From the NCBI GenBank assembly GCA_963840035.1, contig CAWIXE010000002.1, positions 512,001-576,000 of the forward strand: a DNA stretch of 64,000 bases. The letters run 5' to 3'. The notes under the pieces were generated by a model. It did no database searches, was not told where the DNA came from, and saw nothing but the letters and a program-made list of their open reading frames with translations. The stretch is from a candidate division FCPU426 bacterium (GTDB lineage Bacteria > Oederibacteriota > PGYV01 > Palsa-1178). Made by a program: the position numbers and the translations under genes. Shown here one piece after another: positions 1 through 64,000 of the stretch (within the stretch, counting starts at the first letter, position 1; the number at the start of each line of letters is the position of its first letter).

Positions 1-265
1 GCTAATCTGTCTTATTATGTCGGTGGCGAATTTTGCCATAATGGTGCCGTCCACCGCGGGTGGAGTCGGGCCCTTTGAGTTTTTTGGCATGGCGATTATG
101 CTCCTGTTTGCCTACCAGAAAGAAGAAGCGGCGGCTTTTGTTTTTATAGTACATATGATGATACTTATACCGATAATTATTCTTGGCCTTATCTTTATGT
201 TCACGGAAGGCCTGACATTTAAAAAAGTATTAACAGAAAAAGAAAAGGAGGAAACAGCAAAATGA
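1..265 (+). CDS. C-terminal part of a lysylphosphatidylglycerol-synthase TM / flippase-like (UPF0104) membrane protein, truncated at window start
   Basis: Hydrophobic ORF with [11 protein letters not shown], resembling the P-x-P-GG-x-G-x-x-E motif of this family. Confidence 0.6.
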
Positions 266-816
266 AAAAGATTTTAGCGGTTGTATCAGTATTAGTACTT
301 GCAGTGGTTTTCATGGGCGCGGGATGCGGCCAGGGAACCGAAACTAAAGCACCGGAGGGACAGACAGTGGCGGCAACAGGGACAGGCGAACCGATAGCGG
401 TACTGGAAACAACGAAAGGCGTCATTAAGTTCAGGTTTTTCAGCGCTGACGCGCCGGGCACGTGCAAGAATTTCATCGACCTTGCAAATAAAGGCTTTTA
501 TAACGGCCTTACATTCCACAGGGTCGTTCCCGGTTTTGTAATACAGGGCGGGGACCCTCTCGGCACAGGCGCAGGCGGGCCGGGATATAACATAAAGGCG
601 GAGTTTAACAAGAACCCGCACTTAGACGGCACAGTAGCCATGGCAAGGGCGCAGGACCCTGACTCGGCAGGAAGCCAGTTTTACATCTGCCTCGGGCCGC
701 AGTCGTTTTTAGACGGCAACTATACGACATTTGGCCAGGTTACGGAAGGCCTCGATGTAGTGCATAAGATCGCAATCGGTGATAAGATGACAAAGGTTTA
801 TATAGAAAATAAATAA
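262..816 (+). CDS. Cyclophilin-type peptidyl-prolyl cis-trans isomerase, probable lipoprotein
   Basis: [21 protein letters not shown] and SAGSQFYI motifs; signal peptide ending GAGC (lipobox-like); aggagg RBS. Confidence 0.93.
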
Positions 817-821
817 GATAT

Positions 822-850
822 AAAAGGGCCGGCTAAAAGCCGGCCCTTTT
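822..850 (+). terminator. Intrinsic terminator
   Basis: aaaagggccggct-aaa-agccggccctttt perfect hairpin with T tract. Confidence 0.85.
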
Positions 851-870
851 ATTTTGAATAGGGGGATGTC

Positions 871-1680
871 ATGGATAAAATTGAGAATAAAGAACGGGTA
901 TTAATGCCTGTGTTATTTCTCGGACATGGCAGCCCGGTAAACGCAATTGAAGATAATGAATTTTCACGCGGCTGGAAAAAAATTGCCGCTGAAATACCAA
1001 GGCCAAAGCAGATACTTTGTATTTCCGCCCACTGGGAAACATGGGGCACGTGCGTAACATCCGGCGAAAAACCGCGCACAATACACGATTTCGGGGGCTT
1101 TCAGTCCGAATTATACGATGTATCCTACCCGGCAAAAGGCGACCCCAAATTCGCTAGGCTCGTTAAGGACATTATAAAATCAACTGATGTTCAGTTGGAA
1201 GGCCACCGCGGGCTTGACCACGGCTGCTGGAGTGTTTTAAGGCGCATGTATCCGGAGGCCGACATACCCGTGGTACAAATGAGCCTTGATGATTCAAAGC
1301 CGCCGGAATACCACTATGAGCTCGCGAAAGAACTTCTGCCGCTTCGTGAGCGCGGCACGCTAATCATCGGAAGCGGTAACATGGTGCACAACCTATACAT
1401 GGTGCAATTAAAGAATGAAAATTTTAACGAACCATACGGTTTTGACTGGGCAATAAGGGCAAATGACATGTTAAAGAAAATGATCAGGAACAGGGAGCAT
1501 AAGCAGCTCGCGGATTATAAGTCGCTTGGCAAAGACGCGGAACTCGCGATACCTACCCCGGAACACTACCTGCCCATGCTCTATGTGCTTGCATTGCAGG
1601 GCGGGGATGAAGACGCCCGGTTCTTTAACGACAAACCCCTTGCCGGTTCGCTTACTATGACTTCATTTATCATAAAATAG
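871..1680 (+). CDS. ygiD: 4,5-DOPA extradiol dioxygenase (LigB family)
   Basis: MPVLFLGHGSP, ISAHW, TIHDFGGF, GLDHG, GSGNMVHNL and PTPEHYLP motifs. Confidence 0.9.
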   Translation: MDKIENKERVLMPVLFLGHGSPVNAIEDNEFSRGWKKIAAEIPRPKQILCISAHWETWGTCVTSGEKPRTIHDFGGFQSELYDVSYPAKGDPKFARLVKDIIKSTDVQLEGHRGLDHGCWSVLRRMYPEADIPVVQMSLDDSKPPEYHYELAKELLPLRERGTLIIGSGNMVHNLYMVQLKNENFNEPYGFDWAIRANDMLKKMIRNREHKQLADYKSLGKDAELAIPTPEHYLPMLYVLALQGGDEDARFFNDKPLAGSLTMTSFIIK

Positions 1681-2019
1681 ATACAACTGATTGTAATCAC
1701 TTCAAAAGTATATCCAAATAGACATCCAAAACTCGATTTATAAAACCGGTTCAAAAAAAAGCCTTATTTTTAAGGTGTTTTTTTACTTAAAATTCAGGTT
1801 AATTAAACTAAAGTAAAATATATTTTTGCTTAAATATTTTACGTAACCGGTTAATCATATTTTTATCCATGTTTATATAGTGTTTATAAAAATGGCTTTC
1901 TAGTATTTTATACGCCTATCCTGCCTCGCGCGGTAGAAACTAAAAAAAAGCGCTTTTGTCTAAATATATAGACAAGGCGCAGGACTGTGCGCCTTAATTT
2001 AATTATACGAGGTATGACG

Positions 2020-3477
2020 ATGAGAATAACCGCACCTGTAGCCGCCCTCTTTGTCATCGTTTTTCTATTATTACCTGCGCAATCGTATTGTGCGCAGGCA
2101 GCTGACCAGGGAGTTTTTGTAGTCCCTGAATCTGAACGGCCACTTGATTTTGTGGTAATAGGATTGTGGTCAAATAACCATAAGTATATATGTATGCCTG
2201 AAGTTAACTGGCCAAAGTCTGCAAGTTTACCGCAAAAGAGGGAAATTGAAAAACAACTATACTGGATTAACCTTGAATTTACCCACGGCGAGATACTCCA
2301 AAAACTTCCGGCGTACACGAAAATATTTGTGGCAGTGCCAAACAGCGCCAGCGTTAATGACGCCACCGGGGACGAAAAGAGTTATTTTATAGATTACCTG
2401 AAAGCCAGATGCGGTTTTACCGACGCCGGGATAAAACTGCGTGTTAAATTTTTCCATTCATCCGCGATGATTGTCTGGCCGCAGGATATGTGCAAAGTAA
2501 TCGGATATGACAGGGTTGATGGCAGGGTGGCAATAGCGCGCAGCGCCGGAGACGCGGATATATACGTAAAAGTTACAAAGGAACTCACTGACGCCTTTCC
2601 GGAAACGTTTGTTTTAAAGGATGTGGATAAAAATACAAGCGCGGAAGGCGGGGACGAGGACATTATTAAACTCCCGGGGCCGGGCCATAAAGTGGCAATA
2701 ATAACAGGAAGGCACCGCGTACAGCGATATGCCGAGAGGGTAAAAGGCGTTTCTTTTGACAGAGCGCCTATAGATGACGCCATGAAAGCGGAAGCTGCCG
2801 CGGCATTTTCCAAATCGTATTTCGGGGTGGAAGCGGTTTTTCTCCCTGAGGAAATAATGAAAAAACCGGAAAAGGGAAGCGAAGAAGTATTTCACCTGGA
2901 TATGGTGACTTCCATACTGCCGGACCCTAAAGGCGGCAAACCGAAAGCTTTCATACCGTCGATAGCCAATAATTGCTATGTCTCATTAAATGACGAACAG
3001 CTTAATAAGGAATTCGTATCCCACATACAGGCGGAATATGACGCAGCCGCGTCCCAGATGCGCAGGCTCGGTTTTGACACGCCCAGGCTGTATTACTGCG
3101 ATCATCCGGTAAGGGGCCCGGTAAATATAATAAAGTACCATGATAAAATATCAGGCGGTTATTCCGTTATGCTGGGAAAATACCCGAACCACCTGCCCGT
3201 GGACGACCCCTATACAGCCCAGCACAGGGTAACGGATATTTTCAAGCTGCTGGCTAACCGTTTCAATGAGTGGTCAAATAAACAGGACGCGGCAACATAT
3301 AAACAGCTAAAGGCAACCATGGACGGCGTCTGGACGGTCATGGATACGGTCTCAGAAGAGACAAACAGCGTTTATGATGAGCAGAAAAAGATGTTTGAAA
3401 AGTACGGTTATAACGTAATAACAGTGCCGGTATACGCCTGGGGAGCGGGCGGGCTGCACTGTATGGTTATGTACTGA
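2020..3477 (+). CDS. Secreted pentein-fold (amidinotransferase / arginine-agmatine deiminase-like) protein
   Basis: N-terminal signal peptide; WPQD, EGGD, FHLDM and C-terminal GGLHCM in the order of guanidino-modifying enzymes; gaggt RBS favours ATG 2020. Confidence 0.6.
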   Translation: MRITAPVAALFVIVFLLLPAQSYCAQAADQGVFVVPESERPLDFVVIGLWSNNHKYICMPEVNWPKSASLPQKREIEKQLYWINLEFTHGEILQKLPAYTKIFVAVPNSASVNDATGDEKSYFIDYLKARCGFTDAGIKLRVKFFHSSAMIVWPQDMCKVIGYDRVDGRVAIARSAGDADIYVKVTKELTDAFPETFVLKDVDKNTSAEGGDEDIIKLPGPGHKVAIITGRHRVQRYAERVKGVSFDRAPIDDAMKAEAAAAFSKSYFGVEAVFLPEEIMKKPEKGSEEVFHLDMVTSILPDPKGGKPKAFIPSIANNCYVSLNDEQLNKEFVSHIQAEYDAAASQMRRLGFDTPRLYYCDHPVRGPVNIIKYHDKISGGYSVMLGKYPNHLPVDDPYTAQHRVTDIFKLLANRFNEWSNKQDAATYKQLKATMDGVWTVMDTVSEETNSVYDEQKKMFEKYGYNVITVPVYAWGAGGLHCMVMY

Positions 3478-3487
3478 TTTAAAAATA

Positions 3488-3519
3488 AAATTACTAATGA
3501 CAAATTACTAATTACTAAT
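3488..3519. repeat. Degenerate heptamer tandem array (WAATKAC)
   Basis: aaattac taatgac aaattac taattac, shortly after the stop codon. Confidence 0.6.
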
Positions 3520-3534
3520 AGAAGTACTGCCTTC

Positions 3535-3655
3535 GTAGGGGCGATTCACGAATCGCCCAAAACGATGGTTCTTGTAGAGACGCAGACTTGCCGCGTCTCT
3601 TTTTTGTTTATGTTCTGGGTATTGGTCTCCGTAGGGGCGAGCCGGTGGCTCGCCC
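3535..3655 (+). repeat. Cluster of three GTAG-type REP hairpins
   Basis: GTAGGGGCGATTCACGAATCGCCC (3535), GTAGAGACGCAG..CGTCTCT (3574), GTAGGGGCGAGCCGGTGGCTCGCCC (3631). Confidence 0.85.
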
Positions 3656-3883
3656 GGATCTTGATCCCGGCCTAAAGGTCGCGTGTGTTTTTGCCTATGC
3701 CACTGGCTCACCCGGAGTTAAATACAATAAATGTCTGTAAAATATTGAATAATCATAAAACCATGATTATTTACAGAGTTTTAAACAAAGTGCTAATAAA
3801 ATAAGTGGGATTTTGTTATAATGTCTTGAGTCAAGGCACGGTGTGGGGATTCTGAATCCCAAAATAAATATGAAACAGGTCTC

Positions 3884-3948
3884 GTAGGGGCGATTCACGA
3901 ATCGCCCAAAACGATGGTTCTTGTAGAGACGCAGCTTGCTGCGTCTCT
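3884..3948 (+). repeat. Second copy of the REP doublet at 3535-3600
   Basis: Near-identical, including linker aaaacgatggttctt. Confidence 0.85.
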
Positions 3949-4120
3949 TTTTTTATATCAAAATAATAATAATGCTTGAATGTACGATATAAACTAAGTG
4001 ATAACAAAAAAATGGTTTTTTGTTATAATATCTTTACCCAAGGCGTGATGTATTTTTTTTGCATTATCTTTGATGCTTCGTGTTAAAGTGCGTAAAAATT
4101 TGTAATATCGATGGTGATGA

Positions 4121-4564
4121 ATGAAGCGAAAAAATATCTGCGAAGATAAAGTTACAAAAACTGATACTAAAATATTTCATTTAATAGTTTCGTTGTTGCT
4201 GTTGGCGGGATTAGTGATAATTTTATTATCATATTTTATCGTAATTCCAAAGACAAAAATAAACATCCATGTCATAATATTATTCTCTTATTTCTTAACA
4301 ACATACTTACTAATTATTATCCCGATAAGACGTTTTGGCAAAACACAAATGAAAAAATATATAATTCGCTTTCGCTTAATCCTCAATACTGTCTTGTTTG
4401 CTTTATTTTTTTATATTTTGCCAAATGTACTTGTTTTTAATGATGCGCGTTTTGGCGTCTTGGGATTTAGGGTCATAGTGATATTCGCTTTAATGATATT
4501 TATAGCTTGTTTGATGCTTGAACAATTGTTGCTAAAGTACTTGTTTAAAAATGAAAAAGCATAA
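4121..4564 (+). CDS. Hypothetical AT-rich membrane protein (about 4 TM segments)
   Basis: 147-aa ORF with four hydrophobic stretches; no recognisable motif. Confidence 0.6.
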   Translation: MKRKNICEDKVTKTDTKIFHLIVSLLLLAGLVIILLSYFIVIPKTKINIHVIILFSYFLTTYLLIIIPIRRFGKTQMKKYIIRFRLILNTVLFALFFYILPNVLVFNDARFGVLGFRVIVIFALMIFIACLMLEQLLLKYLFKNEKA

Positions 4565-4621
4565 ATTAATAAATGTTAATGCCAAAGGCCAATTGAGGGT
4601 ATGTATACCGCGAAAATATTC

Positions 4622-4650
4622 TTGACATTCATTATAATAAGTTGTATCCT
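4622..4650 (+). promoter_or_regulatory. sigma70-type promoter of the pyr operon
   Basis: TTGACA-17 nt-TATCCT upstream of the PyrR leader. Confidence 0.7.
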
Positions 4651-4676
4651 TAACTCGATTCAGAAAAGCAATTGAT

Positions 4677-4795
4677 CCTTTAAACTGGCCCTGCGAGGCT
4701 GGTAAGGAGCTGGTACTTGTCCGCCGGAGCGTAATATGCGAAAGTGGATTAACGCCTTCTTACTGCGTACGCATGGCAGAAAGAGGGCTTTTTTT
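4677..4795 (+). promoter_or_regulatory. PyrR-binding RNA hairpin and attenuator terminator
   Basis: CCTTTAAACTGGCCCTGCGAGGCTGGTAAGG matches the PyrR site consensus (CUUUAA plus RUCCnGnGAGGYU); terminator gccttctt...aagagggc-ttttttt at 4754-4795; precedes pyrR. Confidence 0.85.
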
Positions 4796-4850
4796 ATGCC
4801 TCCAACTGCCTCGTAAGCTTTAGCTTCGCCTGCCTATACGGAGGCAATAC

Positions 4851-5402
4851 GTGGACAAAAAGCTTAAAATTAAGAGTGAAATCCTTGACAAACCTTCCAT
4901 TGAGCGGGCATTGACCCGTATTTCCCATGAAATAATCGAAAAAAACAAAGGCGCTAAGAATGTCTATATCGTGGGTATACGCTCACGGGGCGATGTTTTA
5001 GCAGCCCGTATCGCTAAAAAAATCAATGAAATAGAGAATGTGGCAGTGCCTGTGGGCGCTGTGGATATTACATTTTACCGGGACGACTATGACCGTGTCA
5101 CAAAAGCTGAAGTAAAATCAACCGAACTGCCCGTGTCAGTGGATGATAAGGATATAGTTCTGGTGGATGACGTGCTTTATACGGGCAGGTCCACGCGCGC
5201 TGCCATGGATGTCATCATCGAATTCGGCAGGCCAAAAACCATTCAACTGGCTGTTCTCATAGACCGCGGGCATAGGGAACTGCCAATACAAGCGAATTAC
5301 GTAGGTAAAAATGTGCCGACAAGTTCTGAAGAAATGATAGTTTTAAAGTTACAGGAATCTGACGGCGAAGAAAAAGTTCTTCTTGCCGAAAAGGAGGCGT
5401 AA
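4851..5402 (+). CDS. pyrR: Pyrimidine operon attenuation protein / uracil phosphoribosyltransferase
   Basis: [41 protein letters not shown] start after ggagg. Confidence 0.97.
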
Positions 5403-5403
5403 G

Positions 5404-6337
5404 ATGTCACTTAACCATCTTATTTCACTGCAGGATATTTCAGCCGAACAGATAACAGAGATTTTAAATCTTGCTAAAACTTTTAAGGAAGTAAATGAAC
5501 GGCAGGTAAAAAAACTTCCCACGCTTAAAGGCAAAACTGTCGCCAACTTTTTCTTCGAAAATTCCACCAGGACCAAAACTTCGTTTGAAATAGCGGCAAA
5601 GAGGCTCTCGGCAGATGTTCTTAACCTGGCGATATCCACATCCTCAGTGGCCAAGGGTGAAACCCTGATCGATACCATCCGCACTATTGAAGCCATGCAG
5701 ATAGACATCGTAGTAATCAGGCACGGCGTTTCAGGCGTGCCTCATATGTTAACCAGCAAAATATCCTCCCATATAATAAACGCCGGAGACGGCATGCACG
5801 AGCACCCTACGCAGGGGCTGCTGGATATGTTTACCATGAGGGACAAAAAGGGCCACCTGGAAGGATTGACCGTGGCTTTGGTTGGCGACATAGCGCACTC
5901 GCGCGTGGCGCGCTCGAACATATGGGGGCTGAAAAAGATGGGGGCGAAAGTACGCGTTGTCGGCCCGGCAACGTCTCATACCGCGCGACATAGAACAAAT
6001 GGGCGTGGAAGTCTATAATGACCTTGAAAAAGGCATCAAGGGCGCTGATGTGGTAAACATACTCAGGATACAGCTTGAAAGGATGAAAAAGCATCTCTTC
6101 CCGACAATCAGGGAATACGCCATGCTCTTCGGGGTCAATACCACAAAATTAAAAAGCGCGAAGCCGGACTGCCTTGTCATGCATCCGGGGCCGATGAACC
6201 GCGGCATAGAAATATCGCCGAACGTGGCTGACGGGCCGCAGTCGGTCATAGAAGAACAGGTGACAAACGGAGTGGCTGTGAGAATGGCTGTCCTGTATCT
6301 CATGGGAGGAGGCAAATCAAATGAAATTATTGATTAA
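5404..6337 (+). CDS. pyrB: Aspartate carbamoyltransferase catalytic subunit, split by a one-base insertion near 5974
   Basis: FFENSTRT and [10 protein letters not shown] in the first frame; RIQLER and MHPGPMNRG in the second; removing T5974 restores VGPAT-LIPR. Confidence 0.93.
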
Positions 6338-7598
6338 AAACGGCACGGTAGTCGATCCCGCCAATAAAAAAGAGGAAAAGGCCGACATTCTTATAAACAA
6401 CGGCAAAATAGAAAAGGTCGCGAAATCCATAACTGACAAGGACGCGCAGGTCATTGACGCCGCGGGCAGGACCGTGATGCCGGGTTTTCTCGACATGCAC
6501 GTGCATTTCCGCGAACCCGGTTTTGAGTATAAGGAAACCATAGAGTCAGGCTCGCGCGCCGCGGCAAAAGGCGGATTCACGACAGTCGCATGCATGCCGA
6601 ATACTGACCCGGTAATAGACAACCAGGCCATGGTTGAATTCATAAATATGAAATCAAAGCAGGTCGGTTTAATTGACGTCAAAGCCATAGGCGCTATAAC
6701 AAAAGGCAGGGCAGGGCTTGAACTTGCGCCGATAGGCGAACTTTTTAAAGCGGGAGCGGTCGCGATATCGGACGACGGCTGTACCGTAATGAACGCCGAG
6801 ATTGTAAGGCGGGCAATGCAATACTGCAAAATGTTCGGTATGACGCTTATAGAACATTGTGAAGATGTGAATCTGGCTGGCGATAATACCGTAAATGAAG
6901 GTTACTTCGGTACTATGCTCGGATTAAAGGGCATACCGGCGTCAGCTGAAGAGTCAATCGTTGCGCGCGATATTATGATAGCCAGGGATACGCAGGGACG
7001 GCTGCATCTGGCGCATCTGTCAACGGCAGGCGCGGTAGAGATACTAAGGTGGGCAAAAAAACAGGGCATAAACGTAACCGCTGAAGTAGCCCCGCATCAT
7101 TTTGCGCTGGACGATTCGAACTTAGTATCATATGACACAAATTATAAGATGAACCCGCCGCTGCGCTCAAAAGCGGACGTGGAAGCCATGAAAAAAGGCT
7201 TAAAAGACGGCACCATAGACGTAATAGCCACGGACCACGCCCCGCACGCTGAACTGGACAAAAACGTCGAGTGGAACCAGGCGGCTTACGGTATAATCGG
7301 CCTTGAGACTGCTTTTCCTTTAATAATAACAGAATTGGTCGGTCCGGGAGTGTTGACGATTTCAGAGGCGGTTGAAAAAATAACAATCAATCCGGCAAAG
7401 ATATTGAACCTCGATAGGGGCACGCTTTCAGAAGGCAAGGAAGCGGATGTTGTAATAGCGGACATAAATAAGGAGTTTGAGGTAACTGAAAAGTTCTTTG
7501 GTTCCCGTTCCACTAACTCGCCATTCATCGGGCGGAAGCTAAAAGGCAGCATTGAGTGTGTGATTAAATCGGGTAAGGTGGTTTATAGTGGAGAGTAA
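6321..7598 (+). CDS. pyrC: Dihydroorotase
   Basis: [25 protein letters not shown]; pyr operon context. Confidence 0.96.
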
Positions 7599-7602
7599 GT
7601 AG

Positions 7603-7630
7603 GTGGTAAGTGATATGTGGTATGTGGTAA
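7603..7630. repeat. Left heptamer arm (GTGNTAN family) flanking the four-helix-bundle gene
   Basis: gtggtaa gtgatat gtggtat gtggtaa. Confidence 0.85.
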
Positions 7631-7684
7631 GGGAAAACTAAAAATATGACAGGACGTTTGGGCTTGAAAAATGGGGGGGCGCAA

Positions 7685-8059
7685 ATGAATGTTGTTAAGA
7701 GTTTTGAGGACCTTGAAGTGTGGAAAAAAGCAATAGATATATCTGATCTTACACATGCAATTGTAGATGATTTTCCAAAGCAGGCGATATGGACGCTGGG
7801 TACGCAGATGTTAAGGTCTTCTGTTTCTATAGGATCAAACATTGCAGAAGGATGCGAGCGCCAGCATACGCCGGAATACATACAATTTTGTTATATTGCC
7901 CTGGGATCATGTGCGGAACTATATACACAACTTATAATTGCAAAAAGAAGAAAGTATCTGCCTGAGGAAAAATATGATCAGATATCAGAAATGATCCAGC
8001 ATGAACGAAGAATGTTGCTGAATTTAACAAAAAGCCTGAAATTAAGAAGAAAACAGTAA
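7685..8059 (+). CDS. Four-helix-bundle protein (23S rRNA intervening-sequence protein / Avd-like family)
   Basis: SFEDLEVWKKA, QMLRSSVSIGSNIAEG, IALGSCAELYTQL are typical of this family. Confidence 0.92.
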   Translation: MNVVKSFEDLEVWKKAIDISDLTHAIVDDFPKQAIWTLGTQMLRSSVSIGSNIAEGCERQHTPEYIQFCYIALGSCAELYTQLIIAKRRKYLPEEKYDQISEMIQHERRMLLNLTKSLKLRRKQ

Positions 8060-8079
8060 CGTAATAAAAGGTATGGCTG

Positions 8080-8107
8080 CTGGCACGTAGCACGTACCAC
8101 TTATCAC
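8080..8107. repeat. Right heptamer arm, inverted relative to 7603-7630
   Basis: ctggcac gtagcac gtaccac ttatcac (reverse complement of GTGNTAN units). Confidence 0.85.
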
Positions 8108-8142
8108 GTTCTTGTTTGAAACTAAGGAAACAAGGAGAACAT

Positions 8143-9288
8143 ATGAAAAAAGCAATGCTTATGCTTGAGGACGGCACGTGCTTTGAGGGCGTTTCTGCCG
8201 GCGCTGACGGGGAAACCTACGGCGAGATAGTTTTTAACACATCTATGATGGGTTATCAGGAAATTTTAACCGACCCTTCTTACCGCGGCCAGATTGTTAC
8301 CATGACTTACACGGAAATCGGCAATTACGGTATTAACGAGGATGACATAGAATCAGGAGAAGTGCAGGTCGAGGGTTTTGTTATGAAAGAGATAAGCAAA
8401 ATAAGGTCAAACTGGCGTTCGGGAATGACGCTGCAGGAATACCTGAGGAAGTATAAGATCGTCGCCATAGAAGGCATAGATACAAGGGCGTTGACCCGTC
8501 ATATCAGGGATTTTGGAGCCATGAAATCAGTGCTTTCAACAATTGACCTGAATAAAAAATCACTTCTAAAAAAAGTCAAGGCTTCCCAGTCCATAGTTGG
8601 TATTGACCTTGCAAAGGAAGTATCCACTAAGAGCCCTTATAAATGGAGCGAGAAGTTAAAGCCGGTCGGTATGATGGAAAAGGAATGCGACTATGTCAGG
8701 GTCGGGGTTAATAAGAAAAGGCTGAAAGTTGTGGCTTACGACTGCGGAATAAAGCACCACATACTGCGCATACTCGCGGACTTAAACTGCGAAGTGACGG
8801 TTGTGCCAATCACTGCCACAGCAGAGGAAGTATTAAGCTACAAACCGGACGGAATATTCATCTCAAACGGCCCGGGCGACCCGTCTGCTGTGCCTTATAT
8901 AGTGGAAGAACTCAAGAAACTGCTCGGAATAAAGCCGATATTCGGCATCTGCTTCGGCCACCAGTTGTTGGGCCAGGCTTTAGGAGGAGTTACCTACAAA
9001 TTGAAATTCGGACACAGAGGCGCGAACCATCCGGTAATGGCGATGGATACCAGGAAGATAGACATCACAGTTCAGAACCACGGTTTTGCTGTGGACCCCA
9101 AATCATTCAAAAAATCAAAGCATAAAGTTGAAATAACTCACATCAACCTGAACGACAGGACGGTAGAAGGTCTTGAAGTTAAAAAGCTGAAGGCCTTCTC
9201 TATACAGCATCATCCTGAAGCATCGGCAGGCCCACATGACGCACGGTATATCTTTAACAAATTCATAAAATATATGGCGAAAAACTAA
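8143..9288 (+). CDS. carA: Carbamoyl-phosphate synthase small subunit
   Basis: [42 protein letters not shown]; aaggag RBS. Confidence 0.97.
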
Positions 9289-9308
9289 AATATAAAAGGA
9301 GCTACACC

Positions 9309-12300
9309 ATGCCCAAACGTACAGATATTAAAACGATACTCCTAATAGGTTCAGGCCCGATAGTTATAGGGCAGGCCTGCGAATTTGATTACTCGGGAAC
9401 ACAAGCCTGTAAGGCTTTAAAAGAAGAGGGCTACAGGGTTGTTCTTGTTAACTCCAACCCCGCGACTATCATGACTGACCCTGAATTCGCTGACGCTACA
9501 TATATAGAACCGTTGACAGTCGAAATGCTTGAAAAAATAGTGGCAAAGGAAAGGCCTGACGCCATACTGCCGACAGTGGGAGGGCAGACAGCTTTAAACC
9601 TTGCTACGGATTTTGTTAAAGCCGGGTTGGATAAGAAGTATAAGGTAGAGCTCATAGGCGCTAATTTCAAATCTATCCACAAAGCTGAAGACAGGCAGGA
9701 ATTTAAAAAAGCCATGAAGAAGATAGGTCTTGATGTGCCTAAAAGCGAATATGTCACGAACATGAAGCAAGCTATGGCAGCGGCTAAGAGGATAAAATTC
9801 CCAATAATCATAAGGCCCGCGTTTACCCTTGGTGGGACAGGCGGAGGCATAGCTTATAACGCTTCCGAGTATAAGGAAAAAGTAAACAGGGGTTTAAAAG
9901 ATTCTCCCATATCCAGCGTCCTGCTTGAAGAATCCGTGCTCGGCTGGAAAGAGTACGAACTCGAGGTAATGAGGGATTTAAAGGATAACGTCGTTATCAT
10001 ATGTTCCATTGAGAACTTCGACCCCATGGGCGTGCACACAGGCGACTCCATAACCGTAGCGCCTGCCCAGACTTTAACTGACCGCGAATATCAGTTTATG
10101 CGCGACGCGTCAGTGGCCATCATCAGGGAAATCGGGGTGGATACGGGCGGGTCAAATATCCAGTTCGCAGTAAATCCGGAAAATGGCAGGATGATAGTTA
10201 TTGAGATGAACCCGAGGGTATCGCGCTCTTCGGCGCTGGCGTCCAAAGCCACGGGATTCCCCATAGCAAAGATTGCGGCAAAGCTTGCCGTTGGATACAC
10301 GCTTGATGAGATTCCAAACGATATCACAAGGTACACACCGGCTTCGTTTGAGCCGACACTTGACTATGTCGTGGTCAAGATACCGCGATTTACATTTGAG
10401 AAATTCAAAGAGTCAAAAGATGAACTCGGCGTGCAGATGAAATCAGTCGGCGAAGTCATGGCCATCGGCAGGACATTCAAGGAATCCATGCAGAAGGCCC
10501 TGCGTTCAATGGAAGTGGGCAGGGCAGGCTGGGGTTCGGACGGCAAAGACCTTGACCTTTCGAAGCTGACAATGAAGGAGATAGAAAACAAGCTCGGCGT
10601 CCCGAACTCACAGAGGATTTATTACCTGAAATATGCCATGCAGAAGGGTATGACAGACGCGCAGATATTTAAGATTACCAAGTTTGACCCGTGGTTCCTC
10701 CAGAATATGAGGGAGATACTTAATATAGAGAACGACCTCAGAAAAACTGCAGCAAAAACAGGAAAGCTTACTGTTAAATCCGCGTTAAAAATAAAAGAAC
10801 AGTTATATAAGGCAAAGCAGAACGGATTTTCCGACATACAGCTCGGAGTGATTTTTGGGTTAAAGGAAGACGCTTTCAGGAACATCAGGCTCGCGCTTAA
10901 AATAAAGCCGGTTTATAAGATGGTTGACACCTGCGCCAGCGAGTTCAAGGCGTACACGCCGTACATGTATTCCACATACGACCAGGAAAACGAGAATCCC
11001 GTATCAAAAAAGAAAAAAGCCGTGATTTTAGGCGGCGGGCCCAACAGGATAGGCCAGGGCATAGAGTTTGATTATTGCTGCGTGCACAGCGTATTTGCCC
11101 TCAGGGAAGAAGGCTATGAAGTATCCATGGTTAACTGCAACCCCGAGACGGTCTCGACCGACTATGACACTTCTGACAAGCTTTACTTTGAACCGTTAAC
11201 CATGGAAGACGTTATGTCCATAGCCGATGAAGAGGGCAAAGACACCGGTTTTATCGCGCAGTTCGGCGGACAGACGCCGCTGAAGCTGGCCATGCCGCTT
11301 TATAACAAGAAAATAAAGATCATGGGGACTTCGCCCGTATCCATAGACATTGCCGAGGACAGGGAGAAATTCGACAAGATCCTGACAAAGTTAAATATCA
11401 ACAGGCCGGAAAACGGCACCGCCTTCTCATTAAAAGAAGCGTGGGTAATAATCAGGCGTATAGGCTATCCCGCGCTTGTGAGGCCGTCGTATGTTTTGGG
11501 CGGCAGGGCCATGGAAATAGTTTATGACGATGAGACTTTTGAAAAATACGCCAAGGAAGCTTTTATAGTTTCGGAGAAACATCCGGTACTCATCGATAAG
11601 TTCCTGGAAGACGCCATTGAAGTGGATGTGGACTGCGTATGCGACGGAAAGGAAGCGGTCGTATGCGGTATCATGGAGCATATTGAGGAAGCGGGAATTC
11701 ATTCAGGCGACTCGGCATGCGTGTTGCCGGCTTTGACATTAAGGCAGGATACCATAAACAAGATAAGGGAATATACGTATAAGATGGCCCTTGAATTAAA
11801 TGTCATCGGGCTTATGAATGTGCAATACGCGGTAAGAAACGACCAGGTATATGTCCTTGAAGTCAACCCCCGCGCGTCACGCACCGTGCCGTTTGTCTCA
11901 AAAGCAACCGGAATACCGTGGGCAAAGATAGCCACAAAGATAATGGCAGGAAGGTCCATAAAATCTCTGAAGATAAAGGAAAACCTGGACCTGCCGCACA
12001 TAGCGGTCAAGGAATCCGTATTCCCGTTCAATAAATTCGCCGGGGCAGATACCGTGCTCGGGCCTGAAATGAAGTCAACGGGCGAAGTAATGGGTATAGA
12101 CACGGATTTTGGCAGGGCGTATTACAAAGCGCAGATAGCGGCCGGACAGAAACTGCCTCTTAAGGGAAATGTCTTTGTAAGCGTAAAGAATAAAGACAAG
12201 CGTGACATAGTTTTTGTGGTAAAAAAGCTTGAAGACCTGGGATTTGGCATAGTCGCCACTGAAGGCACCGCGAACGCCTTAAGGCGTTACGGCATAAAGG

Positions 12301-12575
12301 TTGAAAAGGTAAACAAGGTCCTTGAAAAAGCGCCGACAATCCTCGACCTTATCAAGGCCGGGAAAGTGAACCTGATAATCAACACGCCCATAGGCAAAGG
12401 CCCGAAGAGCGACGACTATAAAATCAGGACGCTTGCGATAACCGCGGGCGTGCCATATACGACCACCATGTCAGGCGCACAGGCAGTAGTAGCCGCGATA
12501 GAGGCGGTAACAAAGAAAGGTTTAGAAGTAAAGCCACTGCAGGAGTATTATAAGCCGTATAAAGCGGCAAAATAG
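9309..12575 (+). CDS. carB: Carbamoyl-phosphate synthase large subunit
   Basis: MPKRTDI...[17 protein letters not shown]; duplicated ATP-grasp domains; C-terminal MGS domain. Confidence 0.98.
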
Positions 12576-12599
12576 TTCGGAACTGGATCTTTGAGATTT

Positions 12600-12678
12600 G
12601 TAGGGGCGATTCACGAATCGCCCAAACGCTGACAATTTATACCGAAACCCTTGTAGGGGCGGCCCCGTGTGGCCGCCC
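12600..12678 (+). repeat. Two GTAG-type REP hairpins between carB and pyrK
   Basis: GTAGGGGCGATTCACGAATCGCCC (12600) and GTAGGGGCGGCCCCGTGTGGCCGCCC (12653). Confidence 0.85.
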
Positions 12679-12690
12679 GAAGGATGGACA

Positions 12691-13467
12691 ATGAAGTACA
12701 CAGGCAAAGTAACAAAAAACACAGAGATTGCTGAAAACATATGGAAAATGGAAATTTCCACAGGCAAGGTTTTTAAATCCAAACCGGGGCAGTTTATAAA
12801 CATCCTGGTCAATGATACCTATGAACCGCTTCTCAGGCGCCCGTTCTCGATTTACGACGCCACAAATAAGTCTGTTACGGTCGTGTATAAGGTCATAGGA
12901 CAGGGAACAAAAGCGATGACGGAAAAGAAACCTGGCAACAAACTCGATTTTATCGGACCGTTGGGTAACTCGTACCTGGACTTTAAATCACAAATCTCAA
13001 ATCCCAAATCCCAAATTGTAATTATCGGCGGCGGCACAGGCGCTGCTTCTACGTACTACCTCGCCAAATACCTCAAATCAAAGAAAATTAAATTCAAATT
13101 CATCCAGGGAGCACGCTGCAAATCTCAGATGGTAGCTGTCCCTGAATTTAAAAAAATCGGGTGTGTCTTTGCCACTGATGACGGTACTCTGGGGAAAAAG
13201 GGCTTTGTCAGCGATATTTTAAAAGATACACTTGAAGATGATTCAACAATATTCACGTGCGGGCCCAAGCCCATGTTTAAGGCAATAAAGACTGTAGCTG
13301 ACTCTAAAAACCGGGTAAAAGTATTCGCTTCGTTTGAGGAATATATGGGGTGTGGTATTGGCGCATGTGTGTCGTGCGTGGTGGAGATAAAAATGGGCGA
13401 TACGAATGAGTACAAGCGCGTCTGTAAAGACGGCACTATTTTTGACCTGAATGATGTGGCTTTTTAA
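12691..13467 (+). CDS. pyrK: Dihydroorotate dehydrogenase electron transfer subunit
   Basis: PGQF, LRRPFSI, GPLGN, CGPKPM and the MGCGIGACVSC...VCKDG 2Fe-2S motif. Confidence 0.94.
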   Translation: MKYTGKVTKNTEIAENIWKMEISTGKVFKSKPGQFINILVNDTYEPLLRRPFSIYDATNKSVTVVYKVIGQGTKAMTEKKPGNKLDFIGPLGNSYLDFKSQISNPKSQIVIIGGGTGAASTYYLAKYLKSKKIKFKFIQGARCKSQMVAVPEFKKIGCVFATDDGTLGKKGFVSDILKDTLEDDSTIFTCGPKPMFKAIKTVADSKNRVKVFASFEEYMGCGIGACVSCVVEIKMGDTNEYKRVCKDGTIFDLNDVAF

Positions 13468-13486
13468 ATCAATATGGAGATGATAA

Positions 13487-14404
13487 ATGGCTGTAAAAGT
13501 TAGCACAAAAGTAACCATAGCAGGCCTTGAGTTCCGTAACCCCGTTATGACCGCCTCAGGAACATTTGGCTACGGACTTGAGTTCGCGGAATACATGGAC
13601 TTAAGCTCTATTGGCGCGATTGTGACCAAAGGCCTGGCCATCAAACCGGTCAAAGGCAACGCGCCGCAGAGGCTTGTGGAAACTACAGCAGGAATTATCA
13701 ACGCGATAGGCCTCCAGAATATAGGCGTTGACGCGTTTCTAAAGGACAAATTGCCAAAACTGAAAACATATAAAACTCCAATAATTGCCAATCTTTACGG
13801 CACATCCGTGGAAGAATACGTTGCGGTGGCTGAAAAACTCGAAGGCACTGAAGTCGCGGGGGTTGAGGTAAACATATCTTGTCCTAATGTAAAAAAAGGC
13901 GGCCTTGCCTTTGCCGCGGACAGGGACGCCATAAAAGGGATACTTGAGGGCGTCAAGAAAGTATATTCAAAACCCGTAATAATAAAACTTTCCCCGAACG
14001 TCGGGCCGCTTGACGGCATAGCGAAATTTTGCGAGGACCATGGCGCGGATGCGCTGTCCCTGATAAATACGCTTGTGGGAATGTCCATAGACCTTGAAAA
14101 ACGCAGGCCGCGCATCGCCAATATTTACGGCGGCTTGTCAGGCCCGGCTATAAAGCCTGTAGCGCTTGCATTTGTCCATAAGATATCAAAAGTTGTAAAG
14201 ATCCCGCTGATAGGCATCGGCGGCATCATGACAGCCACGGACGCCCTTGAGTTTATGGTTGCCGGCGCCACAGCAATACAGGTAGGCACGGCAAACTTCC
14301 GCGACCCGGCGGCATCAGAGGCCATAGCAAAAGGTATGAGGGATTATATGGTCAAGAATAAGATAAGGGATATAAAAGAAATAATAGGGAGCCTTAAGGT
14401 TTGA
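13487..14404 (+). CDS. pyrD: Dihydroorotate dehydrogenase (family 1B) catalytic subunit
   Basis: NPVMTASGTFG, NAIGLQN, NISCPNV, KLSPN, GGLSGPAIKP. Confidence 0.96.
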   Translation: MAVKVSTKVTIAGLEFRNPVMTASGTFGYGLEFAEYMDLSSIGAIVTKGLAIKPVKGNAPQRLVETTAGIINAIGLQNIGVDAFLKDKLPKLKTYKTPIIANLYGTSVEEYVAVAEKLEGTEVAGVEVNISCPNVKKGGLAFAADRDAIKGILEGVKKVYSKPVIIKLSPNVGPLDGIAKFCEDHGADALSLINTLVGMSIDLEKRRPRIANIYGGLSGPAIKPVALAFVHKISKVVKIPLIGIGGIMTATDALEFMVAGATAIQVGTANFRDPAASEAIAKGMRDYMVKNKIRDIKEIIGSLKV

Positions 14405-15261
14405 TGAAACGTTTCCTCGGCGCGCTCATAATAGTTATAACTTTCGCTTCTTTTTCAACTGCGTCAGATGCCTTTGTGCTTCTTGACACCAATGTTGTTA
14501 AAGAAGGCGGCATCATCAAGATAAAGATATTCTGCGAAAAACCGCTGCGCGCGGCCGAGATAGAGTTCAACGGCAATACCTATTCCGCTTTTTTCAAACA
14601 GTTTGATATAAAAGAAAACTATTTCATTTTTAACTCCATTATCCCGGTAAAGCTCGGGACCAGCGGCCGTAAAAACCTTACCATCAAGTACCTGCTCCAG
14701 AACGGCGGGGAGCGGGAGACAAAGGAAAAGATCAAAGTTAAGGCCATGATGGAAAAGAAAGTGGAGATAAACACGGGCCAGGTAAATGACGAATTTAACA
14801 GCCAGCTAAAAACCGACGGCAAGGCAATCTACTCTGTCCAGGGCCCGATAACCCCCATTAAGTATAATTTCCCGTTTATCATGCCGGTAACGGCAACGGT
14901 CAGCGGCGGTTTCGGGGACTCGCGTAATTATGATAACGGTCAGGGGCAGTGGAGGCATAAAGGAATAGACCTAGCCGCAAAAAAAGGTACGCCTGTTCAT
15001 GCTGATAATAATGGAACCATAGTTGGCGCGTTTTCCACAAAAACATACGGTAATACTGTTATACTTGACCACGGTGCCGGAATTTATTCGCTATTTTTTC
15101 ACCTCTCAAAAGTATACGTAAAAAAAGGCGCTGTTGTCAGTAAGGGTGATATTATCGCCACGGTGGGTGATTCAGGTTTGTCCACCGGGCCGCACCTTCA
15201 CTGGCAGATTTGTGTCTTTAAGACACCGGTCAATCCGATGGAATTTTTAACGGACTTTTAA
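14404..15261 (+). CDS. M23 family metallopeptidase, exported
   Basis: Signal peptide; HKGIDLA, YGNTVILDHG, STGPHLHW. Confidence 0.9.
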   Translation: MKRFLGALIIVITFASFSTASDAFVLLDTNVVKEGGIIKIKIFCEKPLRAAEIEFNGNTYSAFFKQFDIKENYFIFNSIIPVKLGTSGRKNLTIKYLLQNGGERETKEKIKVKAMMEKKVEINTGQVNDEFNSQLKTDGKAIYSVQGPITPIKYNFPFIMPVTATVSGGFGDSRNYDNGQGQWRHKGIDLAAKKGTPVHADNNGTIVGAFSTKTYGNTVILDHGAGIYSLFFHLSKVYVKKGAVVSKGDIIATVGDSGLSTGPHLHWQICVFKTPVNPMEFLTDF

Positions 15262-15360
15262 AATACCGGCAAGCTGTAAAAAGTCGGATCTGTCTTATGA
15301 TTTCAGCGGAATGACGGGGGATATTAATTTCAGCATAAGTTTCTAATTTAAACATCATCA

Positions 15361-15389
15361 AAAAATGGGCGGGAAACCGCCCCTTTTTT
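15361..15389. terminator. Intrinsic terminator, likely bidirectional
   Basis: aaaaatgggcgg-gaaa-ccgcccctttttt between convergent genes. Confidence 0.8.
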
Positions 15390-15446
15390 ATTTTATAAAT
15401 AAGACATGAGATAGGAAACGGGAGTAAAACAAAACCTTTATTTGAG

Positions 15447-17276
15447 TCAAAAATCTACACCCTTGCGCACAAACACAACAATCCGTTTTGTCCGTAAATA
15501 CTGGTGATAGTTGATCTTTATAAAATTACCTGCGCTGAGCGCGTCTGTGCGGGAGTCATTAAAAAGTATATAAATGTCGGAGTTATTATATGGCAAAGGC
15601 ACGTATACAAACCTTCTGGAAGATACGTGGGGCAGGAGGTTGTAATCTGCTGAAACTGTGTATTTTGCCGGTATTTTTGCCATGAACTTCAGCGCCTCTT
15701 TATCTATGTCGTGCGGGATGTGCCTGAAACAGCCTGTCCATCCGTTATAAAAATACTGATTGTATGACGGCGGAGCTTCATTTGGGCCTACCCAGGTGAG
15801 CTTGTATGATTTTGAAAAGAAGCTGCCGTAAAGGAATGACCACATGAGTGAAAAAATAAGGATAAAACCAAGCGCGGCATTGCGCCGGGGCAGGTTGTCG
15901 TCGTGTTTTCTCGCGGCATGAATAAAAGTATAAAACATCGCGGCAACAAGCAGGGTGCCATGCTGGAAGCCTGAGGTGAAATGCGGGGTGTGGCTTGATA
16001 AAACGGTAAAAATAAGCCCCGGGGCCAGCAGTATCATGTTTTCAAGCGCCGCAAAACTTAAGAACAGGAATGGCGCGAAGGTTATAATCAGGAATTCAAT
16101 TTTTGCCTTCTGCAGAATATTCATAAGCGTATATACCGGATTGATGAAGATGAGCGAAATAACGCCCGCCGAATCCGGCGTGAAATAACTGAACCTGAGC
16201 AGGTCTTCGTTTGTTTTGCCAAGTGCTTTAAGCACGAGCGTGTCGGTGGTTAACAGGATAGCTCCTGCCCCGAGCAGCAGAATCGCGTTTTTCAGGCTGA
16301 GTTTTTTTATGGACAGGAAATATAGCGGCAAAAACATGGCGCCAAACGCCGCGTCCTCACGGACAAAGAATATTAAAAAGTATGATAACGCAAAAAGTTT
16401 TGTCTTTCCGCTTTCGGCCGCGTAAAAGCAGGCCATGAAAAGCGGCAACGCCGCGGTTATGGGGTGAAAATCGCTTAACATCATGTTCTGCACGCCCGGG
16501 TGGAGCAGGAATGCCGCTGACACAACAGCCGCGGCAGGCGCGCTGCGGAAGGATTTATCGGCGGTCAGATAAGCAAACAGGCCTGCCGCGCCGATAAAAA
16601 ATACCTGAAGCACAAGCAGGAATTCAGGCCGGGGAAAGAGCCTGTAAAACGGGGCAAACAAGTAATATATAAATGCCGTGTGGTCGCCGAAATTATTGGG
16701 CGATGTGCCCATGGTGGTAAACGGTATGCCTGTCTGTGAGAGGTTGTACATTGCCTGGTTTTCCCAGCCAAGGTCAAAACAGTTTGATAATAGCGCCGCG
16801 TGGCGCGTAAGGCAAAGCCATATGAAATATGAAACATAAACGGCGAGGAAGGCGTAAAAAGCATATTTGTATATTTTGCCGCCTGTTTTTAACTGCGGCA
16901 GCACTGGCGCAAGTTTTAAAATATAAAAGGAAAGTCCGGCTGTTATAATCAGTGTCATGAAGATATTCTGGTATTCAAACCATGAGTTGTCAAAAACCTG
17001 CCACGCCAGGATTGATGCCAGCGTTGCCGATACAGCGTGCATGAAAAGAAAATAGCCGCGTGAATATAGAAAAAAAGCGGCTATTGATGTTACGGCAAAA
17101 CAGGCAAGCAGCGCGTATTTGTCCGCGAGTGTGTCATACTGCATGATGTTCTGCAGAAGAAAACCCGGGGCCGGGGTTGACTTTGAGACGGCTCCGTATA
17201 TGAAATAAGCGCATGTAAGTGAAAAAAGGTATGAGATAAAAACAGAAAAAAGCCTGCCGTATGGTTTATTTGTCAA
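15447..17276 (-). CDS. DUF2079-like multi-pass membrane protein (GT-C-like)
   Basis: FDLG..Q, FGDH, DFHP and REDA motifs with many TM segments. Confidence 0.7.
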   Translation of the reverse strand: MTNKPYGRLFSVFISYLFSLTCAYFIYGAVSKSTPAPGFLLQNIMQYDTLADKYALLACFAVTSIAAFFLYSRGYFLFMHAVSATLASILAWQVFDNSWFEYQNIFMTLIITAGLSFYILKLAPVLPQLKTGGKIYKYAFYAFLAVYVSYFIWLCLTRHAALLSNCFDLGWENQAMYNLSQTGIPFTTMGTSPNNFGDHTAFIYYLFAPFYRLFPRPEFLLVLQVFFIGAAGLFAYLTADKSFRSAPAAAVVSAAFLLHPGVQNMMLSDFHPITAALPLFMACFYAAESGKTKLFALSYFLIFFVREDAAFGAMFLPLYFLSIKKLSLKNAILLLGAGAILLTTDTLVLKALGKTNEDLLRFSYFTPDSAGVISLIFINPVYTLMNILQKAKIEFLIITFAPFLFLSFAALENMILLAPGLIFTVLSSHTPHFTSGFQHGTLLVAAMFYTFIHAARKHDDNLPRRNAALGFILIFSLMWSFLYGSFFSKSYKLTWVGPNEAPPSYNQYFYNGWTGCFRHIPHDIDKEALKFMAKIPAKYTVSADYNLLPHVSSRRFVYVPLPYNNSDIYILFNDSRTDALSAGNFIKINYHQYLRTKRIVVFVRKGVDF

Positions 17277-17288
17277 ATGAACACCGGA

Positions 17289-17867
17289 TTAGATTGCCGC
17301 TTCTTGTGTGAATACCATGCTGTTAATGGCTGTTGAAACGAATTCCCGGTCGTAGTCGCGCAGCTCGGGGTGGAAGTATTTTTCCCATCTTTTAACCCTG
17401 GTAGGGGATATGACGTTGGAATAAACCAGGAACTTCGGTTCGTGCGGCTCTTTCATAAGGCGCATACCGGCTTCTTTAAGCGGCCTGTCGCCCTTTTTGT
17501 TATTACAGGAATGGCAGGCGGTGACAACATTGAACCAGTTTGTCTTGCCGCCCTTTGACTTTGGTATGATATGGTCTATGGTCGGTTTGGGGGTGTGTTT
17601 GCCGCAATACTGGCAGTGGAAATTATCCCTTATGAAGACTGCTTTTTTAGAAAATTTGGGGGCTATGTAGGGTTTTCTTACATAGTAGGCTATTTGTATG
17701 ACAGATGGGAGCCTTACCTTTGCCCGTACAGTGGAGATAAAGGAAATGCCTTCCTCGACAGAATGGGCTTTTTTGGAAAATAGCAGTTTAAGGGCGCGGC
17801 GAGGGTTGACCACCGTCAAAGGCTCAAATGTGGTGTTCAGAAGCAGTACGCTTTGATCTGACTCCAT
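17289..17867 (-). CDS. HNH endonuclease (McrA/COG1403-like)
   Basis: VLLLNTTFEPL, RDNFHCQYCG, TIDHIIPKSKGG, NVVTACHSCNNKKG. Confidence 0.92.
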   Translation of the reverse strand: MESDQSVLLLNTTFEPLTVVNPRRALKLLFSKKAHSVEEGISFISTVRAKVRLPSVIQIAYYVRKPYIAPKFSKKAVFIRDNFHCQYCGKHTPKPTIDHIIPKSKGGKTNWFNVVTACHSCNNKKGDRPLKEAGMRLMKEPHEPKFLVYSNVISPTRVKRWEKYFHPELRDYDREFVSTAINSMVFTQEAAI

Positions 17868-18000
17868 ATCCTTGCTCCTTGTGTAACAGGATTTACCATA
17901 TTTTATAACAACATTTGGCCCAAATCAAGTTTTTTTTACGTGAACTATTGCCAGCCAGCCGCCGTCTAAGTAACAATAGCAAAATATATCTTTAAAAGAT

Positions 18001-18028
18001 TTGCATTATTTTAGTGTTATGCTATAAT
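18001..18028 (+). promoter_or_regulatory. sigma70-type promoter for the bamA-lpx operon
   Basis: TTGCAT ... TGcTATAAT (extended -10). Confidence 0.6.
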
Positions 18029-18071
18029 AATGAACGTTTTGCTAAAAATTATTAGGAGGTTTTTCGATTTT

Positions 18072-20426
18072 ATGAGGAAAACAATGGGATTTATGCTTAT
18101 ATTAACGTTACTTTTTGCGGCTGCGTCTTTCGCGGCTGTTCTAAAAGCGGAGACACCGGACGGACTCATTGACGACATCAAGATTACGGGTAATTCAGCG
18201 GTGCCTGAGAAGGAGATACTTGATCAGATATCCTACGGAATCGGAATGGTTTTTTCAAGATACAAAACAAAGGAAGACATTAAAAACCTTTACAAAACCG
18301 GGAAGTTTGATGATATAAAGGTATCCATGACAAAAGAAGCCGGTAAAAACATACTTTTAATCGAGGTTAAGGAAAAAACGCAGATAGGAAAGATTATAAT
18401 CAAGGGAAATAAGGATGTTGGCGAAGGCGATATCAAGGCAAAGTTGGACGATGAGGAAAAGCTGGGCGTTAAGATAAAGGAAGGCGAGTACCTGGACGAA
18501 TACAAGCTTAAAAAAGCCATCCTTGCCATAAAGGCCATGTATAAGGAACGCAATTATTATTATGTCACGGCCGATTATACCCTCAATGAAAGGGAAGAGG
18601 AAAAAGAAGGCAAGAAGGTAAAAAAACTTGATATTGAGATAACTATTGACGAAGGCGCGAAGATCAAAGTTACATCGATCGGGGTCACGGGAAATAATGT
18701 GTTCTCGGCGGATAAGATAAAAGGCATTATGAAGACCAAGGAAGAGGGCTGGTTTGTAAGCGGTACTTACAGCGACAGCCTGTTCATAGAGGATTTAAAA
18801 CTCATACTTACTGCATACCAGCAGGAAGGCTATGTAAAGGCCAAAATCAACGGGATGAACATAGGGGAGTTTGACATCAATGCCAAGGAACTTGTGGCAA
18901 AGGACGTAAAGATCGATAAGGAAAAAAAGGCGATTGCCATAGAAATACCGGTACAGGAAGGCATCAAATATAAGATTAAAAAACTTGATATATCCGGGCA
19001 GGCTATCTTTACAAAAGAAGAACTCACGGACAGGATGGCAAGCGCGCCTGAAAAGACGTTTGACAGGCCTGGGTTTGACCGCGATCTGGCTATGATCAGG
19101 TCGCTTTACGCTGAAAAAGGCCACATATTCGCGCAGATTAAGGACACCTATGTATATGACGACGATAACGGCGATGTGGCCGCGAAAGTTGAAATAACGG
19201 AAGGCCCTGTGGCGTATGTCAACAACATAAAGGTCCGCGGCAACTATGTCACAAAGGATAAGGTAATTCTCAGGGAGATTCTTTTAAGGGAAGGCGAAGC
19301 TTTTGACTCCAATAAGATAAGGAAGTCCCAGGAAGCTGTGTATAATCTCGGTTTCTTTGATAATGTCATGATTGACACGGAGCAGGTGGACATAGACAAA
19401 CTCAACATCATATTTGAAGTTCAGGAAAGAAAGACCGGAAATGTAGGATTGGGCGCCGGTTACTCCACGGTCGAAGGCCTCGTGGGTTATGTGCAGCTCT
19501 CGCAGTCAAATCTTTTCGGCGAGGGCAAAGCCTTTGCCGCGGACGTGCAGTACGGAAACCAGAAAAAGTCATGGACTCTTTCTTACAAGGACCCGTGGCT
19601 TTTTGATTCCCCGACTTCGTTCGGCGTGGACCTGTGGAACACATTTAAGAATAAATCATACAATAACCAGGGATATGACCTGGACAGCTATGGCTTTGAT
19701 TTAAGCGGCGGCTGGCGTCTTGACGAAAATCAGAAAGCGTTCCTGACATACAGGTACCAGGAAGACAAATATTCAAACATCGACAGCGAATACCAGTCCA
19801 TCATTTCAGACGGCAAAAGCCAGATAAGCTCCATATCGCCGACATATGTGCTCGATACCCGAGATGACGTTTTTGACGCGAACAGGGGCGCTTACATCAA
19901 CGCGGCCGTGCAAATCGGCGGCGGGTTATTGGGCGGCGATTATAATTACATAAAAGAGACTGTTGATGTCAGGTATTTTGTGCCGAGCTTCTGGAAATTT
20001 GTCCTGGGCATCCATGCCAAGGTCGGCAACGGGACAGGCTACTCTTACCGCTATGGAACTGCGGCGCTGCCTATAACCGAGAAATTTTACTGCGGCGGTA
20101 CAGACACGGTCCGCGGTTACGAAGAGCGCGCTTTCGGGCCCATCGGCGGCGGAGACTTTACCATGGTGGCGAATATAGAGTATAAGCTAAAAGTTGTTGA
20201 AAGGGTCCTTACGGTCGCGGCTTTCTACGACGCCGGAAACTGCTGGGATAATTTTGAAAATGTAAACTGGCAGGAACCGCAGCTTTTTTCCAGCGTGGGA
20301 GCGGGCATAAGGCTCACCATACCGGGAACGGTCATGGTCATCAGGCTTGATTACGGTTACGGCCTTGACCCGGTTCTGCGTTCGCCGGGCGGAAAGATAC
20401 ACTTTAACATCGGGAATATTTTTTAA
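18072..20426 (+). CDS. bamA: Outer membrane protein assembly factor BamA
   Basis: POTRA repeats, TVRGY motif, C-terminal Phe; aggagg RBS before ATG 18072. Confidence 0.95.
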   Translation: MRKTMGFMLILTLLFAAASFAAVLKAETPDGLIDDIKITGNSAVPEKEILDQISYGIGMVFSRYKTKEDIKNLYKTGKFDDIKVSMTKEAGKNILLIEVKEKTQIGKIIIKGNKDVGEGDIKAKLDDEEKLGVKIKEGEYLDEYKLKKAILAIKAMYKERNYYYVTADYTLNEREEEKEGKKVKKLDIEITIDEGAKIKVTSIGVTGNNVFSADKIKGIMKTKEEGWFVSGTYSDSLFIEDLKLILTAYQQEGYVKAKINGMNIGEFDINAKELVAKDVKIDKEKKAIAIEIPVQEGIKYKIKKLDISGQAIFTKEELTDRMASAPEKTFDRPGFDRDLAMIRSLYAEKGHIFAQIKDTYVYDDDNGDVAAKVEITEGPVAYVNNIKVRGNYVTKDKVILREILLREGEAFDSNKIRKSQEAVYNLGFFDNVMIDTEQVDIDKLNIIFEVQERKTGNVGLGAGYSTVEGLVGYVQLSQSNLFGEGKAFAADVQYGNQKKSWTLSYKDPWLFDSPTSFGVDLWNTFKNKSYNNQGYDLDSYGFDLSGGWRLDENQKAFLTYRYQEDKYSNIDSEYQSIISDGKSQISSISPTYVLDTRDDVFDANRGAYINAAVQIGGGLLGGDYNYIKETVDVRYFVPSFWKFVLGIHAKVGNGTGYSYRYGTAALPITEKFYCGGTDTVRGYEERAFGPIGGGDFTMVANIEYKLKVVERVLTVAAFYDAGNCWDNFENVNWQEPQLFSSVGAGIRLTIPGTVMVIRLDYGYGLDPVLRSPGGKIHFNIGNIF

Positions 20427-20453
20427 TATAAAATACATGGAGGTGGAGTTGAA

Positions 20454-20945
20454 ATGAGGAAACTTACTTTTTTACTGGCAATGGTTATGGTTTTTGTTTT
20501 TACCGCGGGCGCGTACGCGCTTCAGGTAGGCTATGTGGACATTGAAAAGGTGTTTAACCAGTATCAGGGAACAAAGGCCGCGAAGGACAAGCTCCAGAAG
20601 GAAGTCGCAAAGGAGCAGAAATCAATTGAAAAAGAAAAAGACGACCTTCTTCAGATGAAGGCGGATCTGGATAAGAAAAGGTCCATTCTTGATAAGGACA
20701 AGGTAAAGCAGCAGGAAGAAGAGCTCCAGGCAAAACTTGAGAAACTCCAGGCAAAAGCCATGGAAGTACAGCAGAAACTGATGTCGCAGGAAAAAGAACT
20801 CACAGCGAACATAGTAGATGAGATCAGGGCCATCGTGCAGAAGATCGCGAAAGAGAAAAACTATGATTATGTTTTCGAGAAGAACATGCTCCTCTTCGGC
20901 GGCGATGATGTGACCTTCCTTGTCATCAAAAAGATGAACGAATAA
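20454..20945 (+). CDS. skp: OmpH/Skp periplasmic chaperone
   Basis: Signal peptide, VGYVD, coiled coil, YDYVF...DVT; located between bamA and lpxD. Confidence 0.9.
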
Positions 20946-20959
20946 AGAAGAAGCAAAAG

Positions 20960-21976
20960 ATGGAACTTACATTACAGGCTATAGCCGATAAAATAGGCGG
21001 GGAAATAAAAGGAAATGCCGGACTCAAAGTGTCCGGCATTTCTGACCTTAAAGGCGCGTGCGCGTCCGACTTAAGCTTCATCCTTTCAAAAAAATTTTTG
21101 AAAGAGGCTGAGGAAAGCAAGGCGCCGGCAATCATATCGGATTCACTTGATGAAATTGCCGGAAAGACTGTTATAAAGGTCGGGAACGCGAAAGCAGCGT
21201 ACGCCGCGGCAATATCAATCATATTCCCGCCGGTAAAGCATCCGGGAGGCGTATCGCCAAAAGCGTGCGTTAACCCGTCAGCGCATATTGGAAAAGACAC
21301 ATATATTGACGACGGCGCCGTTGTAAAAAGCGGGGTTGTAATAGGCGAGGGAAGTTTTATAGGCTCAGGCACCTTTATCGGGGAGAACTGCCGCGTAGGA
21401 AACAACACTATTATTTACGCAAATATCTCAATGTATGACCGTGTTGAGATAGGCGATAACTGCGTTATCCACTCCGGGACCGTAATAGGCGCGGATGGAT
21501 TTGGTTTTGTGGAGGATAATGGCAGAATAATTAAAGTGCCGCAGATCGGATGCGTCAGGATCGGCAATAACGTCGAGATCGGGGCGAATTGCTGCATAGA
21601 CAGGGCTGCTTTCGGCGCTACTGTAATAAAAGACAGCGTAAAGGTCGATAATTTTGTCCATGTAGCGCATAATGTGGAAATAGGCGAAAGCACTATTGTT
21701 GTTGCGCAGTCAGGAATATCAGGCTCCACAAAAGTCGGCAGGGGCTGTGTCATAGGCGGACAGGTCGGCATAGTGGACCATATTACCATCGGCGACGGCG
21801 CAAAGATAGGTTCGCAGTCCGGCATTTCAAAAGATGTTGAGCCCGGAGCCATGCTCTCGGGGACGCCCGCAAGGCCGCTTTTACAGCTGCGCAAAGCCGA
21901 AGCGTACATGATGAAACTTGAGGACCTCTTTAAAAGGGTAAAGGCCATTGAAGAGGGGCAAAAGAACCCAAAATGA
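20960..21976 (+). CDS. lpxD: UDP-3-O-acylglucosamine N-acyltransferase
   Basis: Hexapeptide repeats; [28 protein letters not shown]. Confidence 0.95.
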
Positions 21977-22791
21977 AACAGATAACCCTTAAAACGGATG
22001 CGGTAATTACCGGGCCCGGCCTTCATAAAGGCGGTAAAAATAAAGTCACTATCCGTCCTTCCGGAGCGGATACCGGGATTATAATAAAAAATAACGGCGA
22101 GTCATATGTTTTGACGCCGGATGTTGTCCTTGATACGAAGCGCGGCACTACCATAAAATACGGAAAATCAACGGTACATACAATAGAACATCTGACATCC
22201 GCCCTGCGCGGGCTGTCAGTGGATAACGCGGTTCTTGACATGGAAGGCGGTGAGCCGCCGGCAGTTGACGGAAGCTCGCTGCCGTACGTGGCCGCCATAA
22301 AAAAAGCCGGTCTAAAAAGCCTTTCGAAAGAAAAAAAATATTTAAACCTGAAATCGCCTGTCATGATGGAAGACGGCGACAGGTATATGGCGGTTTTGCC
22401 GTGTGAAGGTTTTAAAGTGACCTACTTCGCGGATTTTTCAAAACATGGCGTGAAAGCCAACGATGTGTCAGTGGAAATAACGCCGGCTGCATACGAAAAA
22501 ATGGTTTCAAAAGCGAGGACTTTCGGCTTTAAGTCCGAAATAGGATGGCTCATGAAAGCCGGACTCATAAAAGGCGCGTCCCTTGAGAATGCCATATTAA
22601 TGGACAAAGGAAAGCCTGTCCAGGGTACTTTAAGATACGAAGACGAACTGACAAGGCACAAGATACTAGACATAGTAGGCGACTTTGGAATGCTTGGCGC
22701 CAACCTTAACATGCATATTATTGCCGTAAAAACAGGCCACAAACATAATGCGGCCATGGCGGCAAAGATATACAAACAGGTCCAGGGTTAA
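21973..22791 (+). CDS. lpxC: UDP-3-O-acyl-N-acetylglucosamine deacetylase
   Basis: [32 protein letters not shown]. Confidence 0.95.
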
Positions 22792-22827
22792 AGGCATACC
22801 CTGCACCCATACTTCACGGAGGTTCAC

Positions 22828-23274
22828 ATGGAAGGACAGCTAAGCGTAGTTGAAATTCAAAAGTTAATACCACACAGGTTCCCGTTCCTGTTAGTCGACA
22901 GGGTGCTTGAGATAAAAGACGGGGAATCCATAACGGCGATTAAGAATGTCACGATGAATGAATGGTTCTTTCAGGGCCATTTCCCCGGTGCCCCGGTCAT
23001 GCCGGGCGTGCTCATTGTGGAAGCCATGGCGCAGACAGGCGGGATACTCATGGCTAAAAAACTCTCAAACGCCGAGGCGCCCAAGGTGGTATATTTCATG
23101 ACGATCAACAATGTAAAATTCAGGCAGCCGGTTACGCCGGGCGATACATTGAAATTTGTAGTCACCATGACCAAACTGAAAGGCACGATAGGGACTCTGC
23201 ACGGGGAAACTTTCGTCGGCGAGAAGAAAGTGGCCGAAGCCGATATGATGGCCATGATAGCGGACGCACAGTAA
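22828..23274 (+). CDS. fabZ: 3-hydroxyacyl-ACP dehydratase
   Basis: IPHRFPFLLVDRV, FQGHFPGAPVMPGVLIVEAMAQ. Confidence 0.97.
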   Translation: MEGQLSVVEIQKLIPHRFPFLLVDRVLEIKDGESITAIKNVTMNEWFFQGHFPGAPVMPGVLIVEAMAQTGGILMAKKLSNAEAPKVVYFMTINNVKFRQPVTPGDTLKFVVTMTKLKGTIGTLHGETFVGEKKVAEADMMAMIADAQ

Positions 23275-23338
23275 GTTCGAAGTTCGGAGGGTAGGGTTCG
23301 AAGTTTGAACTTCGAACCCCGAACTTCACCCTTCGAAC
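23274..23338. repeat. Inverted pair of heptamer arrays (AGTTCGR family)
   Basis: agttcga agttcgg agggtag ggttcga agtttga / acttcga accccga acttcac ccttcga. Confidence 0.85.
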
Positions 23339-23355
23339 GAACACAAGGAGATTGT

Positions 23356-24126
23356 ATGAGCATCCACCCTACAGCCATAGTTTCACCAAAGGCAAAGCTC
23401 GGCGCTGATGTTACAGTTGGGGCTTTTGCCATTATAGATGATGATGTAATAATCGGAGACAAATGCGTCATAGGGCCGCGCGCGCACATAGAGTTTACTG
23501 AAATGGGCGCTAATAATTTTATCGGCGAAGGATCCATGATAGGGGCTGCGCCCCAGGACCTGAAATATAAAAATGAGCGTTCGTTTGTAAAAATAGGCAG
23601 CAATAATGTTTTCAGGGAATATGTTTCCATACACAGGGCCACGCATGAAGGCGAGTCTACGGTAATAGGCGACTCCAATTTTTTTCTTACTATGGCGCAT
23701 GTCGCGCACGACTGCAAGGTCGGAAACAGGGTGGTTCTTATTAACAATGTGGGTATGTCAGGGCATGTGACTGTTCATGACGGCGCGGTGATTTCCGGTT
23801 ATACCCTAATACACCAGCATGCCAGGATCGGCAGCTACGTCATGGCGGGTGGCGGCACTAAAATAGTCAAAGATGTGCCCCCTTTTATGATGATAGACGG
23901 AAACCCGGCGGCAATACACGGGCTTAACAAGCTGGGGCTGAAAAGGAATGGGTTCTCGCCTGAGCGCATAAAAATAATTGAGGACATGTACGCCATATTC
24001 ATAAGGGATAAGAACCTTCTTTTTGCGGAAGCGGTAAAAAAGATAGAGGATACAATACCAAAGAATGATGATGTTAATTATTTTATTGATTTTATAAAGA
24101 ACTCCAAAAGGGGCATTGAAAGGTGA
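23356..24126 (+). CDS. lpxA: Acyl-ACP--UDP-N-acetylglucosamine O-acyltransferase
   Basis: IHPTAIV, PQDLKY, REYVSIHR, HVAHDC; aaggag RBS before ATG 23356. Confidence 0.95.
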   Translation: MSIHPTAIVSPKAKLGADVTVGAFAIIDDDVIIGDKCVIGPRAHIEFTEMGANNFIGEGSMIGAAPQDLKYKNERSFVKIGSNNVFREYVSIHRATHEGESTVIGDSNFFLTMAHVAHDCKVGNRVVLINNVGMSGHVTVHDGAVISGYTLIHQHARIGSYVMAGGGTKIVKDVPPFMMIDGNPAAIHGLNKLGLKRNGFSPERIKIIEDMYAIFIRDKNLLFAEAVKKIEDTIPKNDDVNYFIDFIKNSKRGIER

Positions 24127-24933
24127 AATATAAGAAAATCGCTTTAATAGCCGGCGGCGGCGACCTTCCGCTTATTTTTTTGCGCAACGCGCAGAAAGCC
24201 GGGCAGGAAGTCCTTGTCCTTGAGATTCAGGGGGAAGGCAACCCCGGCATCACACGCTATCCTTTTAAAAAAGTCAGGATAAACATAACACACCTGGAAG
24301 AGATAATTAACACTACAAAACAGGAAAAGATAAAACACATCATGTTCCTGGGTTATGTGCGGCCGCAGCGCCTTTTGAAGGACATTATTTTCGACGAGAA
24401 GGACCAGGACAACCTTCTTAAACCTCATGGATAAGAGGCCGAAGGCGCTCATGGAATCAGCCATTAATGAATTTAAAAAAGACGGGATAGAAGCCATACC
24501 TTCCACTTACCTCATGGATGAAGTGCTGGCAGGCCCGGGTTTTTTGACGCGGATTAAACCGGACTTAAAAGAGCTCAAGGCGGGCATAGACATTACGCGC
24601 GCTCTGGCGGGGCTTGACGTTGGCCAGACCACTGTGGTGTGTTCAGGCATGATATGGGCGGCGGAAGCCATGGAAGGCACGGATAACTGCATTAAGCGCG
24701 GCGGCAGGCTCGCGAAAAAGGGTTTTACCGTCATTAAAATGGCAAGGCCAAAGCAGGATTTGAGGTATGACGTTCCTGCGGTGGGGCTTAAGACGCTCAA
24801 ACTTATAAAATCACTCGGCGGCCGCGGGATAGTAGTGGAAGCAGGGAAGACTTTTTTACTTAACAAAGATGAGCTTTTAAGGTATGCTGATACCCATAAT
24901 TTATTCATATACGGCTGGAGGAAAAGCAAATGA
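24123..24933 (+). CDS. lpxI: UDP-2,3-diacylglucosamine pyrophosphatase LpxI, split by a one-base insertion near 24399
   Basis: IALIAGGGDLP in the first frame; DVGQT, EAMEGTD, KMARPKQDLRYDVP in the second. Confidence 0.88.
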
Positions 24934-26048
24934 TACCCATATCAAAACCGAACCTGGATGAGAAAGAAAAAGAAGCGGTACAGGCAGTACTTAATTCCGG
25001 GATAATAGCGTCAGGCCCGAAGGTGAAAGAATTTGAAGCGGCATTTGCCGCCTATACTTTTTCCGACTATACCGGGGCAAAACACGCGATTGCGGTTTCA
25101 AACGGCACCTGTTCACTGCATACCTGCCTTGTAATGAATGGCATTGGCAAAGGCGACAGGGTAATAACCTCGCCATTTACATTTATAGCGACTGGAAACT
25201 CCATCATTCACGCCGGGGCTGAACCGGTATTTGCGGATATTTGTGAAGGTTCTTTCAATATAGACCCGGACAGGATTGAAGCAATGTTGAAAAAGGATTT
25301 TTTTAAAAAAATAAAAGCGATCATGGTAGTTCATATTTACGGCCAGGTTTGCGAGATGGACCGTATAATGGCAATCGCGAAGAAATATGGCGTTAAGGTA
25401 ATAGAGGACGCGGCGCAGGCGCATGGCGCGAAATTCAAGGGACAAAACGCCGGCACATTTGCGGACGGCGGTTCGTTTTCCATGTACGCCACAAAGAATA
25501 TTACGACCGCAGAAGGCGGCGTGGTTACGACTAATGACGATAAAGCCGCGGAGATCGCGCGCAGTTTCATAAACCACGGATCGGAAAAAATATATTACCA
25601 CACAAGGCTCGGTTACAATTACAGAATGACAGATATCGAAGCGGCCATCGGGATTGTGCAGTTGGCCAAGCTAGACGGTTTTAACATTAAACGCAGGAAG
25701 AACGCCGAAATTCTTAAAAAGCACCTTTCAAAATTTGATTTCATAACTGCCCCGCCGGAAGGCAAGGATAATTTCCATATTTACCATCAGTTTACCATAA
25801 GGGTTAAAGGCGGAAAAAGGGACGCGCTTTTAAAGCACCTTTCTGACAGCGGCGTGGGGGCTAAAGTGTTCTACCCGATACCGCTGCATAAACAACCGTA
25901 TTACCTGAATGATGTTCTTAAAAAGAACATTACACTGCCTGTATCTGAAGAAGCGGCAGCTCAGGTAATAAGCCTGCCGGTGCATCCGGGCTTAACGGAT
26001 GCGGAAATGACAACAATTAAAGGCGCTTTTGACAGCTTTAAGATCTAA
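24930..26048 (+). CDS. DegT/DnrJ/EryC1/StrS PLP aminotransferase (possibly GnnB-like)
   Basis: AVSNGT, IEDAAQAHGA, SMYATKNITTAEGG, GYNYRM. Confidence 0.9.
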   Translation: MIPISKPNLDEKEKEAVQAVLNSGIIASGPKVKEFEAAFAAYTFSDYTGAKHAIAVSNGTCSLHTCLVMNGIGKGDRVITSPFTFIATGNSIIHAGAEPVFADICEGSFNIDPDRIEAMLKKDFFKKIKAIMVVHIYGQVCEMDRIMAIAKKYGVKVIEDAAQAHGAKFKGQNAGTFADGGSFSMYATKNITTAEGGVVTTNDDKAAEIARSFINHGSEKIYYHTRLGYNYRMTDIEAAIGIVQLAKLDGFNIKRRKNAEILKKHLSKFDFITAPPEGKDNFHIYHQFTIRVKGGKRDALLKHLSDSGVGAKVFYPIPLHKQPYYLNDVLKKNITLPVSEEAAAQVISLPVHPGLTDAEMTTIKGAFDSFKI

Positions 26049-26077
26049 TCACTGATTACAAATGGCTGATTACTAAT
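26046..26077. repeat. Short degenerate heptamer array
   Basis: taatcac tgattac aaatggc tgattac taat, starting at the stop codon. Confidence 0.5.
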
Positions 26078-26098
26078 AAAAAACATAGGAGTTTTTAA

Positions 26099-29000
26099 TT
26101 GAAACTTAAAGAATTACACCTGTTCGGATTCAAGTCGTTTGCCGACAAGACAAGCCTTGAATTCGGACACGATATTACAATAGTTGTCGGCCCGAACGGT
26201 TCCGGAAAATCCAACGTCTTTGACGCCATAAGATGGGTGTTGGGAGAGCAGAGCGCAAAACAGCTCCGCGGCGGAAAGATGGAAGACGTCATATTCATCG
26301 GCTCGGATTCCAGGAAGACACTGGGTATGGCCGAAGTAACCATTGTCATGGATAACACAGACAAGACCATTAACCTGCCTTATACCGACGTAAAAGTCAC
26401 CAGGCGGCTTTACCGCTCCGGCGAATCTGAGTATTCAATTAACGACCAGCAGGTGCGCTTAAAGGACATAGTTGAGATATTTATGGATACAGGCGTAGGC
26501 CTTGATTCATATTCCATCATTTCACAGGGCGAAGTTGACAGGATTATAAATGCCAAGCCCGTGGAAAGAAGGGAAATATTTGAGGAAGCGGCAGGCATTA
26601 CCAAATATATTAAAAAGAGGGACGAAGCCTTAAGGAAACTCGAGGCTACGGAGCAGAACATGCTCCGCATAAACGACATATTAGTAGAGGTAAAAAGGCA
26701 GGCGGCGGTGCTGGAGCGCCAGGCAAAAAAAGCGGAGCAGTATAAAGCCCTCAAAATGGAATGCAGCGACATGGAAATCCGCATGCATAAAAAAGACGTA
26801 AAAGAATATAAAATAAAGCATAACAATCTTGAGGCACAGAGGCTTGAAATAGACAAAAAGATAGAGGCGGAAGAGGCGGGCCTGTCAAGCTTTGAGAAGT
26901 CCTTTGAGGATATGAAACTTAAAGGAACTGATATGGAACGTATGATCGCGGAAAAACGCGAAAAATGGGTCATAAAACAGGAAGAGATAAAGAGGCTTGA
27001 AGACAGCCTGAAGTACTTATCCGAGAGGCACACAGAGCTTTTATCACGCATTGAATCATTGAAAAATGAGAATGTGGAGAATGTCGGCAAGATAGAGTCC
27101 GTCAAGGTGGATATCGAAGGAAAAAACAGGTCAATTGCGGAAAAGGAAACAGTTGTAAAGGACAGGGAAGCGCAGCTTGAGAACCTGAACAAGAGGTATG
27201 AATCATTTACGGTTGATTTTGAAGGGGCAAAAAAGGCGAGGGATGAAAAACAGGATAAGGCCGGGCTTTTAAATAATGAGCTTAACGGGTTAAAAGGAAG
27301 GATAGTTGAGCTTGACCTTAATATTAAAAATATGGACGAGCAGCTTGTAAAGATAGCCGCTGAGAAAAAGGACGCGGAAGACAAACTTCACAGGACGGAT
27401 ATTGAGCTTGAATCCATAAGCGAAAACAGGGGACTAAAAGAAGAGGAAATTAAGGGAATAAAGGACCGGGAGGAAGAACTTCTCAAGGAGAAAATAAAGA
27501 GAAAGACCTCTTTTGTCACAACTGAAGAAACTTTAAAAGACCTCGGTTTTGTCATAGGCAAGCTTGAGTCGCGCCAGAACTTTTTAAAACAGATGCACCA
27601 GCGCATGGAAGGATACGGCGAGATAGTAAGGAAAGTACTGACTGAATACAAACTCCAGCTTGATGACGACGCTAAGGGCTCGCTTGTGGATGTCGTGGCT
27701 AACCTTATTGCCGTGGAAAAACCCTACGAGCGCGCCGTAGAAAGCACGCTTGCGGGACTGCTCCAGACAGTCTTCGTCCGCAATGAAAAAATGATTGAGG
27801 AAATATTTTCGCTCTATGAGCATGAAAAAGGCGAGATAAGCTTCATAAATTCTCAGAACATGAAAGTTAATCCCGCGGCTGTAATGGCGCGCTGGAAGGA
27901 AATGGTAAAGCATAAGAACATAACCGCGTACCTTCCGGAACAGGTTCAGGTAGAGGATGGCAATGAGGCCATAAAGCTCCTGTTCCACAATATCTTTGTG
28001 GTTGAGAGCCTTGAGAAAGCCAGGGAAGTCTTAAACGACGTCAGAAGGGACGAGCAGTATTACCTTTTAACGCAGAACGGCGAACTCATATCCAATTTCA
28101 GCATTTATACCAAGGGCGAGGGCTTAGCCGGGGAAGGATTGCTCTCAAGGGAAAGGGAAATAGAGGAAATAGCCTCCGAAATAGGGACGGCCCGCGGCAA
28201 ATACGCGTCCGTGGAAGACGAGAAGAATTTTCAGTCGATAAAAATAGCTTCGCTTGAAAAAGAGATAGAAAACCTGTCGATTACATATCACGCCCAGTAC
28301 GTGGAAGTTATCAAGGATGACGAGCGCATCAAGCAGAAAAATGAGGACAGGGAACGCCATATGGCAAGCATAGTCAGGATAGAAGAACAGGCTGTTGCGA
28401 TAGCCTCTGAAAGAACGGGTTTCACCACGGGAAGGGAAGCGCTCTCCCTTGAGGAAAAAAGGATGCTTGATTCCATTGAGGAGTCAAGGCTGGGTATTGA
28501 GGCGTCAAAGCTGGACATCCAGGCAAAAGAGGATAATTTAAACCAGGAAAAGGCTTTAATAGACGATAAAAAAGTTGAAATACTGACATTAAAGAACGAA
28601 TATGACATGGATATAAACAACAAGTCCATGCTTGAAAGCAGGCTTAAGGAAGTCGAGGAAAATTACAGGAATACCGGGCTTGAGATAGAAGGCTTAAATG
28701 AAAAGGTGAGGATGTCAGAGGATGAAAGCAAAGCTAATGACGCGAAGATAAATGAACTAAAAACCACCCTTATACTGGACGAACAGTCGCTGGAAACATC
28801 AAAAAAGGAACACGAAGAATTCAGGGTTCAGCTTAACACGCTCGAAGATGACATAAAAAAGATGTCAAAGACCAGGGATAAGCTTAAAGACGAGCAGTAT
28901 GACATAAAGGTGAATTTAAGCGAAATAGCCATACAGATAAAAAATATATATGAAAAAATGAACGAGGATTTCAAGATTGCGCCAAGCGACGAGGATGTTT

Positions 29001-29830
29001 ATTCCGTAGAGATACCCGAGGAAGAGTATAAGGAACTGACGCTGAAGGTGACCGAGTATAAGGAAAAGATAGACAAACTCGGCGTTATTAACCTGGTGGC
29101 CATAGAGGAATACAATGACCTTAAATCAAGGAACGAACATTTACAGACGCAGTATGACGACCTGAATACTGCCAGGGATAATCTGAAAAAGATCATTAAA
29201 AAGGCCAATGAAGAATCGAAAGAACTCTTCAATAAGGCTTTTGACGCCATAAAAATACAGTTTGCCGATGTGTTCAAGAAGATGTTTAACGGCGGAGAAG
29301 CGGACCTTGTGCTTTCAGACAAGGATAACATGCTTGAATCCGGCATAGACATCATAGCCAGGCCGCCCGGAAAAAAACTCCAGAACATATCGCTTTTATC
29401 CGGCGGAGAAAAAGCCATCACGGCCATATCACTGCTTTTCGCGCTGTTTTTGACAAAGGCCAGCCCGTTCTGCGTTATGGACGAGATAGACGCGCCGTTA
29501 GATGATATCAATGTCACAAGGTTTACAAACCTGGTAAAAAGTTTCAAAAGGACTCAGTTCATTATCATATCCCATAACAAGCTGACTATGGAAATCGGCG
29601 ACGTATTATACGGGGTATCCATGGAAAAAGCGGGCGTATCCCAGATAATATCCATTAAACTCGACAGGGACAAGGAAAAACTGGCAAAATCCCTGGCAAG
29701 CGACGGCAAGTCGGCGGCTTTAAAGGAAAGCGAAGAAAAGGCAAAAGCAAAAAAAGAAATAGAAGATGCTGAAGCGGAAGAAAACGCCAAAGCCGCGCTG
29801 GAAGGAGAGCCAGGGGATGGAGAAAAATAG
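26099..29830 (+). CDS. smc: Chromosome segregation protein SMC
   Basis: GFKSF, Walker A GPNGSGKS, coiled coils, LSGGE signature, DEIDAPLD; TTG start after aggag. Confidence 0.96.
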   Translation: MKLKELHLFGFKSFADKTSLEFGHDITIVVGPNGSGKSNVFDAIRWVLGEQSAKQLRGGKMEDVIFIGSDSRKTLGMAEVTIVMDNTDKTINLPYTDVKVTRRLYRSGESEYSINDQQVRLKDIVEIFMDTGVGLDSYSIISQGEVDRIINAKPVERREIFEEAAGITKYIKKRDEALRKLEATEQNMLRINDILVEVKRQAAVLERQAKKAEQYKALKMECSDMEIRMHKKDVKEYKIKHNNLEAQRLEIDKKIEAEEAGLSSFEKSFEDMKLKGTDMERMIAEKREKWVIKQEEIKRLEDSLKYLSERHTELLSRIESLKNENVENVGKIESVKVDIEGKNRSIAEKETVVKDREAQLENLNKRYESFTVDFEGAKKARDEKQDKAGLLNNELNGLKGRIVELDLNIKNMDEQLVKIAAEKKDAEDKLHRTDIELESISENRGLKEEEIKGIKDREEELLKEKIKRKTSFVTTEETLKDLGFVIGKLESRQNFLKQMHQRMEGYGEIVRKVLTEYKLQLDDDAKGSLVDVVANLIAVEKPYERAVESTLAGLLQTVFVRNEKMIEEIFSLYEHEKGEISFINSQNMKVNPAAVMARWKEMVKHKNITAYLPEQVQVEDGNEAIKLLFHNIFVVESLEKAREVLNDVRRDEQYYLLTQNGELISNFSIYTKGEGLAGEGLLSREREIEEIASEIGTARGKYASVEDEKNFQSIKIASLEKEIENLSITYHAQYVEVIKDDERIKQKNEDRERHMASIVRIEEQAVAIASERTGFTTGREALSLEEKRMLDSIEESRLGIEASKLDIQAKEDNLNQEKALIDDKKVEILTLKNEYDMDINNKSMLESRLKEVEENYRNTGLEIEGLNEKVRMSEDESKANDAKINELKTTLILDEQSLETSKKEHEEFRVQLNTLEDDIKKMSKTRDKLKDEQYDIKVNLSEIAIQIKNIYEKMNEDFKIAPSDEDVYSVEIPEEEYKELTLKVTEYKEKIDKLGVINLVAIEEYNDLKSRNEHLQTQYDDLNTARDNLKKIIKKANEESKELFNKAFDAIKIQFADVFKKMFNGGEADLVLSDKDNMLESGIDIIARPPGKKLQNISLLSGGEKAITAISLLFALFLTKASPFCVMDEIDAPLDDINVTRFTNLVKSFKRTQFIIISHNKLTMEIGDVLYGVSMEKAGVSQIISIKLDRDKEKLAKSLASDGKSAALKESEEKAKAKKEIEDAEAEENAKAALEGEPGDGEK

Positions 29831-30683
29831 TTTCGCAAAACCCCGTTCTTTCCTCGATAAACTGAAAAATATATTTTCAAAAGGCCCGGCAAAAGAACAC
29901 CTCGACGACCTCGAAGAAATCCTCATATCCGCTGACATTGACCTTGTAATCGTTGATGAAATCATGGAAGCCTTAAAGGCGGAAAAAGTATCAACGTATG
30001 AAGACGCAAGGAAATTCCTTAAGGATGAATTCATAAGCAAACTGAAGCCAAATACCCCGGATGAAAAGCGCAGGAGAAAAGTAATCCTTTTAGTCGGCAT
30101 TAACGGGGCCGGCAAGACCACTACCGCGGCAAAACTGGCAAACCTTTATAAGAAACAGGGGAAAAAAGTGATTTTCGCCGCCGCGGACACATTCCGGGCC
30201 GCGGCCATAGAGCAGCTTGAAGCGTGGGCTCTAAAGGCGGGCATCGAAATCATAAAGGGCAAGGACGGCGGGGACCCGGCTGCAGTGGCCTTTGACGCCG
30301 CGCAAAAAGCCGTTAAGGAAAAAGCCGACGTTCTGATAATAGATACCGCGGGCAGGCTCCATACAAAGTCAAACCTCATGCAGGAGCTGGCCAAGGTAAA
30401 AAAAGTTGTCTTAAGGGAGATCCCTGAAGAGGAAGTGGATACCCTGATCATAATAGACACGAATACCGGAAAGAACGCCTTTGTCCAGGCAAAAGAATTT
30501 CATGACTCGCTGAAATTAACGGGGGTAATACTTACGAAGTTCGACTCGTCCGCCAGGGGCGGCTCCATAATAAAGATAAAACACGAACTGAACCTGCCGA
30601 TAAAGTATATGACATACGGCGAGAGCATGGAAGACATAGCGGAGTTTGATGAGAAGGAATTTGTGGAAGGGATTTTTGAATAG
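29817..30683 (+). CDS. ftsY: Signal recognition particle receptor FtsY
   Basis: GINGAGKTTT, DTFRAAAIEQL, DTAGRLH, TKFD. Confidence 0.95.
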   Translation: MEKNSFAKPRSFLDKLKNIFSKGPAKEHLDDLEEILISADIDLVIVDEIMEALKAEKVSTYEDARKFLKDEFISKLKPNTPDEKRRRKVILLVGINGAGKTTTAAKLANLYKKQGKKVIFAAADTFRAAAIEQLEAWALKAGIEIIKGKDGGDPAAVAFDAAQKAVKEKADVLIIDTAGRLHTKSNLMQELAKVKKVVLREIPEEEVDTLIIIDTNTGKNAFVQAKEFHDSLKLTGVILTKFDSSARGGSIIKIKHELNLPIKYMTYGESMEDIAEFDEKEFVEGIFE

Positions 30684-30684
30684 C

Positions 30685-30759
30685 AACTGAAAACTTGAAG
30701 CTGAAAAGTGAAAGTTGTGACAGAACCAGCTTTCAGTTTTCAATTTTAAATTTTAAGCT
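30685..30759. repeat. Inverted pair of heptamer arrays (ARYTGAA family)
   Basis: aactgaa aacttga agctgaa aagtgaa / accagct ttcagtt ttcaatt ttaaatt ttaagct. Confidence 0.75.
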
Positions 30760-30770
30760 CAAGGAGTAAC

Positions 30771-32471
30771 ATGAACTGGCAGTATGCTGAAGAAAAGAAC
30801 ATAGACCCCATACTGAAGGCCGAACTAAAGGACAAGCTCCAGCTTCCTGATTATATTGTCACGGCCTTTATTAACCGCGGTATTGATTCATTTGACCGCG
30901 CCAGGGAAGTCTTTGAGATAGACAGCGCGCCGCTTTATCCGCCTTATCTTTTTGAGGATATGGAAAAAGCAGTATCAAGGATAGAAAAGGCCGTTAAATC
31001 AAATGAAAAGATAGTAATATACGGCGATTATGACGTGGATGGAGTGACCGCCATAGTGGTTCTGTTCCTTTTCTTTAAAAACTTTCTGAAATACACAAAT
31101 ATAGATTATTACATTCCCCACAGGCAGGACGAAGGTTACGGCCTGAATATCGACGCGCTGACAGCCATAAAAGCCGCGGGAGCAGGCCTTATTATTTCGG
31201 TGGATTGCGGCATATCGGCCAAAAAAGAAGTGGAATTCTGTTCGGTTAACAATATGGATATCATTATAACAGACCATCACATACCTGAAGGCGAAACTAC
31301 GCCTGATAAAGCATTTGCTATAATCAACCCGAAATTATCCAAAAAATACCCGGAGAGAGAACTATCTGGCGCAGGGGTGGCGTATAAACTCCTTTGCGCG
31401 CTTGCCGACAGGTTCAAGATAGACATTAAAAATGAATTCCTTGATTTTGTGGCTCTTGGGACTGTGGCGGATATTGTTCCGCTTACATATGAGAACAGGA
31501 TACTGGCGCGCAGGGGTTTTAAACAGATAGAAAAAACCACAAATATTGGGCTGAAGAAGCTTAAGGAAGTGGCGGGAATAAAGACGGACGCGCGCATATC
31601 GACATACCACGTGGGATTTATCCTCGGCCCCAGGATCAACGCCGCAGGCAGACTGGAGCACGCTAAAAAGGCGGTGGAACTTTTTGTCTCGGATGACGCG
31701 GAACTTGTGGAAACCATAGCGCGCGAGCTTAATGAGACAAACGAAGAGCGCAAAAGCGTCATGAATAAAACACACGAAGAAGCGGTTAAAATGTTAAAAG
31801 ACGGTTATAACCCGGAAGAGGATTTTGTCATAATATTATATGATTCACTGTGGAACGCGGGAATAGTGGGGTTGGTAGCTTCAAAAGTGGTAAGGTCCTT
31901 TAACAGGCCCGCATTTATTCTGACAAAAAGCGATGATGGGCTTATTCATGGCAGCGCCAGAAGCGTGCATTCTGTAAATATTTTTGAGGCAATCAAATCA
32001 GCCCATAGCCACCTGGAGCGCTACGGCGGGCATAAGCTTGCCGCCGGCATCACCATGAAAGAGGCCAATTTAAACGGTTTTAAGGGCGCGGTTAACGCAT
32101 ACCTTAAGAAGACTTTTAAAAAAGAGGATTTTGAGCCGGTATTAAAGATTGACTGCATGATAAACGAACCGTTAAGCCTGCGGGATATAAAGATATTTGA
32201 CAAGCTCCAGCCGTGGGGAGAAGGCAACCCCAAGCCTGTTTTTTCGTTAAATGAAGTGGAAGTAAGGGAAGTAAAACTGATGAAAAGCAACACGATGAAA
32301 TTTTACGGAAAGGTTAAGGACAAATTCTATAATTTCCTGCTGTTCGGATATACCGAAGAACAGGCGGATGACATCAAACCGGGACATATATTTGACGTGG
32401 CATTTACGCCTACCATAAATGTATGGAAGGACGAGGAATCGCTTATTCTGGAAGTGCAGGATATTAAATAG
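30771..32471 (+). CDS. recJ: Single-stranded DNA exonuclease RecJ
   Basis: YGDYDVDG, VDCG, TDHH, GPRINAAGR, GGH motifs. Confidence 0.96.
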   Translation: MNWQYAEEKNIDPILKAELKDKLQLPDYIVTAFINRGIDSFDRAREVFEIDSAPLYPPYLFEDMEKAVSRIEKAVKSNEKIVIYGDYDVDGVTAIVVLFLFFKNFLKYTNIDYYIPHRQDEGYGLNIDALTAIKAAGAGLIISVDCGISAKKEVEFCSVNNMDIIITDHHIPEGETTPDKAFAIINPKLSKKYPERELSGAGVAYKLLCALADRFKIDIKNEFLDFVALGTVADIVPLTYENRILARRGFKQIEKTTNIGLKKLKEVAGIKTDARISTYHVGFILGPRINAAGRLEHAKKAVELFVSDDAELVETIARELNETNEERKSVMNKTHEEAVKMLKDGYNPEEDFVIILYDSLWNAGIVGLVASKVVRSFNRPAFILTKSDDGLIHGSARSVHSVNIFEAIKSAHSHLERYGGHKLAAGITMKEANLNGFKGAVNAYLKKTFKKEDFEPVLKIDCMINEPLSLRDIKIFDKLQPWGEGNPKPVFSLNEVEVREVKLMKSNTMKFYGKVKDKFYNFLLFGYTEEQADDIKPGHIFDVAFTPTINVWKDEESLILEVQDIK

Positions 32472-32558
32472 TGGCGAGTGATGTGTGATATGTGATAAGT
32501 GAGGGCTTAAAACCGGATATTGAAATTCACTTTTCACATAGCACGCGCCACCCGGCAC
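32471..32558. repeat. Inverted pair of heptamer arrays (GTGNNNN family), no gene inside
   Basis: gtggcga gtgatgt gtgatat gtgataa gtgaggg / aattcac ttttcac atagcac gcgccac ccggcac. Confidence 0.8.
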
Positions 32559-32585
32559 AAAACATGATAAAAACGGAGGTGTTAC

Positions 32586-32954
32586 ATGAAGAAAATTGTG
32601 ATGGTTATTGTGGCGGTTTTAGTTTGTGCTGTTATGGTGTTTGCGGCGGATAAATCAAAGAAAGCTTCTTCATCAGACGAAAAAAAGCCGACGGTTGTGG
32701 TGGCAAACGGCGAATATGCCGGGTCTTTGGTGGCGGACGGGAACGGCAGGAGCGTGGTTATAGTGAACACGTATACCGGCGATTTCGAGGTATTTGACAT
32801 AGACAGGCAGGGAATGGAAAGAAAATCAGGTACGGGCAATGAGATATTCTACAGCGCAATAAAATACAACCACAAAAATGGAACCAGACAACTGGTTAAA
32901 TACAAAGTTGTTTCAGACGCAAACGCAGGGGAGACAGAACAAACGGAAGAATAG
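32586..32954 (+). CDS. Hypothetical exported protein
   Basis: ggaggt RBS; clear signal peptide; no recognisable domain. Confidence 0.7.
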   Translation: MKKIVMVIVAVLVCAVMVFAADKSKKASSSDEKKPTVVVANGEYAGSLVADGNGRSVVIVNTYTGDFEVFDIDRQGMERKSGTGNEIFYSAIKYNHKNGTRQLVKYKVVSDANAGETEQTEE

Positions 32955-32971
32955 TTCAAAACCTAAAACCC

Positions 32972-33064
32972 GGGCGGGCCACCGGCTCGCCCCTACGAAA
33001 ACAGAACAAAACGAAGTTAGTATGATTTGTCTTGTCCTCGTAGGGGCGAGCCGGTGGCTCGCCC
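32972..33064. repeat. Inverted REP pair (REPIN-like)
   Basis: Reverse-complement REP 32972-32996 and forward GTAGGGGCGAGCCGGTGGCTCGCCC at 33040. Confidence 0.9.
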
Positions 33065-33100
33065 GGTTTTAGATATTTACGTATATTCAGGGGTGTGGGG

Positions 33101-33700
33101 ATGACGTTTAATTGGGTCAAATCAATTTTTACTAACACGGGATTTTATGCGCTGTTTATTATTATTTTTTATCTTCTCTTCAACAAATACAAATCAAAAA
33201 CAGAAACCACTGCAAACGCATATATTTTTATTTACTCTCTTCTCGTTAATATCATCACACTCGGGATTGTAGCCATATTATCCAATCCTAACATAAATGA
33301 AAATACATGGTCGTTCGTGCTGTTTTCAGCTCCGGCTGTCCTGGGCATTCCGCTGTCGTTATTCGGGCTGTCTTTGGTCCCGTTGCTGCTAATATGCCTT
33401 ATACCGTTTGTGTTTATTTTTCACGCGTTGAGAATGGATGTATATATAGGCGCTATAGGAGTATCTTTCGCGCTGACAATGCTCGCCACAGGCTGTGTCC
33501 AATATTACATGCTGGGTTGGGGAGTAAAGCACGGTTTTAAGGCTTTAAAGGAAAAGATGAAAGAAAAAGGAAAGATATTACTTGCGGTTTCTTTGATTGT
33601 AATACTGGTTTCGCTGCTGGGCGTATTTTCCTGGTCGAAAATGCGGGAAGTGCTCCAGCCGTTGTATCTGGATAAAAGGCAGGAGATAAAGTACTGGTAG
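33101..33700 (+). CDS. Hypothetical multi-pass membrane protein
   Basis: About 200-aa hydrophobic ORF between REP clusters. Confidence 0.65.
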   Translation: MTFNWVKSIFTNTGFYALFIIIFYLLFNKYKSKTETTANAYIFIYSLLVNIITLGIVAILSNPNINENTWSFVLFSAPAVLGIPLSLFGLSLVPLLLICLIPFVFIFHALRMDVYIGAIGVSFALTMLATGCVQYYMLGWGVKHGFKALKEKMKEKGKILLAVSLIVILVSLLGVFSWSKMREVLQPLYLDKRQEIKYW

Positions 33701-33726
33701 GTTGTTATTGATTGGTTCTAGTTTTC

Positions 33727-33904
33727 GTAGGGGCGAGCCGGTGGCTCGCCCGGCTTTTGACCGGTCCAAACCAGGATCTAAAGCCGGGCGAGCCACCGGC
33801 TCGCCCCTACGAGGGCAAAGCATTACAGAACAAAGCCAGGCTGGATTTGTCTTGTTTTCGCAGGAGCGAGTCCTGCTTCGCTGGACATGGCCGGTGGCTC
33901 GCCC
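33727..33904. repeat. Three REPs (forward, reverse, interrupted forward)
   Basis: 33727-33751, 33786-33810 (reverse) and 33860-33904 carrying a 20-bp insert. Confidence 0.88.
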
Positions 33905-33941
33905 GGGTTTAGATTTAGAACAAAGATATAGAGGGGTCTAT

Positions 33942-34508
33942 ATGGAAAACAAGGGAAAAATGCCGGACCGCAGGTCTGTCCGTTTGCGTGGTTATGATTA
34001 CTCTCAGGCCGGGGCGTATTATGTCACGGTTTGTGTTGAAAGCCGCAGGTGTGTTTTATCAATGATTGATAACGCGGAAAGCAACCTTAATGACTACGGG
34101 GAAGCTGTAAGGGATGAAATATTGAAAACACCGCAAATCAGAACAAACATTATAATCGATGAATTTGTTATCATGCCGAACCACTTCCACTTAATCATAA
34201 TAATTAACTCTGAAAAAGGCGTCATACTGCCCGGTGTTATTAATAGTTATTCGCCCGAAAAGATGCCGTTTGAGCTTAATAAAGACTCGCTTGGCGCGGT
34301 AATGGCGCAAATTAAATCAATAACAACCAAGAAGATACGAAAACTTGGCTTAAAGGATTTTGAATGGCAGAGAGGATATTATGAACACGTTGTTAGGGAT
34401 GAAGAGGATTTGATGGTTAAAAAGGAGTATATAGTTAACAATCCACTACAGTGGGAGCTGGATGATTACAATCCGCATAATAAAAAGACAAAGGCAGAAA
34501 ACCCTTAA
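33942..34508 (+). mobile_element. REP-associated tyrosine transposase (RAYT, Y1/HUH family)
   Basis: RRSVRLRGYDYSQAGAYYVTVC, HUH motif MPNHFHLI, WQRGYYEHVVR, YIVNNP; REPs on both sides; upstream ORF extension is translated REP DNA. Confidence 0.92.
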
Positions 34509-34523
34509 AACAAACCAAAGGCC

Positions 34524-34632
34524 GGGCGAGCCACCGGCTCGCCCCTACGAAAACAAAACTTGGCAAAGCAAGGCAAAACTAAGTAAGGGTTGATTTGTCT
34601 TGTCTTCGTAGGGGCGAGCCGGTGGCTCGCCC
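34524..34632. repeat. Inverted REP pair downstream of RAYT
   Basis: Reverse REP 34524-34548 and forward REP 34608-34632. Confidence 0.9.
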
Positions 34633-34645
34633 GGTTTTAGATTTA

Positions 34646-35305
34646 TTACCTGGAATTACCGACACCTATACGCGGGCAGTATTTTGACACCGGGCATTTA
34701 GAACACCACGGCGATACTGAAAGGCATATGTTCTGGCCGAATAATACCAGCCAGTAGTTTATTTTCATCCAGTACTTTACCGGCAATATCTCCCTTAAAC
34801 GCAGTTCCGTGTGGTCGGCATCCTTGGTTTTGACGTATCCCCAGCGGTTGTTTATCTTGTGTACGTGCGTATCCACGCATATGCCCGGTTTGTTAAAAGC
34901 AACTGTGACTACCAGGTTGGCTGTTTTGCGGCCAACTCCGGGGATAGTCAGCAGTTCATCAAGGTCATCGGGTACTTTGCCTTTATACTTTTCCAGGATT
35001 ATCTTAGTTATATTCAGCACGTTCCTTGCCTTTACGTGATAGAAACCTGTTTTGTAAACTATCCTTTCCATCTCTTTAAGCGTTATTTTCATGACCTTTT
35101 CAGGGGTGGGCGCTATCTTATAAAGGTTCTCTGATACTATGGCCGTGGCCTCATCCTTGGCGCGCAGGGAAAGGATGCAGGGGATAAGGACCCAGTAAGG
35201 GTCGTGTGTTTTGTCGTGGAAACGCTCCAGGACCGGCGCCCGGTATTTTTTTGTGTAATCCCTGATAATCTTTAAAACGATATCGATATTTTTGTTATTA
35301 ACCAT
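34646..35305 (-). CDS. nth: Endonuclease III
   Basis: HhH motif IPGVGRKTA, VDTHV, C-x6-C-x2-C-x5-C Fe-S motif. Confidence 0.92.
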   Translation of the reverse strand: MVNNKNIDIVLKIIRDYTKKYRAPVLERFHDKTHDPYWVLIPCILSLRAKDEATAIVSENLYKIAPTPEKVMKITLKEMERIVYKTGFYHVKARNVLNITKIILEKYKGKVPDDLDELLTIPGVGRKTANLVVTVAFNKPGICVDTHVHKINNRWGYVKTKDADHTELRLREILPVKYWMKINYWLVLFGQNICLSVSPWCSKCPVSKYCPRIGVGNSR

Positions 35306-35306
35306 A

Positions 35307-35798
35307 TTACACCTTTATATTCTTTATGAGATGGATTGCGTAGAAAAACAACATAAAGCCGCAGCAAAGAACCTTAAATATGACACCTGCGATAAATCCC
35401 AGGAATGTCCCGAAAGAAGCCTTAAGCGACGGTAATATCTTTGATCCGAGGGTCAATTCGCCGATTAGTGCCCCTAAAAAGGCGCCGGCAACCATGCCTG
35501 CCGGAGGTAATACAAAAATACCGGCGAGCATTCCGATTATAGAACCTGTAACAGCCCTGTCAGAACCGCCGAATTTTTTCGCGGCAATTACGGGGAATAA
35601 ATTATCAAGGAAAGTAGCGGCGAGGGTTAAGATGCCGAGCAGAATAAGCGTGTCCGTGGTAAAGTGCCCGTATTTTGAAAAATGAAGGCATAACAGGCCG
35701 GCAAATGACAGGGGGGGCCCGATAAGTATGGGCATCACACAGCCGAGCAGCCCGACAATCAGCAATAAACCGCCTATTATAACGAGAGCTATGTCCAT
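35307..35798 (-). CDS. DUF456 family membrane protein
   Basis: Hydrophobic ORF with AKKFGGS and GAFLGALIGE. Confidence 0.8.
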   Translation of the reverse strand: MDIALVIIGGLLLIVGLLGCVMPILIGPPLSFAGLLCLHFSKYGHFTTDTLILLGILTLAATFLDNLFPVIAAKKFGGSDRAVTGSIIGMLAGIFVLPPAGMVAGAFLGALIGELTLGSKILPSLKASFGTFLGFIAGVIFKVLCCGFMLFFYAIHLIKNIKV

Positions 35799-35824
35799 GG
35801 AACTCCTTTGAGTGGGGGGCTCGA

Positions 35825-35906
35825 GATGCAGAATCTGGAATTAAAAACAAGGCAGTTATTCACGGTTTGTTTTTTAATCCGCATTCCGCAATCGACATTC
35901 CGCATT
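35825..35906. repeat. Degenerate inverted heptamer arrays (TTCCGCA family)
   Basis: gatgcag aatctgg aatt ... atccgca ttccgca atcgaca ttccgca. Confidence 0.6.
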
Positions 35907-35908
35907 TC

Positions 35909-37297
35909 CTATATCTCCTCCCTTGCCGGTGAAACCGGCCGTTCTTTCATTTTCATCAATGCCCGTTCTTTCCATTTGCCGGCTTTATAGTACCAGTAGG
36001 AAATGATCATCCCGATATATACGCTCACTGTCATGCCGATCCAGATGCTTAGTTCCTTTAACTGCGTTTTTTCAATAAGCAGCCAGGATATGCCGGCCCT
36101 GAAGATGATAAGCGATATGAAGGCAAAGACCGTAAGGGGGATTGTGTCGCCGGCGCCGCGGATAACACCCTGGAAAGCGAACATCATGGCAAAGGCAAAA
36201 TATGTAAGGGAATCTATACGCCAGTACATCTTTGCCGCTTCCCAGACATGCTCGTGATTGGAGAATAATCCGGCAATCTGGTTTGGGAACACATTGACGG
36301 GTATGTAGAAGAAAAGCGCGAAGCCAAGGGATATGAACATGGCATTTCTCATTATTTCGGGTATTTTGTCATCCTTGCCGCTGCCGATTGCCTGTGCTGC
36401 CATAGCTGAAACCGCTGACCCGAGCGACATGGCAGGCAGAAAAGAGAACTGGTCAATCCTCATGCCGATTCCATAACCGGCGATGACGTCCGCCCCGAAT
36501 TTATTAACAAATGTTATTATTATAACCGCGCTCACAGCGTTAATTACCATCTGTACTGAAACAGGGACGCCTATTATGAACATTTTTTTTATAATGGAAA
36601 AATCAAGTTTGTATTTCCATCTTAGGACATTAAGCATGACGTTTTTCTTCGCGAGGTAGACAAATGCGAAAAGCGCGGCTATGAACTGCGATATTACGGT
36701 GGCAAGGGCCGAACCGGCAATACCGAGTTTTGGAAGGCCGAATGCCCCCACTATGAGAATCGGCGCCAGAATGACATTTAAAATAATCGCGATTATCTGC
36801 AGTATGAAAGGGGTCTTTGAGTCCCCGAGGCCGCGCAGCACGCCTGAGAACCAGTTAAAAGAGAACATGAATATCAGGCCGGAGAAAATTATGACGATGA
36901 AAGTCTGCGCGTCCTTGACGATGTTCGCGGGGGTATTAAGGGCGTGCAGCAGCGGGCCGATAAAAATGATGGCCAGCGTGGAAACTACGACGCACATCGC
37001 AAGAACGGTCATGAAAGAATTGACAAGTATTTTTTCAAGGAAGGGCATGTCTCCCATGCCATATGCCTGTCCTACCATGATTACTGTGGCAATGGCAATG
37101 CCGATAACCAGCGATATCATAAGAAACATAAGGGGCCCGACAGATGATATGGAAGCCAGGGCGTCTGAACCGATTAGGCGGCCAACCCAAAGGGCGTCTA
37201 TTACGCTGAAAGAAGCCTGCAGCATGTCGCCCAGAATAATGGGGAATGAATATTTAAGGAGGTTCTGTAAAAGGTTGCCTTCAGTAAGATTTTTCAT
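35909..37297 (-). CDS. MATE family efflux transporter
   Basis: LTEG N-terminus, LRGLGDSKTP, GIAGSALAT, RGAGDT; about 12 TM segments. Confidence 0.93.
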   Translation of the reverse strand: MKNLTEGNLLQNLLKYSFPIILGDMLQASFSVIDALWVGRLIGSDALASISSVGPLMFLMISLVIGIAIATVIMVGQAYGMGDMPFLEKILVNSFMTVLAMCVVVSTLAIIFIGPLLHALNTPANIVKDAQTFIVIIFSGLIFMFSFNWFSGVLRGLGDSKTPFILQIIAIILNVILAPILIVGAFGLPKLGIAGSALATVISQFIAALFAFVYLAKKNVMLNVLRWKYKLDFSIIKKMFIIGVPVSVQMVINAVSAVIIITFVNKFGADVIAGYGIGMRIDQFSFLPAMSLGSAVSAMAAQAIGSGKDDKIPEIMRNAMFISLGFALFFYIPVNVFPNQIAGLFSNHEHVWEAAKMYWRIDSLTYFAFAMMFAFQGVIRGAGDTIPLTVFAFISLIIFRAGISWLLIEKTQLKELSIWIGMTVSVYIGMIISYWYYKAGKWKERALMKMKERPVSPAREEI

Positions 37298-37379
37298 ATT
37301 TCCTCGATTCATTGGTTTATTTCATCAGTTATTGTAATAAAAATAGGGGTGGATGGCAAGGGGGAAGTGTTTTAAGGTA

Positions 37380-37435
37380 GGTACAAAGCTCAAGGTACAA
37401 AGCTCAAATCCCAAAGCCCAAGGTTCAAAGTCCGA
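37380..37435. repeat. One-sided heptamer array, 8 units (RGNNCAA)
   Basis: ggtacaa agctcaa ggtacaa agctcaa atcccaa agcccaa ggttcaa agtccga. Confidence 0.8.
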
Positions 37436-37568
37436 AGGTGTATCGTTGCTTAACCTGGGACGGAATTTCGACCAGAAGTAAACTTACGGTCGAAAAAACG
37501 GCTTTTAACCCGTTCTGGATAAAGTTTCACTATGCGATATTTTATTGTTAAGTACCTGATATTTTTTG

Positions 37569-37597
37569 TTGACATGGTATGGGGGGTTCTGTATAAT
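37569..37597 (+). promoter_or_regulatory. Consensus sigma70 promoter for the yceD-rpmF-plsX-fab operon
   Basis: TTGACA-17 nt-TATAAT. Confidence 0.85.
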
Positions 37598-37634
37598 TTA
37601 ACCTCGATTATCTAAAGAGCTGAGGTTATTTGAA

Positions 37635-38132
37635 ATGTTTAAAATTAAACTATCGTCATTTGGCGACAGGCAGGAGTTCACGCATGAACTCAAAAAAGGA
37701 GAAATTTCCTTTGAAAACCTCGAATTTGAGGACGGCCTGTTCATAGAGGTGGCGCTTACAAAGGACGGAACAAACACAGTCATTGTTGAAGGCCATATAA
37801 AGGGCACCCTTATGCTTACTTGCGGCAGGTGCCTGGAAGGCTACAAGCAGGCTGTGGATTCGGATATTATCGGTATTTTTAAGGAAAAAAATACGATACT
37901 TCAGGATGATATAGCAAATGACGTTATGCCATTTTCAAATAATGTAATAGACCTGCATGATTTTCTGAGGGAGGCCATGCTTTTGGAGCTGCCCCTGAAA
38001 CCCCTTTGCCGTGTGGACTGCCAGGGACTTTGTCCCGTATGCGGCAAGAATAATAATAATGAGAAGTGTGACTGCATAAAGAAACTCAAAGAAGAAGAGA
38101 CATTCAAGCCTTTTAAAAAGCTTGATTTATAA
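37635..38132 (+). CDS. yceD: DUF177/YceD protein
   Basis: CGRCL and PLCRVDCQGLCPVCG; upstream of rpmF. Confidence 0.9.
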   Translation: MFKIKLSSFGDRQEFTHELKKGEISFENLEFEDGLFIEVALTKDGTNTVIVEGHIKGTLMLTCGRCLEGYKQAVDSDIIGIFKEKNTILQDDIANDVMPFSNNVIDLHDFLREAMLLELPLKPLCRVDCQGLCPVCGKNNNNEKCDCIKKLKEEETFKPFKKLDL

Positions 38133-38149
38133 ACCAGGAGGTAAGTAAA

Positions 38150-38335
38150 TTGGCAAATTTAACAAGAAAAACATCAAAGTCAAAATCAAGAAGCAGGAGG
38201 GCCGCCAACCAGAAGTTGAGGCAGAGCCTTAATCTCTCGGACTGCCCGAACTGCCACCAGAAAAAATTACCGCACAAAGTCTGCGGAAACTGCGGTTTTT
38301 ATGACGGCAGGGACATCCTTAAAAAGGCCGACTAA
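38150..38335 (+). CDS. rpmF: 50S ribosomal protein L32
   Basis: RKTSKSKSRSRRA, CPNC...PHKVCGNCGFYDGR; aggaggt RBS, TTG start. Confidence 0.95.
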   Translation: MANLTRKTSKSKSRSRRAANQKLRQSLNLSDCPNCHQKKLPHKVCGNCGFYDGRDILKKAD

Positions 38336-38368
38336 GACAAAACTTAACAATCTAAATCCGGAGGCATA

Positions 38369-39382
38369 ATGAGAATAGTCCTTGACGCTATGGGGAGTGA
38401 TAATGCCCCTCATGTTGAAATAGACGGGGCGCTGCAGGCGGTAAAAGAATTTTCTGATATTACTGTGGTGCTTGTCGGAAAAAAAGACGTGCTGGAACCT
38501 TTGCTTAAAAGCAAAGGCGATGCCGCATCCTTAAAAAGGATAGAAATCGTCAATGCCGATGAAGTTGTCACCATGTCGGACCACCCGGCAGAGGCTTTTA
38601 AAACAAAAAAGAATTCATCAATCGCGGTATCTGCCGCGCTCTTGAAGGAAAATAAAGCTGACGCGCTCGTGTCAGCCGGCAACACAGGCTCTGTAGTGGT
38701 ACACTCACTGCTTATTATAGGAAGGATACCCGGAGTTTCCAGGCCTGCTATACTTATCCCGATGCCCAACGCAAAGGGCTTTGGCGCGCTTTTAGACGCG
38801 GGCGGCAATGTGGACTGCAAGCCAGCACACCTGGTTCAGTTCGCGTTAATGGGAATACTTTATGCCAAACACATCCTGAAGATAGATAATCCTTCTGTTG
38901 GAATGGTGTCAGTGGGTGAAGAAGAGGAAAAAGGAAATGAACTCACCAACGAAACCAACGAGCTTTTCAAGACATCAGGACTGAACTATAAGGGCCATGT
39001 GGAGGGTAAGGACATCGTAAACGCAGTCACTGATGTTGCGGTATGCGACGGGTTTGTGGGAAACGTTATTTTAAAGTTCGGTGAAGGCCTCTCTGAGTTC
39101 CTGTTTAACGGCATAAAGGATGGCATAAAAAACGGGGGCATTCTTGCCATGATAGGCGGCATGCTTTTGAAGCCTGTTTTCAGCAAAATGAAGAAAAAAT
39201 TCAGTTACGACGAATACGGCGGAGCGCCGCTTATAGGCATAAAAAAACCTGTAATAATAACCCACGGCAGGGCCAATGTAAAGGCGATTAAAAACTCGAT
39301 CAGAGTAGCCGCGGAGTTCATCAAGGACCACATAAATGAAGAAATAGAAGAGGGAATAAAAGTCTTAGGAGGAGAGAAGTGA
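38369..39382 (+). CDS. plsX: Phosphate acyltransferase PlsX
   Basis: LDAMGSD, SAGNTG, CDGFVGNVILK, YGGAPL, HG. Confidence 0.96.
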   Translation: MRIVLDAMGSDNAPHVEIDGALQAVKEFSDITVVLVGKKDVLEPLLKSKGDAASLKRIEIVNADEVVTMSDHPAEAFKTKKNSSIAVSAALLKENKADALVSAGNTGSVVVHSLLIIGRIPGVSRPAILIPMPNAKGFGALLDAGGNVDCKPAHLVQFALMGILYAKHILKIDNPSVGMVSVGEEEEKGNELTNETNELFKTSGLNYKGHVEGKDIVNAVTDVAVCDGFVGNVILKFGEGLSEFLFNGIKDGIKNGGILAMIGGMLLKPVFSKMKKKFSYDEYGGAPLIGIKKPVIITHGRANVKAIKNSIRVAAEFIKDHINEEIEEGIKVLGGEK

Positions 39383-40359
39383 GCATAAAAGCGGGAATAC
39401 TCGGGTGCGGTTATTATGTGCCTGAAAGAATAATGACCAATTTTGAACTTGAGAAAATCGTTGATACATCCGACGAATGGATAAGAACCAGGACGGGTAT
39501 AGAGCAGAGGCGCATAGCTGCCGAAGGCGAATGCACGTCAGATATGGCTTTAAAAGCGGCTGAGCGCGCCATCAAGGACGCCGGCATTAATAAGGATGAG
39601 ATTGACCTCGTAGTTATACCGACTATCTGTCCGGATTACGCGTGGCCGGCTACGGCATGTATCACAACTGCAAAACTCGGATTGAAAAACGTGCCGGCTT
39701 TTGACGTTTCAGCCGCGTGCTCGGGTTTCATATACGGGCTGACAGTGGCCAGGTCCATGGTTGAGTCAGGGCTTTATAAAAGGGTCCTGCTTATAGCGGC
39801 CGAGAAATTTTCCACATACCTTGACTGGACAGACAGGAACACCTGCGTTTTAATGGGCGACGGTGCCGGAGCCATGGTAATAGGCCCCAGCGAGACCAGC
39901 CAGATAATGTCAACATATCTTAATTCCGACGGAAGCCATCCTGAATATCTTTGCCAGCCCGGAGGCGGATCTGTTATGCCTTTATCCCAGAAAGTGCTGG
40001 ATGAAAAGCAGAACTTCATGCACATGAACGGCAAGGAAATATATGTAAACGCCGTTGAGAAGATGCCGGAAGCCCTTGATAAGGCTATGGCGCTGGCGGG
40101 AGTCACCGCGGATCAGGTGGATTTTATGATATTCCACCAGGCAAACATAAGGATAATCCAGTACATAGCTAAAAAATTCAACGTACCTGATGAAAAAAAT
40201 ATAATAAACATACAGCGTTACGGCAACACTTCAGCCGCGACCATCCCGATAGCGTTCGCGGAAGCGTATGAAGCGGGGAAGATAAAAAGGGGCCACACAG
40301 TAGCATTCTCCGCTTTCGGCGGGGGATTGACGTGGGGCGGAGCGGTTGTAAAGTTCTAA
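39379..40359 (+). CDS. fabH: 3-oxoacyl-ACP synthase III
   Basis: DTSDEWIRTRTGI, AACSGF, HQAN, GNTSAA, GGGLTWG. Confidence 0.97.
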   Translation: MSIKAGILGCGYYVPERIMTNFELEKIVDTSDEWIRTRTGIEQRRIAAEGECTSDMALKAAERAIKDAGINKDEIDLVVIPTICPDYAWPATACITTAKLGLKNVPAFDVSAACSGFIYGLTVARSMVESGLYKRVLLIAAEKFSTYLDWTDRNTCVLMGDGAGAMVIGPSETSQIMSTYLNSDGSHPEYLCQPGGGSVMPLSQKVLDEKQNFMHMNGKEIYVNAVEKMPEALDKAMALAGVTADQVDFMIFHQANIRIIQYIAKKFNVPDEKNIINIQRYGNTSAATIPIAFAEAYEAGKIKRGHTVAFSAFGGGLTWGGAVVKF

Positions 40360-40363
40360 AAAT

Positions 40364-40440
40364 GTGATAAGTGATATGTGCTAAGTGGTATGTGAAAGAT
40401 GAAGCGGTACACATATCACATACCACACACCACATAGCAC
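40364..40440. repeat. Inverted pair of heptamer arrays (GTGNTAN family), no gene inside
   Basis: gtgataa gtgatat gtgctaa gtggtat gtgaaag / atatcac ataccac acaccac atagcac. Confidence 0.88.
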
Positions 40441-40464
40441 GAATTAATTTTTAAAGGAGTTTTT

Positions 40465-41400
40465 ATGAGCATCGCACTTGTTTTCCCCGGCCAGGGCGCG
40501 CAGTACGTGGGCATGGGTTTTGATTTCTGCGAGGGCAATGAAAGGGCGCACGCGATTTTTGCGGCGGCCGAAGCCGCGCTCCGGAGCAAACTTGATATCC
40601 GTTTAAAAGATGTCATGTTCATCGGCCCGGAAGAGGAATTAAAGAAGACTGATTATACGCAGCCCGCGATTTTTACCATGAGCTGCGCCATATATGAGGC
40701 ATTAAAGGACAGGTTCGCCGGAAAAGTGGCTTACACGGCAGGGCACAGCCTTGGCGAGTACAGCGCGCTTTACGCGGCAGGGGCGTTTTCATTTGAAGAC
40801 GGCATCAAGCTCGTCAGCCGCAGGGGCGCTCTTATGCAGGAAGCCTCAGTTAAGAATAAAGGCGGCATGGCAGCGGTGCTCGGGCTTGATGACGCAAAGA
40901 TTAAAGACCTTTGTGATAAGGCTGGGGCAGCGGGATATATAACGGCAGCAAACCTGAACTCCCCGGGACAGGTGGTAGTATCAGGAAGTATTGAAGGAAT
41001 AGACGCCGGAGAGGCCATCGCAAAGGAACTCGGCGCGAAAAGGTATATTAAACTAGCTGTAGCCGGAGCGTTCCATTCAAAGTTAATGCAGAGCGCGGCA
41101 GACAGCCTGAAAACAGAGATATCCGGATTTGGAATTAAAGACGCGGCCATACCCGTTATTTCAAACTTCCTGGCAGGCGAAGTAAAGACCTCCGGGCAGA
41201 TTCAGGAAGCCCTTATTAACCAGATTACAGGTTCGGTACGCTGGGTCGAGTCAGTCCAGTATATGATATCAAAGGGCGTTGATACATTCGTTGAAATAGG
41301 CCCGGGATGCGTGCTCTCAGGCCTTATAAAGAAGATAGACAGGAATGTAAAGGCTTTTAACGTAGATAAGCTTACAGACGTGGATAAGCTGACAGTTTAA
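40465..41400 (+). CDS. fabD: Malonyl-CoA:ACP transacylase
   Basis: FPGQGAQ, GHSLGEY, AFHS. Confidence 0.97.
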   Translation: MSIALVFPGQGAQYVGMGFDFCEGNERAHAIFAAAEAALRSKLDIRLKDVMFIGPEEELKKTDYTQPAIFTMSCAIYEALKDRFAGKVAYTAGHSLGEYSALYAAGAFSFEDGIKLVSRRGALMQEASVKNKGGMAAVLGLDDAKIKDLCDKAGAAGYITAANLNSPGQVVVSGSIEGIDAGEAIAKELGAKRYIKLAVAGAFHSKLMQSAADSLKTEISGFGIKDAAIPVISNFLAGEVKTSGQIQEALINQITGSVRWVESVQYMISKGVDTFVEIGPGCVLSGLIKKIDRNVKAFNVDKLTDVDKLTV

Positions 41401-41401
41401 C

Positions 41402-41436
41402 CCGGAATCCAGAATCTAGAATATAGAATCCGGAAT
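41402..41436. repeat. One-sided heptamer array (NNRGAAT)
   Basis: ccggaat ccagaat ctagaat atagaat ccggaat, right after the fabD stop. Confidence 0.8.
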
Positions 41437-41453
41437 AAATTTTGGAGGTAATC

Positions 41454-42197
41454 ATGGGATTAGTTAGCGGTAAAGTAGCTTTAGTTACAGGCGGGGCGCA
41501 GGGTATTGGCGAGGCCATATCCATGACGCTCGCAAAAGAGGGCGCATCTGTAGCCATTCTCGACGTAAACCTTGAAAAAGCGCAGGAAACAGCGGCAAAC
41601 ATTAAAAAACTCGGGGTCGATTCCGAGGCGTTCAAATGTGACGTTTCTAACACAGCCGACGTTGAAGCAACAGTGGAAAAAGTGGTTGACAGGTTTAAAA
41701 AGATTGATATACTTGTCAACAATGCGGGCATCACAAGGGACAACCTGTTAGTCAGGATGACCGAGCAGGAATGGGACCTTGTAATAGCCATTAATTTAAA
41801 GGGCACTTTTAACTTTACGCAGAAGGTTGGCAAGTTAATGATGAAGCAGAGATGGGGTTCGATAATTAACATTTCTTCGGTTATCGGCCTCATGGGAAAT
41901 GCCGGACAGACCAATTACGCGGCTACAAAAGCCGGCGTTATCGGTATAACCAAATCTGTGGCCAAGGAACTTGGCGGACGTAATGTCCGCGTGAACGCCA
42001 TATGCCCGGGATACATCCAGACGGCTATGACGGATAAGCTCACTGAAGAGGTAAAGGCAAAGATGATCGAGTTGATACCGGCTAAAAAGATGGGAACGCC
42101 CCAGGACGTCGCGAACGCGGCGCTGTTTTTGGCTTCGGACCTTTCGGCATATACGACGGGCGAGACCATCAGAGTAGACGGCGGAATGGCGATGTAG
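41454..42197 (+). CDS. fabG: 3-oxoacyl-ACP reductase
   Basis: TGGAQGIG, NNAGITRD, YAATK. Confidence 0.97.
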   Translation: MGLVSGKVALVTGGAQGIGEAISMTLAKEGASVAILDVNLEKAQETAANIKKLGVDSEAFKCDVSNTADVEATVEKVVDRFKKIDILVNNAGITRDNLLVRMTEQEWDLVIAINLKGTFNFTQKVGKLMMKQRWGSIINISSVIGLMGNAGQTNYAATKAGVIGITKSVAKELGGRNVRVNAICPGYIQTAMTDKLTEEVKAKMIELIPAKKMGTPQDVANAALFLASDLSAYTTGETIRVDGGMAM

Positions 42198-42409
42198 CAG
42201 ATCGTAGCTGAGCCAAGCGCTTAAGCGCGCAGGCGAGGCGTACGAGATGCTATACCCGCTCAAGTCCGAGGAGCTTGCGACGAGGACAAGCGGTATAATA
42301 TATAATTACGCAGCAGACGTCGGACTACAAGCAGCGCTTTGCGCTGAAGAATATTAAAACAAATTAAAAACAAAAAAAGAAAGAAAACAAAATTCAGGAG
42401 GTTTTAGAA

Positions 42410-42649
42410 ATGGCAGACAAAACAGTAGAAGAAAGAGTAAAAGACGTAGTTGTAGCGCAGCTTGGCGTGGATCCTTCGGAAGCAAAACCGGAAGCTTCGT
42501 TTGTTGATGACCTTGGAGCCGATTCGCTCGATACAGTTGAGCTTGTTATGGCACTTGAAGAAGAATTCGGCCTGGAAATAGCCGATGAAGACGCCGAAAA
42601 GATCAAAACAGTCGGCGAAACGATTGAATTCGTTAAGTCAAAGATATAA
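42410..42649 (+). CDS. acpP: Acyl carrier protein
   Basis: [20 protein letters not shown]. Confidence 0.98.
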
Positions 42650-42680
42650 GGCTTAACAAAATCCAAATCAGAGGTTTCGC

Positions 42681-43925
42681 ATGAAGAATAAAAGAGTAGT
42701 AATTACCGGCATGGGCGTGATTACGCCCGTTGGTAACAATGTTAATGATACGTGGGCAGCCCTTTTAGAAGGCAAAAACGGCATAGGGCCGATAACGCAC
42801 TTTGACACTGCGAAATACAAGACCAGGATTGCCGGTACCATAAAGAACTTTGACGCCACAGAGGTTATGGATAAAAAGGAAATAAGGCGCACTCCGCTTT
42901 ATATCCAGCTGGGCTTAAAGGCGAGCAAAGAAGCCATTGAGCAGTCGGGGATACTGAATTTTCCCGGATTAAATAAGGACCGCGTAGCGGTGCTTATGGG
43001 CTCGGGCGTAGGCGGCATCAATGTAACGGAAGAGCAGCAGACCGTGCTCCTTGAAAAAGGACCGGACAGGATCTCACCGTTCCTTATCGCCATGCTTATA
43101 CCCAACATGGCGTCGGCATTTGTATCCATGAAGTACGGTTTCAGGGGGCCAAACATGTGCATAGTCACGGCATGCGCCACCGGAACCCATTCCATAGGCG
43201 AAGCCGCGAATATTATTCAGAGAGGCGACGCTGATGTGGCAATTGCAGGCGGTACTGAAGCCGCGATTACACCGCTCGGTTTAGCCGGATTCCAGGCAGC
43301 GAGAAGCTTATCGGAAAGAAATGACGACCCGGAGCACGCGTCCAGGCCTTTTGACAAAGACCGCGACGGGTTTGTCATGGCTGACGGTTCGGGCATGATG
43401 GTACTCGAGTCACTTGAACACGCACAGGCGCGCGGCGCGAAGATTCTTGCCGAGTACGCCGGTTATGGCGCTTCAGATGACGCTTACCACATGACAGCGC
43501 CTTCGGCTGACGGCGGCGGAGCCATACTGTGCATGAAAAACGCGTTGAATGACGCGGGCATCGGTGTCAACGACGTAAGCTATATCAACGCCCATGGTAC
43601 TTCCACTGAACTGAACGATAAGACAGAGTCACTGGCTGTGAGGACCCTTTTTGGGGCGCAGGCTTATAAGGTGCCGATATCATCGACAAAATCGATGACC
43701 GGACACATGCTCGGCGGAACAGGCGCTGTGGAAGCTATCATCTGCGCCATGTCCTGCATGAATAACGTTATCCATCCCACCAGGAACTTTGTTCAGGGCG
43801 GGGAAGGCTGCGACCTGGATTACGTGCCAAATACGAAAAGATCGCTTGAGGTAAACTACGCATTATCAAACTCTTTCGGTTTCGGGGGCCACAACGGCTC
43901 GATAATAATAAAGAAGTTCAGGTAA
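42681..43925 (+). CDS. fabF: 3-oxoacyl-ACP synthase II
   Basis: TACATG, NAHGTST, KSMTGH, SFGFGGHN. Confidence 0.97.
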   Translation: MKNKRVVITGMGVITPVGNNVNDTWAALLEGKNGIGPITHFDTAKYKTRIAGTIKNFDATEVMDKKEIRRTPLYIQLGLKASKEAIEQSGILNFPGLNKDRVAVLMGSGVGGINVTEEQQTVLLEKGPDRISPFLIAMLIPNMASAFVSMKYGFRGPNMCIVTACATGTHSIGEAANIIQRGDADVAIAGGTEAAITPLGLAGFQAARSLSERNDDPEHASRPFDKDRDGFVMADGSGMMVLESLEHAQARGAKILAEYAGYGASDDAYHMTAPSADGGGAILCMKNALNDAGIGVNDVSYINAHGTSTELNDKTESLAVRTLFGAQAYKVPISSTKSMTGHMLGGTGAVEAIICAMSCMNNVIHPTRNFVQGGEGCDLDYVPNTKRSLEVNYALSNSFGFGGHNGSIIIKKFR

Positions 43926-43939
43926 AAAAGGAAAGTTAC

Positions 43940-44599
43940 ATATTTTCCTACCTGCGTAAAAGCAGGCTGCTGAACTCCAAAGAAGTAAAGCAGGCGCTGA
44001 CACACAAGTCAGTGAATGATTTGCATTACGAAAGGCTTGAGTTCCTGGGTGATTCCATACTCGGGGCCGTGGTAAGCGATTTTCTTTACCATGAGATAAA
44101 ACAGCCTGACGTAGGCGCCATAGCCAAGCTTAAAGGGTACCTTGTAAGCAAAGAGGTGCTTTATAAGATAGGCGCTGAGAACCAGCTGGCCGGCCGTGTC
44201 AACTTAGGTTCGGCATTAAAGGTAAAGGACATCGAGAATAACAAGAAGATAATAAGCGATGTCATAGAGTCCATAATCGGGGCCATTTACCTTTTGAAAG
44301 GCTATCAGGAAGCAAGGAAGTTCATCCTGCATATTTACGAAGAAGAGTTTAAGGACCTTAAGTCCCGTACGGATTTCGGGGATTATAAGTCCGGGCTCCA
44401 GATAAAAGTGCTCGCAACCTCGGGGAAGCTGCCGGAGTATACGGTGGTAAAGTCCGAAGGCCGGGAGCACATAAAGGTTTTCTTTGTGGACGTTGCGGTA
44501 AACGGGGCGGTAATAGGCTCGGGTCAGGGAAAGACCATAAAGGAAGCTGAACAAATGGCGGCGCAGAGGGCCATGGAAAAAATGCTTAAGGAGGAATAA
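43940..44599 (+). CDS. rnc: Ribonuclease III (start uncertain; possibly ATA at 43940)
   Basis: ALTHKS (upstream of GTG 44012), ERLEFLGDS, DVIESIIGA, C-terminal dsRBD. Confidence 0.92.
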   Translation: MFSYLRKSRLLNSKEVKQALTHKSVNDLHYERLEFLGDSILGAVVSDFLYHEIKQPDVGAIAKLKGYLVSKEVLYKIGAENQLAGRVNLGSALKVKDIENNKKIISDVIESIIGAIYLLKGYQEARKFILHIYEEEFKDLKSRTDFGDYKSGLQIKVLATSGKLPEYTVVKSEGREHIKVFFVDVAVNGAVIGSGQGKTIKEAEQMAAQRAMEKMLKEE

Positions 44600-44604
44600 A
44601 AGAA

Positions 44605-45786
44605 ATGAATTATTTTTTATCAGAAGAAGAACAGATGATAGTGGATACATGCAGGGAGCTTGCCCAGAAAAAGATTAAGCCTGTCAGGGAACACTATGAC
44701 GAAGAGGGAATATTTCCCTGGGATATAGTAAAAGAAATGGCGGACCTCGGGCTCTGCGGACTTTACATACCCGAAGCGTACGGCGGCATGGCCACACCGG
44801 CATCAAACGGCAAAGGCATCATGCAGCTCGTGCTCGCGGTTGAAGAACTTTCGAAAGTTTGCGGCGGCATATCGCTTGCCATGGCAGCCACGGCGCTCGG
44901 CACATTCCCGATTCTTTTGGGAGCAACAGAAGCGCAGAAGAAAAAATACCTTCCAGACATAGCCTCGGGCAAAAAACTCGCGGCGTTCGGCCTTACTGAA
45001 GCTGACGCGGGCTCCGACGCCGGCTCCATGAGGACCACAGCCGTTAAAAAAGGCGACAAGTACATATTGAACGGGACAAAGCAGTGGATCACAAACGGCA
45101 GCGAAGCCGAGACCTACACCGTATTTGCCATGACTGACAAGGCAAAAGGCACCAGGGGCTGCTCCTGCTTCATAGTTGAAAAAGGATGGAAAGGCTTCAC
45201 ATTCGGAAAGAAAGAAAACAAGATGGGCATCAGGGCGTCGGCAACGACCGAACTGATTTTCCAGGATTGCGAAGTACCGGCTGAAAACCTGCTCGGCGGA
45301 AAAGAAGGCATGGGCTTCATCCACGCCGTATGGACACTGAACCACTCGAGGCCGGGAGTTGCGGCACAGGCATTGGGTATAGCCGCGGGCGCACTTGACG
45401 AAGCCCTGGCATACACAAGGCAGAGGGAACAGTTCGGTTCCAAGATATCGCAGTTCCAGGCTGTCCAGCATATACTCGCCAATATGGCGGTAGATGTTGA
45501 AGCGGCAAGGGCCCTCCTGTATCAGGTATCGCGTTCAGTTGACGCGGGCGCCGCTGATTTCGCTAAGGACTCGGCCATGGCAAAGTATTACGCTTCCGAA
45601 GTGGCCATGAGGGTCACGACAAACGCGGTCCAGCTTTTCGGCGGATACGGATACATGAAAGAGTACCCGGTAGAGAAGATGATGAGGGACGCGAAGATAA
45701 CCCAGATATATGAAGGAACAAGCCAGATACAGTTAAATGAGATAGCCGCGAAAATGATCAAGGAATCGGCGGCAAAGAAGAAATAA
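44605..45786 (+). CDS. Acyl-CoA dehydrogenase (butyryl-CoA dehydrogenase-like)
   Basis: FGLTEADAGSD, LNGTKQWITNG, GGYGY, IYEGTSQIQ. Confidence 0.93.
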   Translation: MNYFLSEEEQMIVDTCRELAQKKIKPVREHYDEEGIFPWDIVKEMADLGLCGLYIPEAYGGMATPASNGKGIMQLVLAVEELSKVCGGISLAMAATALGTFPILLGATEAQKKKYLPDIASGKKLAAFGLTEADAGSDAGSMRTTAVKKGDKYILNGTKQWITNGSEAETYTVFAMTDKAKGTRGCSCFIVEKGWKGFTFGKKENKMGIRASATTELIFQDCEVPAENLLGGKEGMGFIHAVWTLNHSRPGVAAQALGIAAGALDEALAYTRQREQFGSKISQFQAVQHILANMAVDVEAARALLYQVSRSVDAGAADFAKDSAMAKYYASEVAMRVTTNAVQLFGGYGYMKEYPVEKMMRDAKITQIYEGTSQIQLNEIAAKMIKESAAKKK

Positions 45787-45790
45787 AGAC

Positions 45791-45890
45791 AGTTCGGAGT
45801 TCGGAGGGTAGGGTTCGGAGTTCGGTCCGTTAGATCGAACTCCGAACTCCGAACTCCGAACCCCGAACTTCGAACTTCGAACTTCGAACT
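45791..45890. repeat. Inverted pair of heptamer arrays (AGTTCGR family)
   Basis: agttcgg agttcgg agggtag ggttcgg agttcgg / eight YCGAACY units at 45835-45890. Confidence 0.9.
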
Positions 45891-45912
45891 TATACTTTTA
45901 AGGAGGCACTAA

Positions 45913-46701
45913 ATGAGAATCGTTGTTTGCATTAAGCAGGTTCCTGACACGACTAACATCAAAGTCGACCCGGAAACAGGGACACTGAAAAGGGAGACCG
46001 CGGGTACGGTAATGAACCCCTTTGATATGTACGCTGTTGAAGAAGGATTGAGGATTAAAGAGAAAGTTGGAGGCACCGTTACAGTTGTAACCATGGGGCC
46101 GCCTATGGCGAAAGAAATGCTGAAGGTTACCATTGGAATGGGCGTTGATGAAGCAGTCCTTTTAAGCGACAGGCTCCTTGCCGGAAGCGACACATGGGCA
46201 ACATCATACGCGCTCGCCAAAGCGGCTGAGAAGATAGGCTGCGACATCATACTTTTTGGAAAGCAGGCAGTGGACGGGGACACGGCGCAGGTTGGCCCGT
46301 CAACGGCGCAGTACATGAAGATGCCTTCGCTTACATGGGTAAAGAAAATCAGGGAAATCAATGATAAAGAGATAGTTGTGGAAAGAATGATGGAAGACGG
46401 CATAGATGTGGTAAAAGCGACACTGCCGGTTGCCCTCACAGTGGTAAAAGAGATCAATGAACCAAGGCTCGAGTCATTAAAAGGCAAGATGCGCGCGAAG
46501 AAGTATGAACCCGCGGTTATGACGCTTGCCGATATTAACGGCGACGAGAAAATGGTCGGCGTTAAGAATTCCCCGACCAGGGTGGCAAAGAGCTGGAACG
46601 CAACAAGGGAAGCGGGCAAAGCCGAGATGATAGAGGGCGATGCGGCAACAAAGGCAGAAAATCTATTTGGCAAGCTTAAATCGCTTGGCCTCGTTAAATA
46701 A
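45913..46701 (+). CDS. etfB: Electron transfer flavoprotein beta subunit
   Basis: VCIKQVPDT, NPFD, GKQAVDGDTAQVG. Confidence 0.95.
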   Translation: MRIVVCIKQVPDTTNIKVDPETGTLKRETAGTVMNPFDMYAVEEGLRIKEKVGGTVTVVTMGPPMAKEMLKVTIGMGVDEAVLLSDRLLAGSDTWATSYALAKAAEKIGCDIILFGKQAVDGDTAQVGPSTAQYMKMPSLTWVKKIREINDKEIVVERMMEDGIDVVKATLPVALTVVKEINEPRLESLKGKMRAKKYEPAVMTLADINGDEKMVGVKNSPTRVAKSWNATREAGKAEMIEGDAATKAENLFGKLKSLGLVK

Positions 46702-46715
46702 GGGGGCACATACAC

Positions 46716-47723
46716 ATGGCTGAATTAAATAAAGCGGATTTTAAGGGAGTATGGGTTTTTGCCGAGCAGAGGCGCGGCGTACTTCATAAGGTTGATTTTG
46801 AGCTTTTAGGTAAAGGCAGGGAGCTGGCTGACCAGCTGAAGGTTGAGCTCGCGGCAGTCCTTATAGGAAACGGAATAAAGGCAAAGGCGCAGGACTTAAT
46901 CGCGGCCGGAGCGGACAAAGTATACGTGGTGGACGACCCGAAACTCGACCATTTCAATGACGAACTTTACGCCAATGTGCTTGCTGACGTGGCGGAACAG
47001 TTCAAGCCTGAGATTATCCTCACAGGCGCGACCGCTGTAGGCAGGGCGTTCTTTCCGAGGGTATCCATACTCTTAAACGCGGGCTTAACAGCTGACTGTA
47101 CGGGTTTTGAACTTGATATGGAAGCCAGGAACTTAATGCAGATCAGGCCGGCATTCGGCGGGTCTCTTATGGCAAAGATTATGACACCTGAGAGAAGGCC
47201 CCAGATGTCAACCGTCAGGTATAAAGTATTCAAACCGCTTACACCTGACGCGGCAAGGAAAGGCGAGATCATCGAACCGAAGATCAAACCGGAGAACCTC
47301 GAGTCAAAGTCGCATTTTGTTGAATTCATTGAGGAACTTGAGACGACAATAAACATCTCTGAAGCCGATATCATAGTATCGGGCGGAAGGGGCGTAGGAA
47401 GCGGAGAAAACTTCAAGCTGGTACGCGACCTCGCGCAGGCATTAGGCGGCGCAGTGGGAGCATCCAGGGCCGCGGTTGACTCAGGCTGGATCGCGTACTC
47501 GCATCAGGTAGGCCAGACTGGAAAGACCGTCTCGCCGAAGATCTACATCGCGTGCGGCATTTCAGGTTCAGTCCAGCACCTGGCGGGCATGCAGTCGTCG
47601 GATATTATCGTAGCGATAAACAAAGACCCGGAAGCGCCGATATTCGGAGTGGCAAAGTTCGGACTCGTTGGTGACTTAAACGAGATCCTCCCGGCGATAA
47701 CGGAAAGGCTGAAGAAGGGCTAA
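46716..47723 (+). CDS. etfA: Electron transfer flavoprotein alpha subunit
   Basis: GLTADCT, RPAFGG, VSGGRG, QVGQTGK, GISG..QH. Confidence 0.95.
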   Translation: MAELNKADFKGVWVFAEQRRGVLHKVDFELLGKGRELADQLKVELAAVLIGNGIKAKAQDLIAAGADKVYVVDDPKLDHFNDELYANVLADVAEQFKPEIILTGATAVGRAFFPRVSILLNAGLTADCTGFELDMEARNLMQIRPAFGGSLMAKIMTPERRPQMSTVRYKVFKPLTPDAARKGEIIEPKIKPENLESKSHFVEFIEELETTINISEADIIVSGGRGVGSGENFKLVRDLAQALGGAVGASRAAVDSGWIAYSHQVGQTGKTVSPKIYIACGISGSVQHLAGMQSSDIIVAINKDPEAPIFGVAKFGLVGDLNEILPAITERLKKG

Positions 47724-47753
47724 TTTTCAATTTTCGATTTTGAATTTTCAATT
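47722..47753. repeat. Short heptamer array (RATTTTS)
   Basis: aattttc aattttc gattttg aattttc, at the etfA stop. Confidence 0.6.
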
Positions 47754-47760
47754 AGATACG

Positions 47761-47788
47761 GGGCCGCCTGAAAAGGCGGCCCTTTTTT
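47761..47788 (+). terminator. Intrinsic terminator
   Basis: gggccgcct-gaaa-aggcggccc-tttttt. Confidence 0.88.
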
Positions 47789-47811
47789 ATTAGCATTTCA
47801 ATTACGTCCCT

Positions 47812-48357
47812 GTAGGGGCCGCCCCATGTGGCGGCCCGCACGGTGTTTCGCGTGACGGGTGGATGTGTCCTTGTAGGGGCGGACCTATGTGTCCGCCCGC
47901 ACAGCTTTTCGCGTGGCGGGTGGATGTGTTTTTTGAAGTAACAATGGCTTTGCTTGTATCCTGGCTTGAGATAATCAACATGGCTGGAGGAAGTGTGATG
48001 CTGGAAGGGTATCATTACGGATTGCTAAATTGGGAAGCAGTTGATTAGTCCGCAATCCTCCGAGCCCATACGTTCCTTCAAAAAGCCACATCCACCCGCC
48101 ACGCGCAGCGTTAAAACGCAAATGTGCTTTGTAACGCAATGATTCTAGATTCTTTGTGTTCCTGTAGGGGCCGCCCCCATGCTCGCCGGCTGAAGCTTCA
48201 GCGAAAGCCGGTGGCAGCCCGCAAGGAGGAACAACACAACACCGTTCTTTTTGTTAAGACTTTGATCTCGTAGGGGCGAGCCGGTGGCTCGCCCGGCCTT
48301 AGATCTAAACCCGGGCGAGCCACCGGCCATGTCCAGCGAAGCAGGACTCGCCCCTAC
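47812..48357. repeat. Complex REP cluster with an internal inverted repeat
   Basis: GTAG REPs at 47812, 47873, 48164, 48270 and a reverse REP at 48313-48357; inverted repeat 47910-47938 / 48076-48105. Confidence 0.82.
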
Positions 48358-48448
48358 GAAGGACTTTGATTATTGATTGGTAAAATTATACTTGATTCTC
48401 GTAATATTTTACGATATACTTGTTTTAGAAACGAACAAGGAGGTTTAC

Positions 48449-48685
48449 ATGAGCACCATCACCGTAACCCTAAAGATAGACAAAGAAAAGAAAAAAGCCT
48501 TTTACGACTTCTGCCACGAACAGGGCCTCATGGTAAACAAATTCTTCGAAAAAGCCGCTGAAAACGAGATAGAACGCTATTTACTTAACGAAAGCGCCAA
48601 TGTTTTCGCCGGGTATGAGAAGAAAAAGAAGGACGCCGTTGATTTTGACGAGGTTGTAAAGACGATAAAGGCCAAGAAGAAGTAA
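48449..48685 (+). CDS. Putative antitoxin (ribbon-helix-helix, RelB-like)
   Basis: 78 aa; TITVTLKIDKEKK strand then helices; aggaggt RBS; directly upstream of a small basic ORF. Confidence 0.55.
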   Translation: MSTITVTLKIDKEKKKAFYDFCHEQGLMVNKFFEKAAENEIERYLLNESANVFAGYEKKKKDAVDFDEVVKTIKAKKK

Positions 48686-48688
48686 CGG

Positions 48689-48988
48689 ATGCGGCTTGTT
48701 AAAATGCTCGCTGATTTCTTAAGGAAATTCCTCCTTCTGTCCGCGGAGGAACAGGCAATAATCACGCGAATCAGGGCGGATGTAGGCAGGAAAAGGGAAT
48801 ACAACAGAAGCGATGGTTTTGTCCGTCTAAAAAGTCCCTACGTCAAAACCGCGCAGCCATTCGTATACGAGCCATCTCTGGACACCCGTCTAAACAAGAT
48901 CCACATGACCGGTCCGTATTTTAGGGTTTGGTTTACAGTTGAAAAGAACGGGTATGTCTATTTTGTGAACTTTGCGAAAGTTGGATAG
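48689..48988 (+). CDS. Putative RelE/ParE-like toxin
   Basis: 99 aa, basic; C-terminal FRVWFTV...VYFVNF resembles the RelE yRiiy...v.il pattern. Confidence 0.45.
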   Translation: MRLVKMLADFLRKFLLLSAEEQAIITRIRADVGRKREYNRSDGFVRLKSPYVKTAQPFVYEPSLDTRLNKIHMTGPYFRVWFTVEKNGYVYFVNFAKVG

Positions 48989-49008
48989 ACCAATCTTTAA
49001 TTATAACA

Positions 49009-49036
49009 GCGGGTTCGAGTCCTGTTTTCCCCGCCA
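49009..49036 (+). other. tRNA 3'-end fragment (T arm, acceptor strand, CCA)
   Basis: GCGGG-TTCGAGT-CCTGT-TTTCCCC-G-CCA; no matching 5' half upstream. Confidence 0.6.
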
Positions 49037-49040
49037 TTGA

Positions 49041-49074
49041 AAAAGCCCTTCTCTTTAATTGGAGAAGGGCTTTT
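49041..49074. terminator. Intrinsic terminator
   Basis: aaaagcccttctc-tttaattg-gagaagggctttt. Confidence 0.85.
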
Positions 49075-49214
49075 CTCATTTAAAGACAGGGGTTTATTAA
49101 GCCGAGATTTTCACTGGTTTATCAAATAGGACTACCCAAAACAGCATCTTGAACTTTTATCTTTGTTTTTATCATTTGTGGTGATAAAATAAGTATCAGA
49201 TTAGCGGAGGGAAA

Positions 49215-49682
49215 ATGGAAAAAATCAAGTTACTGATTAAAATCATTTCAACGGTATTTGTTGGATATGTTATTGTTAGTGTGTTTTATACGATGTTTGC
49301 AGTATGTGATGTCAAGATATACGCAACACTATACAATAACTGCGGGGAGAAAATTTATATCCAGCCAATCTTCTACAAAAAAGACAAGGGGAAAATTGAT
49401 AAAATCGTTATTGGGAAGGTGTTGGTACTAAATAATCAAAGTGCAAAAATTTCATCTTCGGGTGCTTTCATTGTGTTGTTAGGTGATAAAAATCTTGAAT
49501 ATAAATTTGACCAAATCAAGTGGGACGATAACGACTATAAATCTTATTATAATTCAAACGATATACTTTTTCGGATTGATGAAAATGAATTGATATATAT
49601 TCTTAATTCAGCAGATAAATCGTTTGCGACAAACAACGCCAAGCAGCCCAAAGGATTTCCGCTCAAACCAATTTTGAAGTAA
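49215..49682 (+). CDS. Hypothetical AT-rich protein with N-terminal TM anchor
   Basis: ggaggg RBS; 155-aa ORF. Confidence 0.6.
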   Translation: MEKIKLLIKIISTVFVGYVIVSVFYTMFAVCDVKIYATLYNNCGEKIYIQPIFYKKDKGKIDKIVIGKVLVLNNQSAKISSSGAFIVLLGDKNLEYKFDQIKWDDNDYKSYYNSNDILFRIDENELIYILNSADKSFATNNAKQPKGFPLKPILK

Positions 49683-49947
49683 TTTGTTAAAATGTCTATA
49701 AAACATTATTATCGTATAGTTCAAGTGATTCTTCGGTCGCAATCCACTCCTTCAATTGCCTAATCAAGTTCTGTAAGTTGCCTCGTTTCGTCCGCCATTC
49801 GATACAATGAAGCCTTTCGATGAATTTCCTTACTTCTGTCCGTTATTATTGGATGTTTAACACGACTATTTTTCTTGACCCGGTCGGGGCTTTATAATAT
49901 ACTCATTACGTTGTTTTCTTAGCTTAAAACAATCATGGAGACGAGAA

Positions 49948-50757
49948 GTGAAAAAAACCTTAATAATAGCAACAATAATGACCGTTATATGCGGGTTCTG
50001 TTTTGCGGCTGATGTTCCTGCTGTCATAACACCGGCTACTTCATCAACAGCCTCTTTGACGCCGCTGTCAACGGACGTGCCATATGGAGCCATGTTTGCT
50101 TCGGCTACCACTATCTGTGCTTCTTTGAGCGCTACAATCAAGGACTGGCAGGTCATATCCCCTCTGAACATGAAAGGCCGCTGGCATTTCAGGATGATAC
50201 ATAAGGATAAACCCAACACAATATTAAACGTGGTGGGGCTGCTGGACTCTAAAACAGTCATAAACGGGAATGACTACTATTATTATTTCGTGCCTGCCGA
50301 AAATAAAGGGAATGTTGTCCGTTTTACAAAGGACGGGGCATTCATACGCAACCTGAAGTTCCCGGTGTTCGGCTTCATATTTGTGGATGTGCTGCTTGAG
50401 CCTGAAATGCAGTACCTTAAATTCCCGCTTGTGAAAGGGGATACGTGGGAATCAAAAGCCACGGGTACCGTATTTCTCATGAACTTTTTCAAGATTACAA
50501 GACAGACTTCGGCGAAGTTTACAGTGCTTGATGAAGTTGAAGCTGTGATTGACGGCAAGAAGACCCACATTTTCAGAATCGCAAGCGAGATAGACGAGGG
50601 CGACGGCAAAATTGGGCATGAAGAACACTGGTACGCCATGGACATCGGGCTTGTATATCAGAATACGGACGCTTACAACCTTGAAATATACAAATATCTG
50701 CCGGACGGGGAAGTTGTAACAGACGCCCAGGCTGATACCACACCGGCAAAGTTATAA
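49948..50757 (+). CDS. Hypothetical exported beta-rich protein
   Basis: Signal peptide; PLVKGDTW and C-terminal WYA.DIGLV. Confidence 0.7.
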   Translation: MKKTLIIATIMTVICGFCFAADVPAVITPATSSTASLTPLSTDVPYGAMFASATTICASLSATIKDWQVISPLNMKGRWHFRMIHKDKPNTILNVVGLLDSKTVINGNDYYYYFVPAENKGNVVRFTKDGAFIRNLKFPVFGFIFVDVLLEPEMQYLKFPLVKGDTWESKATGTVFLMNFFKITRQTSAKFTVLDEVEAVIDGKKTHIFRIASEIDEGDGKIGHEEHWYAMDIGLVYQNTDAYNLEIYKYLPDGEVVTDAQADTTPAKL

Positions 50758-50763
50758 TATATC

Positions 50764-51324
50764 ATGGAAGAAACCCCGAAGCGATTTACAGTATTGCAGG
50801 ACGGGGATAAAACTGTAATCAGGATAAAATCAAACAACAGTCTTTTAAACATGTCCATACTTCTAGTAGTCTTACTTGCCGCTTTTACAGCCACGGTAAT
50901 ACTCTTTAACCTGTTGGGTTTTGTATTCTCCAGGGGCGTCATGGCGGTGATTCTCGGATATACCATGGCAGGAATTTCAATCGTGTTTAAGTGGCTGGCA
51001 GCTTTTATTATAACCCGCGCGGCTCTATGGACGCTCTTTGGCAGCGAAACAATCACGATTGATAAAGAGAAGCTGGTATACGCCAGGAAAATTGCAGGTA
51101 TAGGCTATGAAAAACAGGCGCTGCTCGGCGGGATAAACGGGATAAAAATGACGTCATACGCCCCGGAAAAAGATATTCAATACATGCTTAAGTCGGAGGC
51201 GGAACTGAATAAAGGGTGTTTTGAGGCCGGGACGCAAAGCGGCATCATAAAGATCGGCGTATTTTTAAGTTTTGATGAGGCTGACTATCTTGAAAAACTT
51301 TTTAAAGCGTCGGGGTTGTCCTGA
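50764..51324 (+). CDS. Hypothetical membrane protein
   Basis: Two TM segments followed by FGSETITID. Confidence 0.65.
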   Translation: MEETPKRFTVLQDGDKTVIRIKSNNSLLNMSILLVVLLAAFTATVILFNLLGFVFSRGVMAVILGYTMAGISIVFKWLAAFIITRAALWTLFGSETITIDKEKLVYARKIAGIGYEKQALLGGINGIKMTSYAPEKDIQYMLKSEAELNKGCFEAGTQSGIIKIGVFLSFDEADYLEKLFKASGLS

Positions 51325-51332
51325 GAAGCATG

Positions 51333-52049
51333 TTATTGTGGTTTTTTTTCGGACATCCGCCTGAATAATTCCGCGAGTTCCGGGCCCCTGGCTGCTGAAT
51401 CGTCCTCGTGTTTGAAAAAAATAAAAGCCTTTTTCCATTTTTGCGCGTTTATTTTTTTTGCCCATTGTTTTAATTCTTTAACCCCGTAATCAAGCCCCCT
51501 CATCCTTAAATAACCCCATTTTGCCGTGGAAATAATCTTTTTTACCGGGCTTTCATCAGTGTCCTCCATGCAAAGGCTGAAATCGCGTTTTTTAAGCAGT
51601 GCATATGTGCCCGGATTATGCCAGGTGGCGCTCCTGAAATCAAAGGAGCAGGGGATTTTGGCGGGTATAAGCTTTAAAAAATCCTTAAGCCGCTTTTGGT
51701 CGTCGCGGAAACTCGCGGGGAACTGGAACAGGACGCAGCCAAGGTTTTTTTTAAGCCCTGAAATTGAATTAAAAAAGAACCCGCACTCCTCATCAACGTA
51801 TTGCAGCCGTTTTATGTGGGTTATGATGCGCGGCGCTTTGACCGTAAAAAGGAAGCCGGGCGGGACCTGCTTCACCCAGGAATTGACCACGGCCGGGGTG
51901 GGCATCCGGTAAAAGGTGTTGTTTATCTCGACGGTTTGAAGCCGGGTTGAGTAGTAGGAGAGCATTTTCGCGCCTGATATTTTTTCCGGATAAAAATTTC
52001 CTTTCCATTCATCGTATCCAAAACCGCTGGTGCCGGCATATATCCTCAT
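51333..52049 (-). CDS. DUF72 family protein
   Basis: GTSGFGY..W, VEINNTFY, VKAPRIITH, LFQFP, YLRMRG. Confidence 0.92.
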   Translation of the reverse strand: MRIYAGTSGFGYDEWKGNFYPEKISGAKMLSYYSTRLQTVEINNTFYRMPTPAVVNSWVKQVPPGFLFTVKAPRIITHIKRLQYVDEECGFFFNSISGLKKNLGCVLFQFPASFRDDQKRLKDFLKLIPAKIPCSFDFRSATWHNPGTYALLKKRDFSLCMEDTDESPVKKIISTAKWGYLRMRGLDYGVKELKQWAKKINAQKWKKAFIFFKHEDDSAARGPELAELFRRMSEKKPQ

Positions 52050-52062
52050 AACTGAGCCTCCT

Positions 52063-53628
52063 TCATGGTTTCATACGGTCCCTGGAAACTTCTTTTGCTT
52101 TCATGTCGTCCCTCACCCTTAAAAATACAGGATGCCTTAATATGCCCTCTTTTGTCCATTGAGTGAATTCAACTTCACATACCATCACCGGTTTTACCCA
52201 GGATGCCTGTGCCGTTCCGGGCGGGATTGCCTTAAAAGGGCATTTTTTCACCGACAGAGGAAGGAGCTTTTCATACAGGTTTTTTATTGTGCTGCTGCCA
52301 AAGCTGCCGCCTGAGTGTCCCGCGTATGTAAGGACCCCTTTTTCATAGGTGCCCAGCACCAGGCTGCCCAGGTATCCCCTGGAACCCCGGGGTTTTGTAA
52401 AACCCGCTATGACGCAGTCCTGGGTGAGGCGGTTCTTTATTTTAAGCCAGTCACCGTTTCTGGAGCCGGGCTGATAACGGCTGTCAGCCCTTTTGGCGAC
52501 AATGCCTTCCAGCCCTTTTTTCCTGGCGGCATTAAAAAAGGATATGCCGTCGCTTAGGACATGGTCGGAGTAGCGTATGCTGCCGGCAGAAGGGATTATG
52601 GATTTCAATATATCCTTCCTTTTAATTAGGGGAAGGGAGGTAAGGTCGCGGCCGTCCAGGAAAAGTATGTCAAAGGCGTAATATATGAGATTGCTTCCCT
52701 GACCGGAATGGTCCTGCAGCTTCTGGAAGTCGGGCATCCCGGCGTTGTCAAGGGCTACGACCTCGCCGTCCAGTATGGCATCATGTTTTATGTTTTTAAG
52801 CGCTTCTGCGACGGAAGGGAACCTGCTGGAAAGGGAATTTTTATTTCGCGAGAAAAGCCCTGTTCCGGCCCTGCCGGTTTCGGCGATGGCGCGGTAGCCG
52901 TCCCATTTTACCTCGAAAATCCAGCCGGGGCGGTCAAAAGGTTTTTTAACCGCCATGGAAAGCATGGGGTTTATCCCGTGAGGCATGGATTTTTTTGGGG
53001 TGTCATTGCCCGGGATGGCATCTTTTTTTGGATTTTCATGGCCGGGCGCGTTATTTTTTCCGGTGAGTTTTTCCAGTGTGATTCCTGACGCGGCTGAACG
53101 GCCGTCCATGAGGACGTCAGCGGAGGCGGTGAAGGAGTCCTTTTCCTTGAATAAGAGCCATGAATTTTTTTCCCACTTGGTTTTCACCAGTGCGAATCCG
53201 CCCTTTAACTTTTTGCCCGCAAGAACAAATTTCAATTCGCCTTTTTTTAATCCGGCAAGGAGGAGCTTTTCCGCGTCTTTTGCGTTTTCCGCCAGGGGAT
53301 GCGTATAAACCCCGCGGTCCCAGATTATGACTCCGCCGGCGCCGTAATTGCCTTCGGGAATGACGCCTTCGAAGTCCTTATAATCATAGGGATGGTCCTC
53401 AACCATCATGGCGAGCCTTTTTACTGAAGGATCAAGCGAAGGCCCTTTGGGCACGGCCCAGCTTTTGAGTACGCCTGCCATTTCCAGCCTCAGGTCATAG
53501 TGAAGGTTCCTGGCGGCGTGCTTGTGTATGACAAATATGAGGTTGCGGCCGGATGCTTTTTTGGGGGCGGGGCCGGGCTCGGGCGTGGCGTTCAGTTTTC
53601 TTTTTTTTCCGTATTCTTTCAGGCTCAT
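52063..53628 (-). CDS. ligD: NHEJ ligase D: 3'-phosphoesterase plus ATP-dependent ligase domains
   Basis: HAARNLHYDLRLE, SWAVPKGPS, EDHP; EVKWDGYR, EGIVAK, WLKIK, LRHP. Confidence 0.93.
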   Translation of the reverse strand: MSLKEYGKKRKLNATPEPGPAPKKASGRNLIFVIHKHAARNLHYDLRLEMAGVLKSWAVPKGPSLDPSVKRLAMMVEDHPYDYKDFEGVIPEGNYGAGGVIIWDRGVYTHPLAENAKDAEKLLLAGLKKGELKFVLAGKKLKGGFALVKTKWEKNSWLLFKEKDSFTASADVLMDGRSAASGITLEKLTGKNNAPGHENPKKDAIPGNDTPKKSMPHGINPMLSMAVKKPFDRPGWIFEVKWDGYRAIAETGRAGTGLFSRNKNSLSSRFPSVAEALKNIKHDAILDGEVVALDNAGMPDFQKLQDHSGQGSNLIYYAFDILFLDGRDLTSLPLIKRKDILKSIIPSAGSIRYSDHVLSDGISFFNAARKKGLEGIVAKRADSRYQPGSRNGDWLKIKNRLTQDCVIAGFTKPRGSRGYLGSLVLGTYEKGVLTYAGHSGGSFGSSTIKNLYEKLLPLSVKKCPFKAIPPGTAQASWVKPVMVCEVEFTQWTKEGILRHPVFLRVRDDMKAKEVSRDRMKP

Positions 53629-54529
53629 AAGAATGGCAGCTTCTGCTTTTTTTCAAGCATGAATTTAAAAAGGTCGCCGTATTTTTTGGCGCGCAACGCG
53701 GCCTGCAGGTGCGTTATCAGGAATTTGTCAGGGTCATTTTGTTTCAAAAGTTTTTTCAGCTCTTTCCAGGATATCGGGCAGGAAACCGACGGTATGTCTC
53801 CGGCCCGCAGGGAGTATACGCATACCATGGTTTTTGAAGGGTCGTTCTGAGACCAGTTTATGAATACTTTTCCGGAGCGCAGCTTTTGTCCATTTTTGAC
53901 GTGACAAGGCCAGGGTAAGCGGACTGCAGCGCTTCGGCAACGGCCCGTGAAAATTTTTTAGTGTCATCATATGTGGCGGCAGCGTAATTAAGGGGGACGA
54001 AGACATGAAGCCCTTTTTTACCTGAGGTTTTAACCGCGCTCTCAAGGCCGGTGTCATCAAGGAGTTTTTTCAGGATGAGGGCCACCCGGGCGCATTCCAG
54101 CACGCCGGCGCCTTCACCGGGGTCAAGGTCAAACACTATGCTGTCCGGGGTATACTGGCTGGCAGCCCTGGCAAGGGGGACATGCAGCTCGATGGAGGCG
54201 AGGTTTTCCACCCACATGAGGCTTTCAAGGCCGTTAATAAGGCAGGCTGTGAGCTTTTTATCCTTTCCATAGGCGACTTCAGCCGTTTCCATCCAGGCCG
54301 GCCTGTAGGCGGGGCAGCGTTTTTCAAAAAAATAACCCTTTTCAACACCGTCGGGATAACGCTTCAGGGTAAGCGCGCGGCCTTTTAGATGGGGAAGCAT
54401 ATAAGGGGCGATGACCCGGTAGTATTCAAGTATCCGGGCTTTGGAAAAACCGTATGAGGCGTATAAGTTTTTCTCCAGGTTTGAGAGGGTAAGGGTTTTG
54501 TTGTTAATCCTAACTGTTTTGGAGCTCAT
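53625..54529 (-). CDS. LigD primase-polymerase domain protein, split by a one-base deletion near 53885
   Basis: LKRYPDG, FDLDPG, KTSGKKGLHV in one frame; GKVFINWSQN...YSLRA in the shifted frame. Confidence 0.88.
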
Positions 54530-55398
54530 TTTTCCTTCTCTGCGTTCCGCATGCTGGCTTCAAGCGCCGCCACCAGGTCTTCCACGCCTTCAGCGGTTTT
54601 TTCACCTGTATCCGGAGACTGCACCTCTTTTTTCTCCTTTGCCTTATCCCTAAGGATTTCCATGAGTTTTTTTCTTCGCGGATCGGAGAATTGTTCCGGT
54701 GAAAATACCGTCATCATTTTTTTAATGGAATTTTTCAATGTGCTTACCTCTGCGGGGTCGGCGGCATCCGCGGGAATAAGGGCTTCATCCGACTGTATCT
54801 CGCTGCTGTAATGCAGGGTGGAAACCTCCAGGACCTTATCCCTGCTTTTAACCGCCACAAGATATTCGCGCTCTCCGAGCACAAACTTCGCTATGCCTGC
54901 CCTGCCGGATCTTTGCAGCGCCTCCGCCAGGAGGCAGTATGATTTTTCACCGCCTTTTAACGGGGAGAGGTAGTAAGGGTGGTCGTAATATATGGGGTCG
55001 ATATCGGAGGCGTTTACAAACTCCAGTATCTCTATGGTGCGGCTGCGCTCAGGCGATACGGATTCCAGTTCCTCGTCGGTTATGACCAGGTGTTTCCCCG
55101 GCTCAATCTCATAACCCCTGACTATTTCCTCAGGTGGGACTATCTTTTCCTCGTCAGGGCAGAACATTTTTCTTTCGAGAGGGGAATAATCCCTGCCATG
55201 CAGCATGCGGAAGGAGACCCGGCCGGGTTCCACGGCTTTTACAAGACGCACCGGTATGGCCACAAGGCTGAAGCTTATAGTGCCGCTCCAGATGCCCTGA
55301 TGGGGGGCGGCAGGCTCTTTTGGCTGCGCCATCGCCGGTCCTGATTTTTTGAGGGAAGGGATTTTTTTAATGGCGGATTTTTTCTTTTTTGTCTTCAT
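54526..55398 (-). CDS. ku: Ku protein with Lys-rich N-terminal extension
   Basis: IWSGTISFSLVAIPV, IVRGYE, IDPIYYDHPYYL, DLVAALEAS. Confidence 0.92.
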   Translation of the reverse strand: MKTKKKKSAIKKIPSLKKSGPAMAQPKEPAAPHQGIWSGTISFSLVAIPVRLVKAVEPGRVSFRMLHGRDYSPLERKMFCPDEEKIVPPEEIVRGYEIEPGKHLVITDEELESVSPERSRTIEILEFVNASDIDPIYYDHPYYLSPLKGGEKSYCLLAEALQRSGRAGIAKFVLGEREYLVAVKSRDKVLEVSTLHYSSEIQSDEALIPADAADPAEVSTLKNSIKKMMTVFSPEQFSDPRRKKLMEILRDKAKEKKEVQSPDTGEKTAEGVEDLVAALEASMRNAEKEK

Positions 55399-55399
55399 T

Positions 55400-56167
55400 T
55401 TATGCCGCCTTTTTGAGGCTTTTTTTAAGGGCCTCAAGCAGTTTTCCGGGTTCTGTCGCTTTGAGGTGTTTTGGCTTAAGCAGGGTTATCTTTTCACCGC
55501 GTTTTTTCCTGTCGATGAGCCCGTGCAGTTTTTCGATATGCCCGTTGACGTATTTTGACGGGTCAAACGCCACGGTCATCTTATTGATTAGTTCGCTGCC
55601 TATTTCCATTTCCTTTTCTGAAAGAGGGAACTCCTCAAGTCCCAGGCTCCGCGGCTGGATGATCTCGTCGGCATACCTTAAAGTATCGAGCCTTAATGTC
55701 TTTCCCGCTGACTGCAGCGCTCCCAGGTAGGAGCGTTTCCGCATGGTCCACGTGCAGATACCCAGCGCGTTCATCTCTTTTAGCGCGGCGGCGAGAGCGC
55801 TGTAGGTTTTTGCGGGCGCCTGAGGACCGAGAAAATATGTGCGTTCAAAAAACGCCGGGTCGATATCTCCGGGCTTTACAAAACCGCTGACAACTATATC
55901 CCTGCTTTCAGCCGGATCGGCCAGTTCCAGTTCTTCAGGGTCTATGAGCAGGTATTTTCCGCCTTCAAGGGGGAATCCCTTTACCTGCTCTTCAGAAGGC
56001 ACTGCTGATTTGTCATACGCGCATATCATTTGCTGCCGCAGCCTGACCCTGTCGCGGCTGTGCAGAAGGTGGAAACCGATAAGGTCCTGGGTTACCGAAC
56101 TGTGGAGTTTTACAGGGACATTTACCCGGCCAAATTTAATATTGCCTATCCAGATGGTTGATGACAT
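55400..56167 (-). CDS. ku: Ku protein (second paralog)
   Basis: IWIGNIKFGRVNVPVKL, IDPAFFERTYFL, LRYADEI, LLEALKKSL. Confidence 0.9.
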   Translation of the reverse strand: MSSTIWIGNIKFGRVNVPVKLHSSVTQDLIGFHLLHSRDRVRLRQQMICAYDKSAVPSEEQVKGFPLEGGKYLLIDPEELELADPAESRDIVVSGFVKPGDIDPAFFERTYFLGPQAPAKTYSALAAALKEMNALGICTWTMRKRSYLGALQSAGKTLRLDTLRYADEIIQPRSLGLEEFPLSEKEMEIGSELINKMTVAFDPSKYVNGHIEKLHGLIDRKKRGEKITLLKPKHLKATEPGKLLEALKKSLKKAA

Positions 56168-56391
56168 AAAAACCCCTTTCAAATATGGGAATTATTAACC
56201 TTATAATCATAAATTAAGTATACCAGCGTTTTTCGCGTATTTCAAGTTTCCGGCCTTAAAAAACGTAAAAACGTCCGTTTTTATTCAAAAAAAATGATTT
56301 TTCTGCCTTGAAATAGGTTTATCATTATGATAAAATTACGCTGTTGTTTTCAATTACAAATCTTTTATATTATACCAAGGAGGAAAGAGAA

Positions 56392-59184
56392 ATGGCCAAG
56401 AAAGCAAAAGCAAAAAAGCCGGCCGGCAAAGGCAAAGCCTCGAAAAAGTACGTTTATTTTTTCGGCAAAGGCAAAGCTGACGGAAACGGCGAAATGAAGG
56501 CACTGTTAGGCGGAAAAGGCGCGGGACTCGCGGAAATGACAAACGCGGGCGTACCGGTCCCTCCGGGATTTACCATCACCACCGAAGTTTGCACGGGCTT
56601 TTACGAGAATAACAAGAAAGTACCCGCAGGCTTAGACGACCAGATGATGCAGTACATCAAAAAGCTCGAGGAAGTTGAAAATAAAAGGTTCGGAGACCCG
56701 GTTAACCCGCTGCTCGTATCAGTACGCTCGGGCGCGAAGTTCTCCATGCCGGGAATGATGGACACCATACTTAACCTCGGTATCAACGACGTGACAGTAC
56801 AGGCCATCATCAAGAATACAAACAACCCGCGTTTCGCGTGGGATTCATACAGAAGGTTCATCCAGATGTACGCTGACGTTGTCATGGAGCTCTCGAAGAA
56901 AGAATTCGAGCACCTCATAGACGCCATGAAGAAGAAAAAGGGAATTTCGCTGGACACTGAATTCACGGCGGACGACATGAAAGAAATGGTTGTGGAATTC
57001 AAGGCATTTGTGAAAAAATCCCTCGGCAAAGACTTTCCGCAGGACGCTATAGAACAGTTAAAGGGCGCGCGCGATGCTGTGTTTAAATCATGGATGAACG
57101 ACCGCGCTATATTCTACAGAAAAGCAAACAGCATATCCGAGTCCATCGGAACCGCCGTAAACGTTCAGGCCATGGTATTCGGAAACATGGGTAATGACTC
57201 GGGAACGGGCGTAGGTTTCACAAGAAACCCTGCCACCGGGGAAAAAGTTCCTTATGGAGAGTACCTCTTAAACGCGCAGGGCGAGGACGTCGTCGCCGGC
57301 GTTAGGACACCAAACAAGATCGCCAATCTCGGCAAGGACATGCCGGCTGTTTACAAGCAGCTTATGGACATCACATCCAGGCTCGAAAAAAAGTACCGCG
57401 ATGTCCAGGATTTTGAGTTCACAATCGAAAAGAACAAACTTTACATGCTCCAGACACGCTCGGGCAAAAGGACCGGCATGGCAGCTGTAAAGATAGCCGT
57501 TGATATGTTCAAGGAAAAACTCATCACCAAAGAAGAAGCGGTATTAAGGGTGGAGCCGGTTCAGCTCGACCAGCTTCTGCACCCCGTATTTGACTCAAAG
57601 GCCGAGAAAAAAGTAATCGCGAAGGGCCTTAACGCTTCACCCGGCGCAGCCACCGGAAAAGCCACATTCACTGCGGACGACGCTGTGGAATGGAAGGCAA
57701 AAGGCGAAAAAGTTATCCTCGTAAGGCAGGAAACATCGCCTGACGACATTCACGGAATGGACGCTGCGGCCGGCATATTGACGGCGCGCGGCGGAGCAAC
57801 ATCACACGCTGCTGTTGTCGCAAGGCAGATGGGCAAAGTTTGCGTGGCCGGATGCGAAGAGCTTATCGTTTCCGAGAAGACAAAGTCAATGACAGTAAAA
57901 TCATCGGGCCTTGTAATTAAAGAAGGCGACTGGATATCCATCGACGGAACAACCGGACAGGTAATGGCCGGCAAAGTCCCGACAATGGAGCCTAAAATGG
58001 AAGGCGAATTCGGCGAGTTCATGAAATGGGTCGACGAGTTCAAAACCATCAAGGTAAGGGCAAACGCCGACGTCCCAAGGGACGCGAAAGTGGCAAGGCA
58101 GTACGGCGCAGAGGGAATCGGGCTTTGCAGGACAGAGCATATGTTCTTTGACGCTGACAGGCTCCCGTTCATGCAGGAAATGATCCTTGCCTCAGACGAA
58201 GCCGGCAGGAGAGATGCTCTGAAAAAACTCCTCCCGATGCAGAGAAGCGACTTCTCAGGGCTCTTCCAGACCATGGAAGGCTACGGAGTAACCATCAGGT
58301 TCCTGGATCCGCCTCTCCACGAGTTCCTCCCGAAGAGAGAAGAGCTCATGGTTGAAGTAGCCAGGATGGAAGCTACAGGCAAGACATCAATGTCAAACGA
58401 TATGCTTAAAAAATCGCTTGACCTTATTAAAGGCACAGGCACTGACCTGGAAAAGGCGAAGATCCTCTTAGCCCGCGTCGAAGAACTCCACGAGTTCAAC
58501 CCGATGCTCGGGCACCGCGGATGCCGCCTTGGTATCACATATCCGGAGATTTCAGAGATGCAGACACGCGCCGTCATTGAAGCCGCAATCGAGCTTAACA
58601 AGACAGGCAAAAAGATCATCCCTGAGATCATGATACCGCTCGTAGGCAATGTAAAAGAGTTCCTTGACCAGAAGAACGTAGTTGACGCTACAGCCAAGGC
58701 AGTTATGGCTGAAAAAGGCGTTAAGATACCGTACCTCGTCGGAACCATGATTGAAGTACCCAGAGCGGCAGTTACGGCCGATGAGATAGCGGTTCACGCC
58801 GAGTTCTTCTCATTCGGTACAAACGACCTGACCCAGACATGCCTGGGCTTCTCGCGCGACGACGCAGGCGGATTCACCAAAGCATATATCGACAAGAAAA
58901 TATTTGAATCTGACCCGTTCCAGACACTCGACCAGGTGGGCGTAGGCTCGCTTGTGAAGATGGCTGTGGATAAAGGGCGCAAAGTAAAGGCGAAATTGAA
59001 GATCGGAATCTGCGGAGAACACGGCGGAGACCCGGCATCTGTTGAATTCTTTAACGGAGCAGGGCTTGATTACGTATCGTGCTCGCCGTACAGGGTACCG
59101 ATCGCAAGGCTCGCTGCCGCGCATGCTGCCATAAAGGCCGCTCACGCGAAAAAAGGAAAAAAGATAGCGGCAAAAGACAAATAA
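56392..59184 (+). CDS. ppdK: Pyruvate, phosphate dikinase
   Basis: LGGKGAGLAEM, LLVSVRSGA, GGATSHAAVVAR, GLCRTEHM, CGEHGG. Confidence 0.98.
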   Translation: MAKKAKAKKPAGKGKASKKYVYFFGKGKADGNGEMKALLGGKGAGLAEMTNAGVPVPPGFTITTEVCTGFYENNKKVPAGLDDQMMQYIKKLEEVENKRFGDPVNPLLVSVRSGAKFSMPGMMDTILNLGINDVTVQAIIKNTNNPRFAWDSYRRFIQMYADVVMELSKKEFEHLIDAMKKKKGISLDTEFTADDMKEMVVEFKAFVKKSLGKDFPQDAIEQLKGARDAVFKSWMNDRAIFYRKANSISESIGTAVNVQAMVFGNMGNDSGTGVGFTRNPATGEKVPYGEYLLNAQGEDVVAGVRTPNKIANLGKDMPAVYKQLMDITSRLEKKYRDVQDFEFTIEKNKLYMLQTRSGKRTGMAAVKIAVDMFKEKLITKEEAVLRVEPVQLDQLLHPVFDSKAEKKVIAKGLNASPGAATGKATFTADDAVEWKAKGEKVILVRQETSPDDIHGMDAAAGILTARGGATSHAAVVARQMGKVCVAGCEELIVSEKTKSMTVKSSGLVIKEGDWISIDGTTGQVMAGKVPTMEPKMEGEFGEFMKWVDEFKTIKVRANADVPRDAKVARQYGAEGIGLCRTEHMFFDADRLPFMQEMILASDEAGRRDALKKLLPMQRSDFSGLFQTMEGYGVTIRFLDPPLHEFLPKREELMVEVARMEATGKTSMSNDMLKKSLDLIKGTGTDLEKAKILLARVEELHEFNPMLGHRGCRLGITYPEISEMQTRAVIEAAIELNKTGKKIIPEIMIPLVGNVKEFLDQKNVVDATAKAVMAEKGVKIPYLVGTMIEVPRAAVTADEIAVHAEFFSFGTNDLTQTCLGFSRDDAGGFTKAYIDKKIFESDPFQTLDQVGVGSLVKMAVDKGRKVKAKLKIGICGEHGGDPASVEFFNGAGLDYVSCSPYRVPIARLAAAHAAIKAAHAKKGKKIAAKDK

Positions 59185-59200
59185 GTTTTTTGTTTAATAC

Positions 59201-59231
59201 AAAAAGGCCGGGCATATCGCCCGGCCTTTTT
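59201..59231. terminator. Bidirectional intrinsic terminator
   Basis: aaaaaggccgggc-atatc-gcccggccttttt. Confidence 0.88.
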
Positions 59232-59260
59232 GGTTTTTATAAGTAATTGTGAGTAGTGGT

Positions 59261-59566
59261 TTACTTACCCAGTATAATCTTCAGTCCCTCAAAATCAGGC
59301 TGGGAGTATGATTTGAAGTCAACTGTATACTTTATGCCATTCGAGGCCGTCAGTTCAAATTTTCCGTCGTATAAGGTTCCTGCAGGTTTTATCATAATGG
59401 ATGAAATTTCTGATATTTTAAAGGATTTATTTGATTTTTTTACCGAGTTTGAAAGACCTTTTTTACGCAGGATGAGCCTGTCCTTATAGAGATCAAGCTG
59501 GTCTTCAACGCCGACGGCGGACTTTATGGGTTTTTCTTCCTCGAAACCTTCTTCTTTTATGTCCAT
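59261..59566 (-). CDS. Hypothetical small protein
   Basis: ggaggt RBS; 101-aa ORF. Confidence 0.6.
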   Translation of the reverse strand: MDIKEEGFEEEKPIKSAVGVEDQLDLYKDRLILRKKGLSNSVKKSNKSFKISEISSIMIKPAGTLYDGKFELTASNGIKYTVDFKSYSQPDFEGLKIILGK

Positions 59567-59690
59567 GATACCTCCGGTTTTTAATAATATAAATAAATTA
59601 ACAGAATTTGAAATTAGTGTCAACGTGTATATATGGCAGGATGGGCAGCAAAGTGAGCGGCATGGAAGCCAAAGAAAGCCGGGTTAAGTT

Positions 59691-60000
59691 CAAGTGCCGG
59701 GCGAGCCGCCGGCTCGCCCGGCACTTGACTTTGTTGGTATGTCTTGTCTTGTTTTCGTAGGGGCGAGCCGGTGGCTCGCCCGGCCTTTGACTTTGTTGGT
59801 ATGTCTTGTCTTGCTTTCGTAGGGGCGAGCCGCCGGCTCGCCCGGCCTTTGACTTTGTTGGTATGTCTTGTCTTGCTTTCGTAGGGGCGAGCCGCCGGCT
59901 CGCCCGGCCTTTGACTTTGTTGGTATGTATTGTCTTGTTTTCGTAGGGGCGATCCGGCCATGTCCGTTGAAGCTTCAGCGAAAACGGATGGCTCGCCCGG
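59691..60000 (+). repeat. Tandem REP array with 62-bp period
   Basis: GTAG at 59757, 59819, 59881, 59943 with near-identical linkers; preceded by a perfect palindrome at 59691-59727. Confidence 0.92.
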
Positions 60001-60165
60001 TTCTTGTTTTAAGCTCTTTAATCAAGCCCGAAGCCTCGCCGCCGATAAAAATGCTTTTAAAGAGACATTAGCAGTAGTATAATATACACATAAAGAAATT
60101 TAAATAGGCGCAGTTGAAAAAAAGCGTCCGGATTTAATTGTGAATATATATCACAGGGAGAAAAA

Positions 60166-60774
60166 ATGACGCATATTGACATAAAAGACATTACCCCGGC
60201 AGAGCTCCGGGCCATACAGGACCATAAGTACTTCATGTCCCAAAAAGAAGGCAAGGAAGTCACCATAGAAGAGGCCATAAAGGATTTTCTTGAAAAATAC
60301 CTGGATGAATGGCGTCTTGAAAAAACCCGTAATGACAACATGGAACAGGTGGCAAAGATAAAGGATTACATGGCAAAAGGCGGCGACCTGGAGGACTGGT
60401 CGGAAGAATACGCGCCGGTATGGAGGACTGAAAGGGAATCCCTGGAAAAAAATCAGTTTCTAAGCCGTGTACTTACGGTCAATATTGACCATGGCCTGCA
60501 TGTCAGGCCTTCGGGAAAATTGGTAACGATAGCCAAGAAATATGACTGTGAGATATATGTCCACAGGGAAGGCATGCAGCACCATAATTTTAAGCTGGAT
60601 GGCAAACCCTTTATGAATGTCAAATCCGTCCTTGCGGCCCTTGAGCTGGTATCAATGTGCGTCTCAAAAGGCGAGAAACTTGAATTTCTGGCATACGGCA
60701 AGCAGGCGGGAGAAGCGCTTGATTCCATAGAAAGGGTCGTCACCAGCAGGCTCGGGGACGTGGATAAAATATGA
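60166..60774 (+). CDS. HPr-family phosphocarrier domain fused to an N-terminal DUF4032-like region
   Basis: C-terminal GLHVRP...NVKS...GKQAGEAL (HPr); N-terminal IQDHKYFMSQKEGKEV..EEA..DF. Confidence 0.75.
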   Translation: MTHIDIKDITPAELRAIQDHKYFMSQKEGKEVTIEEAIKDFLEKYLDEWRLEKTRNDNMEQVAKIKDYMAKGGDLEDWSEEYAPVWRTERESLEKNQFLSRVLTVNIDHGLHVRPSGKLVTIAKKYDCEIYVHREGMQHHNFKLDGKPFMNVKSVLAALELVSMCVSKGEKLEFLAYGKQAGEALDSIERVVTSRLGDVDKI

Positions 60775-62255
60775 TGACTGACAAAGTAAGGTTGTTTTAC
60801 ATATCGTGTGTTGTTTTCATAACGGGAGCGGTCGTGCTTATGCTGGAAATACTCGGGACAAGGATAGTTGCCCCGTATTTCGGGACCACAATATATGTGT
60901 GGTCTTCCCTTATAGGCGTGACATTGCTGGCGCTTACGGCAGGTTATTTTATCGGGGGCAGGCTTGCCGATAAGAATCCGGCGCCTGTAATACTGTGCGC
61001 GATACTGCTGGCCTCAGCTTTTTTTGTTTTTATAATACCTTTTATTTCAAACCCTGTCATGAAGTTCTTAAACGGGGCCGGAGCCAGGGCAGGCAGTCTT
61101 TTAACCGCGGTAGTGCTCTTCGCGCTGCCGCTTTGCCTTCTGGGAATGGTTACGCCATTTGCCCTTAAGTTGGCGATAAAAGATGTAGGTTCCGCAGGAA
61201 GCGTTTCAGGCATGCTTTATGGGATATCAACAATAGGCAGTTTTGCAGGCGCAATATCAGCGGGGTTTTACCTCATCCCCATGCTGGGCATAAATATAAT
61301 TATTGATATAATGGCGGGCGTATTATGCGCCGCAGCCCTTATATGGCTGGCCATGTCAGGCAAGCCAAAATTGCCGGTTTTTTTTCTGCTTCTGATAGCA
61401 GTAATACTTGTTTTAAAACCGCATGAAGGCGGCTTCCTTAAGCAGGGAGGAACGACAGTTATTTATGACAGGCAGTCTGCGTACGCTCGGATAAAGGTTG
61501 TGGACTATATGAGGACGCTGCGGGCTCTGTTAATCGACGGGTCAATACAAACTTTATACGACAAAAGAAAAGATGAATTTTGGGTAAGTTACATGAAAAT
61601 GTTTGAAAATTCGCTCCTAATGCAAGGCGCCCCAAAGACCGCCCTCATAGTCGGCCTTGGCGGAGGCGGGTTTGATATAATACTTAAGAAAAAGGGACTT
61701 GATGTGGATAACGTGGAGATAGACCCGGTTATCGCGGAAATTGCCGCAAAGTACTTCGGTTTCAGCGGAAATGTCATAATTGACGACGGCAGGCATTACA
61801 TAAGAAATACAAAAAAAAGGTATGATATGGTGTTTGTGGACGCGTTTTCAGGATACAGCATTTACCAGTATATACTTTCAAAAGAATCAATAGAAGAGAT
61901 TAAAACCGTCCTGAACCCGGGCGGAATGCTGGTAATAAACCTCATAGGGACAACGACCGGAGACACAAAAAAAGCTGAGCTTTCAGACGGTTTAACCGCC
62001 GCTGTTTATGCCACAGCGGCAACCGCATTTAAGAATGTTAAGCTAAAATGCGACGATATAGGGCTTGCCAATGTGGTTGTTTACGCCTCGGAAAAGGATT
62101 TTAAGACAAGCCCCCTATATATAGACGCGTACTCGAATAAACAGGGGACAGTGCTGACGGATAATTATAATCCGGCAGAGTCGCTGATGTTAGGGACGTC
62201 GGAAAAATGGAGAAATGAGTATGATGAGAGGGCCGGCAAGATAATACCCATGTAA
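60771..62255 (+). CDS. Fused membrane / spermidine-synthase-like methyltransferase
   Basis: TM region with EILGTR..APYFG; GLGGG, VEIDP, DGR.Y, VDAF, LTDNYNP. Confidence 0.88.
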   Translation: MMTDKVRLFYISCVVFITGAVVLMLEILGTRIVAPYFGTTIYVWSSLIGVTLLALTAGYFIGGRLADKNPAPVILCAILLASAFFVFIIPFISNPVMKFLNGAGARAGSLLTAVVLFALPLCLLGMVTPFALKLAIKDVGSAGSVSGMLYGISTIGSFAGAISAGFYLIPMLGINIIIDIMAGVLCAAALIWLAMSGKPKLPVFFLLLIAVILVLKPHEGGFLKQGGTTVIYDRQSAYARIKVVDYMRTLRALLIDGSIQTLYDKRKDEFWVSYMKMFENSLLMQGAPKTALIVGLGGGGFDIILKKKGLDVDNVEIDPVIAEIAAKYFGFSGNVIIDDGRHYIRNTKKRYDMVFVDAFSGYSIYQYILSKESIEEIKTVLNPGGMLVINLIGTTTGDTKKAELSDGLTAAVYATAATAFKNVKLKCDDIGLANVVVYASEKDFKTSPLYIDAYSNKQGTVLTDNYNPAESLMLGTSEKWRNEYDERAGKIIPM

Positions 62256-62303
62256 ATTTAAGCGGCAAAACACTTTTTACAATAACTTGCTTTTGTATGC
62301 TCT

Positions 62304-62711
62304 ATGAGTTATACTATGTATATGGATAATACTATGGGGTTACAGCAGGGGCCTGAGCGAAGGCTTTTTAAACGGCTCAATACGCGAATACCGGTTCAAT
62401 ATGAAATATTTCCCGTTATGTCACAGGCGATCAGTTCAAGGATGAAAAAACAGGTCAAAACCGCCGAAGTTGAGAACATAAGCGAAGGCGGAGCCCTTTT
62501 ACTGATGGATGTGGAAATTCCTCCCGAGCAAATAATCAGGTTCTACATTAACCTGGATGAATATTCCGTTAAAATATGCGCGTATGCCAATGTGCGCTGG
62601 TCAAAGTACGAACCAGAGCTGCAAAAATACCGCGTAGGGATGAAGTTTTATTATTTGAAGGACGCGCACAGGGAAGCGATTAAGAGGATAATAAAGGAAA
62701 AGATGAACTAA
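62304..62711 (+). CDS. PilZ domain protein
   Basis: ERRLFKR and NISEGG motifs. Confidence 0.88.
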   Translation: MSYTMYMDNTMGLQQGPERRLFKRLNTRIPVQYEIFPVMSQAISSRMKKQVKTAEVENISEGGALLLMDVEIPPEQIIRFYINLDEYSVKICAYANVRWSKYEPELQKYRVGMKFYYLKDAHREAIKRIIKEKMN

Positions 62712-62861
62712 AAGCCCGCGTTTAGGCCCCTTCCGGATATAATTTACCTTGATAAATCCAAACAGGATTGATAATATAATATATCCTTTTAGATTAATAA
62801 ATTTGAGCTTTTGAGCCTGGAGACAGGAGACAAAAGTTATAAAAAGACACGGAGGAAATAG

Positions 62862-64000
62862 ATGCTTGAAGTCAAACTTGCTGGGTATAATGCGGACGCT
62901 GACATAATAAACAAGCTGAAGAAAAACGGCTGGGACGGGAAGAATAATATCTCACCCGAGACCATTTCCGCGGCATATGCCAGGATAAGCAGGGACCCAA
63001 GGCCGGTAACCGAACTCAGGGCTGATTCCCTTGAAGAAGTGGATAAAGCAAGAAAGTCAAATGAGAACATTGTATTTAAAATGGGCCACCATTCCGTGGC
63101 TGAGCACGCATACCTGAACTTTGACATACTCGGCCTCTCCAGGCTGGCTGTGGAATCGCTTCAGGAAGCCAGGCTTTGTTCATATACCGAGAAATCACAG
63201 AGGTATATTACCCTTGAGGGCGACTATGTCTCGCCGAAGGAATTTTCTGTCCCTGAAAAGAAGATATTTGACGCCGCGGTTTCAACGCAGGTTGAGGCTT
63301 ATAAGAAGCTTTTTCCAATCCTTCATGAATTCCGCAAGAAGCAGTATCCAAAACAGCTTGAGACAAAATCAGGGCAGAACCTGCTTGAAGGCTGGGCCAA
63401 AGAGGACGCGCGCTACGCGTTATGCCTGGCAACCGAGTGCCAGCTTGGCTTCTCCTCAAACGCGAGGAACTTAGAGCACATTATAAGGAAGCTTAAATAC
63501 CATCCGCTTGCTGAAGTGCGACAGTTGGGAGCGGCATTATATGAAAAGGCCAGGGATATTGTGCCGTCGCTTGTGATACTTTCAGATCCGGAAGCCTTTA
63601 AAAAGCAGTTCGGCGCTGAAGTCTCGGACGGGCTTTTAAAAGACGGCAGGGAAAAAGCTTTGTCAGCCGTAAAAAAATACATGAAGGCCGGAAAAGCAAA
63701 GTCGAAAAAGCAGTCTTTTGTCAGCCTGATTGACCATACTGATTCACCGGACACAAAGGTAATCGCGGCAATGATGGCAGGCTATTCAGACAAACCTTAC
63801 ACGGATTGCCTGGCTGCGGCAAAGAAACTCGGTAAGAAAGGAAGCGCTGATTTTGTAAAGGCAATATTTAAAGGGCTCAATGAACATGATTCGCTTTACA
63901 GGGAATTTGAATCTGTGAATTTTGTATTTGATGCGGTAATGAGTTCAAGCGCGTTTGCACAGATGAAACGCCACAGGATGATGTCCATATTCAAGCAGCA
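62862..64000 (+). CDS. thyX: Flavin-dependent thymidylate synthase, long two-domain form, truncated at window end
   Basis: Translated by hand (not in the ORF track): ggagg RBS, AYARISR, MGHHSVAEHA, YTEKSQRY and a later QMKRHR. Confidence 0.88.
   Translation, partial: MLEVKLAGYNADADIINKLKKNGWDGKNNISPETISAAYARISRDPRPVTELRADSLEEVDKARKSNENIVFKMGHHSVAEHAYLNFDILGLSRLAVESLQEARLCSYTEKSQRYITLEGDYVSPKEFSVPEKKIFDAAVSTQVEAYKKLFPILHEFRKKQYPKQLETKSGQNLLEGWAKEDARYALCLATECQLGFSSNARNLEHIIRKLKYHPLAEVRQLGAALYEKARDIVPSLVILSDPEAFKKQFGAEVSDGLLKDGREKALSAVKKYMKAGKAKSKKQSFVSLIDHTDSPDTKVIAAMMAGYSDKPYTDCLAAAKKLGKKGSADFVKAIFKGLNEHDSLYREFESVNFVFDAVMSSSAFAQMKRHRMMSIFKQ

Follow-up and report, generated by a model that had tools for sequence, protein, structure and literature searches.

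Facing five-core heptamer arms at gene boundaries of a candidate division FCPU426 genome and their co-occurrence with TIGR02436 four-helix-bundle genes

The heptamer arrays of a candidate division FCPU426 genome are polarised arms of facing pairs, modally built of five 7-nt cores. On balance, facing five-core arms of one family are probably the sites of a selfish system, in which a pentamer would read one core per subunit and bridge the two arms. The observations behind this reading are a fixed period, a five-core mode, inward polarity, same-family pairing, gene enclosure and co-occurrence across genomes, together with enclosed ancestral terminators, family differences between sister genomes at one junction and, within the main family, paired arms that are better preserved than solos.

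Results

Genes were called with a custom caller (2918 genes); the set contains start-site errors and missed the four-helix-bundle gene of the window, the 64,000-nt stretch at positions 512,001 to 576,000 of contig CAWIXE010000002.1. The genome is 98% complete. Genome-wide, 597 arrays were found at period 7, whereas periods 5 and 8 gave 12 apiece (366, 4 and 1, respectively, with a stricter score). In the window, 9 segments had period 7, and periods 3-6 and 8-13 had none. By these counts, the period-7 arrays are not a product of chance. They comprise 98 unit types, ATTTTCA and ATTACTA being the main families and G-rich units a small minority, and 566/597 are intergenic. No replication-strand bias of the arrays was found. 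Array length peaked at 31-33 nt (231/597), with 7/597 at 38-40 nt. Five cores were present in 304 of the 557 assigned arms and six or more in 32; for the main ATTTTCA family the five-core fraction was 141/163, and several families peaked at four units (ATCMCAA, 21/26; GACCCAA, 12/15). ATT cores were 95-100% conserved and linkers variable; core positions carried about 1% mismatches, and linkers were free, with excluded letters.

Arrays of the window and the enclosed gene (window positions, strand, description):
3489..3519, +, solo arm with five cores (ATTACTA family), in stop-side orientation, 11 nt past the stop at 3477
7599..7629, +, left arm of the cassette, GTATGTG/GTAAGTG family, beginning directly after the pyrC stop
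7685..8059, +, four-helix-bundle gene (TIGR02436/PF05635, S23p-like, 124 aa) between the two arms
8083..8112, +, right arm of the cassette, CCACTTA/GCACGTA, mirroring 7599-7629, ahead of the carA RBS
12985..13016, +, arm within a variable loop of pyrK, in frame (KSQISNPKSQI)
23275..23338, +, inverted pair of the GTTCGRA family (second arm at 23308), between fabZ and lpxA
26048..26078, +, degenerate solo arm of the ATTACTA family, its first core taking the last A of the wecE TAA
30685..30759, +, inverted pair of the AACTGAA family with an 11-nt loop, between ftsY and recJ, 1 nt after ftsY
32478..32502, +, arm sharing its family with the left arm of the cassette, 6 nt past the recJ stop
35825..35906, -, degenerate inverted pair of ATGCGG/ATTCTG type, from the MATE stop (2 nt away) to the next RBS
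37379..37434, +, array of eight units, AAAGCTC/AGGTACA, not at a stop codon but in a divergent gap
40362..40440, +, inverted pair without a gene, its family that of the cassette (second arm at 40410), between fabH and fabD
41402..41437, +, solo arm in start-side orientation, GAATCYA, which takes up the fabD|fabG gap and lies 1 nt after fabD
45791..45891, +, inverted pair of the GTTCGRA family, between acd and etfB, the right arm (45832) lengthened to about 8 units
47722..47753, +, solo arm of the main ATTTTCA family, overlapping the etfA TAA, before a terminator conserved in relatives

A first-pass annotation of the window had listed seven arrays, most of them said to start near a stop codon. 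All 7/7 were found at their positions, the inverted pair at 30685-30759 and the eight units at 37380 being as it described, and 6/7 lay ≤11 nt from a stop or overlapped it; the exception was the 37380 array, in a divergent start-start gap. It had overlooked that 35825 and 35876-35906 form an inverted pair like that at 30685-30759. Beyond those seven, the list adds the arrays at 7599/8083, 12985, 23275/23308, 32478, 40362/40410 and 45791/45832. The arm at 26048 appears to have landed in the last codons of wecE, ahead of the ancestral smc RBS, and seems to have provided the stop codon and not to have found one. In relatives, the pyrK loop carries remnants or another family, and the fabH|fabD junction is occupied by other families.

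Stop proximity exceeded expectation genome-wide. Where more than 200 nt were free, 45/120 stop-side ends lay within 10 nt (6.5 expected), and a two-arm null gave 155/178 ends against 76.7 expected. Offsets were tight, with peaks at -8, -1 and +4/+5 and a median distance of 3 nt. The further suggestion that arrays target translation termination thus stands for proximity above chance but not as an exclusive rule, as 37 arrays lie in divergent gaps and 31 within called genes. Arm ends also fall shortly before starts and before some tRNAs (a weak signal for the tRNAs, 4/45 within 15 nt), 16 pairs occupy divergent gaps, and in-frame arms are found in protein loops of LeuS, LipA and PyrK. The next RBS was left intact, as had been claimed, with an SD-like word at 126/151 arm-preceded starts vs. 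1813/2532 other starts. RNA splicing of coding arms was considered and is not supported, because the inspected insertions keep the frame; LipA has an insertion of +12 codons relative to 5/5 relatives, and LeuS is equal in length to 2/5. One candidate, a start codon within a loop (C3:156921), was discarded, since orthologs reveal a gene-call error.

Arms read away from the adjacent gene in 334/357 cases (247/260 at stops, 87/97 at starts), start-side arms being read on the non-coding strand. A mirror-image partner was present for 339 arrays, and 31/31 main-family pairs had inward polarity. Among same-family neighbors within 150 nt, 95 were facing vs. 2 back-to-back. Inverted doublets were over-represented, and solo arms kept the orientation of half-pairs. 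In the main family, paired arms carried fewer mismatches than solos (0.68 vs. 1.40; 170 vs. 87 arms, p 8e-7); the difference was absent from the ATTAC family (17 vs. 37 arms, p 0.54). The polarised facing-pair layout is the main feature of the arrays and had been overlooked in the first-pass annotation.

The median loop was 29 nt, and 12/225 loops held a terminator. An element-borne motif was common to about 14/187 loops, which fits inserted mini-elements. Loop clustering was noisy and is used only qualitatively: 105/205 loops had a partner, against 28 after shuffling, and arm sequence contaminated many of them. With regard to a MITE-like build, with terminal inverted repeats around an element-borne internal sequence and a target duplication, some loops were shared between elements and others contained host terminators.

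Eight TIGR02436 four-helix-bundle genes were found in the genome. Arms enclose 4/8, one of them in the window (7685-8059); of the other four, three follow a tRNA and a complete pair and one is without arms. The main ATTTTCA family had no resident gene carrying its own arms, and no GxxExxY gene was found. Eight Y1_Tnp matches occurred in the genome, none among genes enclosed by long-range arm pairs. Solved relatives of the TIGR02436 family, 2gsc and 2rld, have five chains each, and S23p is called a homopentamer in the consulted part of PMC4990558. Inverted flanks were present at 19/24 scored family genes in relatives and at 65/78 across many phyla, where the period was 7 in 56 and other than 7 at 9/65 loci. 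The modal unit count across phyla was five (40/112 arms), with six or more in 18 and up to 26 units. In relatives, 17/58 arrays had a near inverted partner.

The first-pass annotation had also proposed correlating array number with the count of four-helix-bundle genes across genomes, and this check was passed: array density and gene count correlated across 40 relatives (rho 0.67, kin not being independent), over 18 families (0.66), without regions adjoining such genes (0.59) and with GC correction (0.56). Gene-free genomes had 5 arrays in 490 kb, and genomes with 3 or more genes had 58 in 662 kb. Within one family (f1), density did not track gene count (G005, 0 genes and 6.0 per 100 kb; G001, 7 genes and 4.8).

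Most orthologous junctions in relatives were without arms, and the four-helix-bundle gene was absent from all 17 orthologous pyrC|carA junctions. Sister genomes carried different array families at one junction. At three convergent junctions (parB, C1:1197.9 kb and rpsT|holA), arms enclose an ancestral terminator; the terminator is present without arms at the parB junction of 4/5 relatives, and at C1:1197.9 kb three genomes carry three families. Two further terminator comparisons gave no result: the L180 query had no ortholog at threshold, and convergent synteny at a DEAD-box junction was absent in 5 relatives.

Discussion

In the selfish system that we favor, each paralog would recognise its own core family, and the many families would then record past visits by different paralogs. 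Arms would be gained or renewed on both flanks of a dispensable spacer, with no fixed hairpin pasted in, and would settle against the nearest functional boundary, mostly a stop codon, sometimes themselves supplying the stop. Solos would mostly be decaying half-pairs, and slippage would merely lengthen or shorten arms later. Since no reverse transcriptase was found, the favored chemistry would be host repair or recombination steered by bound pentamers, acting on DNA and not on a paired RNA stem. The match of five cores to five subunits is a correlation. Of the two mechanisms offered in the first-pass annotation, an oligomer reading 7-nt units gains support from the five-core mode and the five-chain family structures; templated addition by a reverse transcriptase is not supported, as RVT_1 matches were absent here, in 7/7 same-family genomes and in the array-richest relative, G035.

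That two arms, a loop and sometimes a gene are instead copied whole as an inserted hairpin mini-element (REPIN- or IVS-like), gene-less pairs being deleted or non-autonomous cassettes, is unlikely in our judgment. Stop proximity would then be a trivial result of the element filling a short gap of the ancestor, and ancestral pyrC|carA gaps are short (-4 to 130 nt). A TATTATAATA-type loop recurs at several loci and in relatives, neighboring elements belong to one family in 50 cases vs. 27.8 expected, arms can fold into long stems, and solos are oriented as half-pairs and more decayed, as REP singlets are (PMC3116915, as consulted in part). However, ancestral terminators lie within the loop at three junctions. 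Adjacent insertions that lose their inner arms would also leave back-to-back arms, of which there were 0 among 202 main-family arms (within 270 nt) and 2 overall. Partners are as unlike as random arms (4.87 vs. 5.06 mismatches; 60 pairs, 1 identical), 158/202 main-family arms have distinct linker sets, and the excess of G-U over A-C in arm pairing is weak (198 vs. 151). Terminators in loops, the family switch, unlike partners and depleted identical neighbors together disfavor both slippage and an inserted hairpin selected for pairing.

We regard it as improbable that the arms are no longer mobile and are host-selected sites of a domesticated boundary-marking protein (nucleoid, transcription or RNA processing). 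The low mismatch at core positions beside free linkers would suit such sites, as would occupation of the same junction in at least 7/33 relatives (by eye) and the Xanthomonas transcripts that begin or end at heptamers (PMC4692102, in the part consulted), but arms are absent at most orthologous junctions, families vary at one site, an IS30-type element interrupts an arm in 3/3 copies, and arms within the loops of LeuS, LipA and PyrK have no boundary role. Still less credible is ribosome-coupled addition by an RNA-linked enzyme that writes repeats at translation termination. The tight stop offsets agree with it (median 3 nt vs. the median loop of 29 nt); the missing RVT_1 matches, the pairs in divergent gaps, start-side arms on the non-coding strand and, weakly, arms before tRNAs do not. 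Ordinary polymerase slippage tolerated between genes, which the introduction of PMC4679880 credits to Mrazek 2007, is already largely refuted as an origin and stays as a secondary process. In its favor, a few arms are visibly expanded (45832-45891 in the window, one 663-nt array in the genome, up to 26 units across phyla). Against it, identical adjacent units are depleted (72 vs. 123 ± 8 expected), the upper length limit is sharp, polarity and same-family pairing are strict, and density tracks gene count.

Among long simple repeats, heptamers rank first in many bacteria, and slippage or G-quadruplexes have been given as their cause. The S23p/TIGR02436 family occurs widely and, to our knowledge, has no known function; we likewise know of no catalytic activity of the flanked TIGR02436 protein. 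This genome ties the two together by five cores and five subunits, the polarity rule and the gene-count correlation, and the link also rests on arms around existing terminators and on family change at one site. Possible, and put forward tentatively, is a widespread selfish class without transposase or reverse transcriptase, in which a pentamer ruler would write or renew two five-core arms to either side of existing host DNA and flush with stop codons and other gene boundaries, each paralog with its own 7-nt code, as the source of the bacterial heptamer excess. If true, the protein family would gain a ligand, a bacterial repeat class long without a cause would be explained, DNA would be added in a way not used by known mobile elements, and both puzzles could be tested with one small protein and a 31-nt oligonucleotide. 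A literature search covering few subscription papers and no supplements found none tying TIGR02436/PF05635 to genome-wide heptamer pairs.

Comparison with known systems

Single-family precedents are already published for Xanthomonas, Beggiatoaceae and the Coxiella IVS. Avd of the diversity-generating retroelements is a related four-helix-bundle pentamer that binds nucleic acid, but those elements need a reverse transcriptase and a template repeat, and no reverse transcriptase was found here.

The heptamers of Xanthomonas (GGGAATC) and Nostoc (GGGGA(C/T)T) are described as intergenic, with about four units preferred, on the coding strand near or overlapping stops and on the non-coding strand upstream of genes, with 70 inverted-pair cases in Xcc (PMC4692102, in part). 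The polarity rule, inverted pairs, period 7 and few units are shared, and a G-rich family exists here too. In the consulted part of that paper, each genome has one family, read as G-quadruplexes, and no protein link is given, whereas the 98 unit types here are mostly A/T-rich and tied to TIGR02436 genes; the main families, ATTTTCA and ATTACTA, are not G-quadruplex-forming units.

The TAACTGA repeats of Beggiatoaceae, cyanobacteria and Bacteroidetes are intergenic, number two to six copies and lie close to starts or overlap stops; in the part of PMC4679880 consulted their origin is unexplained and they are proposed as translational control sites. The AAACTGA family here differs by one letter. 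Sets there are almost all direct, with one indirect, and the main text does not contain 'four helix', 'S23' or 'intervening' (PMC4679880).

REPIN/RAYT systems likewise comprise hundreds of extragenic inverted doublets, decayed singlets, a repeat-flanked gene and IS insertions into repeats, as far as PMC3116915 was consulted, and the same four traits occur here (singlet decay in the main family). REPs, however, are short palindromes, nearly identical to one another, and an IS200/IS605-related transposase moves them (PMC3116915, same part), whereas the arms here are tandem and five-core with shuffled linkers, hug gene ends and are not random in extragenic space, and the enclosed gene is TIGR02436, not an IS200/IS605-type (Y1) transposase.

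The Coxiella 23S rRNA IVS carries an S23p gene in an inverted-repeat stem with variable heptamer repeats, and lies within rRNA, from which RNase III excises it (PMC4990558, in part). No period-7 array was found at the single 23S gene (3022 nt) in C2:154-163 kb. The likeness lies in a PF05635/TIGR02436 gene inside an inverted repeat, as at 4/8 genes here; the elements of this genome differ in lying in mRNA operons and coding loops and in including hundreds of gene-less pairs.

Period-7 arrays in the window and source genome

All seven period-7 arrays noted by the first-pass annotation were present in the window at their positions. Six of the seven touched or nearly touched a stop codon, as had been claimed, but the array at 37380 lay between divergent starts. 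A genome-wide period scan of the source genome (G000; 3.46 Mb, 47% GC, three contigs, C1-C3) returned 597 segments at period 7 vs. 12 at each of periods 5 and 8. Period-7 arrays are real and far beyond chance, and the 597 were grouped into 98 canonical units. Counted against gene calls from our own gene caller, 478 were between co-directional genes, 51 convergent, 37 divergent, and 31 inside called genes. An arm at G000:C2 near 1613164 had grown to ~660 nt, with AAAGCCC/AAGTCCC units alternating. At window 59699-59956, 62-nt units were found in tandem (4.2 copies, 94% identical), with a GC-rich hairpin in each.

Arm anatomy

A reverse-complement partner was found ≤120 nt away for 339/597 arrays vs. 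1/300 controls, giving 488 elements, 232 of them paired. Polarity counts were drawn from 522 arrays assignable to 14 families, and each family had one polarity; in the main family (ATTTTCA arms) the left arm had one orientation in 31/31 pairs. Arms near gene ends pointed away from the gene (247/260 at stops, 87/97 at starts), and same-family neighbours within 150 nt were facing in 95 cases vs. 2 back-to-back. Array length peaked at 31-33 nt (231/597), corresponding to four full units and a fifth core, and fell steeply above 37 nt. With unassigned arrays and those >45 nt left out, five cores were counted in 304/557 assigned arms (main family, 141/163) and six or more in 32; some families peaked at four units, not five. 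Across 202 main-family arms, ATT cores were 95-100% conserved and linkers variable; of the linker positions, one almost never held T and the other almost never held C.

Stop codons and other positions

Distance to stop was nonrandom in the genome-wide catalogue. In gaps with >200 nt free, 45/120 stop-side ends were ≤10 nt from the stop vs. 6.5 expected, and start-side ends were barely enriched (14/134 vs. 7.5). Under a two-arm null of random fall in the residual gap, which presupposes a loop older than its arms, 155/178 ends were within 10 nt vs. 76.7 expected. The suggested targeting of translation termination was borne out as enrichment, but stops were not required: 16 arm pairs were in divergent gaps, and PyrK, LeuS, LipA and a radical-SAM protein carried in-frame arms within variable loops. 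An arm ended ≤15 nt upstream of 4/45 tRNAs (control periods, 0 and 1). The wecE stop was probably supplied by its array, as judged from an ancestral RBS-stop-start downstream and a protein shorter by two residues; the stops of etfA and fabH are ancestral. The essential genes pyrB (window 5404-6337) and leuS (L177:452-2941, a locus of this genome) were each split across frames, probably by assembly indels; leuS was a single open frame in five relatives.

For 16/45 tRNA genes, the 3' CCA led into a perfect hairpin with a closing TGG, in many cases the terminator (e.g., G000:C2:72986, C2:647949, C3:493115), so that the inverted repeat extends into the tRNA end. AGATAGG, CAGCCGA and TCGATTT were tRNA-specific heptamer families, often beginning right after this hairpin.

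Mobile elements near arms

Three copies of an element that we take to be of the IS30 family (G000 C3:228269-229345, C3:54933-56009, C2:827271-828348; 99-100% alike, one frameshifted) occupied the same position within an ATTACTA arm, and excision in silico restored period 7. Several arm pairs, belonging to different families, contained in their loops a ~200-nt MITE-like element with ends GTCATTGCGAGGAG (G000:C3:90415-90717, C1:672959-673213, C1:275030-275280, C2:1487617-1487947). GTAG-type REP-like palindromes (window 3536-3560, 12600-12680, 47806-47929) and eight Y1 transposase matches genome-wide are a separate REP/RAYT-like system.

Four-helix-bundle genes

Eight TIGR02436 (four-helix-bundle, S23p-like) matches were found in the genome. 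Inverted arms bracketed four, among them 7685-8059 between pyrC and carA, a junction holding such a gene in 0/17 orthologues. Three, of one subfamily, were downstream of a tRNA and a complete arm pair, and one had no arms. Arm families of the cassettes (a gene with its two arms) were reused in gene-less pairs, e.g., at 40362-40440 and 45791-45891. Among relatives, 24 of 30 loci were scored, after removal of 5 that gave no hit and 1 that lay at an edge, and inverted flanks surrounded the family gene at 19/24. Across many phyla they surrounded 65/78 (79 loci, 1 dropped; mismatched control, 10/78), with period 7 in 56 and a unit-count mode of five (40/112 arms). Some family genes in Nitrospirota and deltaproteobacteria had arms of period 9 or 8 (loci L302, L309, L313, L316, L318; L264, L291, L315) in place of 7, a ready-made test case for the idea of a protein ruler. 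At G000:C2:219060-219860, a four-helix-bundle gene lay within compound arms, GCTCAAG units recurring inside longer ~38-nt periods.

Array number had been proposed to follow four-helix-bundle gene count across genomes. In ~1.8 Mb sampled from 40 relatives, array density and gene count were correlated at rho = 0.67, or 0.66 over 18 families; within family f1 density did not track gene count. Omission of the 8 regions that lay close to such genes, and of a genome thereby reduced to <15 kb, gave a correlation of 0.59; GC correction gave 0.56.

Origin of arms and proposed model

Slippage as the origin of arms was largely ruled out by a shortage of identical adjacent units (72 vs. 123 expected). Templated addition, a candidate of the first-pass annotation, gained no support, as no reverse transcriptase was found in the source genome or 7 same-family genomes. 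Base pairing is not the conserved property of arm pairs, because partners differed about as much as random arms (4.87 vs. 5.06 letters; 1/60 pairs identical) and the excess of G-U over A-C was weak. The pair is a maintained unit in the main family (mismatches, 0.68 in paired vs. 1.40 in solo arms) but not in the ATTAC family (ATTACTA arms), where no such difference was seen.

Convergent junctions are the most telling evidence on how arms arise. The 3' side of parB carried a bare bidirectional terminator in 4/5 relatives, and here a similar terminator was flanked by two arms, each at a stop. The terminator enclosed at rpsT|holA was nearly identical to the bare terminator of relative G001. The site at C1:1197.9 kb was bare in G003, G005 and G008 and held three different families in G000, G001 and G002. 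At fabH|fabD, arrays of six other families were seen by eye in at least 7/33 relatives, a loop motif being kept while arms differed. Only 12/225 loops contained a terminator and some loops were clearly element-borne, so inserted mini-elements may coexist with arms around host DNA.

The two solved relatives in the protein family have five chains each, and S23p is a homopentamer according to the available text of PMC4990558. We lean, by a modest margin over even, toward a selfish-type model in which a pentamer would read the five cores of each arm, facing arms would be bridged by two pentamers, and arms would be added or renewed on either side of dispensable spacer DNA, reaching to whichever functional boundary is closest, with host repair enzymes probably doing the work.

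Comparison with known systems

Publications on single families anticipate part of these findings. In the available text of these sources, single-family heptamers of Xanthomonas and Nostoc share stop proximity, polarity and inverted pairs with the arms here (PMC4692102), TAACTGA repeats are described in Beggiatoaceae (PMC4679880), heptamers occur within the S23p IVS stem of Coxiella (PMC4990558), and the doublet/singlet logic of REPINs parallels paired and solo arms (PMC3116915). A literature search, with supplements and most subscription papers outside its scope, returned no publication on the gene-arm link. What is new is the system as a whole, with many families, five-core arms, a link to a gene, and ancestral host DNA enclosed between arms.

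Follow-up and report, generated by a model that had tools for sequence, protein, structure and literature searches.

A four-helix-bundle gene between inverted heptad arms in the pyr operon of a candidate division FCPU426 bacterium, and its gene-less relatives

Between pyrC and carA of a candidate division FCPU426 bacterium, a gene for a four-helix-bundle protein stands between two inverted arrays of seven-base repeats. This armed gene is real and far beyond chance. We analyzed it within a 64,000-nt stretch of the genome (hereafter the window, meaning the whole of that stretch), and against the rest of the genome, its relatives, and homologous genes of other phyla. Our preferred reading, which we hold with a little less than even confidence, is that it represents the form with a gene in a family of likely mobile elements whose inverted arms have five triplets each, and that the predicted pentameric protein likely binds one triplet per subunit. 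Protein and repeats are tied together by a shared number: each arm has five repeats and relatives of the protein form five-part rings, which suggests that the protein reads the repeats.

Anatomy of the element and its protein

The upstream host gene is pyrC (dihydroorotase, 6321..7598 on the + strand, above the TIGR00857 cut-off), with its stop codon at 7596-7598. The first-pass annotation of this DNA had placed a left arm 4 nt beyond that stop codon, and this is what we find: the 5′ arm runs from 7603 to 7630 on the + strand, and all of its four heptads fit GTGNTAN (4/4). At the fifth triplet position, 7631-7633, GGG replaces GTG. The right arm had been described as four reverse-complement units, and four units are indeed present at 8080-8107 on the − strand, but the pattern GTGNTAN holds in only 3/4 of them, the innermost reading GTGCCAG, and the fifth triplet is missing. 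With four of five triplets on both arms, the pyrC-carA element may be decaying. Four GTG triplets at 7-nt spacing match 10 times in the window, always inside one of its six arms, and 0 times in 100 shuffles; a similar shuffle comparison gave 9 matches vs. 0.

Enclosed by the arms is the cargo gene (7685..8059, + strand), an intact frame of 124 aa with a GC content of 0.37, assigned to TIGR02436/PF05635 by profile scores and predicted structure. ATG 7685 is a likelier start than 7646, with a G-run at 7673..7679 (+ strand) as the likely ribosome-binding site of the gene, and 124 aa from this ATG is also the length of the database copy of the protein. Similar G-runs precede other TIGR02436 genes of the genome. 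No transposase is encoded inside the element, just as the annotation had stated. Neither an internal sigma-70 promoter nor a terminator was detected in 7400-8300, and an Rfam search returned no match at the element. Beyond the 3′ arm, and outside the element, a 9-bp hairpin is predicted at 8109..8136 (+ strand; z-score of the region −0.16), which overlaps most of the ribosome site of carA, the downstream host gene (8143..9288, + strand, above the TIGR01368 cut-off). Transcription of the pyr operon probably runs through the cassette, which would then stay in the message.

Among the other pyr genes, pyrB seems to be divided between two reading frames (ORFs 5383-6018 and 5957-6337), by a frameshift or an assembly error. 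A match to the PyrR binding site (RF00515) precedes pyrR at 4673-4795, its 46.7 bits lying below the gathering score of 54, and pyrK (12667-13467) includes an in-frame stretch resembling a translated heptamer array.

The cargo protein scores far above the cut-offs of its family (115.2 bits vs. 24 for TIGR02436 and 117.9 bits vs. 33.8 for PF05635), and a protein atlas search returned only this family. Its predicted structure has four helices (pLDDT 96) and fits 2GSC with an rmsd of 0.7 Å and a TM of 0.89; it also matches 2RLD. Both of these solved family structures contain five chains, and by analogy with them the cargo protein is a predicted homopentamer. The title of the Xcc0516 paper, as given in the reference list of PMC10053308, likewise speaks of five bundles. 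The kinship with Avd that the annotation had noted for this family is visible in the model, which matches Avd structures at TM 0.75-0.79 (4DWL, 0.79), at 11-12% identity. The Avd models themselves remain below cut-off for the cargo protein (NF033474, 21.4 vs. 80; PF22296, 24.8 vs. 40). In Avd, a bound RNA stem-loop is touched by all five protomers, with flipped bases held in the crevices between them (10.1101/2023.10.23.563531), and a specific stretch of ~30 nt is protected (PMC6182149).

Five triplets per arm and the gene-less pairs of the genome

The first reading overlooked that an arm holds five triplets, that is, four heptads plus a fifth triplet, spanning 31 nt. Among GTG-family runs in the genome, 33 have five triplets, compared to 6 with three, 11 with four, 2 with six, and 1 with fourteen, and each of 3 shuffled controls contained at most one run of three. 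When all triplets were counted at period 7 in intergenic DNA, we found 525 runs of four, 477 of five, and only 19 of six; the same intergenic count at periods 5, 6, 8, and 9 produced no comparable peak. In the ATT family, all five triplets are present in 56/60 5′ arms and 51/60 3′ arms, and across 23 relatives there are 456 five-ATT windows vs. 52 six-ATT windows. The triplets are near-invariant and the spacer positions vary widely, a combination that neutral decay does not fit. A simple sequence repeat made by slippage was considered and rejected, as the units are degenerate and the run counts reach their peak at five, then fall steeply at six. For homologues in other phyla, arms most often have four to five units but the tail is longer, six or more units occurring in 11/106 5′ arms and 26/106 3′ arms, and the ceiling of five is softer there than in this genome. 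At C2:654249-654346, one GTG-family arm has grown to 14 near-identical units, which we read as slippage on top of the five-unit design.

Gene-less pairs with GTG arms had been reported at two other places in the window, and both are present exactly as noted: one right behind recJ (32471..32558; hairpin z −4.2) and one in the fabH-fabD gap (40364..40440; hairpin z −4.1), each with five triplets per arm. Such empty pairs are predicted to fold as stable hairpins. Across the genome, period-7 arrays occupy 1002 regions vs. 32 in a block-shuffled genome, and inverted pairs of all units number 233. The GTG family comprises 22 inverted pairs, of which 21 have loops <50 nt and one, at pyrC-carA, encloses a gene. 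This agrees with the annotation, which had taken the latter to be the filled member of a larger element family. The loops are short and mutually unlike, with 3/18 matching the interior of the filled element at P < 0.05, uncorrected.

GTG elements also share a position relative to genes. By the calls of our own crude gene caller, 21/22 pairs start between −4 and +13 nt from a stop codon, most finish just ahead of a ribosome site, and 22/22 lie between co-directional genes, although the last is weak evidence because 2461/2792 gaps are co-directional anyway. Host gaps are short, with a median of 25 nt once the element is subtracted. Gaps of ≤60 nt contain 20/22 elements, and such gaps make up 973/2078 array-free gaps and 4.2% of their bases.

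The genome has eight matches to TIGR02436. Three of these genes carry inverted heptad arms, each of a different unit; besides the GTG-armed cargo gene, the genome has ATT-armed and GTT-armed genes (C1:780720, C1:786298). In two others arrays are confined to the upstream side, a further one is flanked by inverted repeats of longer period, and the last two show no arrays. The genome's unit clusters number ~17, compared to these three armed genes. By eye, no recurrent cargo other than the four-helix-bundle gene was seen among 24 long inverted pairs in the genome, and GxxExxY genes were not found in it.

Several other repeat-associated loci were noted along the way. A TIGR02436 gene at C2:219100-219950 lies within inverted repeats with a period of ~37-43 nt, not 7. 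At C2:827241-828428, an ATT-arm pair contains a mobile element that, from its translation, we take to be IS30-like, and two more copies of it are present in the genome. A second GTG family, with GTGGGTA-type arrays, consists mostly of solo arms, and its G-rich strand is the sense strand near a stop codon in 21/26 cases. A solo heptad array of another family directly follows the fabD stop codon (41401-41453).

Arm pairing, polarity, and gain at the junction

According to the first-pass annotation, the arms could pair in mRNA or single-stranded DNA and so loop out the gene. They are able to pair, at 23/28 positions and with −31.6 kcal/mol, but the outcome depends on context: a local fold gives a predicted pairing of 0.78, which drops to 0 in a naked RNA of 950 nt and recovers, to 0.78-0.81, only if pyrC and carA are constrained to stay single-stranded. 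The annotation's proposal amounts to an intervening sequence in mRNA, in which the arms pair, RNase III cuts the stem, the RNA of the gene is released, and the operon message is split. Family membership (TIGR02436/PF05635) is consistent with this, as are the RNase III encoded in the genome and the pairing predicted with unpaired flanks. A precedent exists in the Coxiella burnetii intervening sequence (23S rRNA helix 45, S23p), where RNase III cleaves a terminal stem of 28 bp, cutting at the first of the heptameric repeats that precede the S23p gene at the 5′ end (PMC4990558).

However, in addition to the context-dependent prediction, the arm stem contains a mismatch in 3/4 units, and selection for exact complementarity in the GTG family appears slight. 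Cognate GTG arms are 0.736 complementary vs. 0.716 for permuted arms (P = 0.078), and a higher cognate complementarity in 7/8 unit clusters was discounted because the clusters mix subfamilies. A cleavage stem under precise selection is hardly supported by these data. Cleavage would also leave the five triplets unexplained, and 0/189 homolog loci matched the 23S rRNA of this genome. We therefore consider an mRNA intervening sequence distinctly unlikely.

The arms are also polar relative to transcription. A purine excess in the 5′ arm was found in 19/22 GTG elements (P = 0.0002), and across 193 pairs of all families sense-strand G-U pairs outnumbered A-C pairs by 251 to 186 (P = 0.002). The latter bias is modest, and the GTG family alone does not have it (41 vs. 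42). Deviations from the triplet were counted at 7 vs. 5 in the two arms of the GTG family and 4 vs. 10 in the ATT family, meaning that both arms are about equally kept. Together, the polarity and pairing data favor a transcription-linked substrate, either single-stranded or hairpin, be it RNA or DNA. As neither the GTG nor the ATT family contains G-tracts, G-quadruplexes were rejected for both.

To place the junction in context, the carA search covered 41 genomes, of which 39 had a match, and 29 relatives' loci were read, none of them from the same genus. In 21/29 loci, pyrC adjoins carA, with gaps of 5-172 nt. The gene is absent from the relatives' pyrC-carA junctions, a homologue occurring at carA in 0/29 loci, in keeping with the annotation's reading of a mobile or intervening element. 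An empty, arms-only form was likewise not seen at this junction in relatives. In the six same-family genomes with a carA match, the gaps measure 32-53 nt and show no arms by eye. In one relative (L026, in G036), pyrC and carA are 153 nt apart, and the gap contains degenerate inverted repeats that follow another period. The base composition of the cargo gene is foreign, with a GC3 of 0.32 vs. 0.53-0.57 in pyrC, carA, and carB, and among the order's 24 analyzable TIGR02436 loci none besides the cargo gene itself exceeds 41% identity. At the fabH-fabD junction, 5/8 family genomes have GTG, ATT, or GTT arms by eye. Because the arm families differ, this one junction appears to have been filled repeatedly, which points to mobility.

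Placement behind stop codons could alternatively reflect a domesticated regulatory role resembling that of TRAP. The ring would bind the 5′ arm in mRNA, open the hairpin, and tune the translation or stability of the next gene, and the arms of its own gene would serve autoregulation. The close spacing to stop codons (≤13 nt in 21/22 elements), the ends just before ribosome sites, and the confinement of 20/22 elements to gaps of ≤60 nt are all consistent with such a role, as are the polarity, the slight G-U bias, and the stable hairpins of empty pairs. Yet the sites are not conserved, given that the pyrC-carA element is absent in relatives and that fabH-fabD carries other families or none. Moreover, in the part of the study drawn on here, a comparison of two media revealed no marked trend in the expression of repeat-associated Xanthomonas genes (PMC4692102). 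Regulation of this kind is in our judgment unlikely.

The usual marks of transposition were sought at the GTG elements and in the genome. No target-site duplication was apparent (mean best repeat 2.9 nt vs. 3.1 nt in permutations, P = 0.90), inverted repeats did not extend beyond the arms more than in permutations, and no relatives were detected among viral contigs with the patterns used. A reverse transcriptase (PF00078) was not found in the genome, which is 98% complete, and the 8 PF01797 Y1 transposase hits had no heptad arms beyond weak or distant arrays at 2 of them. With no PF00078, no target duplication, and no armed Y1 transposases, no mobilizing enzyme is in hand. Elsewhere in the window, at 33717-34635, a RAYT-like ORF (33942-34508) is flanked by inverted pairs of its own REP-type hairpins; it had no NCBIfam match at 1e-20 and is not among the 8 PF01797 hits.

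Under our preferred reading, in which a pentamer reads five triplets, the ring would bind arms that are either single-stranded or folded into a hairpin, most likely in the transcript or in a displaced strand. TRAP binds one triplet per subunit, and the cargo protein may do the same. By analogy with Avd and its reverse transcriptase, the ring would act as an adaptor, and an enzyme encoded elsewhere would cut and join. The gene-less pairs would then be non-autonomous members of the family, and insertion between a stop codon and a ribosome site would keep the operon working. Among the readings weighed here this is the best single account, and we rate its chances as just short of even.

Gene-arm association across bacteria and known systems

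The annotation had raised the prospect that four-helix-bundle genes are enriched for flanking heptamer arrays, and this association holds up. In a set from named genomes (79 homolog loci, 78 with full flanks, many of them kin within Verrucomicrobiota), both flanks were periodic in 46/78 loci vs. 0/74 distal controls, and arrays were clearly inverted in 34 of the 78. Adding metagenome and order loci brought the set to 189, of which 167 were analyzable; the closest homologues, at 59-69% identity, were not included. Three or more triplets were shared in inverted order in 106/167 loci and in direct order in 35/167. The 5′ arm triplets around these genes are most often GTG, AGT, or GTT, and the arm starts ≤30 nt from a sense stop codon in 73/98 loci. 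The gene-arm link thus crosses many phyla and many unit sequences. Protein and repeat similarity increase together only above ~60% protein identity, where co-inheritance accounts for the pattern as well as recognition does.

The association has exceptions, and these bear on another explanation: the arms may belong to a REPIN-like element that depends on a different host or mobile protein to be read and spread, in which case the gene would be a frequent cargo and the five-five match a coincidence or relic. Three relatives have arm families without a matching armed gene. G002 (98% complete, ~90 contigs) and G006 (86% complete) contain 136 and 108 five-ATT windows, respectively, yet neither has an ATT-armed gene among its six TIGR02436 hits. 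Similarly, G010 has GTG arms (3 strict matches, vs. 0 in 22 other relatives), yet its two genes carry other flanks. The total TIGR02436 count does not track the five-ATT count (Spearman 0.17, P = 0.44), and the equal upkeep of triplets in both arms is what binding sites on two DNA strands would show. By contrast, one TIGR02436 subfamily occurs in 9/11 relatives with at least 5 five-ATT windows vs. 1/12 without, although these kin are not independent and only some genes of the subfamily have ATT arms. This co-occurrence, the spread of the gene-arm link over phyla and units, and the lack of other recurrent cargo or GxxExxY genes in this genome argue against the gene being a mere passenger, an explanation to which we assign a low probability.

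Extended beyond this genome, the pentamer reading would describe a transposase-less class of mobile element found across bacterial phyla. A pentamer similar to Avd would count off the five triplets of its own arms while these are single-stranded, as RNA or DNA, and would steer new copies to sites following stop codons. Gene-less descendants of the class would account for heptamer repeats in many genomes, and the intervening sequences of 23S rRNA that contain an ORF would be copies that landed in rRNA. We offer this wider picture as a possibility that is, on balance, doubtful. The pentamer reading would join two long-unexplained things, namely a very large protein family that has solved pentamer structures but no function to go with them, and the surplus of 7-base repeats seen in genomes of bacteria. 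Were a need for five triplets of the protein's own kind borne out, the protein would be a modular nucleic-acid reader of a new sort, whose natural variants differ in specificity. Avd's role in retroelements would have a likely origin, and there would be a type of mobile element that homes in on the space following a stop codon.

Parts of this arrangement are already in print separately, in the heptamers of the Coxiella intervening sequence and the four-unit repeats of Xanthomonas. In the literature searched, with most subscription journals outside coverage, we did not find a paper linking PF05635 genes to inverted heptamer arms, and the parts of PMC4679880, PMC6006769, and PMC8700078 drawn on here make no such link. 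PF05635 genes have been reported inside cas operons (PMC3936711) and, in CPR bacteria, at scattered places within rRNA insertions (10.1101/2024.02.27.582315).

The 23S rRNA intervening sequences are alike in protein family, in complementary ends of ~28 nt around a gene, and in 5′ heptameric repeats. Unlike them, the pyrC-carA element sits in a protein-coding operon, with the genome's 23S gene elsewhere, and has fixed five-triplet arms and hundreds of gene-less relatives in the genome. The Coxiella paper also suggests, in the part drawn on, that the S23p protein is not made in vivo (PMC4990558).

In Xanthomonas, GGGAATC heptamers prefer four units and form inverted pairs (70 in Xcc). They occupy gaps between co-directional genes, where they are found on the sense strand close to stop codons, and were read as G-quadruplexes (Rehm et al. 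2015, PMC4692102). The likeness lies in the heptads, the inverted pairs, and the near-stop sites, whereas G-tracts are missing from the GTG and ATT families described here. One four-unit run is located 6 nt after bccP, where it overlaps the start of xcc0516 as annotated; no inverted partner is listed for it (PMC4692102, supplement 2). The gene with that upstream run, xcc0516, is the one whose product is the solved pentamer. No protein partner for the repeats is proposed in the parts of that paper covered. Intergenic TAACTGA heptamer runs of Beggiatoaceae, with 2-6 copies near gene boundaries, have been suggested as protein-binding sites (MacGregor 2015, PMC4679880). They are almost only direct, unlike the inverted arms described here, and the terms "helix bundle," "intervening," and "23S" are absent from the main text of that paper.

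Further parallels are found in REPIN/RAYT systems and in Avd. REPIN/RAYT systems (PMC6006769) share the layout of one gene per repeat family with many gene-less inverted doublets between genes, and the lack of a detectable target duplication at the GTG elements is a further likeness. Here, by contrast, the enclosed gene belongs to PF05635 and does not encode an HUH transposase, the loops are unrelated between copies, and the arms are degenerate tandem heptads instead of conserved GTAG- or CGTC-tagged hairpins. Avd shares the fold and the pentamer, and its sequence-specific RNA binding involves all five protomers. However, it binds one stem-loop (4DWL and 8UB7 being its structures) and not a heptad array, and the cargo protein is separated from it by the low identity and sub-threshold scores given above, in a genome where no reverse transcriptase was found. 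The element stands apart from both systems, and from rRNA intervening sequences, by the tests that define each of them; in its layout it resembles REPIN/RAYT, and in its fold it resembles Avd.

Follow-up and report, generated by a model that had tools for sequence, protein, structure and literature searches.

A 64,000-nucleotide window of the genome of a candidate division FCPU426 bacterium carries two hairpins built of 7-base units whose left arms contain the same 20-mer. The question raised by this match is whether one array was copied from the other, whether both derive from a common template, and what could have moved them. A sequence-only reading of the window had taken the match to mean copying between loci or from a common template, and to support true mobility.

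Two hairpins and their common 20-mer

Hairpin A starts on the last base of the stop codon of fabZ (22828..23274, forward strand). Its left, G-rich arm (23274..23308, forward) comprises five 7-nt units, the third being AGGGTAG, and its right arm (23305..23339, reverse) comprises five units including AGGGTGA, leaving no real loop. The right arm ends 7 nt upstream of the ribosome-binding motif of lpxA (23356..24126, forward). Hairpin B lies 4 nt downstream of the stop codon of an acyl-CoA dehydrogenase family gene (44605..45786, forward). Its left, G-rich arm (45791..45825, forward) also has five units with AGGGTAG third, followed by a 9-nt loop (45826..45834) in common with no other locus and a right arm of eight units lacking an AGGGT unit (45835..45890, reverse), which ends 11 nt upstream of the ribosome-binding motif of etfB, the electron transfer flavoprotein beta subunit gene (45913..46701, forward). 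The predicted folding energies were –37 kcal/mol (z –4.5) for hairpin A and –60.4 kcal/mol (z –6.0) for hairpin B. The right arms and loops of the two hairpins differ.

The 20-mer, AGTTCGGAGGGTAGGGTTCG, occupies 23281..23300 and 45798..45817 on the forward strand, at the two junctions where it had first been noticed, and the reverse-oriented units reported after each left arm are the right arms described above. A search of both strands of the 3.46-Mb genome returned these two copies and no third. Beyond the 20-mer, the left arms are identical at 30 of 32 nt.

Both hairpins are ordinary members of a 31-locus family of RGTTCGR hairpins. The unit AGGGTAG had been read as deviant, but it is regular within the family: 23 of the 31 loci contain AGGGT-type units, and AGGGTAG itself occurs 11 times in nine loci, at unit position 3 in 10 of the 11. 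Exact sharing of at least 20 nt was seen in 102 of 1304 between-locus arm pairs (7.8%), a count based on 52 of 56 arms after four local tandem copies were left out. A position-preserving shuffle of the units gave 85.6 ± 11.4 such pairs (P = 0.08), and for pairs containing AGGGTAG it gave 7.9 ± 3.6 versus 11 observed (P = 0.23). A free shuffle, which predicts only 47.6 pairs, is a misleading null compared with the position-preserving one. The position-preserving shuffle rules out the 20-mer as proof of pairwise copying, and a single 20-mer carries little weight. It would be a product of a family-wide unit vocabulary, with local copying possibly helping.

Direct copying of one left arm from the other, which as a single event is compatible with the explanation we favor below, is possible but on the unlikely side. 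The two arms are 22.5 kb apart, within the range of excess similarity described below, and are identical at 30 of 32 nt, as noted. The nearest neighbor of the arm at 23274 is the arm at 45791 (2 mismatches in 28), and AGGGTAG occurs in six consecutive loci that include both hairpins (P = 0.007, conditional on those two). However, the relation is not reciprocal. The arm at 45791 resembles C1:1076496 more closely (1 mismatch in 28), four other arms match it as well as the arm at 23274 does, with 2 mismatches, and it shares a longer exact match of 22 nt with C2:721109. The differing right arms and loops, and the 7.8% of arm pairs that reach the 20-nt level, also speak against this event.

A genome-wide family of inverted heptamer arrays

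The RGTTCGR arms numbered 49 in the genome versus 0 in a 1.7-Mb order-4 Markov simulation. All 20 paired loci have inward polarity, and same-polarity pairs numbered 1304 versus 36 opposite ones. The two unit types follow a fixed order anchored at the outer end of the arm, and in 23 loci AGGGT, a variant by a block of three bases, recurs at a fixed position. At 26 of 31 loci, the G-rich arm and a stop codon are no more than 10 nt apart. Unit number is variable, with right arms ranging from 4 to 11 units. The outer-end-anchored unit order, the fixed polarity, and the absence of the AGGGT unit from the arrays of G002, the one relative rich in RGTTCGR-type arrays (15 regions, AATTCGG present), support a common template. 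At the family level, sequence comparison thus supports arms that were not independent in origin, and this part of the earlier proposal stands; the 20-mer alone gives no proof of copying between hairpins A and B.

No target-site duplication was found at the 20 paired loci, where the longest repeat in 14-nt flanks was 0–6 nt with no fixed length. There was no covariation between left and right arms within the family: arms swapped between loci paired as well as the actual partners did (P = 0.31). A left-right signal in families 0, 1, and 4 was set aside, being biased by the hairpin definition.

These hairpins are part of a larger population. The genome contains 575 runs of period 7, of which 486 lie mostly outside ORFs, versus at most 8 for periods 4, 5, 8, 10, and 11, and in total at least 12 heptamer families with 231 hairpins. 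Across the 231 hairpins, 33 of 101 near pairs (2.5–30 kb) matched versus 21.6% expected (P = 0.006). This excess came chiefly from the largest family, the others being not significant (P = 0.26), and three tests on the RGTTCGR family alone gave no significant result (Mantel-type P = 0.06–0.10, adjacent-locus P = 0.3, nearest-neighbor P = 0.24). None of the 33 matching near pairs had flanks in common. Hairpin copies were not alike over their whole length: of 409 arm-sharing pairs, only 7 had at least 12 nt of loop in common. The arms probably spread by copying within this chromosome, more commonly over short distances.

Comparison with relatives addressed the spread of the family. The family's unit dialect is largely private to this genome (G000), which has 54 pattern matches; G002 has 16 and five others have 1–3 each, whereas 92 of the 99 phylum genomes have no match. 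Orthologous junctions in relatives were empty or filled with other heptamers, although these relatives are too divergent to define exact boundaries. One RGTTCGR copy lies in frame inside the coding sequence of ygiQ; at this site, nine of 13 relatives had a short loop and three had other heptamer inserts. The empty or differently filled junctions and the in-frame ygiQ copy support spread, and the earlier suggestion of mobility gains from both. The explanation we favor, with about even confidence, is that these 31 loci, including the one that brackets a PF05635 four-helix-bundle gene, are likely non-autonomous REPIN-like elements made of inverted arrays of 7-base units, and that a genome-wide template was the likely source of their arms, with copying more frequent at short range.

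An alternative that we consider rather unlikely is that the hairpins are old, vertically inherited RNA structures at gene junctions, with units rewritten in place by gene conversion, more between neighbors, and without transposition. The four-helix-bundle gene would then be a binding partner or a passenger. Consistent with this, heptamer runs in relatives were commoner at junctions that are filled in G000 (22 of 120) than at those that are not (6 of 85; P = 0.023, with kin not independent), and six of the nine G002 array sites checked hold a different heptamer array in G000. Arms in common without loops and the lack of target duplication also fit, as does the report that Xanthomonas heptamer repeats mostly hold the same gene context in different species (PMC4692102, available text). 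Yet in-place conversion would require many clean losses, the three g4 genomes having no heptamer arms at the junctions read. The different-family in-frame inserts in two ygiQ loops resemble separate gains, actual partner arms show no pairing advantage over swapped ones, and a slot may be no more than a tolerant site.

A four-helix-bundle cassette and candidate mobilizers

The sequence-only reading had suggested that a copy flanking an ORF, such as one for a four-helix bundle, could mark an autonomous form, and one such locus was found. At G000:C1:786107-786684, between pth and a helix-hairpin-helix (comEA-like) gene, RGTTCGR arms bracket a small PF05635 four-helix-bundle gene, P0001. Its product scored above the curated cut-offs of both PF05635 (75.2 bits versus 24) and TIGR02436 (50.7 versus 33.8) and matched PDB 2RLD at E = 5.6e-12. 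The cassette is missing at the pth-comEA junction in 22 of 22 relatives. It holds this single ORF, with PF05635 only and no catalytic transposase, recombinase, or reverse transcriptase. The leader upstream of the cassette ATG is similar to the comEA leader of relatives; being a common ribosome-binding motif (32 matches), it fixes no boundary.

In 11 genomes of relatives, solo arrays matched the cassette arms of their own genome in 8 of 51 cases versus 2.6 expected (P = 0.0015). Six of 30 loci lay within 125 kb of the cassette (P = 0.012), whereas three other window sizes were not significant. The standing of the cassette arm as a master copy was unclear (rank 4 of 52), and the solo loops held no four-helix-bundle remnants. 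Within the order, 26 PF05635 genes could be scored, and only 8 of them had inverted arms. This genome also encodes TIGR02436 proteins at C1:780720 and at 7646..8059 of the window. G002 has approximately 16 AGTTCGG sites, but none of its six TIGR02436 genes had such arms. AGTTCGG arrays occur in unrelated metagenome contigs, only 2 of 80 having a PF05635 gene nearby. An AGGGT-pattern scan of GTDB gave 31 single matches, about seven array-like by eye, with no four-helix-bundle gene within 900 bp of any. The correlation of array density with PF05635 count fell to rho 0.40 (P = 0.057) with G000 left out. A protein search with P0001 returned 552 matches, the 120 listed being 43–54% identical (P0001 itself aside), and a search of genome contigs confirmed no relatives.

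We infer that the cassette arms seeded the family. Under the favored explanation, the units would be bound by the cassette's four-helix-bundle protein, which would recruit a host or IS enzyme to write or overwrite arms without target duplication. Copies would persist between a stop codon and a ribosome-binding site, where the predicted RNA stem folds out, or within a protein loop that tolerates them. Unit number would then shift by slippage, and loops would decay. P0001 and its 7-mer are a candidate specificity factor. A broader and unlikely proposal is that bacterial heptamer arrays originate from PF05635 cassettes, with each four-helix-bundle protein recognizing its own 7-mer and driving arm-by-arm writing or overwriting of hairpins at nearby tolerant sites, with neither target duplication nor a classical transposase. 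If true, such cassettes would form a new class of intragenomic replicator, in which several families compete for the same junction slots. We found no publication tying heptamer arrays to PF05635 cassettes.

Mobilization of the hairpins as conventional MITEs or REPINs, through a RAYT or IS transposase resident in the genome, is improbable. The genome has eight PF01797 matches, and three IS30-like transposase genes sit between heptamer arms of other families. REPIN arms are likewise better conserved than their spacers (PMC3116915; PMC8049555, available text). However, none of 11 RAYT-like (Y1) loci had a heptamer hairpin, the nearest RGTTCGR locus being at least 6.6 kb away, and several carry their own GTAG-type REPs. 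None of the three IS30-like genes inspected had RGTTCGR arms, and no target duplication was found. The genome (98% complete) also gave no match to PF00078 reverse transcriptase, including beside the Avd-like gene, or to GxxExxY (TIGR04256), and no catalytic mobilizer tied to the RGTTCGR family was found in it.

Independent origin of each array by replication slippage, with likeness by convergence, is very improbable; the variation in unit number and the unrelated metagenomic arrays fit it, but the fixed-position block variant in 23 loci, the fixed polarity, and the inverted pairing cannot be explained by local slippage. Segmental duplication or assembly artifact, which the sequence-only reading had named as a possible source of the match, is practically negligible, with nothing found in its favor: the 2-kb flanks of hairpins A and B have at most 11–12 nt in common, neither gene pair is disrupted, and G002, G003, and G004 each carry lpxA and etfB on a single contig, separated by 20–22 kb.

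Relation to known repeat systems

The comparisons here rest on the available portions of the cited papers. PF05635/TIGR02436 four-helix-bundle proteins include the 23S rRNA intervening-sequence protein, Xcc0516 (2GSC), and the Avd protein of diversity-generating retroelements (PMC10053308). Unlike these relatives, the P0001 gene is not in rRNA and its genome lacks a PF00078 reverse transcriptase. Prokaryotic MITEs, including Rickettsia palindromic elements (PMC10969869), are similarly small, non-coding, and intergenic, with inverted ends and occasional in-frame insertion, and filled and empty orthologous sites are found here as well. In contrast to MITEs, our hairpins have no target-site duplication, whole-length likeness, or conserved interior, and no matching IS ends were found.

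The REPIN-RAYT system (Bertels and Rainey 2011, PMC3116915; PMC8049555) shares the inverted hairpin doublet, in which the arms are more conserved than the spacer, and the presence of the system's own repeat type on both sides of a gene. Here, the arms are tandem heptamer arrays rather than palindromic REPs, the flanked gene is PF05635 rather than an HUH tyrosine transposase, no RAYT (Y1 HUH) gene is flanked by cognate repeats, and near copies are more alike than expected. The TAACTGA repeats of Beggiatoaceae (MacGregor 2015, PMC4679880) are likewise intergenic heptamer arrays ending just 5' of start codons, split by related units, with strain-specific positions and no known transmission mechanism, but nearly all are direct arrays that lack an inverted counterpart. 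The available text of that paper mentions neither four-helix bundles nor intervening sequences.

The inverted heptamer-array architecture itself is already published for the Xanthomonas GGGAATC repeats (Rehm et al. 2015, PMC4692102). Our family shares their tandem, mostly non-coding 7-nt units, convergent pairs, and stop-adjacent G-rich arm. In the portion available, the Xanthomonas and Nostoc repeats had no reported association with mobile elements, and a four-helix-bundle link was not found. Heptamer arrays are over-represented between bacterial genes, with no mechanism of spread given in the text available (PMC4679880, PMC4692102). Compared with Xanthomonas GGGAATC and Nostoc GGGGA(T/C)T, the unit here is different and is not a G-quadruplex motif, two unit types stand in fixed order, and a single genome harbors at least 12 families. 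Distance decay, the movement of arms without loops, and the refilling of slots by other units can seldom be tested elsewhere, and the 231 hairpins of this genome allow such tests.

The two window hairpins and their shared 20-mer

We give about an even chance to the reading that RGTTCGR hairpins are non-autonomous, REPIN-like elements. The family would have been seeded from a cassette, a PF05635/TIGR02436 four-helix-bundle gene bracketed by heptamer arms. A putative enzyme would have copied the hairpins with a bias toward nearby targets, and copies would be tolerated, since each stem is predicted to fold out in the gap that separates stop codon and ribosome-binding site.

Both window hairpins lie 3' of a stop codon (fabZ; acyl-CoA dehydrogenase) and 5' of the next gene (lpxA; etfB), with long stems predicted at each (z = –4.5 and –6.0 against shuffles). 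The identical 20-mer described in the sequence-only reading is present at 23281-23300 and 45798-45817, and a search of the whole source genome (G000) yielded just these two copies. Extending the match gives 30 of 32 identical nt; the 2-kb flanks have common stretches of at most 11–12 nt. We compared 52 of the 56 RGTTCGR arms, leaving out four local tandem copies. At least 20 nt were common to 102 of 1304 between-locus arm pairs (longest 31 nt), against 85.6 ± 11.4 under a shuffle preserving unit position (P = 0.08). Pairs containing AGGGTAG numbered 11 against 7.9 ± 3.6 (P = 0.23). The 45791 arm has 22 nt in common with C2:721109, and its closest arm is C1:1076496 (1 mismatch in 28). Because that arm is the nearer one and 20-nt sharing approximates the shuffle, the 20-mer falls short as proof that one window locus was copied from the other; what stands is a weaker local signal involving AGGGTAG. 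Segmental duplication and assembly artefact were ruled out, since lpxA and etfB lie 20–22 kb apart on a single contig in relatives G002, G003 and G004.

Arm grammar and similarity along the chromosome

A phase-locked search of G000 gave 31 loci with 56 RGTTCGR arms; a stricter search retained 49, whereas a simulated 1.7-Mb Markov sequence gave 0. Unit order is fixed from the outer end, [A/C]GTTCGR being followed at positions 2–3 by AGGGTRR or AGTTCGG, with GGTTCGR preferred at position 4 and AGTTCRA at position 5. AGGGTAG, previously taken for a deviant unit, is a regular one: AGGGT-type units occur in 23 of the 31 loci, and 10 of 11 AGGGTAG occurrences (9 loci) occupy position 3. All 20 paired loci point inward. 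A stop codon lies within 10 nt before the G-rich arm at 26/31 loci, and at 16/20 paired loci the C-rich arm has a ribosome-binding motif 5–12 nt beyond it.

AGGGT units in left arms make a GGAGG Shine-Dalgarno-like motif (window 23281-23293), whose pyrimidine-rich complement in right arms (23326-23334) lies near the real ribosome-binding site; this is unlikely to be general, because G002 arrays lack the motif. One RGTTCGR element forms a 58-bp tandem unit, in five copies between divergent genes, at C1:665152-665450. Very long GTTGTTC arrays lie at C1:245189-245542 (~50 units) and C1:708575-708905 (~40 units), the latter abutting an RGTTCGR arm. GAAGTTC and GAAGGGT units are mixed within one array in unrelated bacteria (loci L081, L082, L095, L099, L102, L107, L109), so the TTC/GGT pairing recurs beyond the source lineage.

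Six consecutive RGTTCGR loci over 280 kb, both window loci included, carry AGGGTAG (P = 0.0017; 0.0068 conditional on the window loci), and none of 11 other units showed a comparable run. Within the family, none of the Mantel-type, adjacent-locus and nearest-neighbour tests was significant. Genome-wide, G000 holds 575 period-7 runs and 231 hairpins; families with four or more members number at least 12, and polarity is fixed (1304 same versus 36 opposite). Hairpins within 30 kb more often belong to the same family (0.252 versus 0.177, GC-stratified). Among same-family pairs 2.5–30 kb apart, 33/101 have 20 nt in common (21.6% expected, P = 0.006), none of these 33 sharing flanks; without the largest family the excess is not significant (P = 0.26). 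One replichore, as inferred from GC skew, holds 23/31 RGTTCGR loci versus 47.5% of heptamer sites overall (P = 0.002).

Only 7 of 409 pairs with 20 nt of common arm match over at least 12 nt of loop, and some loops contain remains of other heptamer families. Within an RGTTCGR locus, the left and right arms are no more alike (P = 0.20) and pair no better (P = 0.31) than swapped arms. Arms may thus be laid or overwritten separately, or loops may decay while arms persist.

AATTACT- and GAATCTA-type arms enclose transposase genes at C2:827242-828439, C3:228237-229406 and C2:388084-389217. We take these genes to be IS30-like, and their position between arms suggests that those hairpins are insertion targets.

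Site occupancy in relatives

The family pattern matched 54 times in G000, 16 times in G002 and 1–3 times in five genomes, and not at all in 92 of 99 phylum genomes. Arrays of G002 carry the variant unit AATTCGG, with no AGGGT in 15 array regions. Their sole site in common with G000 is fabZ-lpxA; at 6/9 G002 array sites, judged by eye, a different heptamer family is present in G000. Among relatives having the gene pair, the RGTTCGR family occupies fabZ-lpxA in 1/28 and acyl-CoA dehydrogenase-etfB in 0/22, about five of the latter carrying other heptamers by eye. The purL-purD, purD-purE and atpG-atpD junctions behave likewise, except for a lone RGTTCGR right arm at atpG-atpD of G004. Heptamer runs occur in relatives at 22/120 junctions filled in G000 and 6/85 unfilled ones, kin not being independent. 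The main rival, that old functional hairpins were converted in place, we rate as the less likely of the two readings. The best evidence for gain by insertion is an in-frame RGTTCGR hairpin inside a YgiQ radical-SAM gene (C2:186227-186306); of the 13 relatives parsed (18 matched), nine have a short loop there and three have other heptamer inserts. The proposed true mobility gains from sparse occupancy and the YgiQ copy. RGTTCGR loci show no target duplication. The same ygiQ (L385) holds a second in-frame hairpin of a different family at C2:185780-185857; in relatives both loops are short or hold still other heptamers.

The four-helix-bundle cassette and known systems

For the copying reading, the candidate source is the cassette. 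The sequence-only reading envisaged a copy flanking a four-helix-bundle ORF, and one was found among eight TIGR02436 matches in G000: at C1:786107-786684, two left and one right RGTTCGR arms bracket a 147-aa PF05635 gene, the right arm encoding the protein's tail. This pth-comEA junction lacks the PF05635 gene in 22/22 relatives. Across the 11 relatives that offered solo runs as well as cassette arms, 8/51 solo runs (arrays without such a gene) match their own genome's cassette arms (2.6 expected, P = 0.0015). Several results limit this link. Inverted arms flank 8/26 scorable PF05635 genes (30 of 83 matches fetched); none of six TIGR02436 genes in G002 forms an AGTTCGG-armed cassette. Array density correlates with PF05635 count (rho 0.48, P = 0.019; without G000, 0.40, P = 0.057), and in centrality the cassette arm is fourth among 52. 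A four-helix-bundle gene lies near 2 of 80 metagenomic arrays (from 125 found). Avd probably binds nucleic acid. The cassette protein (P0001) matches 2RLD. PMC10053308 counts DGR Avd among the relatives of the PF05635 family, along with the five-bundle structure of Xcc0516. No reverse transcriptase was found in G000.

A second cassette (window 7596-8107; TIGR02436 gene 7646-8059), between pyrC and carA, has TGGTAAG/TATGTGG-type arms, and solo arrays of this type lie at 32464-32504 and 40357-40436. Pth of G000 shares 64% identity with its counterpart in G011, from another family, and about 46–52% with those of its own family (L265, L266); G011 has a stop-interrupted PF05635 gene immediately upstream of pth.

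The window also contains a RAYT-like gene, so named from sequence type (33942-34508, within 33710-34642), flanked by classical GTAG-type REPs; these number nine in the window (including 3614, 33023, 48253 and 59740-59915) and show no kinship with the heptamer arrays. Heptamer hairpins accompany 0/11 RAYT-like genes.

We found no paper in open-access text tying heptamer arrays to PF05635. The array architecture itself is already published: in Rehm et al. (PMC4692102), Xanthomonas GGGAATC arrays share the RGTTCGR layout, a stop codon followed by inverted arms. The RGTTCGR hairpins differ from MITEs in both target duplication and whole-length identity. They would work much as REPIN-RAYT systems do (PMC3116915, PMC8049555) but do not qualify as members of that class.

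Follow-up and report, generated by a model that had tools for sequence, protein, structure and literature searches.

A possible non-autonomous copy of a heptamer-armed four-helix-bundle cassette between fabH and fabD of a candidate division FCPU426 bacterium

The gap between fabH and fabD in the genome studied here (G000) holds a short inverted repeat built from GTGNTAN heptamers. We put at about even the chance that this element is a non-autonomous copy of a heptamer-armed cassette, the full form of which encloses a four-helix-bundle gene, and that it was gained as a short unit and not left behind by a lost gene. The observed basis of this reading is the anatomy of the element, the presence of 21 empty pairs and one loaded copy of the same word, at least 204 heptamer pairs in the genome, their proximity to stop codons with mostly one word per gap, and the absence of the word from the nearest sampled genomes. 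Moreover, relatives carry other words and never a gene at this site, and empty pairs of other words share a spacer that occurs in both orientations.

The element comprises 77 bases (40364..40440 of the window, the whole stretch of 64,000 nucleotides that was analysed) with inverted GTGNTAN arms and no gene inside. Its 5' arm (40364..40394, plus strand) consists of the units GTGATAA, GTGATAT, GTGCTAA and GTGGTAT followed by GTG, and the inverted 3' arm (40410..40440, minus strand) reads GTGCTAT, GTGGTGT, GTGGTAT and GTGATAT, again followed by GTG, on the minus strand. A spacer of 15 nt without an ORF (40395..40409, plus strand) forms the loop of the hairpin. The first-pass annotation had counted five plus four units about 14 bp apart, which we correct to four units plus a partial one on each side of 15 nt. 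It had placed the element correctly: the first arm starts 4 nt past the stop codon (40357-40359) of fabH (39379..40359, plus strand; above the NCBIfam cut-off for TIGR00747), and the second ends ahead of AAGGAG (40454..40459, plus strand), a Shine-Dalgarno-like motif of fabD that was read from the sequence and lies outside the stem. From the end of the 3' arm to the ATG of fabD (40465..41400, plus strand; above the NCBIfam cut-off for TIGR00128; ATG at 40465) there are 24 nt. Two-unit matches to GTGNTAN were found ten times in the window, with 0.02 expected, and are therefore not due to chance. RNA folding gave z scores of -4.1 for the sense strand and -5.5 for the antisense strand, and the arms were predicted to pair one unit out of register, in line with the earlier remark that the hairpin could form in several registers. 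The copy may be tolerated because the stem would fold out of the mRNA, so that the stop codon comes to lie about 28 nt from the next start and the ribosome-binding site stays free. No Rfam family matched the element or the window at its gathering score, two matches below it being chance matches, and no tRNA genes were found in the window.

The same word, in the same polarity, flanks a gene elsewhere in the window, a family link that was already drawn in the first-pass annotation and that we confirm. In this loaded copy the 5' arm (7603..7630, plus strand) follows the stop of a dihydroorotase-like gene, the cargo is a four-helix-bundle gene (7685..8059, plus strand; PF05635 and TIGR02436; a relative of PDB 2GSC and 2RLD) with a longer frame beginning at 7646, and the 3' arm (8084..8107, minus strand) is predicted to pair with the 5' arm around the gene. 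A second, more decayed empty pair lies behind a recJ-like gene (32478..32544, plus strand). In the whole genome, 46 GTGNTAN arrays of at least two perfect units were found; the 31 seed clusters of the word resolve into 21 complete empty pairs, the two arms of the loaded copy, three partial elements and five two-unit matches within genes. After curation this leaves 21 empty pairs and a single loaded copy. All 21 empty pairs lie between co-directional genes and 17 start at most 8 nt from a stop codon; four to five units are found in 16 of the 5' arms and 18 of the 3' arms. The arm order is fixed, with the GTG arm first and no pair in the reverse order. The fabH-fabD element is ordinary within a genome that is saturated by its family. 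At two further sites of this family (C2:1321072 and C3:48638) the genes of relatives overlap or nearly touch, and gain of the element was accompanied by extra sequence before the next start. Outside G000 the word is rare: among 37 genomes it was matched 68 times in G000, 14 times in G010, and not at all in the seven other genomes of the same family or in the remaining 28. The paired pattern was found in one of 99 genomes of the phylum, that of the window itself, and no match was obtained in viral contigs.

GTGNTAN is one of many words that follow the same rules. Period 7 is dominant among the tandem repeats of G000 (994 arrays), and a search with about 30 seed words yielded at least 204 inverted heptamer pairs with a spacer of up to 100 nt compared with about 10 pairs in direct orientation. 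These counts are lower bounds since the list leaves out decayed pairs, and the fabH-fabD element itself, and the array detector misses decayed arrays; the gene caller used missed the cargo gene as well. Inverted pairs with longer spacers are scarce (6 at 100-200 nt and 4 at 200-400 nt), near the background of direct repeats. Arrays were scored in 488 of 2261 co-directional gaps. As about a fifth of these gaps are occupied, the underlying process remodels operon mRNAs extensively. Where a co-directional gap has 80 nt or more to spare, 33 of 44 pairs begin no further than 15 nt from the stop codon, with 5.5 expected, and only two end near the next start. In contrast, such closeness to a stop was found for the GTAGGGGC-type palindromes of the genome in no more than 6 of 114 gaps. 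TGA stops are under-represented ahead of the elements (12/166 versus 256/1673, p 0.004). New copies would accordingly be placed at the junction behind a stop codon, or survive only there. Besides, two words share a gap less often than expected (17 of the 488 occupied gaps versus about 40, p 4e-5), which suggests that an incoming copy often displaces the resident one or is excluded by it. Since many words in one genome obey the same rules, namely four to five units, fixed polarity, proximity to a stop and mostly one word per gap, one common process is indicated, against word-specific explanations such as quadruplexes.

The regularity of these arrays bears on one conceivable origin, neutral slippage repeats that became inverted by accident, which we regard as scarcely credible. 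One 3' arm of the GTGNTAN family (C2:654249-654339) has been expanded to 13 identical units, as slippage would predict, and this is contrary to a general avoidance of identical neighbours. With that arm left out, adjacent identical units are found once among 127 in the GTGNTAN family compared with 7.3 expected, and 78 times among 729 across 11 word classes compared with 131 expected. As neighbouring units avoid identity, simple slippage fails as the origin, and it leaves the fixed polarity, the fixed arm length and the recurrence of one word at 21 distant sites unaccounted for. While slippage is contradicted as the origin, it may still have a part in shaping the arms through the removal of identical neighbours.

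A second possibility is that the arms are written or exchanged singly at gene boundaries, the 5' arm after a stop and the 3' arm before a ribosome-binding site, with target DNA as the spacer. Polarity is indeed retained by single arms, with the 5' word close to the stop in 97 of 111 cases and the 3' word close to the start in 57 of 74, and an arm agrees no better with its own partner than with arms taken from other elements (0.871 versus 0.869). At a looser threshold 26 multi-word gaps were obtained in G000, about 13 of which appeared by eye to be hybrids with the 5' arm of one word and the 3' arm of another; hybrid gaps also occur in G010. Examples are C2:58281, C2:400556 and C3:261546 and about ten more in G000 as well as L065 and L073, each arm being in its normal polarity, and at some of them the flanking genes are adjacent in relatives too. 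However, such hybrids are also obtainable by a single deletion across two adjacent elements, and they number about 13 against 218 same-word pairs. Moreover, spacers made of target DNA should resemble the bare gaps at orthologous sites, and no significant resemblance was found (p 0.17, 23 rows); spacers with a shared core occur at unrelated sites. We therefore give little credence to the writing of single arms.

A spacer centred on TATTATAATA is common to 14 empty pairs of three word classes in G000 and to four in G002, and it occurs in both orientations relative to transcription, which means that empties can be copied as units. The TATTATAATA-palindrome spacer is 35-70 nt long, has small side hairpins and carries a -10-like hexamer on both strands; examples are C1:689104, C1:775829, C3:38658 and C1:116869 in G000 as well as L106, L127, L134 and L138. 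At fabH-fabD its core was found in G002 and G007 and partly in G003 and G005. The GTGNTAN spacers showed no overall kinship (mean score 4.36 versus 4.17 for shuffled spacers), and that of the fabH-fabD element has no significant likeness to other GTGNTAN spacers or to the inner flanks of the loaded copy. Copying as a unit has thus been shown only for other words, and insertion as a unit is inferred for GTGNTAN.

The first-pass annotation had interpreted the element as a footprint left after cargo loss or as a landing site, and it had proposed to look in related genomes for a four-helix-bundle gene or another small ORF between equivalent arms. In our comparison 84 fabD loci (30 from genomes and 54 from metagenomes) were used, 42 of which yielded the fabH-fabD gap; 33 gaps were distinct, that of G000 included. 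None of the 32 distinct gaps of relatives contained a gene; the gaps reached 208 nt at most, and no ORF in them exceeded 46 codons. Heptamer arrays were scored in seven of them, none of GTGNTAN, and 25 scored none. The words are of the ACAATT type in G005, the AAAATT type in G002, the AGTTTT type in G004 and G006, the CCGGAAT type in G011, the TTCCAGG type in G016 (one arm) and the GTGC type in L197; one further array was recognised by eye in L196. In L026, a distant genome of the phylum, an inverted pair of another word was seen by eye before fabD, and it is outside these counts since the upstream gene was not scored as fabH. With G000 included, the site is occupied in 8 of 33 lineages and never with a gene. 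It is thus repeatedly occupied and never loaded, and we saw no sign that loaded and empty forms sharing the same arms turn into each other.

Accordingly, neither part of the earlier interpretation was supported at fabH-fabD. For a footprint, a loaded cassette would have been inserted between fabH and fabD and its gene later deleted between the arms. Word and polarity are those of the lineage-specific loaded copy, relatives often have broken cargo genes (11 matches above the cut-off with internal stops), and unrelated spacers would fit independent deletions. However, the spacers of the GTGNTAN empties do not resemble the inner flanks of the loaded copy (p 0.13), at least 204 empties face four armed genes with few intermediate lengths, and empties with a shared core have spread as units. 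Relatives gave 30 cargo loci, loaded or unarmed; five of them mapped cleanly to gaps of G000, seven had no match, and the rest were ambiguous or lacked two matching neighbours. At the five mapped sites G000 holds an empty pair in two cases, which fits a footprint, and scores no array in three; the two pairs have opposite polarity, however, and two of five equals the base rate of about one third. Together with the gene-less gaps of the relatives, this makes a footprint unlikely. The two matching sites are those of L032 and L046, which are loaded there and are represented in G000 by an empty pair whose near-identical word is inside out (n=2). These two and the arms shared with the loaded copy are also what can be cited for empty pairs as acceptors of a later four-helix-bundle gene insertion. 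Against this, five of five relatives have in place of the loaded GTGNTAN site (near 7600) a bare gap, 34-53 nt long with the stop and start codons counted, and occupation of fabH-fabD in 8 of 33 lineages never led to a gene. We hold a landing site to be very improbable.

For the non-autonomous copy that we favour, the gain behind the fabH stop would have taken place after the lineage split from the sampled relatives, with other lineages taking other words there. At sites that are occupied in G000 the gaps of relatives are shorter by a median of 51 nt (67 rows), and orthologues were retrieved for eight GTGNTAN sites, among which fabH-fabD alone carries arrays in relatives. The same word was kept at a minority of shared sites (6 of 22 rows, with 1.9 expected by chance). 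The tree places G002 inside the carriers of the AGTTTT-type word, the alternative not being rejected (AU p 0.16, 2000 replicates), so that the tree does not force a replacement at fabH-fabD, where overwriting is plausible. A genome-wide sharing of occupied sites with swapped words appeared at first (odds ratio 2.5, p 0.017, 379 sites) and was gone once gap size was controlled (odds ratio 0.98, 241 sites). Similarly, eight of nine GTG sites of G010 seemed to be shared, and a blind 400-kb sample gave none of six by the detector and one of six by eye, which is a weak test with six occupied sites. The absence of gap-size-controlled site sharing counts against our reading, as do the lack of a correlation between protein and word and the failure to find a mobilising enzyme.

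Another explanation is that selection maintains or restores a hairpin of any sequence between fabH and fabD as an mRNA stabiliser, an RNase III site, a modulator of translation or a terminator. The arrays of five of five folded relatives are stable (z -2.9 to -5.6), and occupancy of the site (7/32) can be set against arrays in 3-16% of all orthologous gaps in those genomes. Across the genome there is a slight excess of G-U pairs on the sense strand (128 versus 89, p 0.01) with a small energy advantage, which could also come from a mutational strand bias. In E. coli, palindromes closer than 16 nt to a stop codon were described to lower translation in the available text of one study (PMC12306157), and by analogy a stem 4 nt behind the stop could affect translation of fabH. 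Nevertheless, 25 of the 32 relatives score no array at this site, the two arms show no compensatory match, G-U pairs are balanced in the GTGNTAN family (38 versus 38), and selection for a hairpin leaves a fixed word at 21 sites unexplained. The GC-rich stem with a U-run of a conserved intrinsic terminator is not present on the sense strand either. The first-pass annotation had named as its own counter-case a site where relatives never carry cargo and the hairpin is an ordinary conserved terminator or stabiliser; the former holds, whereas the hairpin is not conserved and does not resemble a terminator on the sense strand. Selection for a host hairpin thus seems improbable to us as the origin of the element, and an effect on expression is compatible with a non-autonomous copy as a side role.

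The association of heptamer arms with four-helix-bundle genes extends well beyond this genome. G000 has seven PF05635 genes above the cut-off, four of which lie, by eye, between inverted arms, and no two of these four share a word. The other three (C2:73387, C3:492535 and C2:1127107) have repeats upstream only, with no matching downstream arm. When 79 homologues of the cargo gene, drawn from many phyla, were compared with 74 control flanks, inverted heptamer arms were found at 45 of the former and none of the latter, and several of the top matches have words starting with GTG. Genomes with more cargo genes have denser arrays (rho 0.84 in eight related genomes, which are not independent), and G005 has arrays with no PF05635 match. 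Identity between cargo proteins had no predictive value for the word (Mantel rho 0.005, p 0.44; 28 representatives below 65% identity). Between long-spaced arms no other true cargo was found besides PF05635; 13 further ORFs from such pairs, 10 matching unrelated Pfam families and three matching none, were taken as chance pairings of neighbouring arms. A search for PF13366 did not find it, and the cargo protein gave a weak match to NF033474. To our knowledge, no catalytic role has been described for this protein. PDB entries 2GSC and 2RLD each list five chains. In the literature available to us, the title of the 2GSC paper names five bundles, and the cargo family is described as resembling Avd (PMC10053308). 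A five-subunit four-helix protein might, as a guess, recognise the four to five units of an arm and help to spread them. Our search, which covered openly accessible articles without supplements, found no literature linking four-helix-bundle genes to heptamer arms.

Several known systems share features with the element. The dispersed heptamer repeats of Xanthomonas (GGGAATC) and Nostoc have five fixed positions of seven and mostly four units, are about 90% intergenic, lie mostly between aligned genes near the end of the upstream gene, and form 70-75 inverted pairs per Xanthomonas genome, according to the available text (PMC4692102). The fabH-fabD element is similar in its 7-nt unit, its approximately four units, its location between aligned genes near the upstream stop, and its close inverted pairing on opposite strands. 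However, the GTGNTAN units lack the GGG run of a quadruplex-forming G-tract. The available text on Xanthomonas and Nostoc explains one G-rich word by G-quadruplexes and makes no link to four-helix bundles (PMC4692102), whereas G000 has many words, most without G-tracts, in arms of four to five units that are tied to four-helix-bundle genes. The TAACTGA repeats of Beggiatoaceae are present as more than 100 intergenic heptamer sets of two to six units, oriented to genes and patchy across lineages, and the available text considers a spread by a mobile element (PMC4679880). These repeats are described as direct and near start codons, and the terms 'helix bundle' and 'intervening sequence' are absent from the main text (PMC4679880). 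In ORF-bearing intervening sequences of 23S rRNA an S23p gene is enclosed by a terminal stem, the 5' arm of which contains tandem heptamers, and RNase III was described in the available text to cut within the stem (PMC4990558). We took S23p as PF05635-type from its Pfam name and the available text of PMC10053308. The loaded copy (7603-8107) likewise has a stem around an ORF, whereas the fabH-fabD element has the stem without an ORF and lies between protein genes and not in an rRNA helix.

REP sequences and REPINs consist of a GTAG-type foot and a short palindrome and flank the gene of a RAYT transposase. Heptamer pairs resemble REPINs in that they are inverted repeats with many intergenic copies, are specific to a lineage, flank one small gene and are found empty in their hundreds, and by this analogy the fabH-fabD element would work like a REPIN-type non-autonomous element. 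Unlike in REP/REPIN-RAYT systems, the arms are tandem heptamers and not GTAG-led palindromes, and the flanked gene is a PF05635 gene and no transposase. The window does contain a gene for a RAYT-like tyrosine transposase (33702-34508; NF047646, below the cut-off), which has its own palindromes that do not hug stop codons, unlike the heptamer pairs. These belong to a separate GTAGGGGC palindrome family (at about 32968-33062, 12600-12680, 47806-47929 and 59699-59956) that includes a 62-nt tandem array. A MITE would have a target-site duplication, and none was found (flank match 3.1 versus 2.9 permuted, p 0.14, 21 elements), nor was a cognate transposase with the same ends; shared internal sequence as in MITEs was not detected in GTGNTAN overall and was found in the words with the TATTATAATA core. 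Avd is an accessory protein of diversity-generating retroelements (DGRs), and no reverse transcriptase (PF00078) was found in G000, the genome being 98% complete, in contrast to such elements. Six reverse transcriptase genes with identical scores were found in G010 and none in G000, G002, G006 or G011.

We tentatively propose an undescribed class of transposase-free mobile element, made up of four-helix-bundle genes and heptamer arms, that would target the junction behind stop codons; a pentamer would read an arm of four to five heptamers, gene-less hairpins would be moved in trans in their hundreds, and the resident copy would be overwritten by a new one. We consider this possible but short of probable. 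If true, the fabH-fabD gap would record successive overwriting by at least six words, and such a class would explain both the surplus of 7-nt repeats that has long been noted in bacteria and how the ORF-bearing rRNA intervening sequences arose. So far, intergenic heptamer repeats have been treated one genus at a time, and different explanations, such as quadruplexes and translation signals, have been given. The value of the fabH-fabD element is that of a test site, as relatives have differing words and never a gene in this gap, and as a stem 4 nt behind a stop in a fatty-acid operon is directly assayable.

Arrays of at least eight other words were seen in the window, most of them just behind stop codons (3489, 12985, 23273, 30690-30754, 35878, 37379, 41402, 45791-45890 and 47722), and one array of another word sits between fabD and fabG. 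An aspartate carbamoyltransferase-like gene (5383-6337) is present as two overlapping frames of 211 and 126 codons, possibly due to a frameshift or an assembly error. Besides, the region 60166-60774 encodes a protein of 202 residues with an HPr-like C-terminal half.
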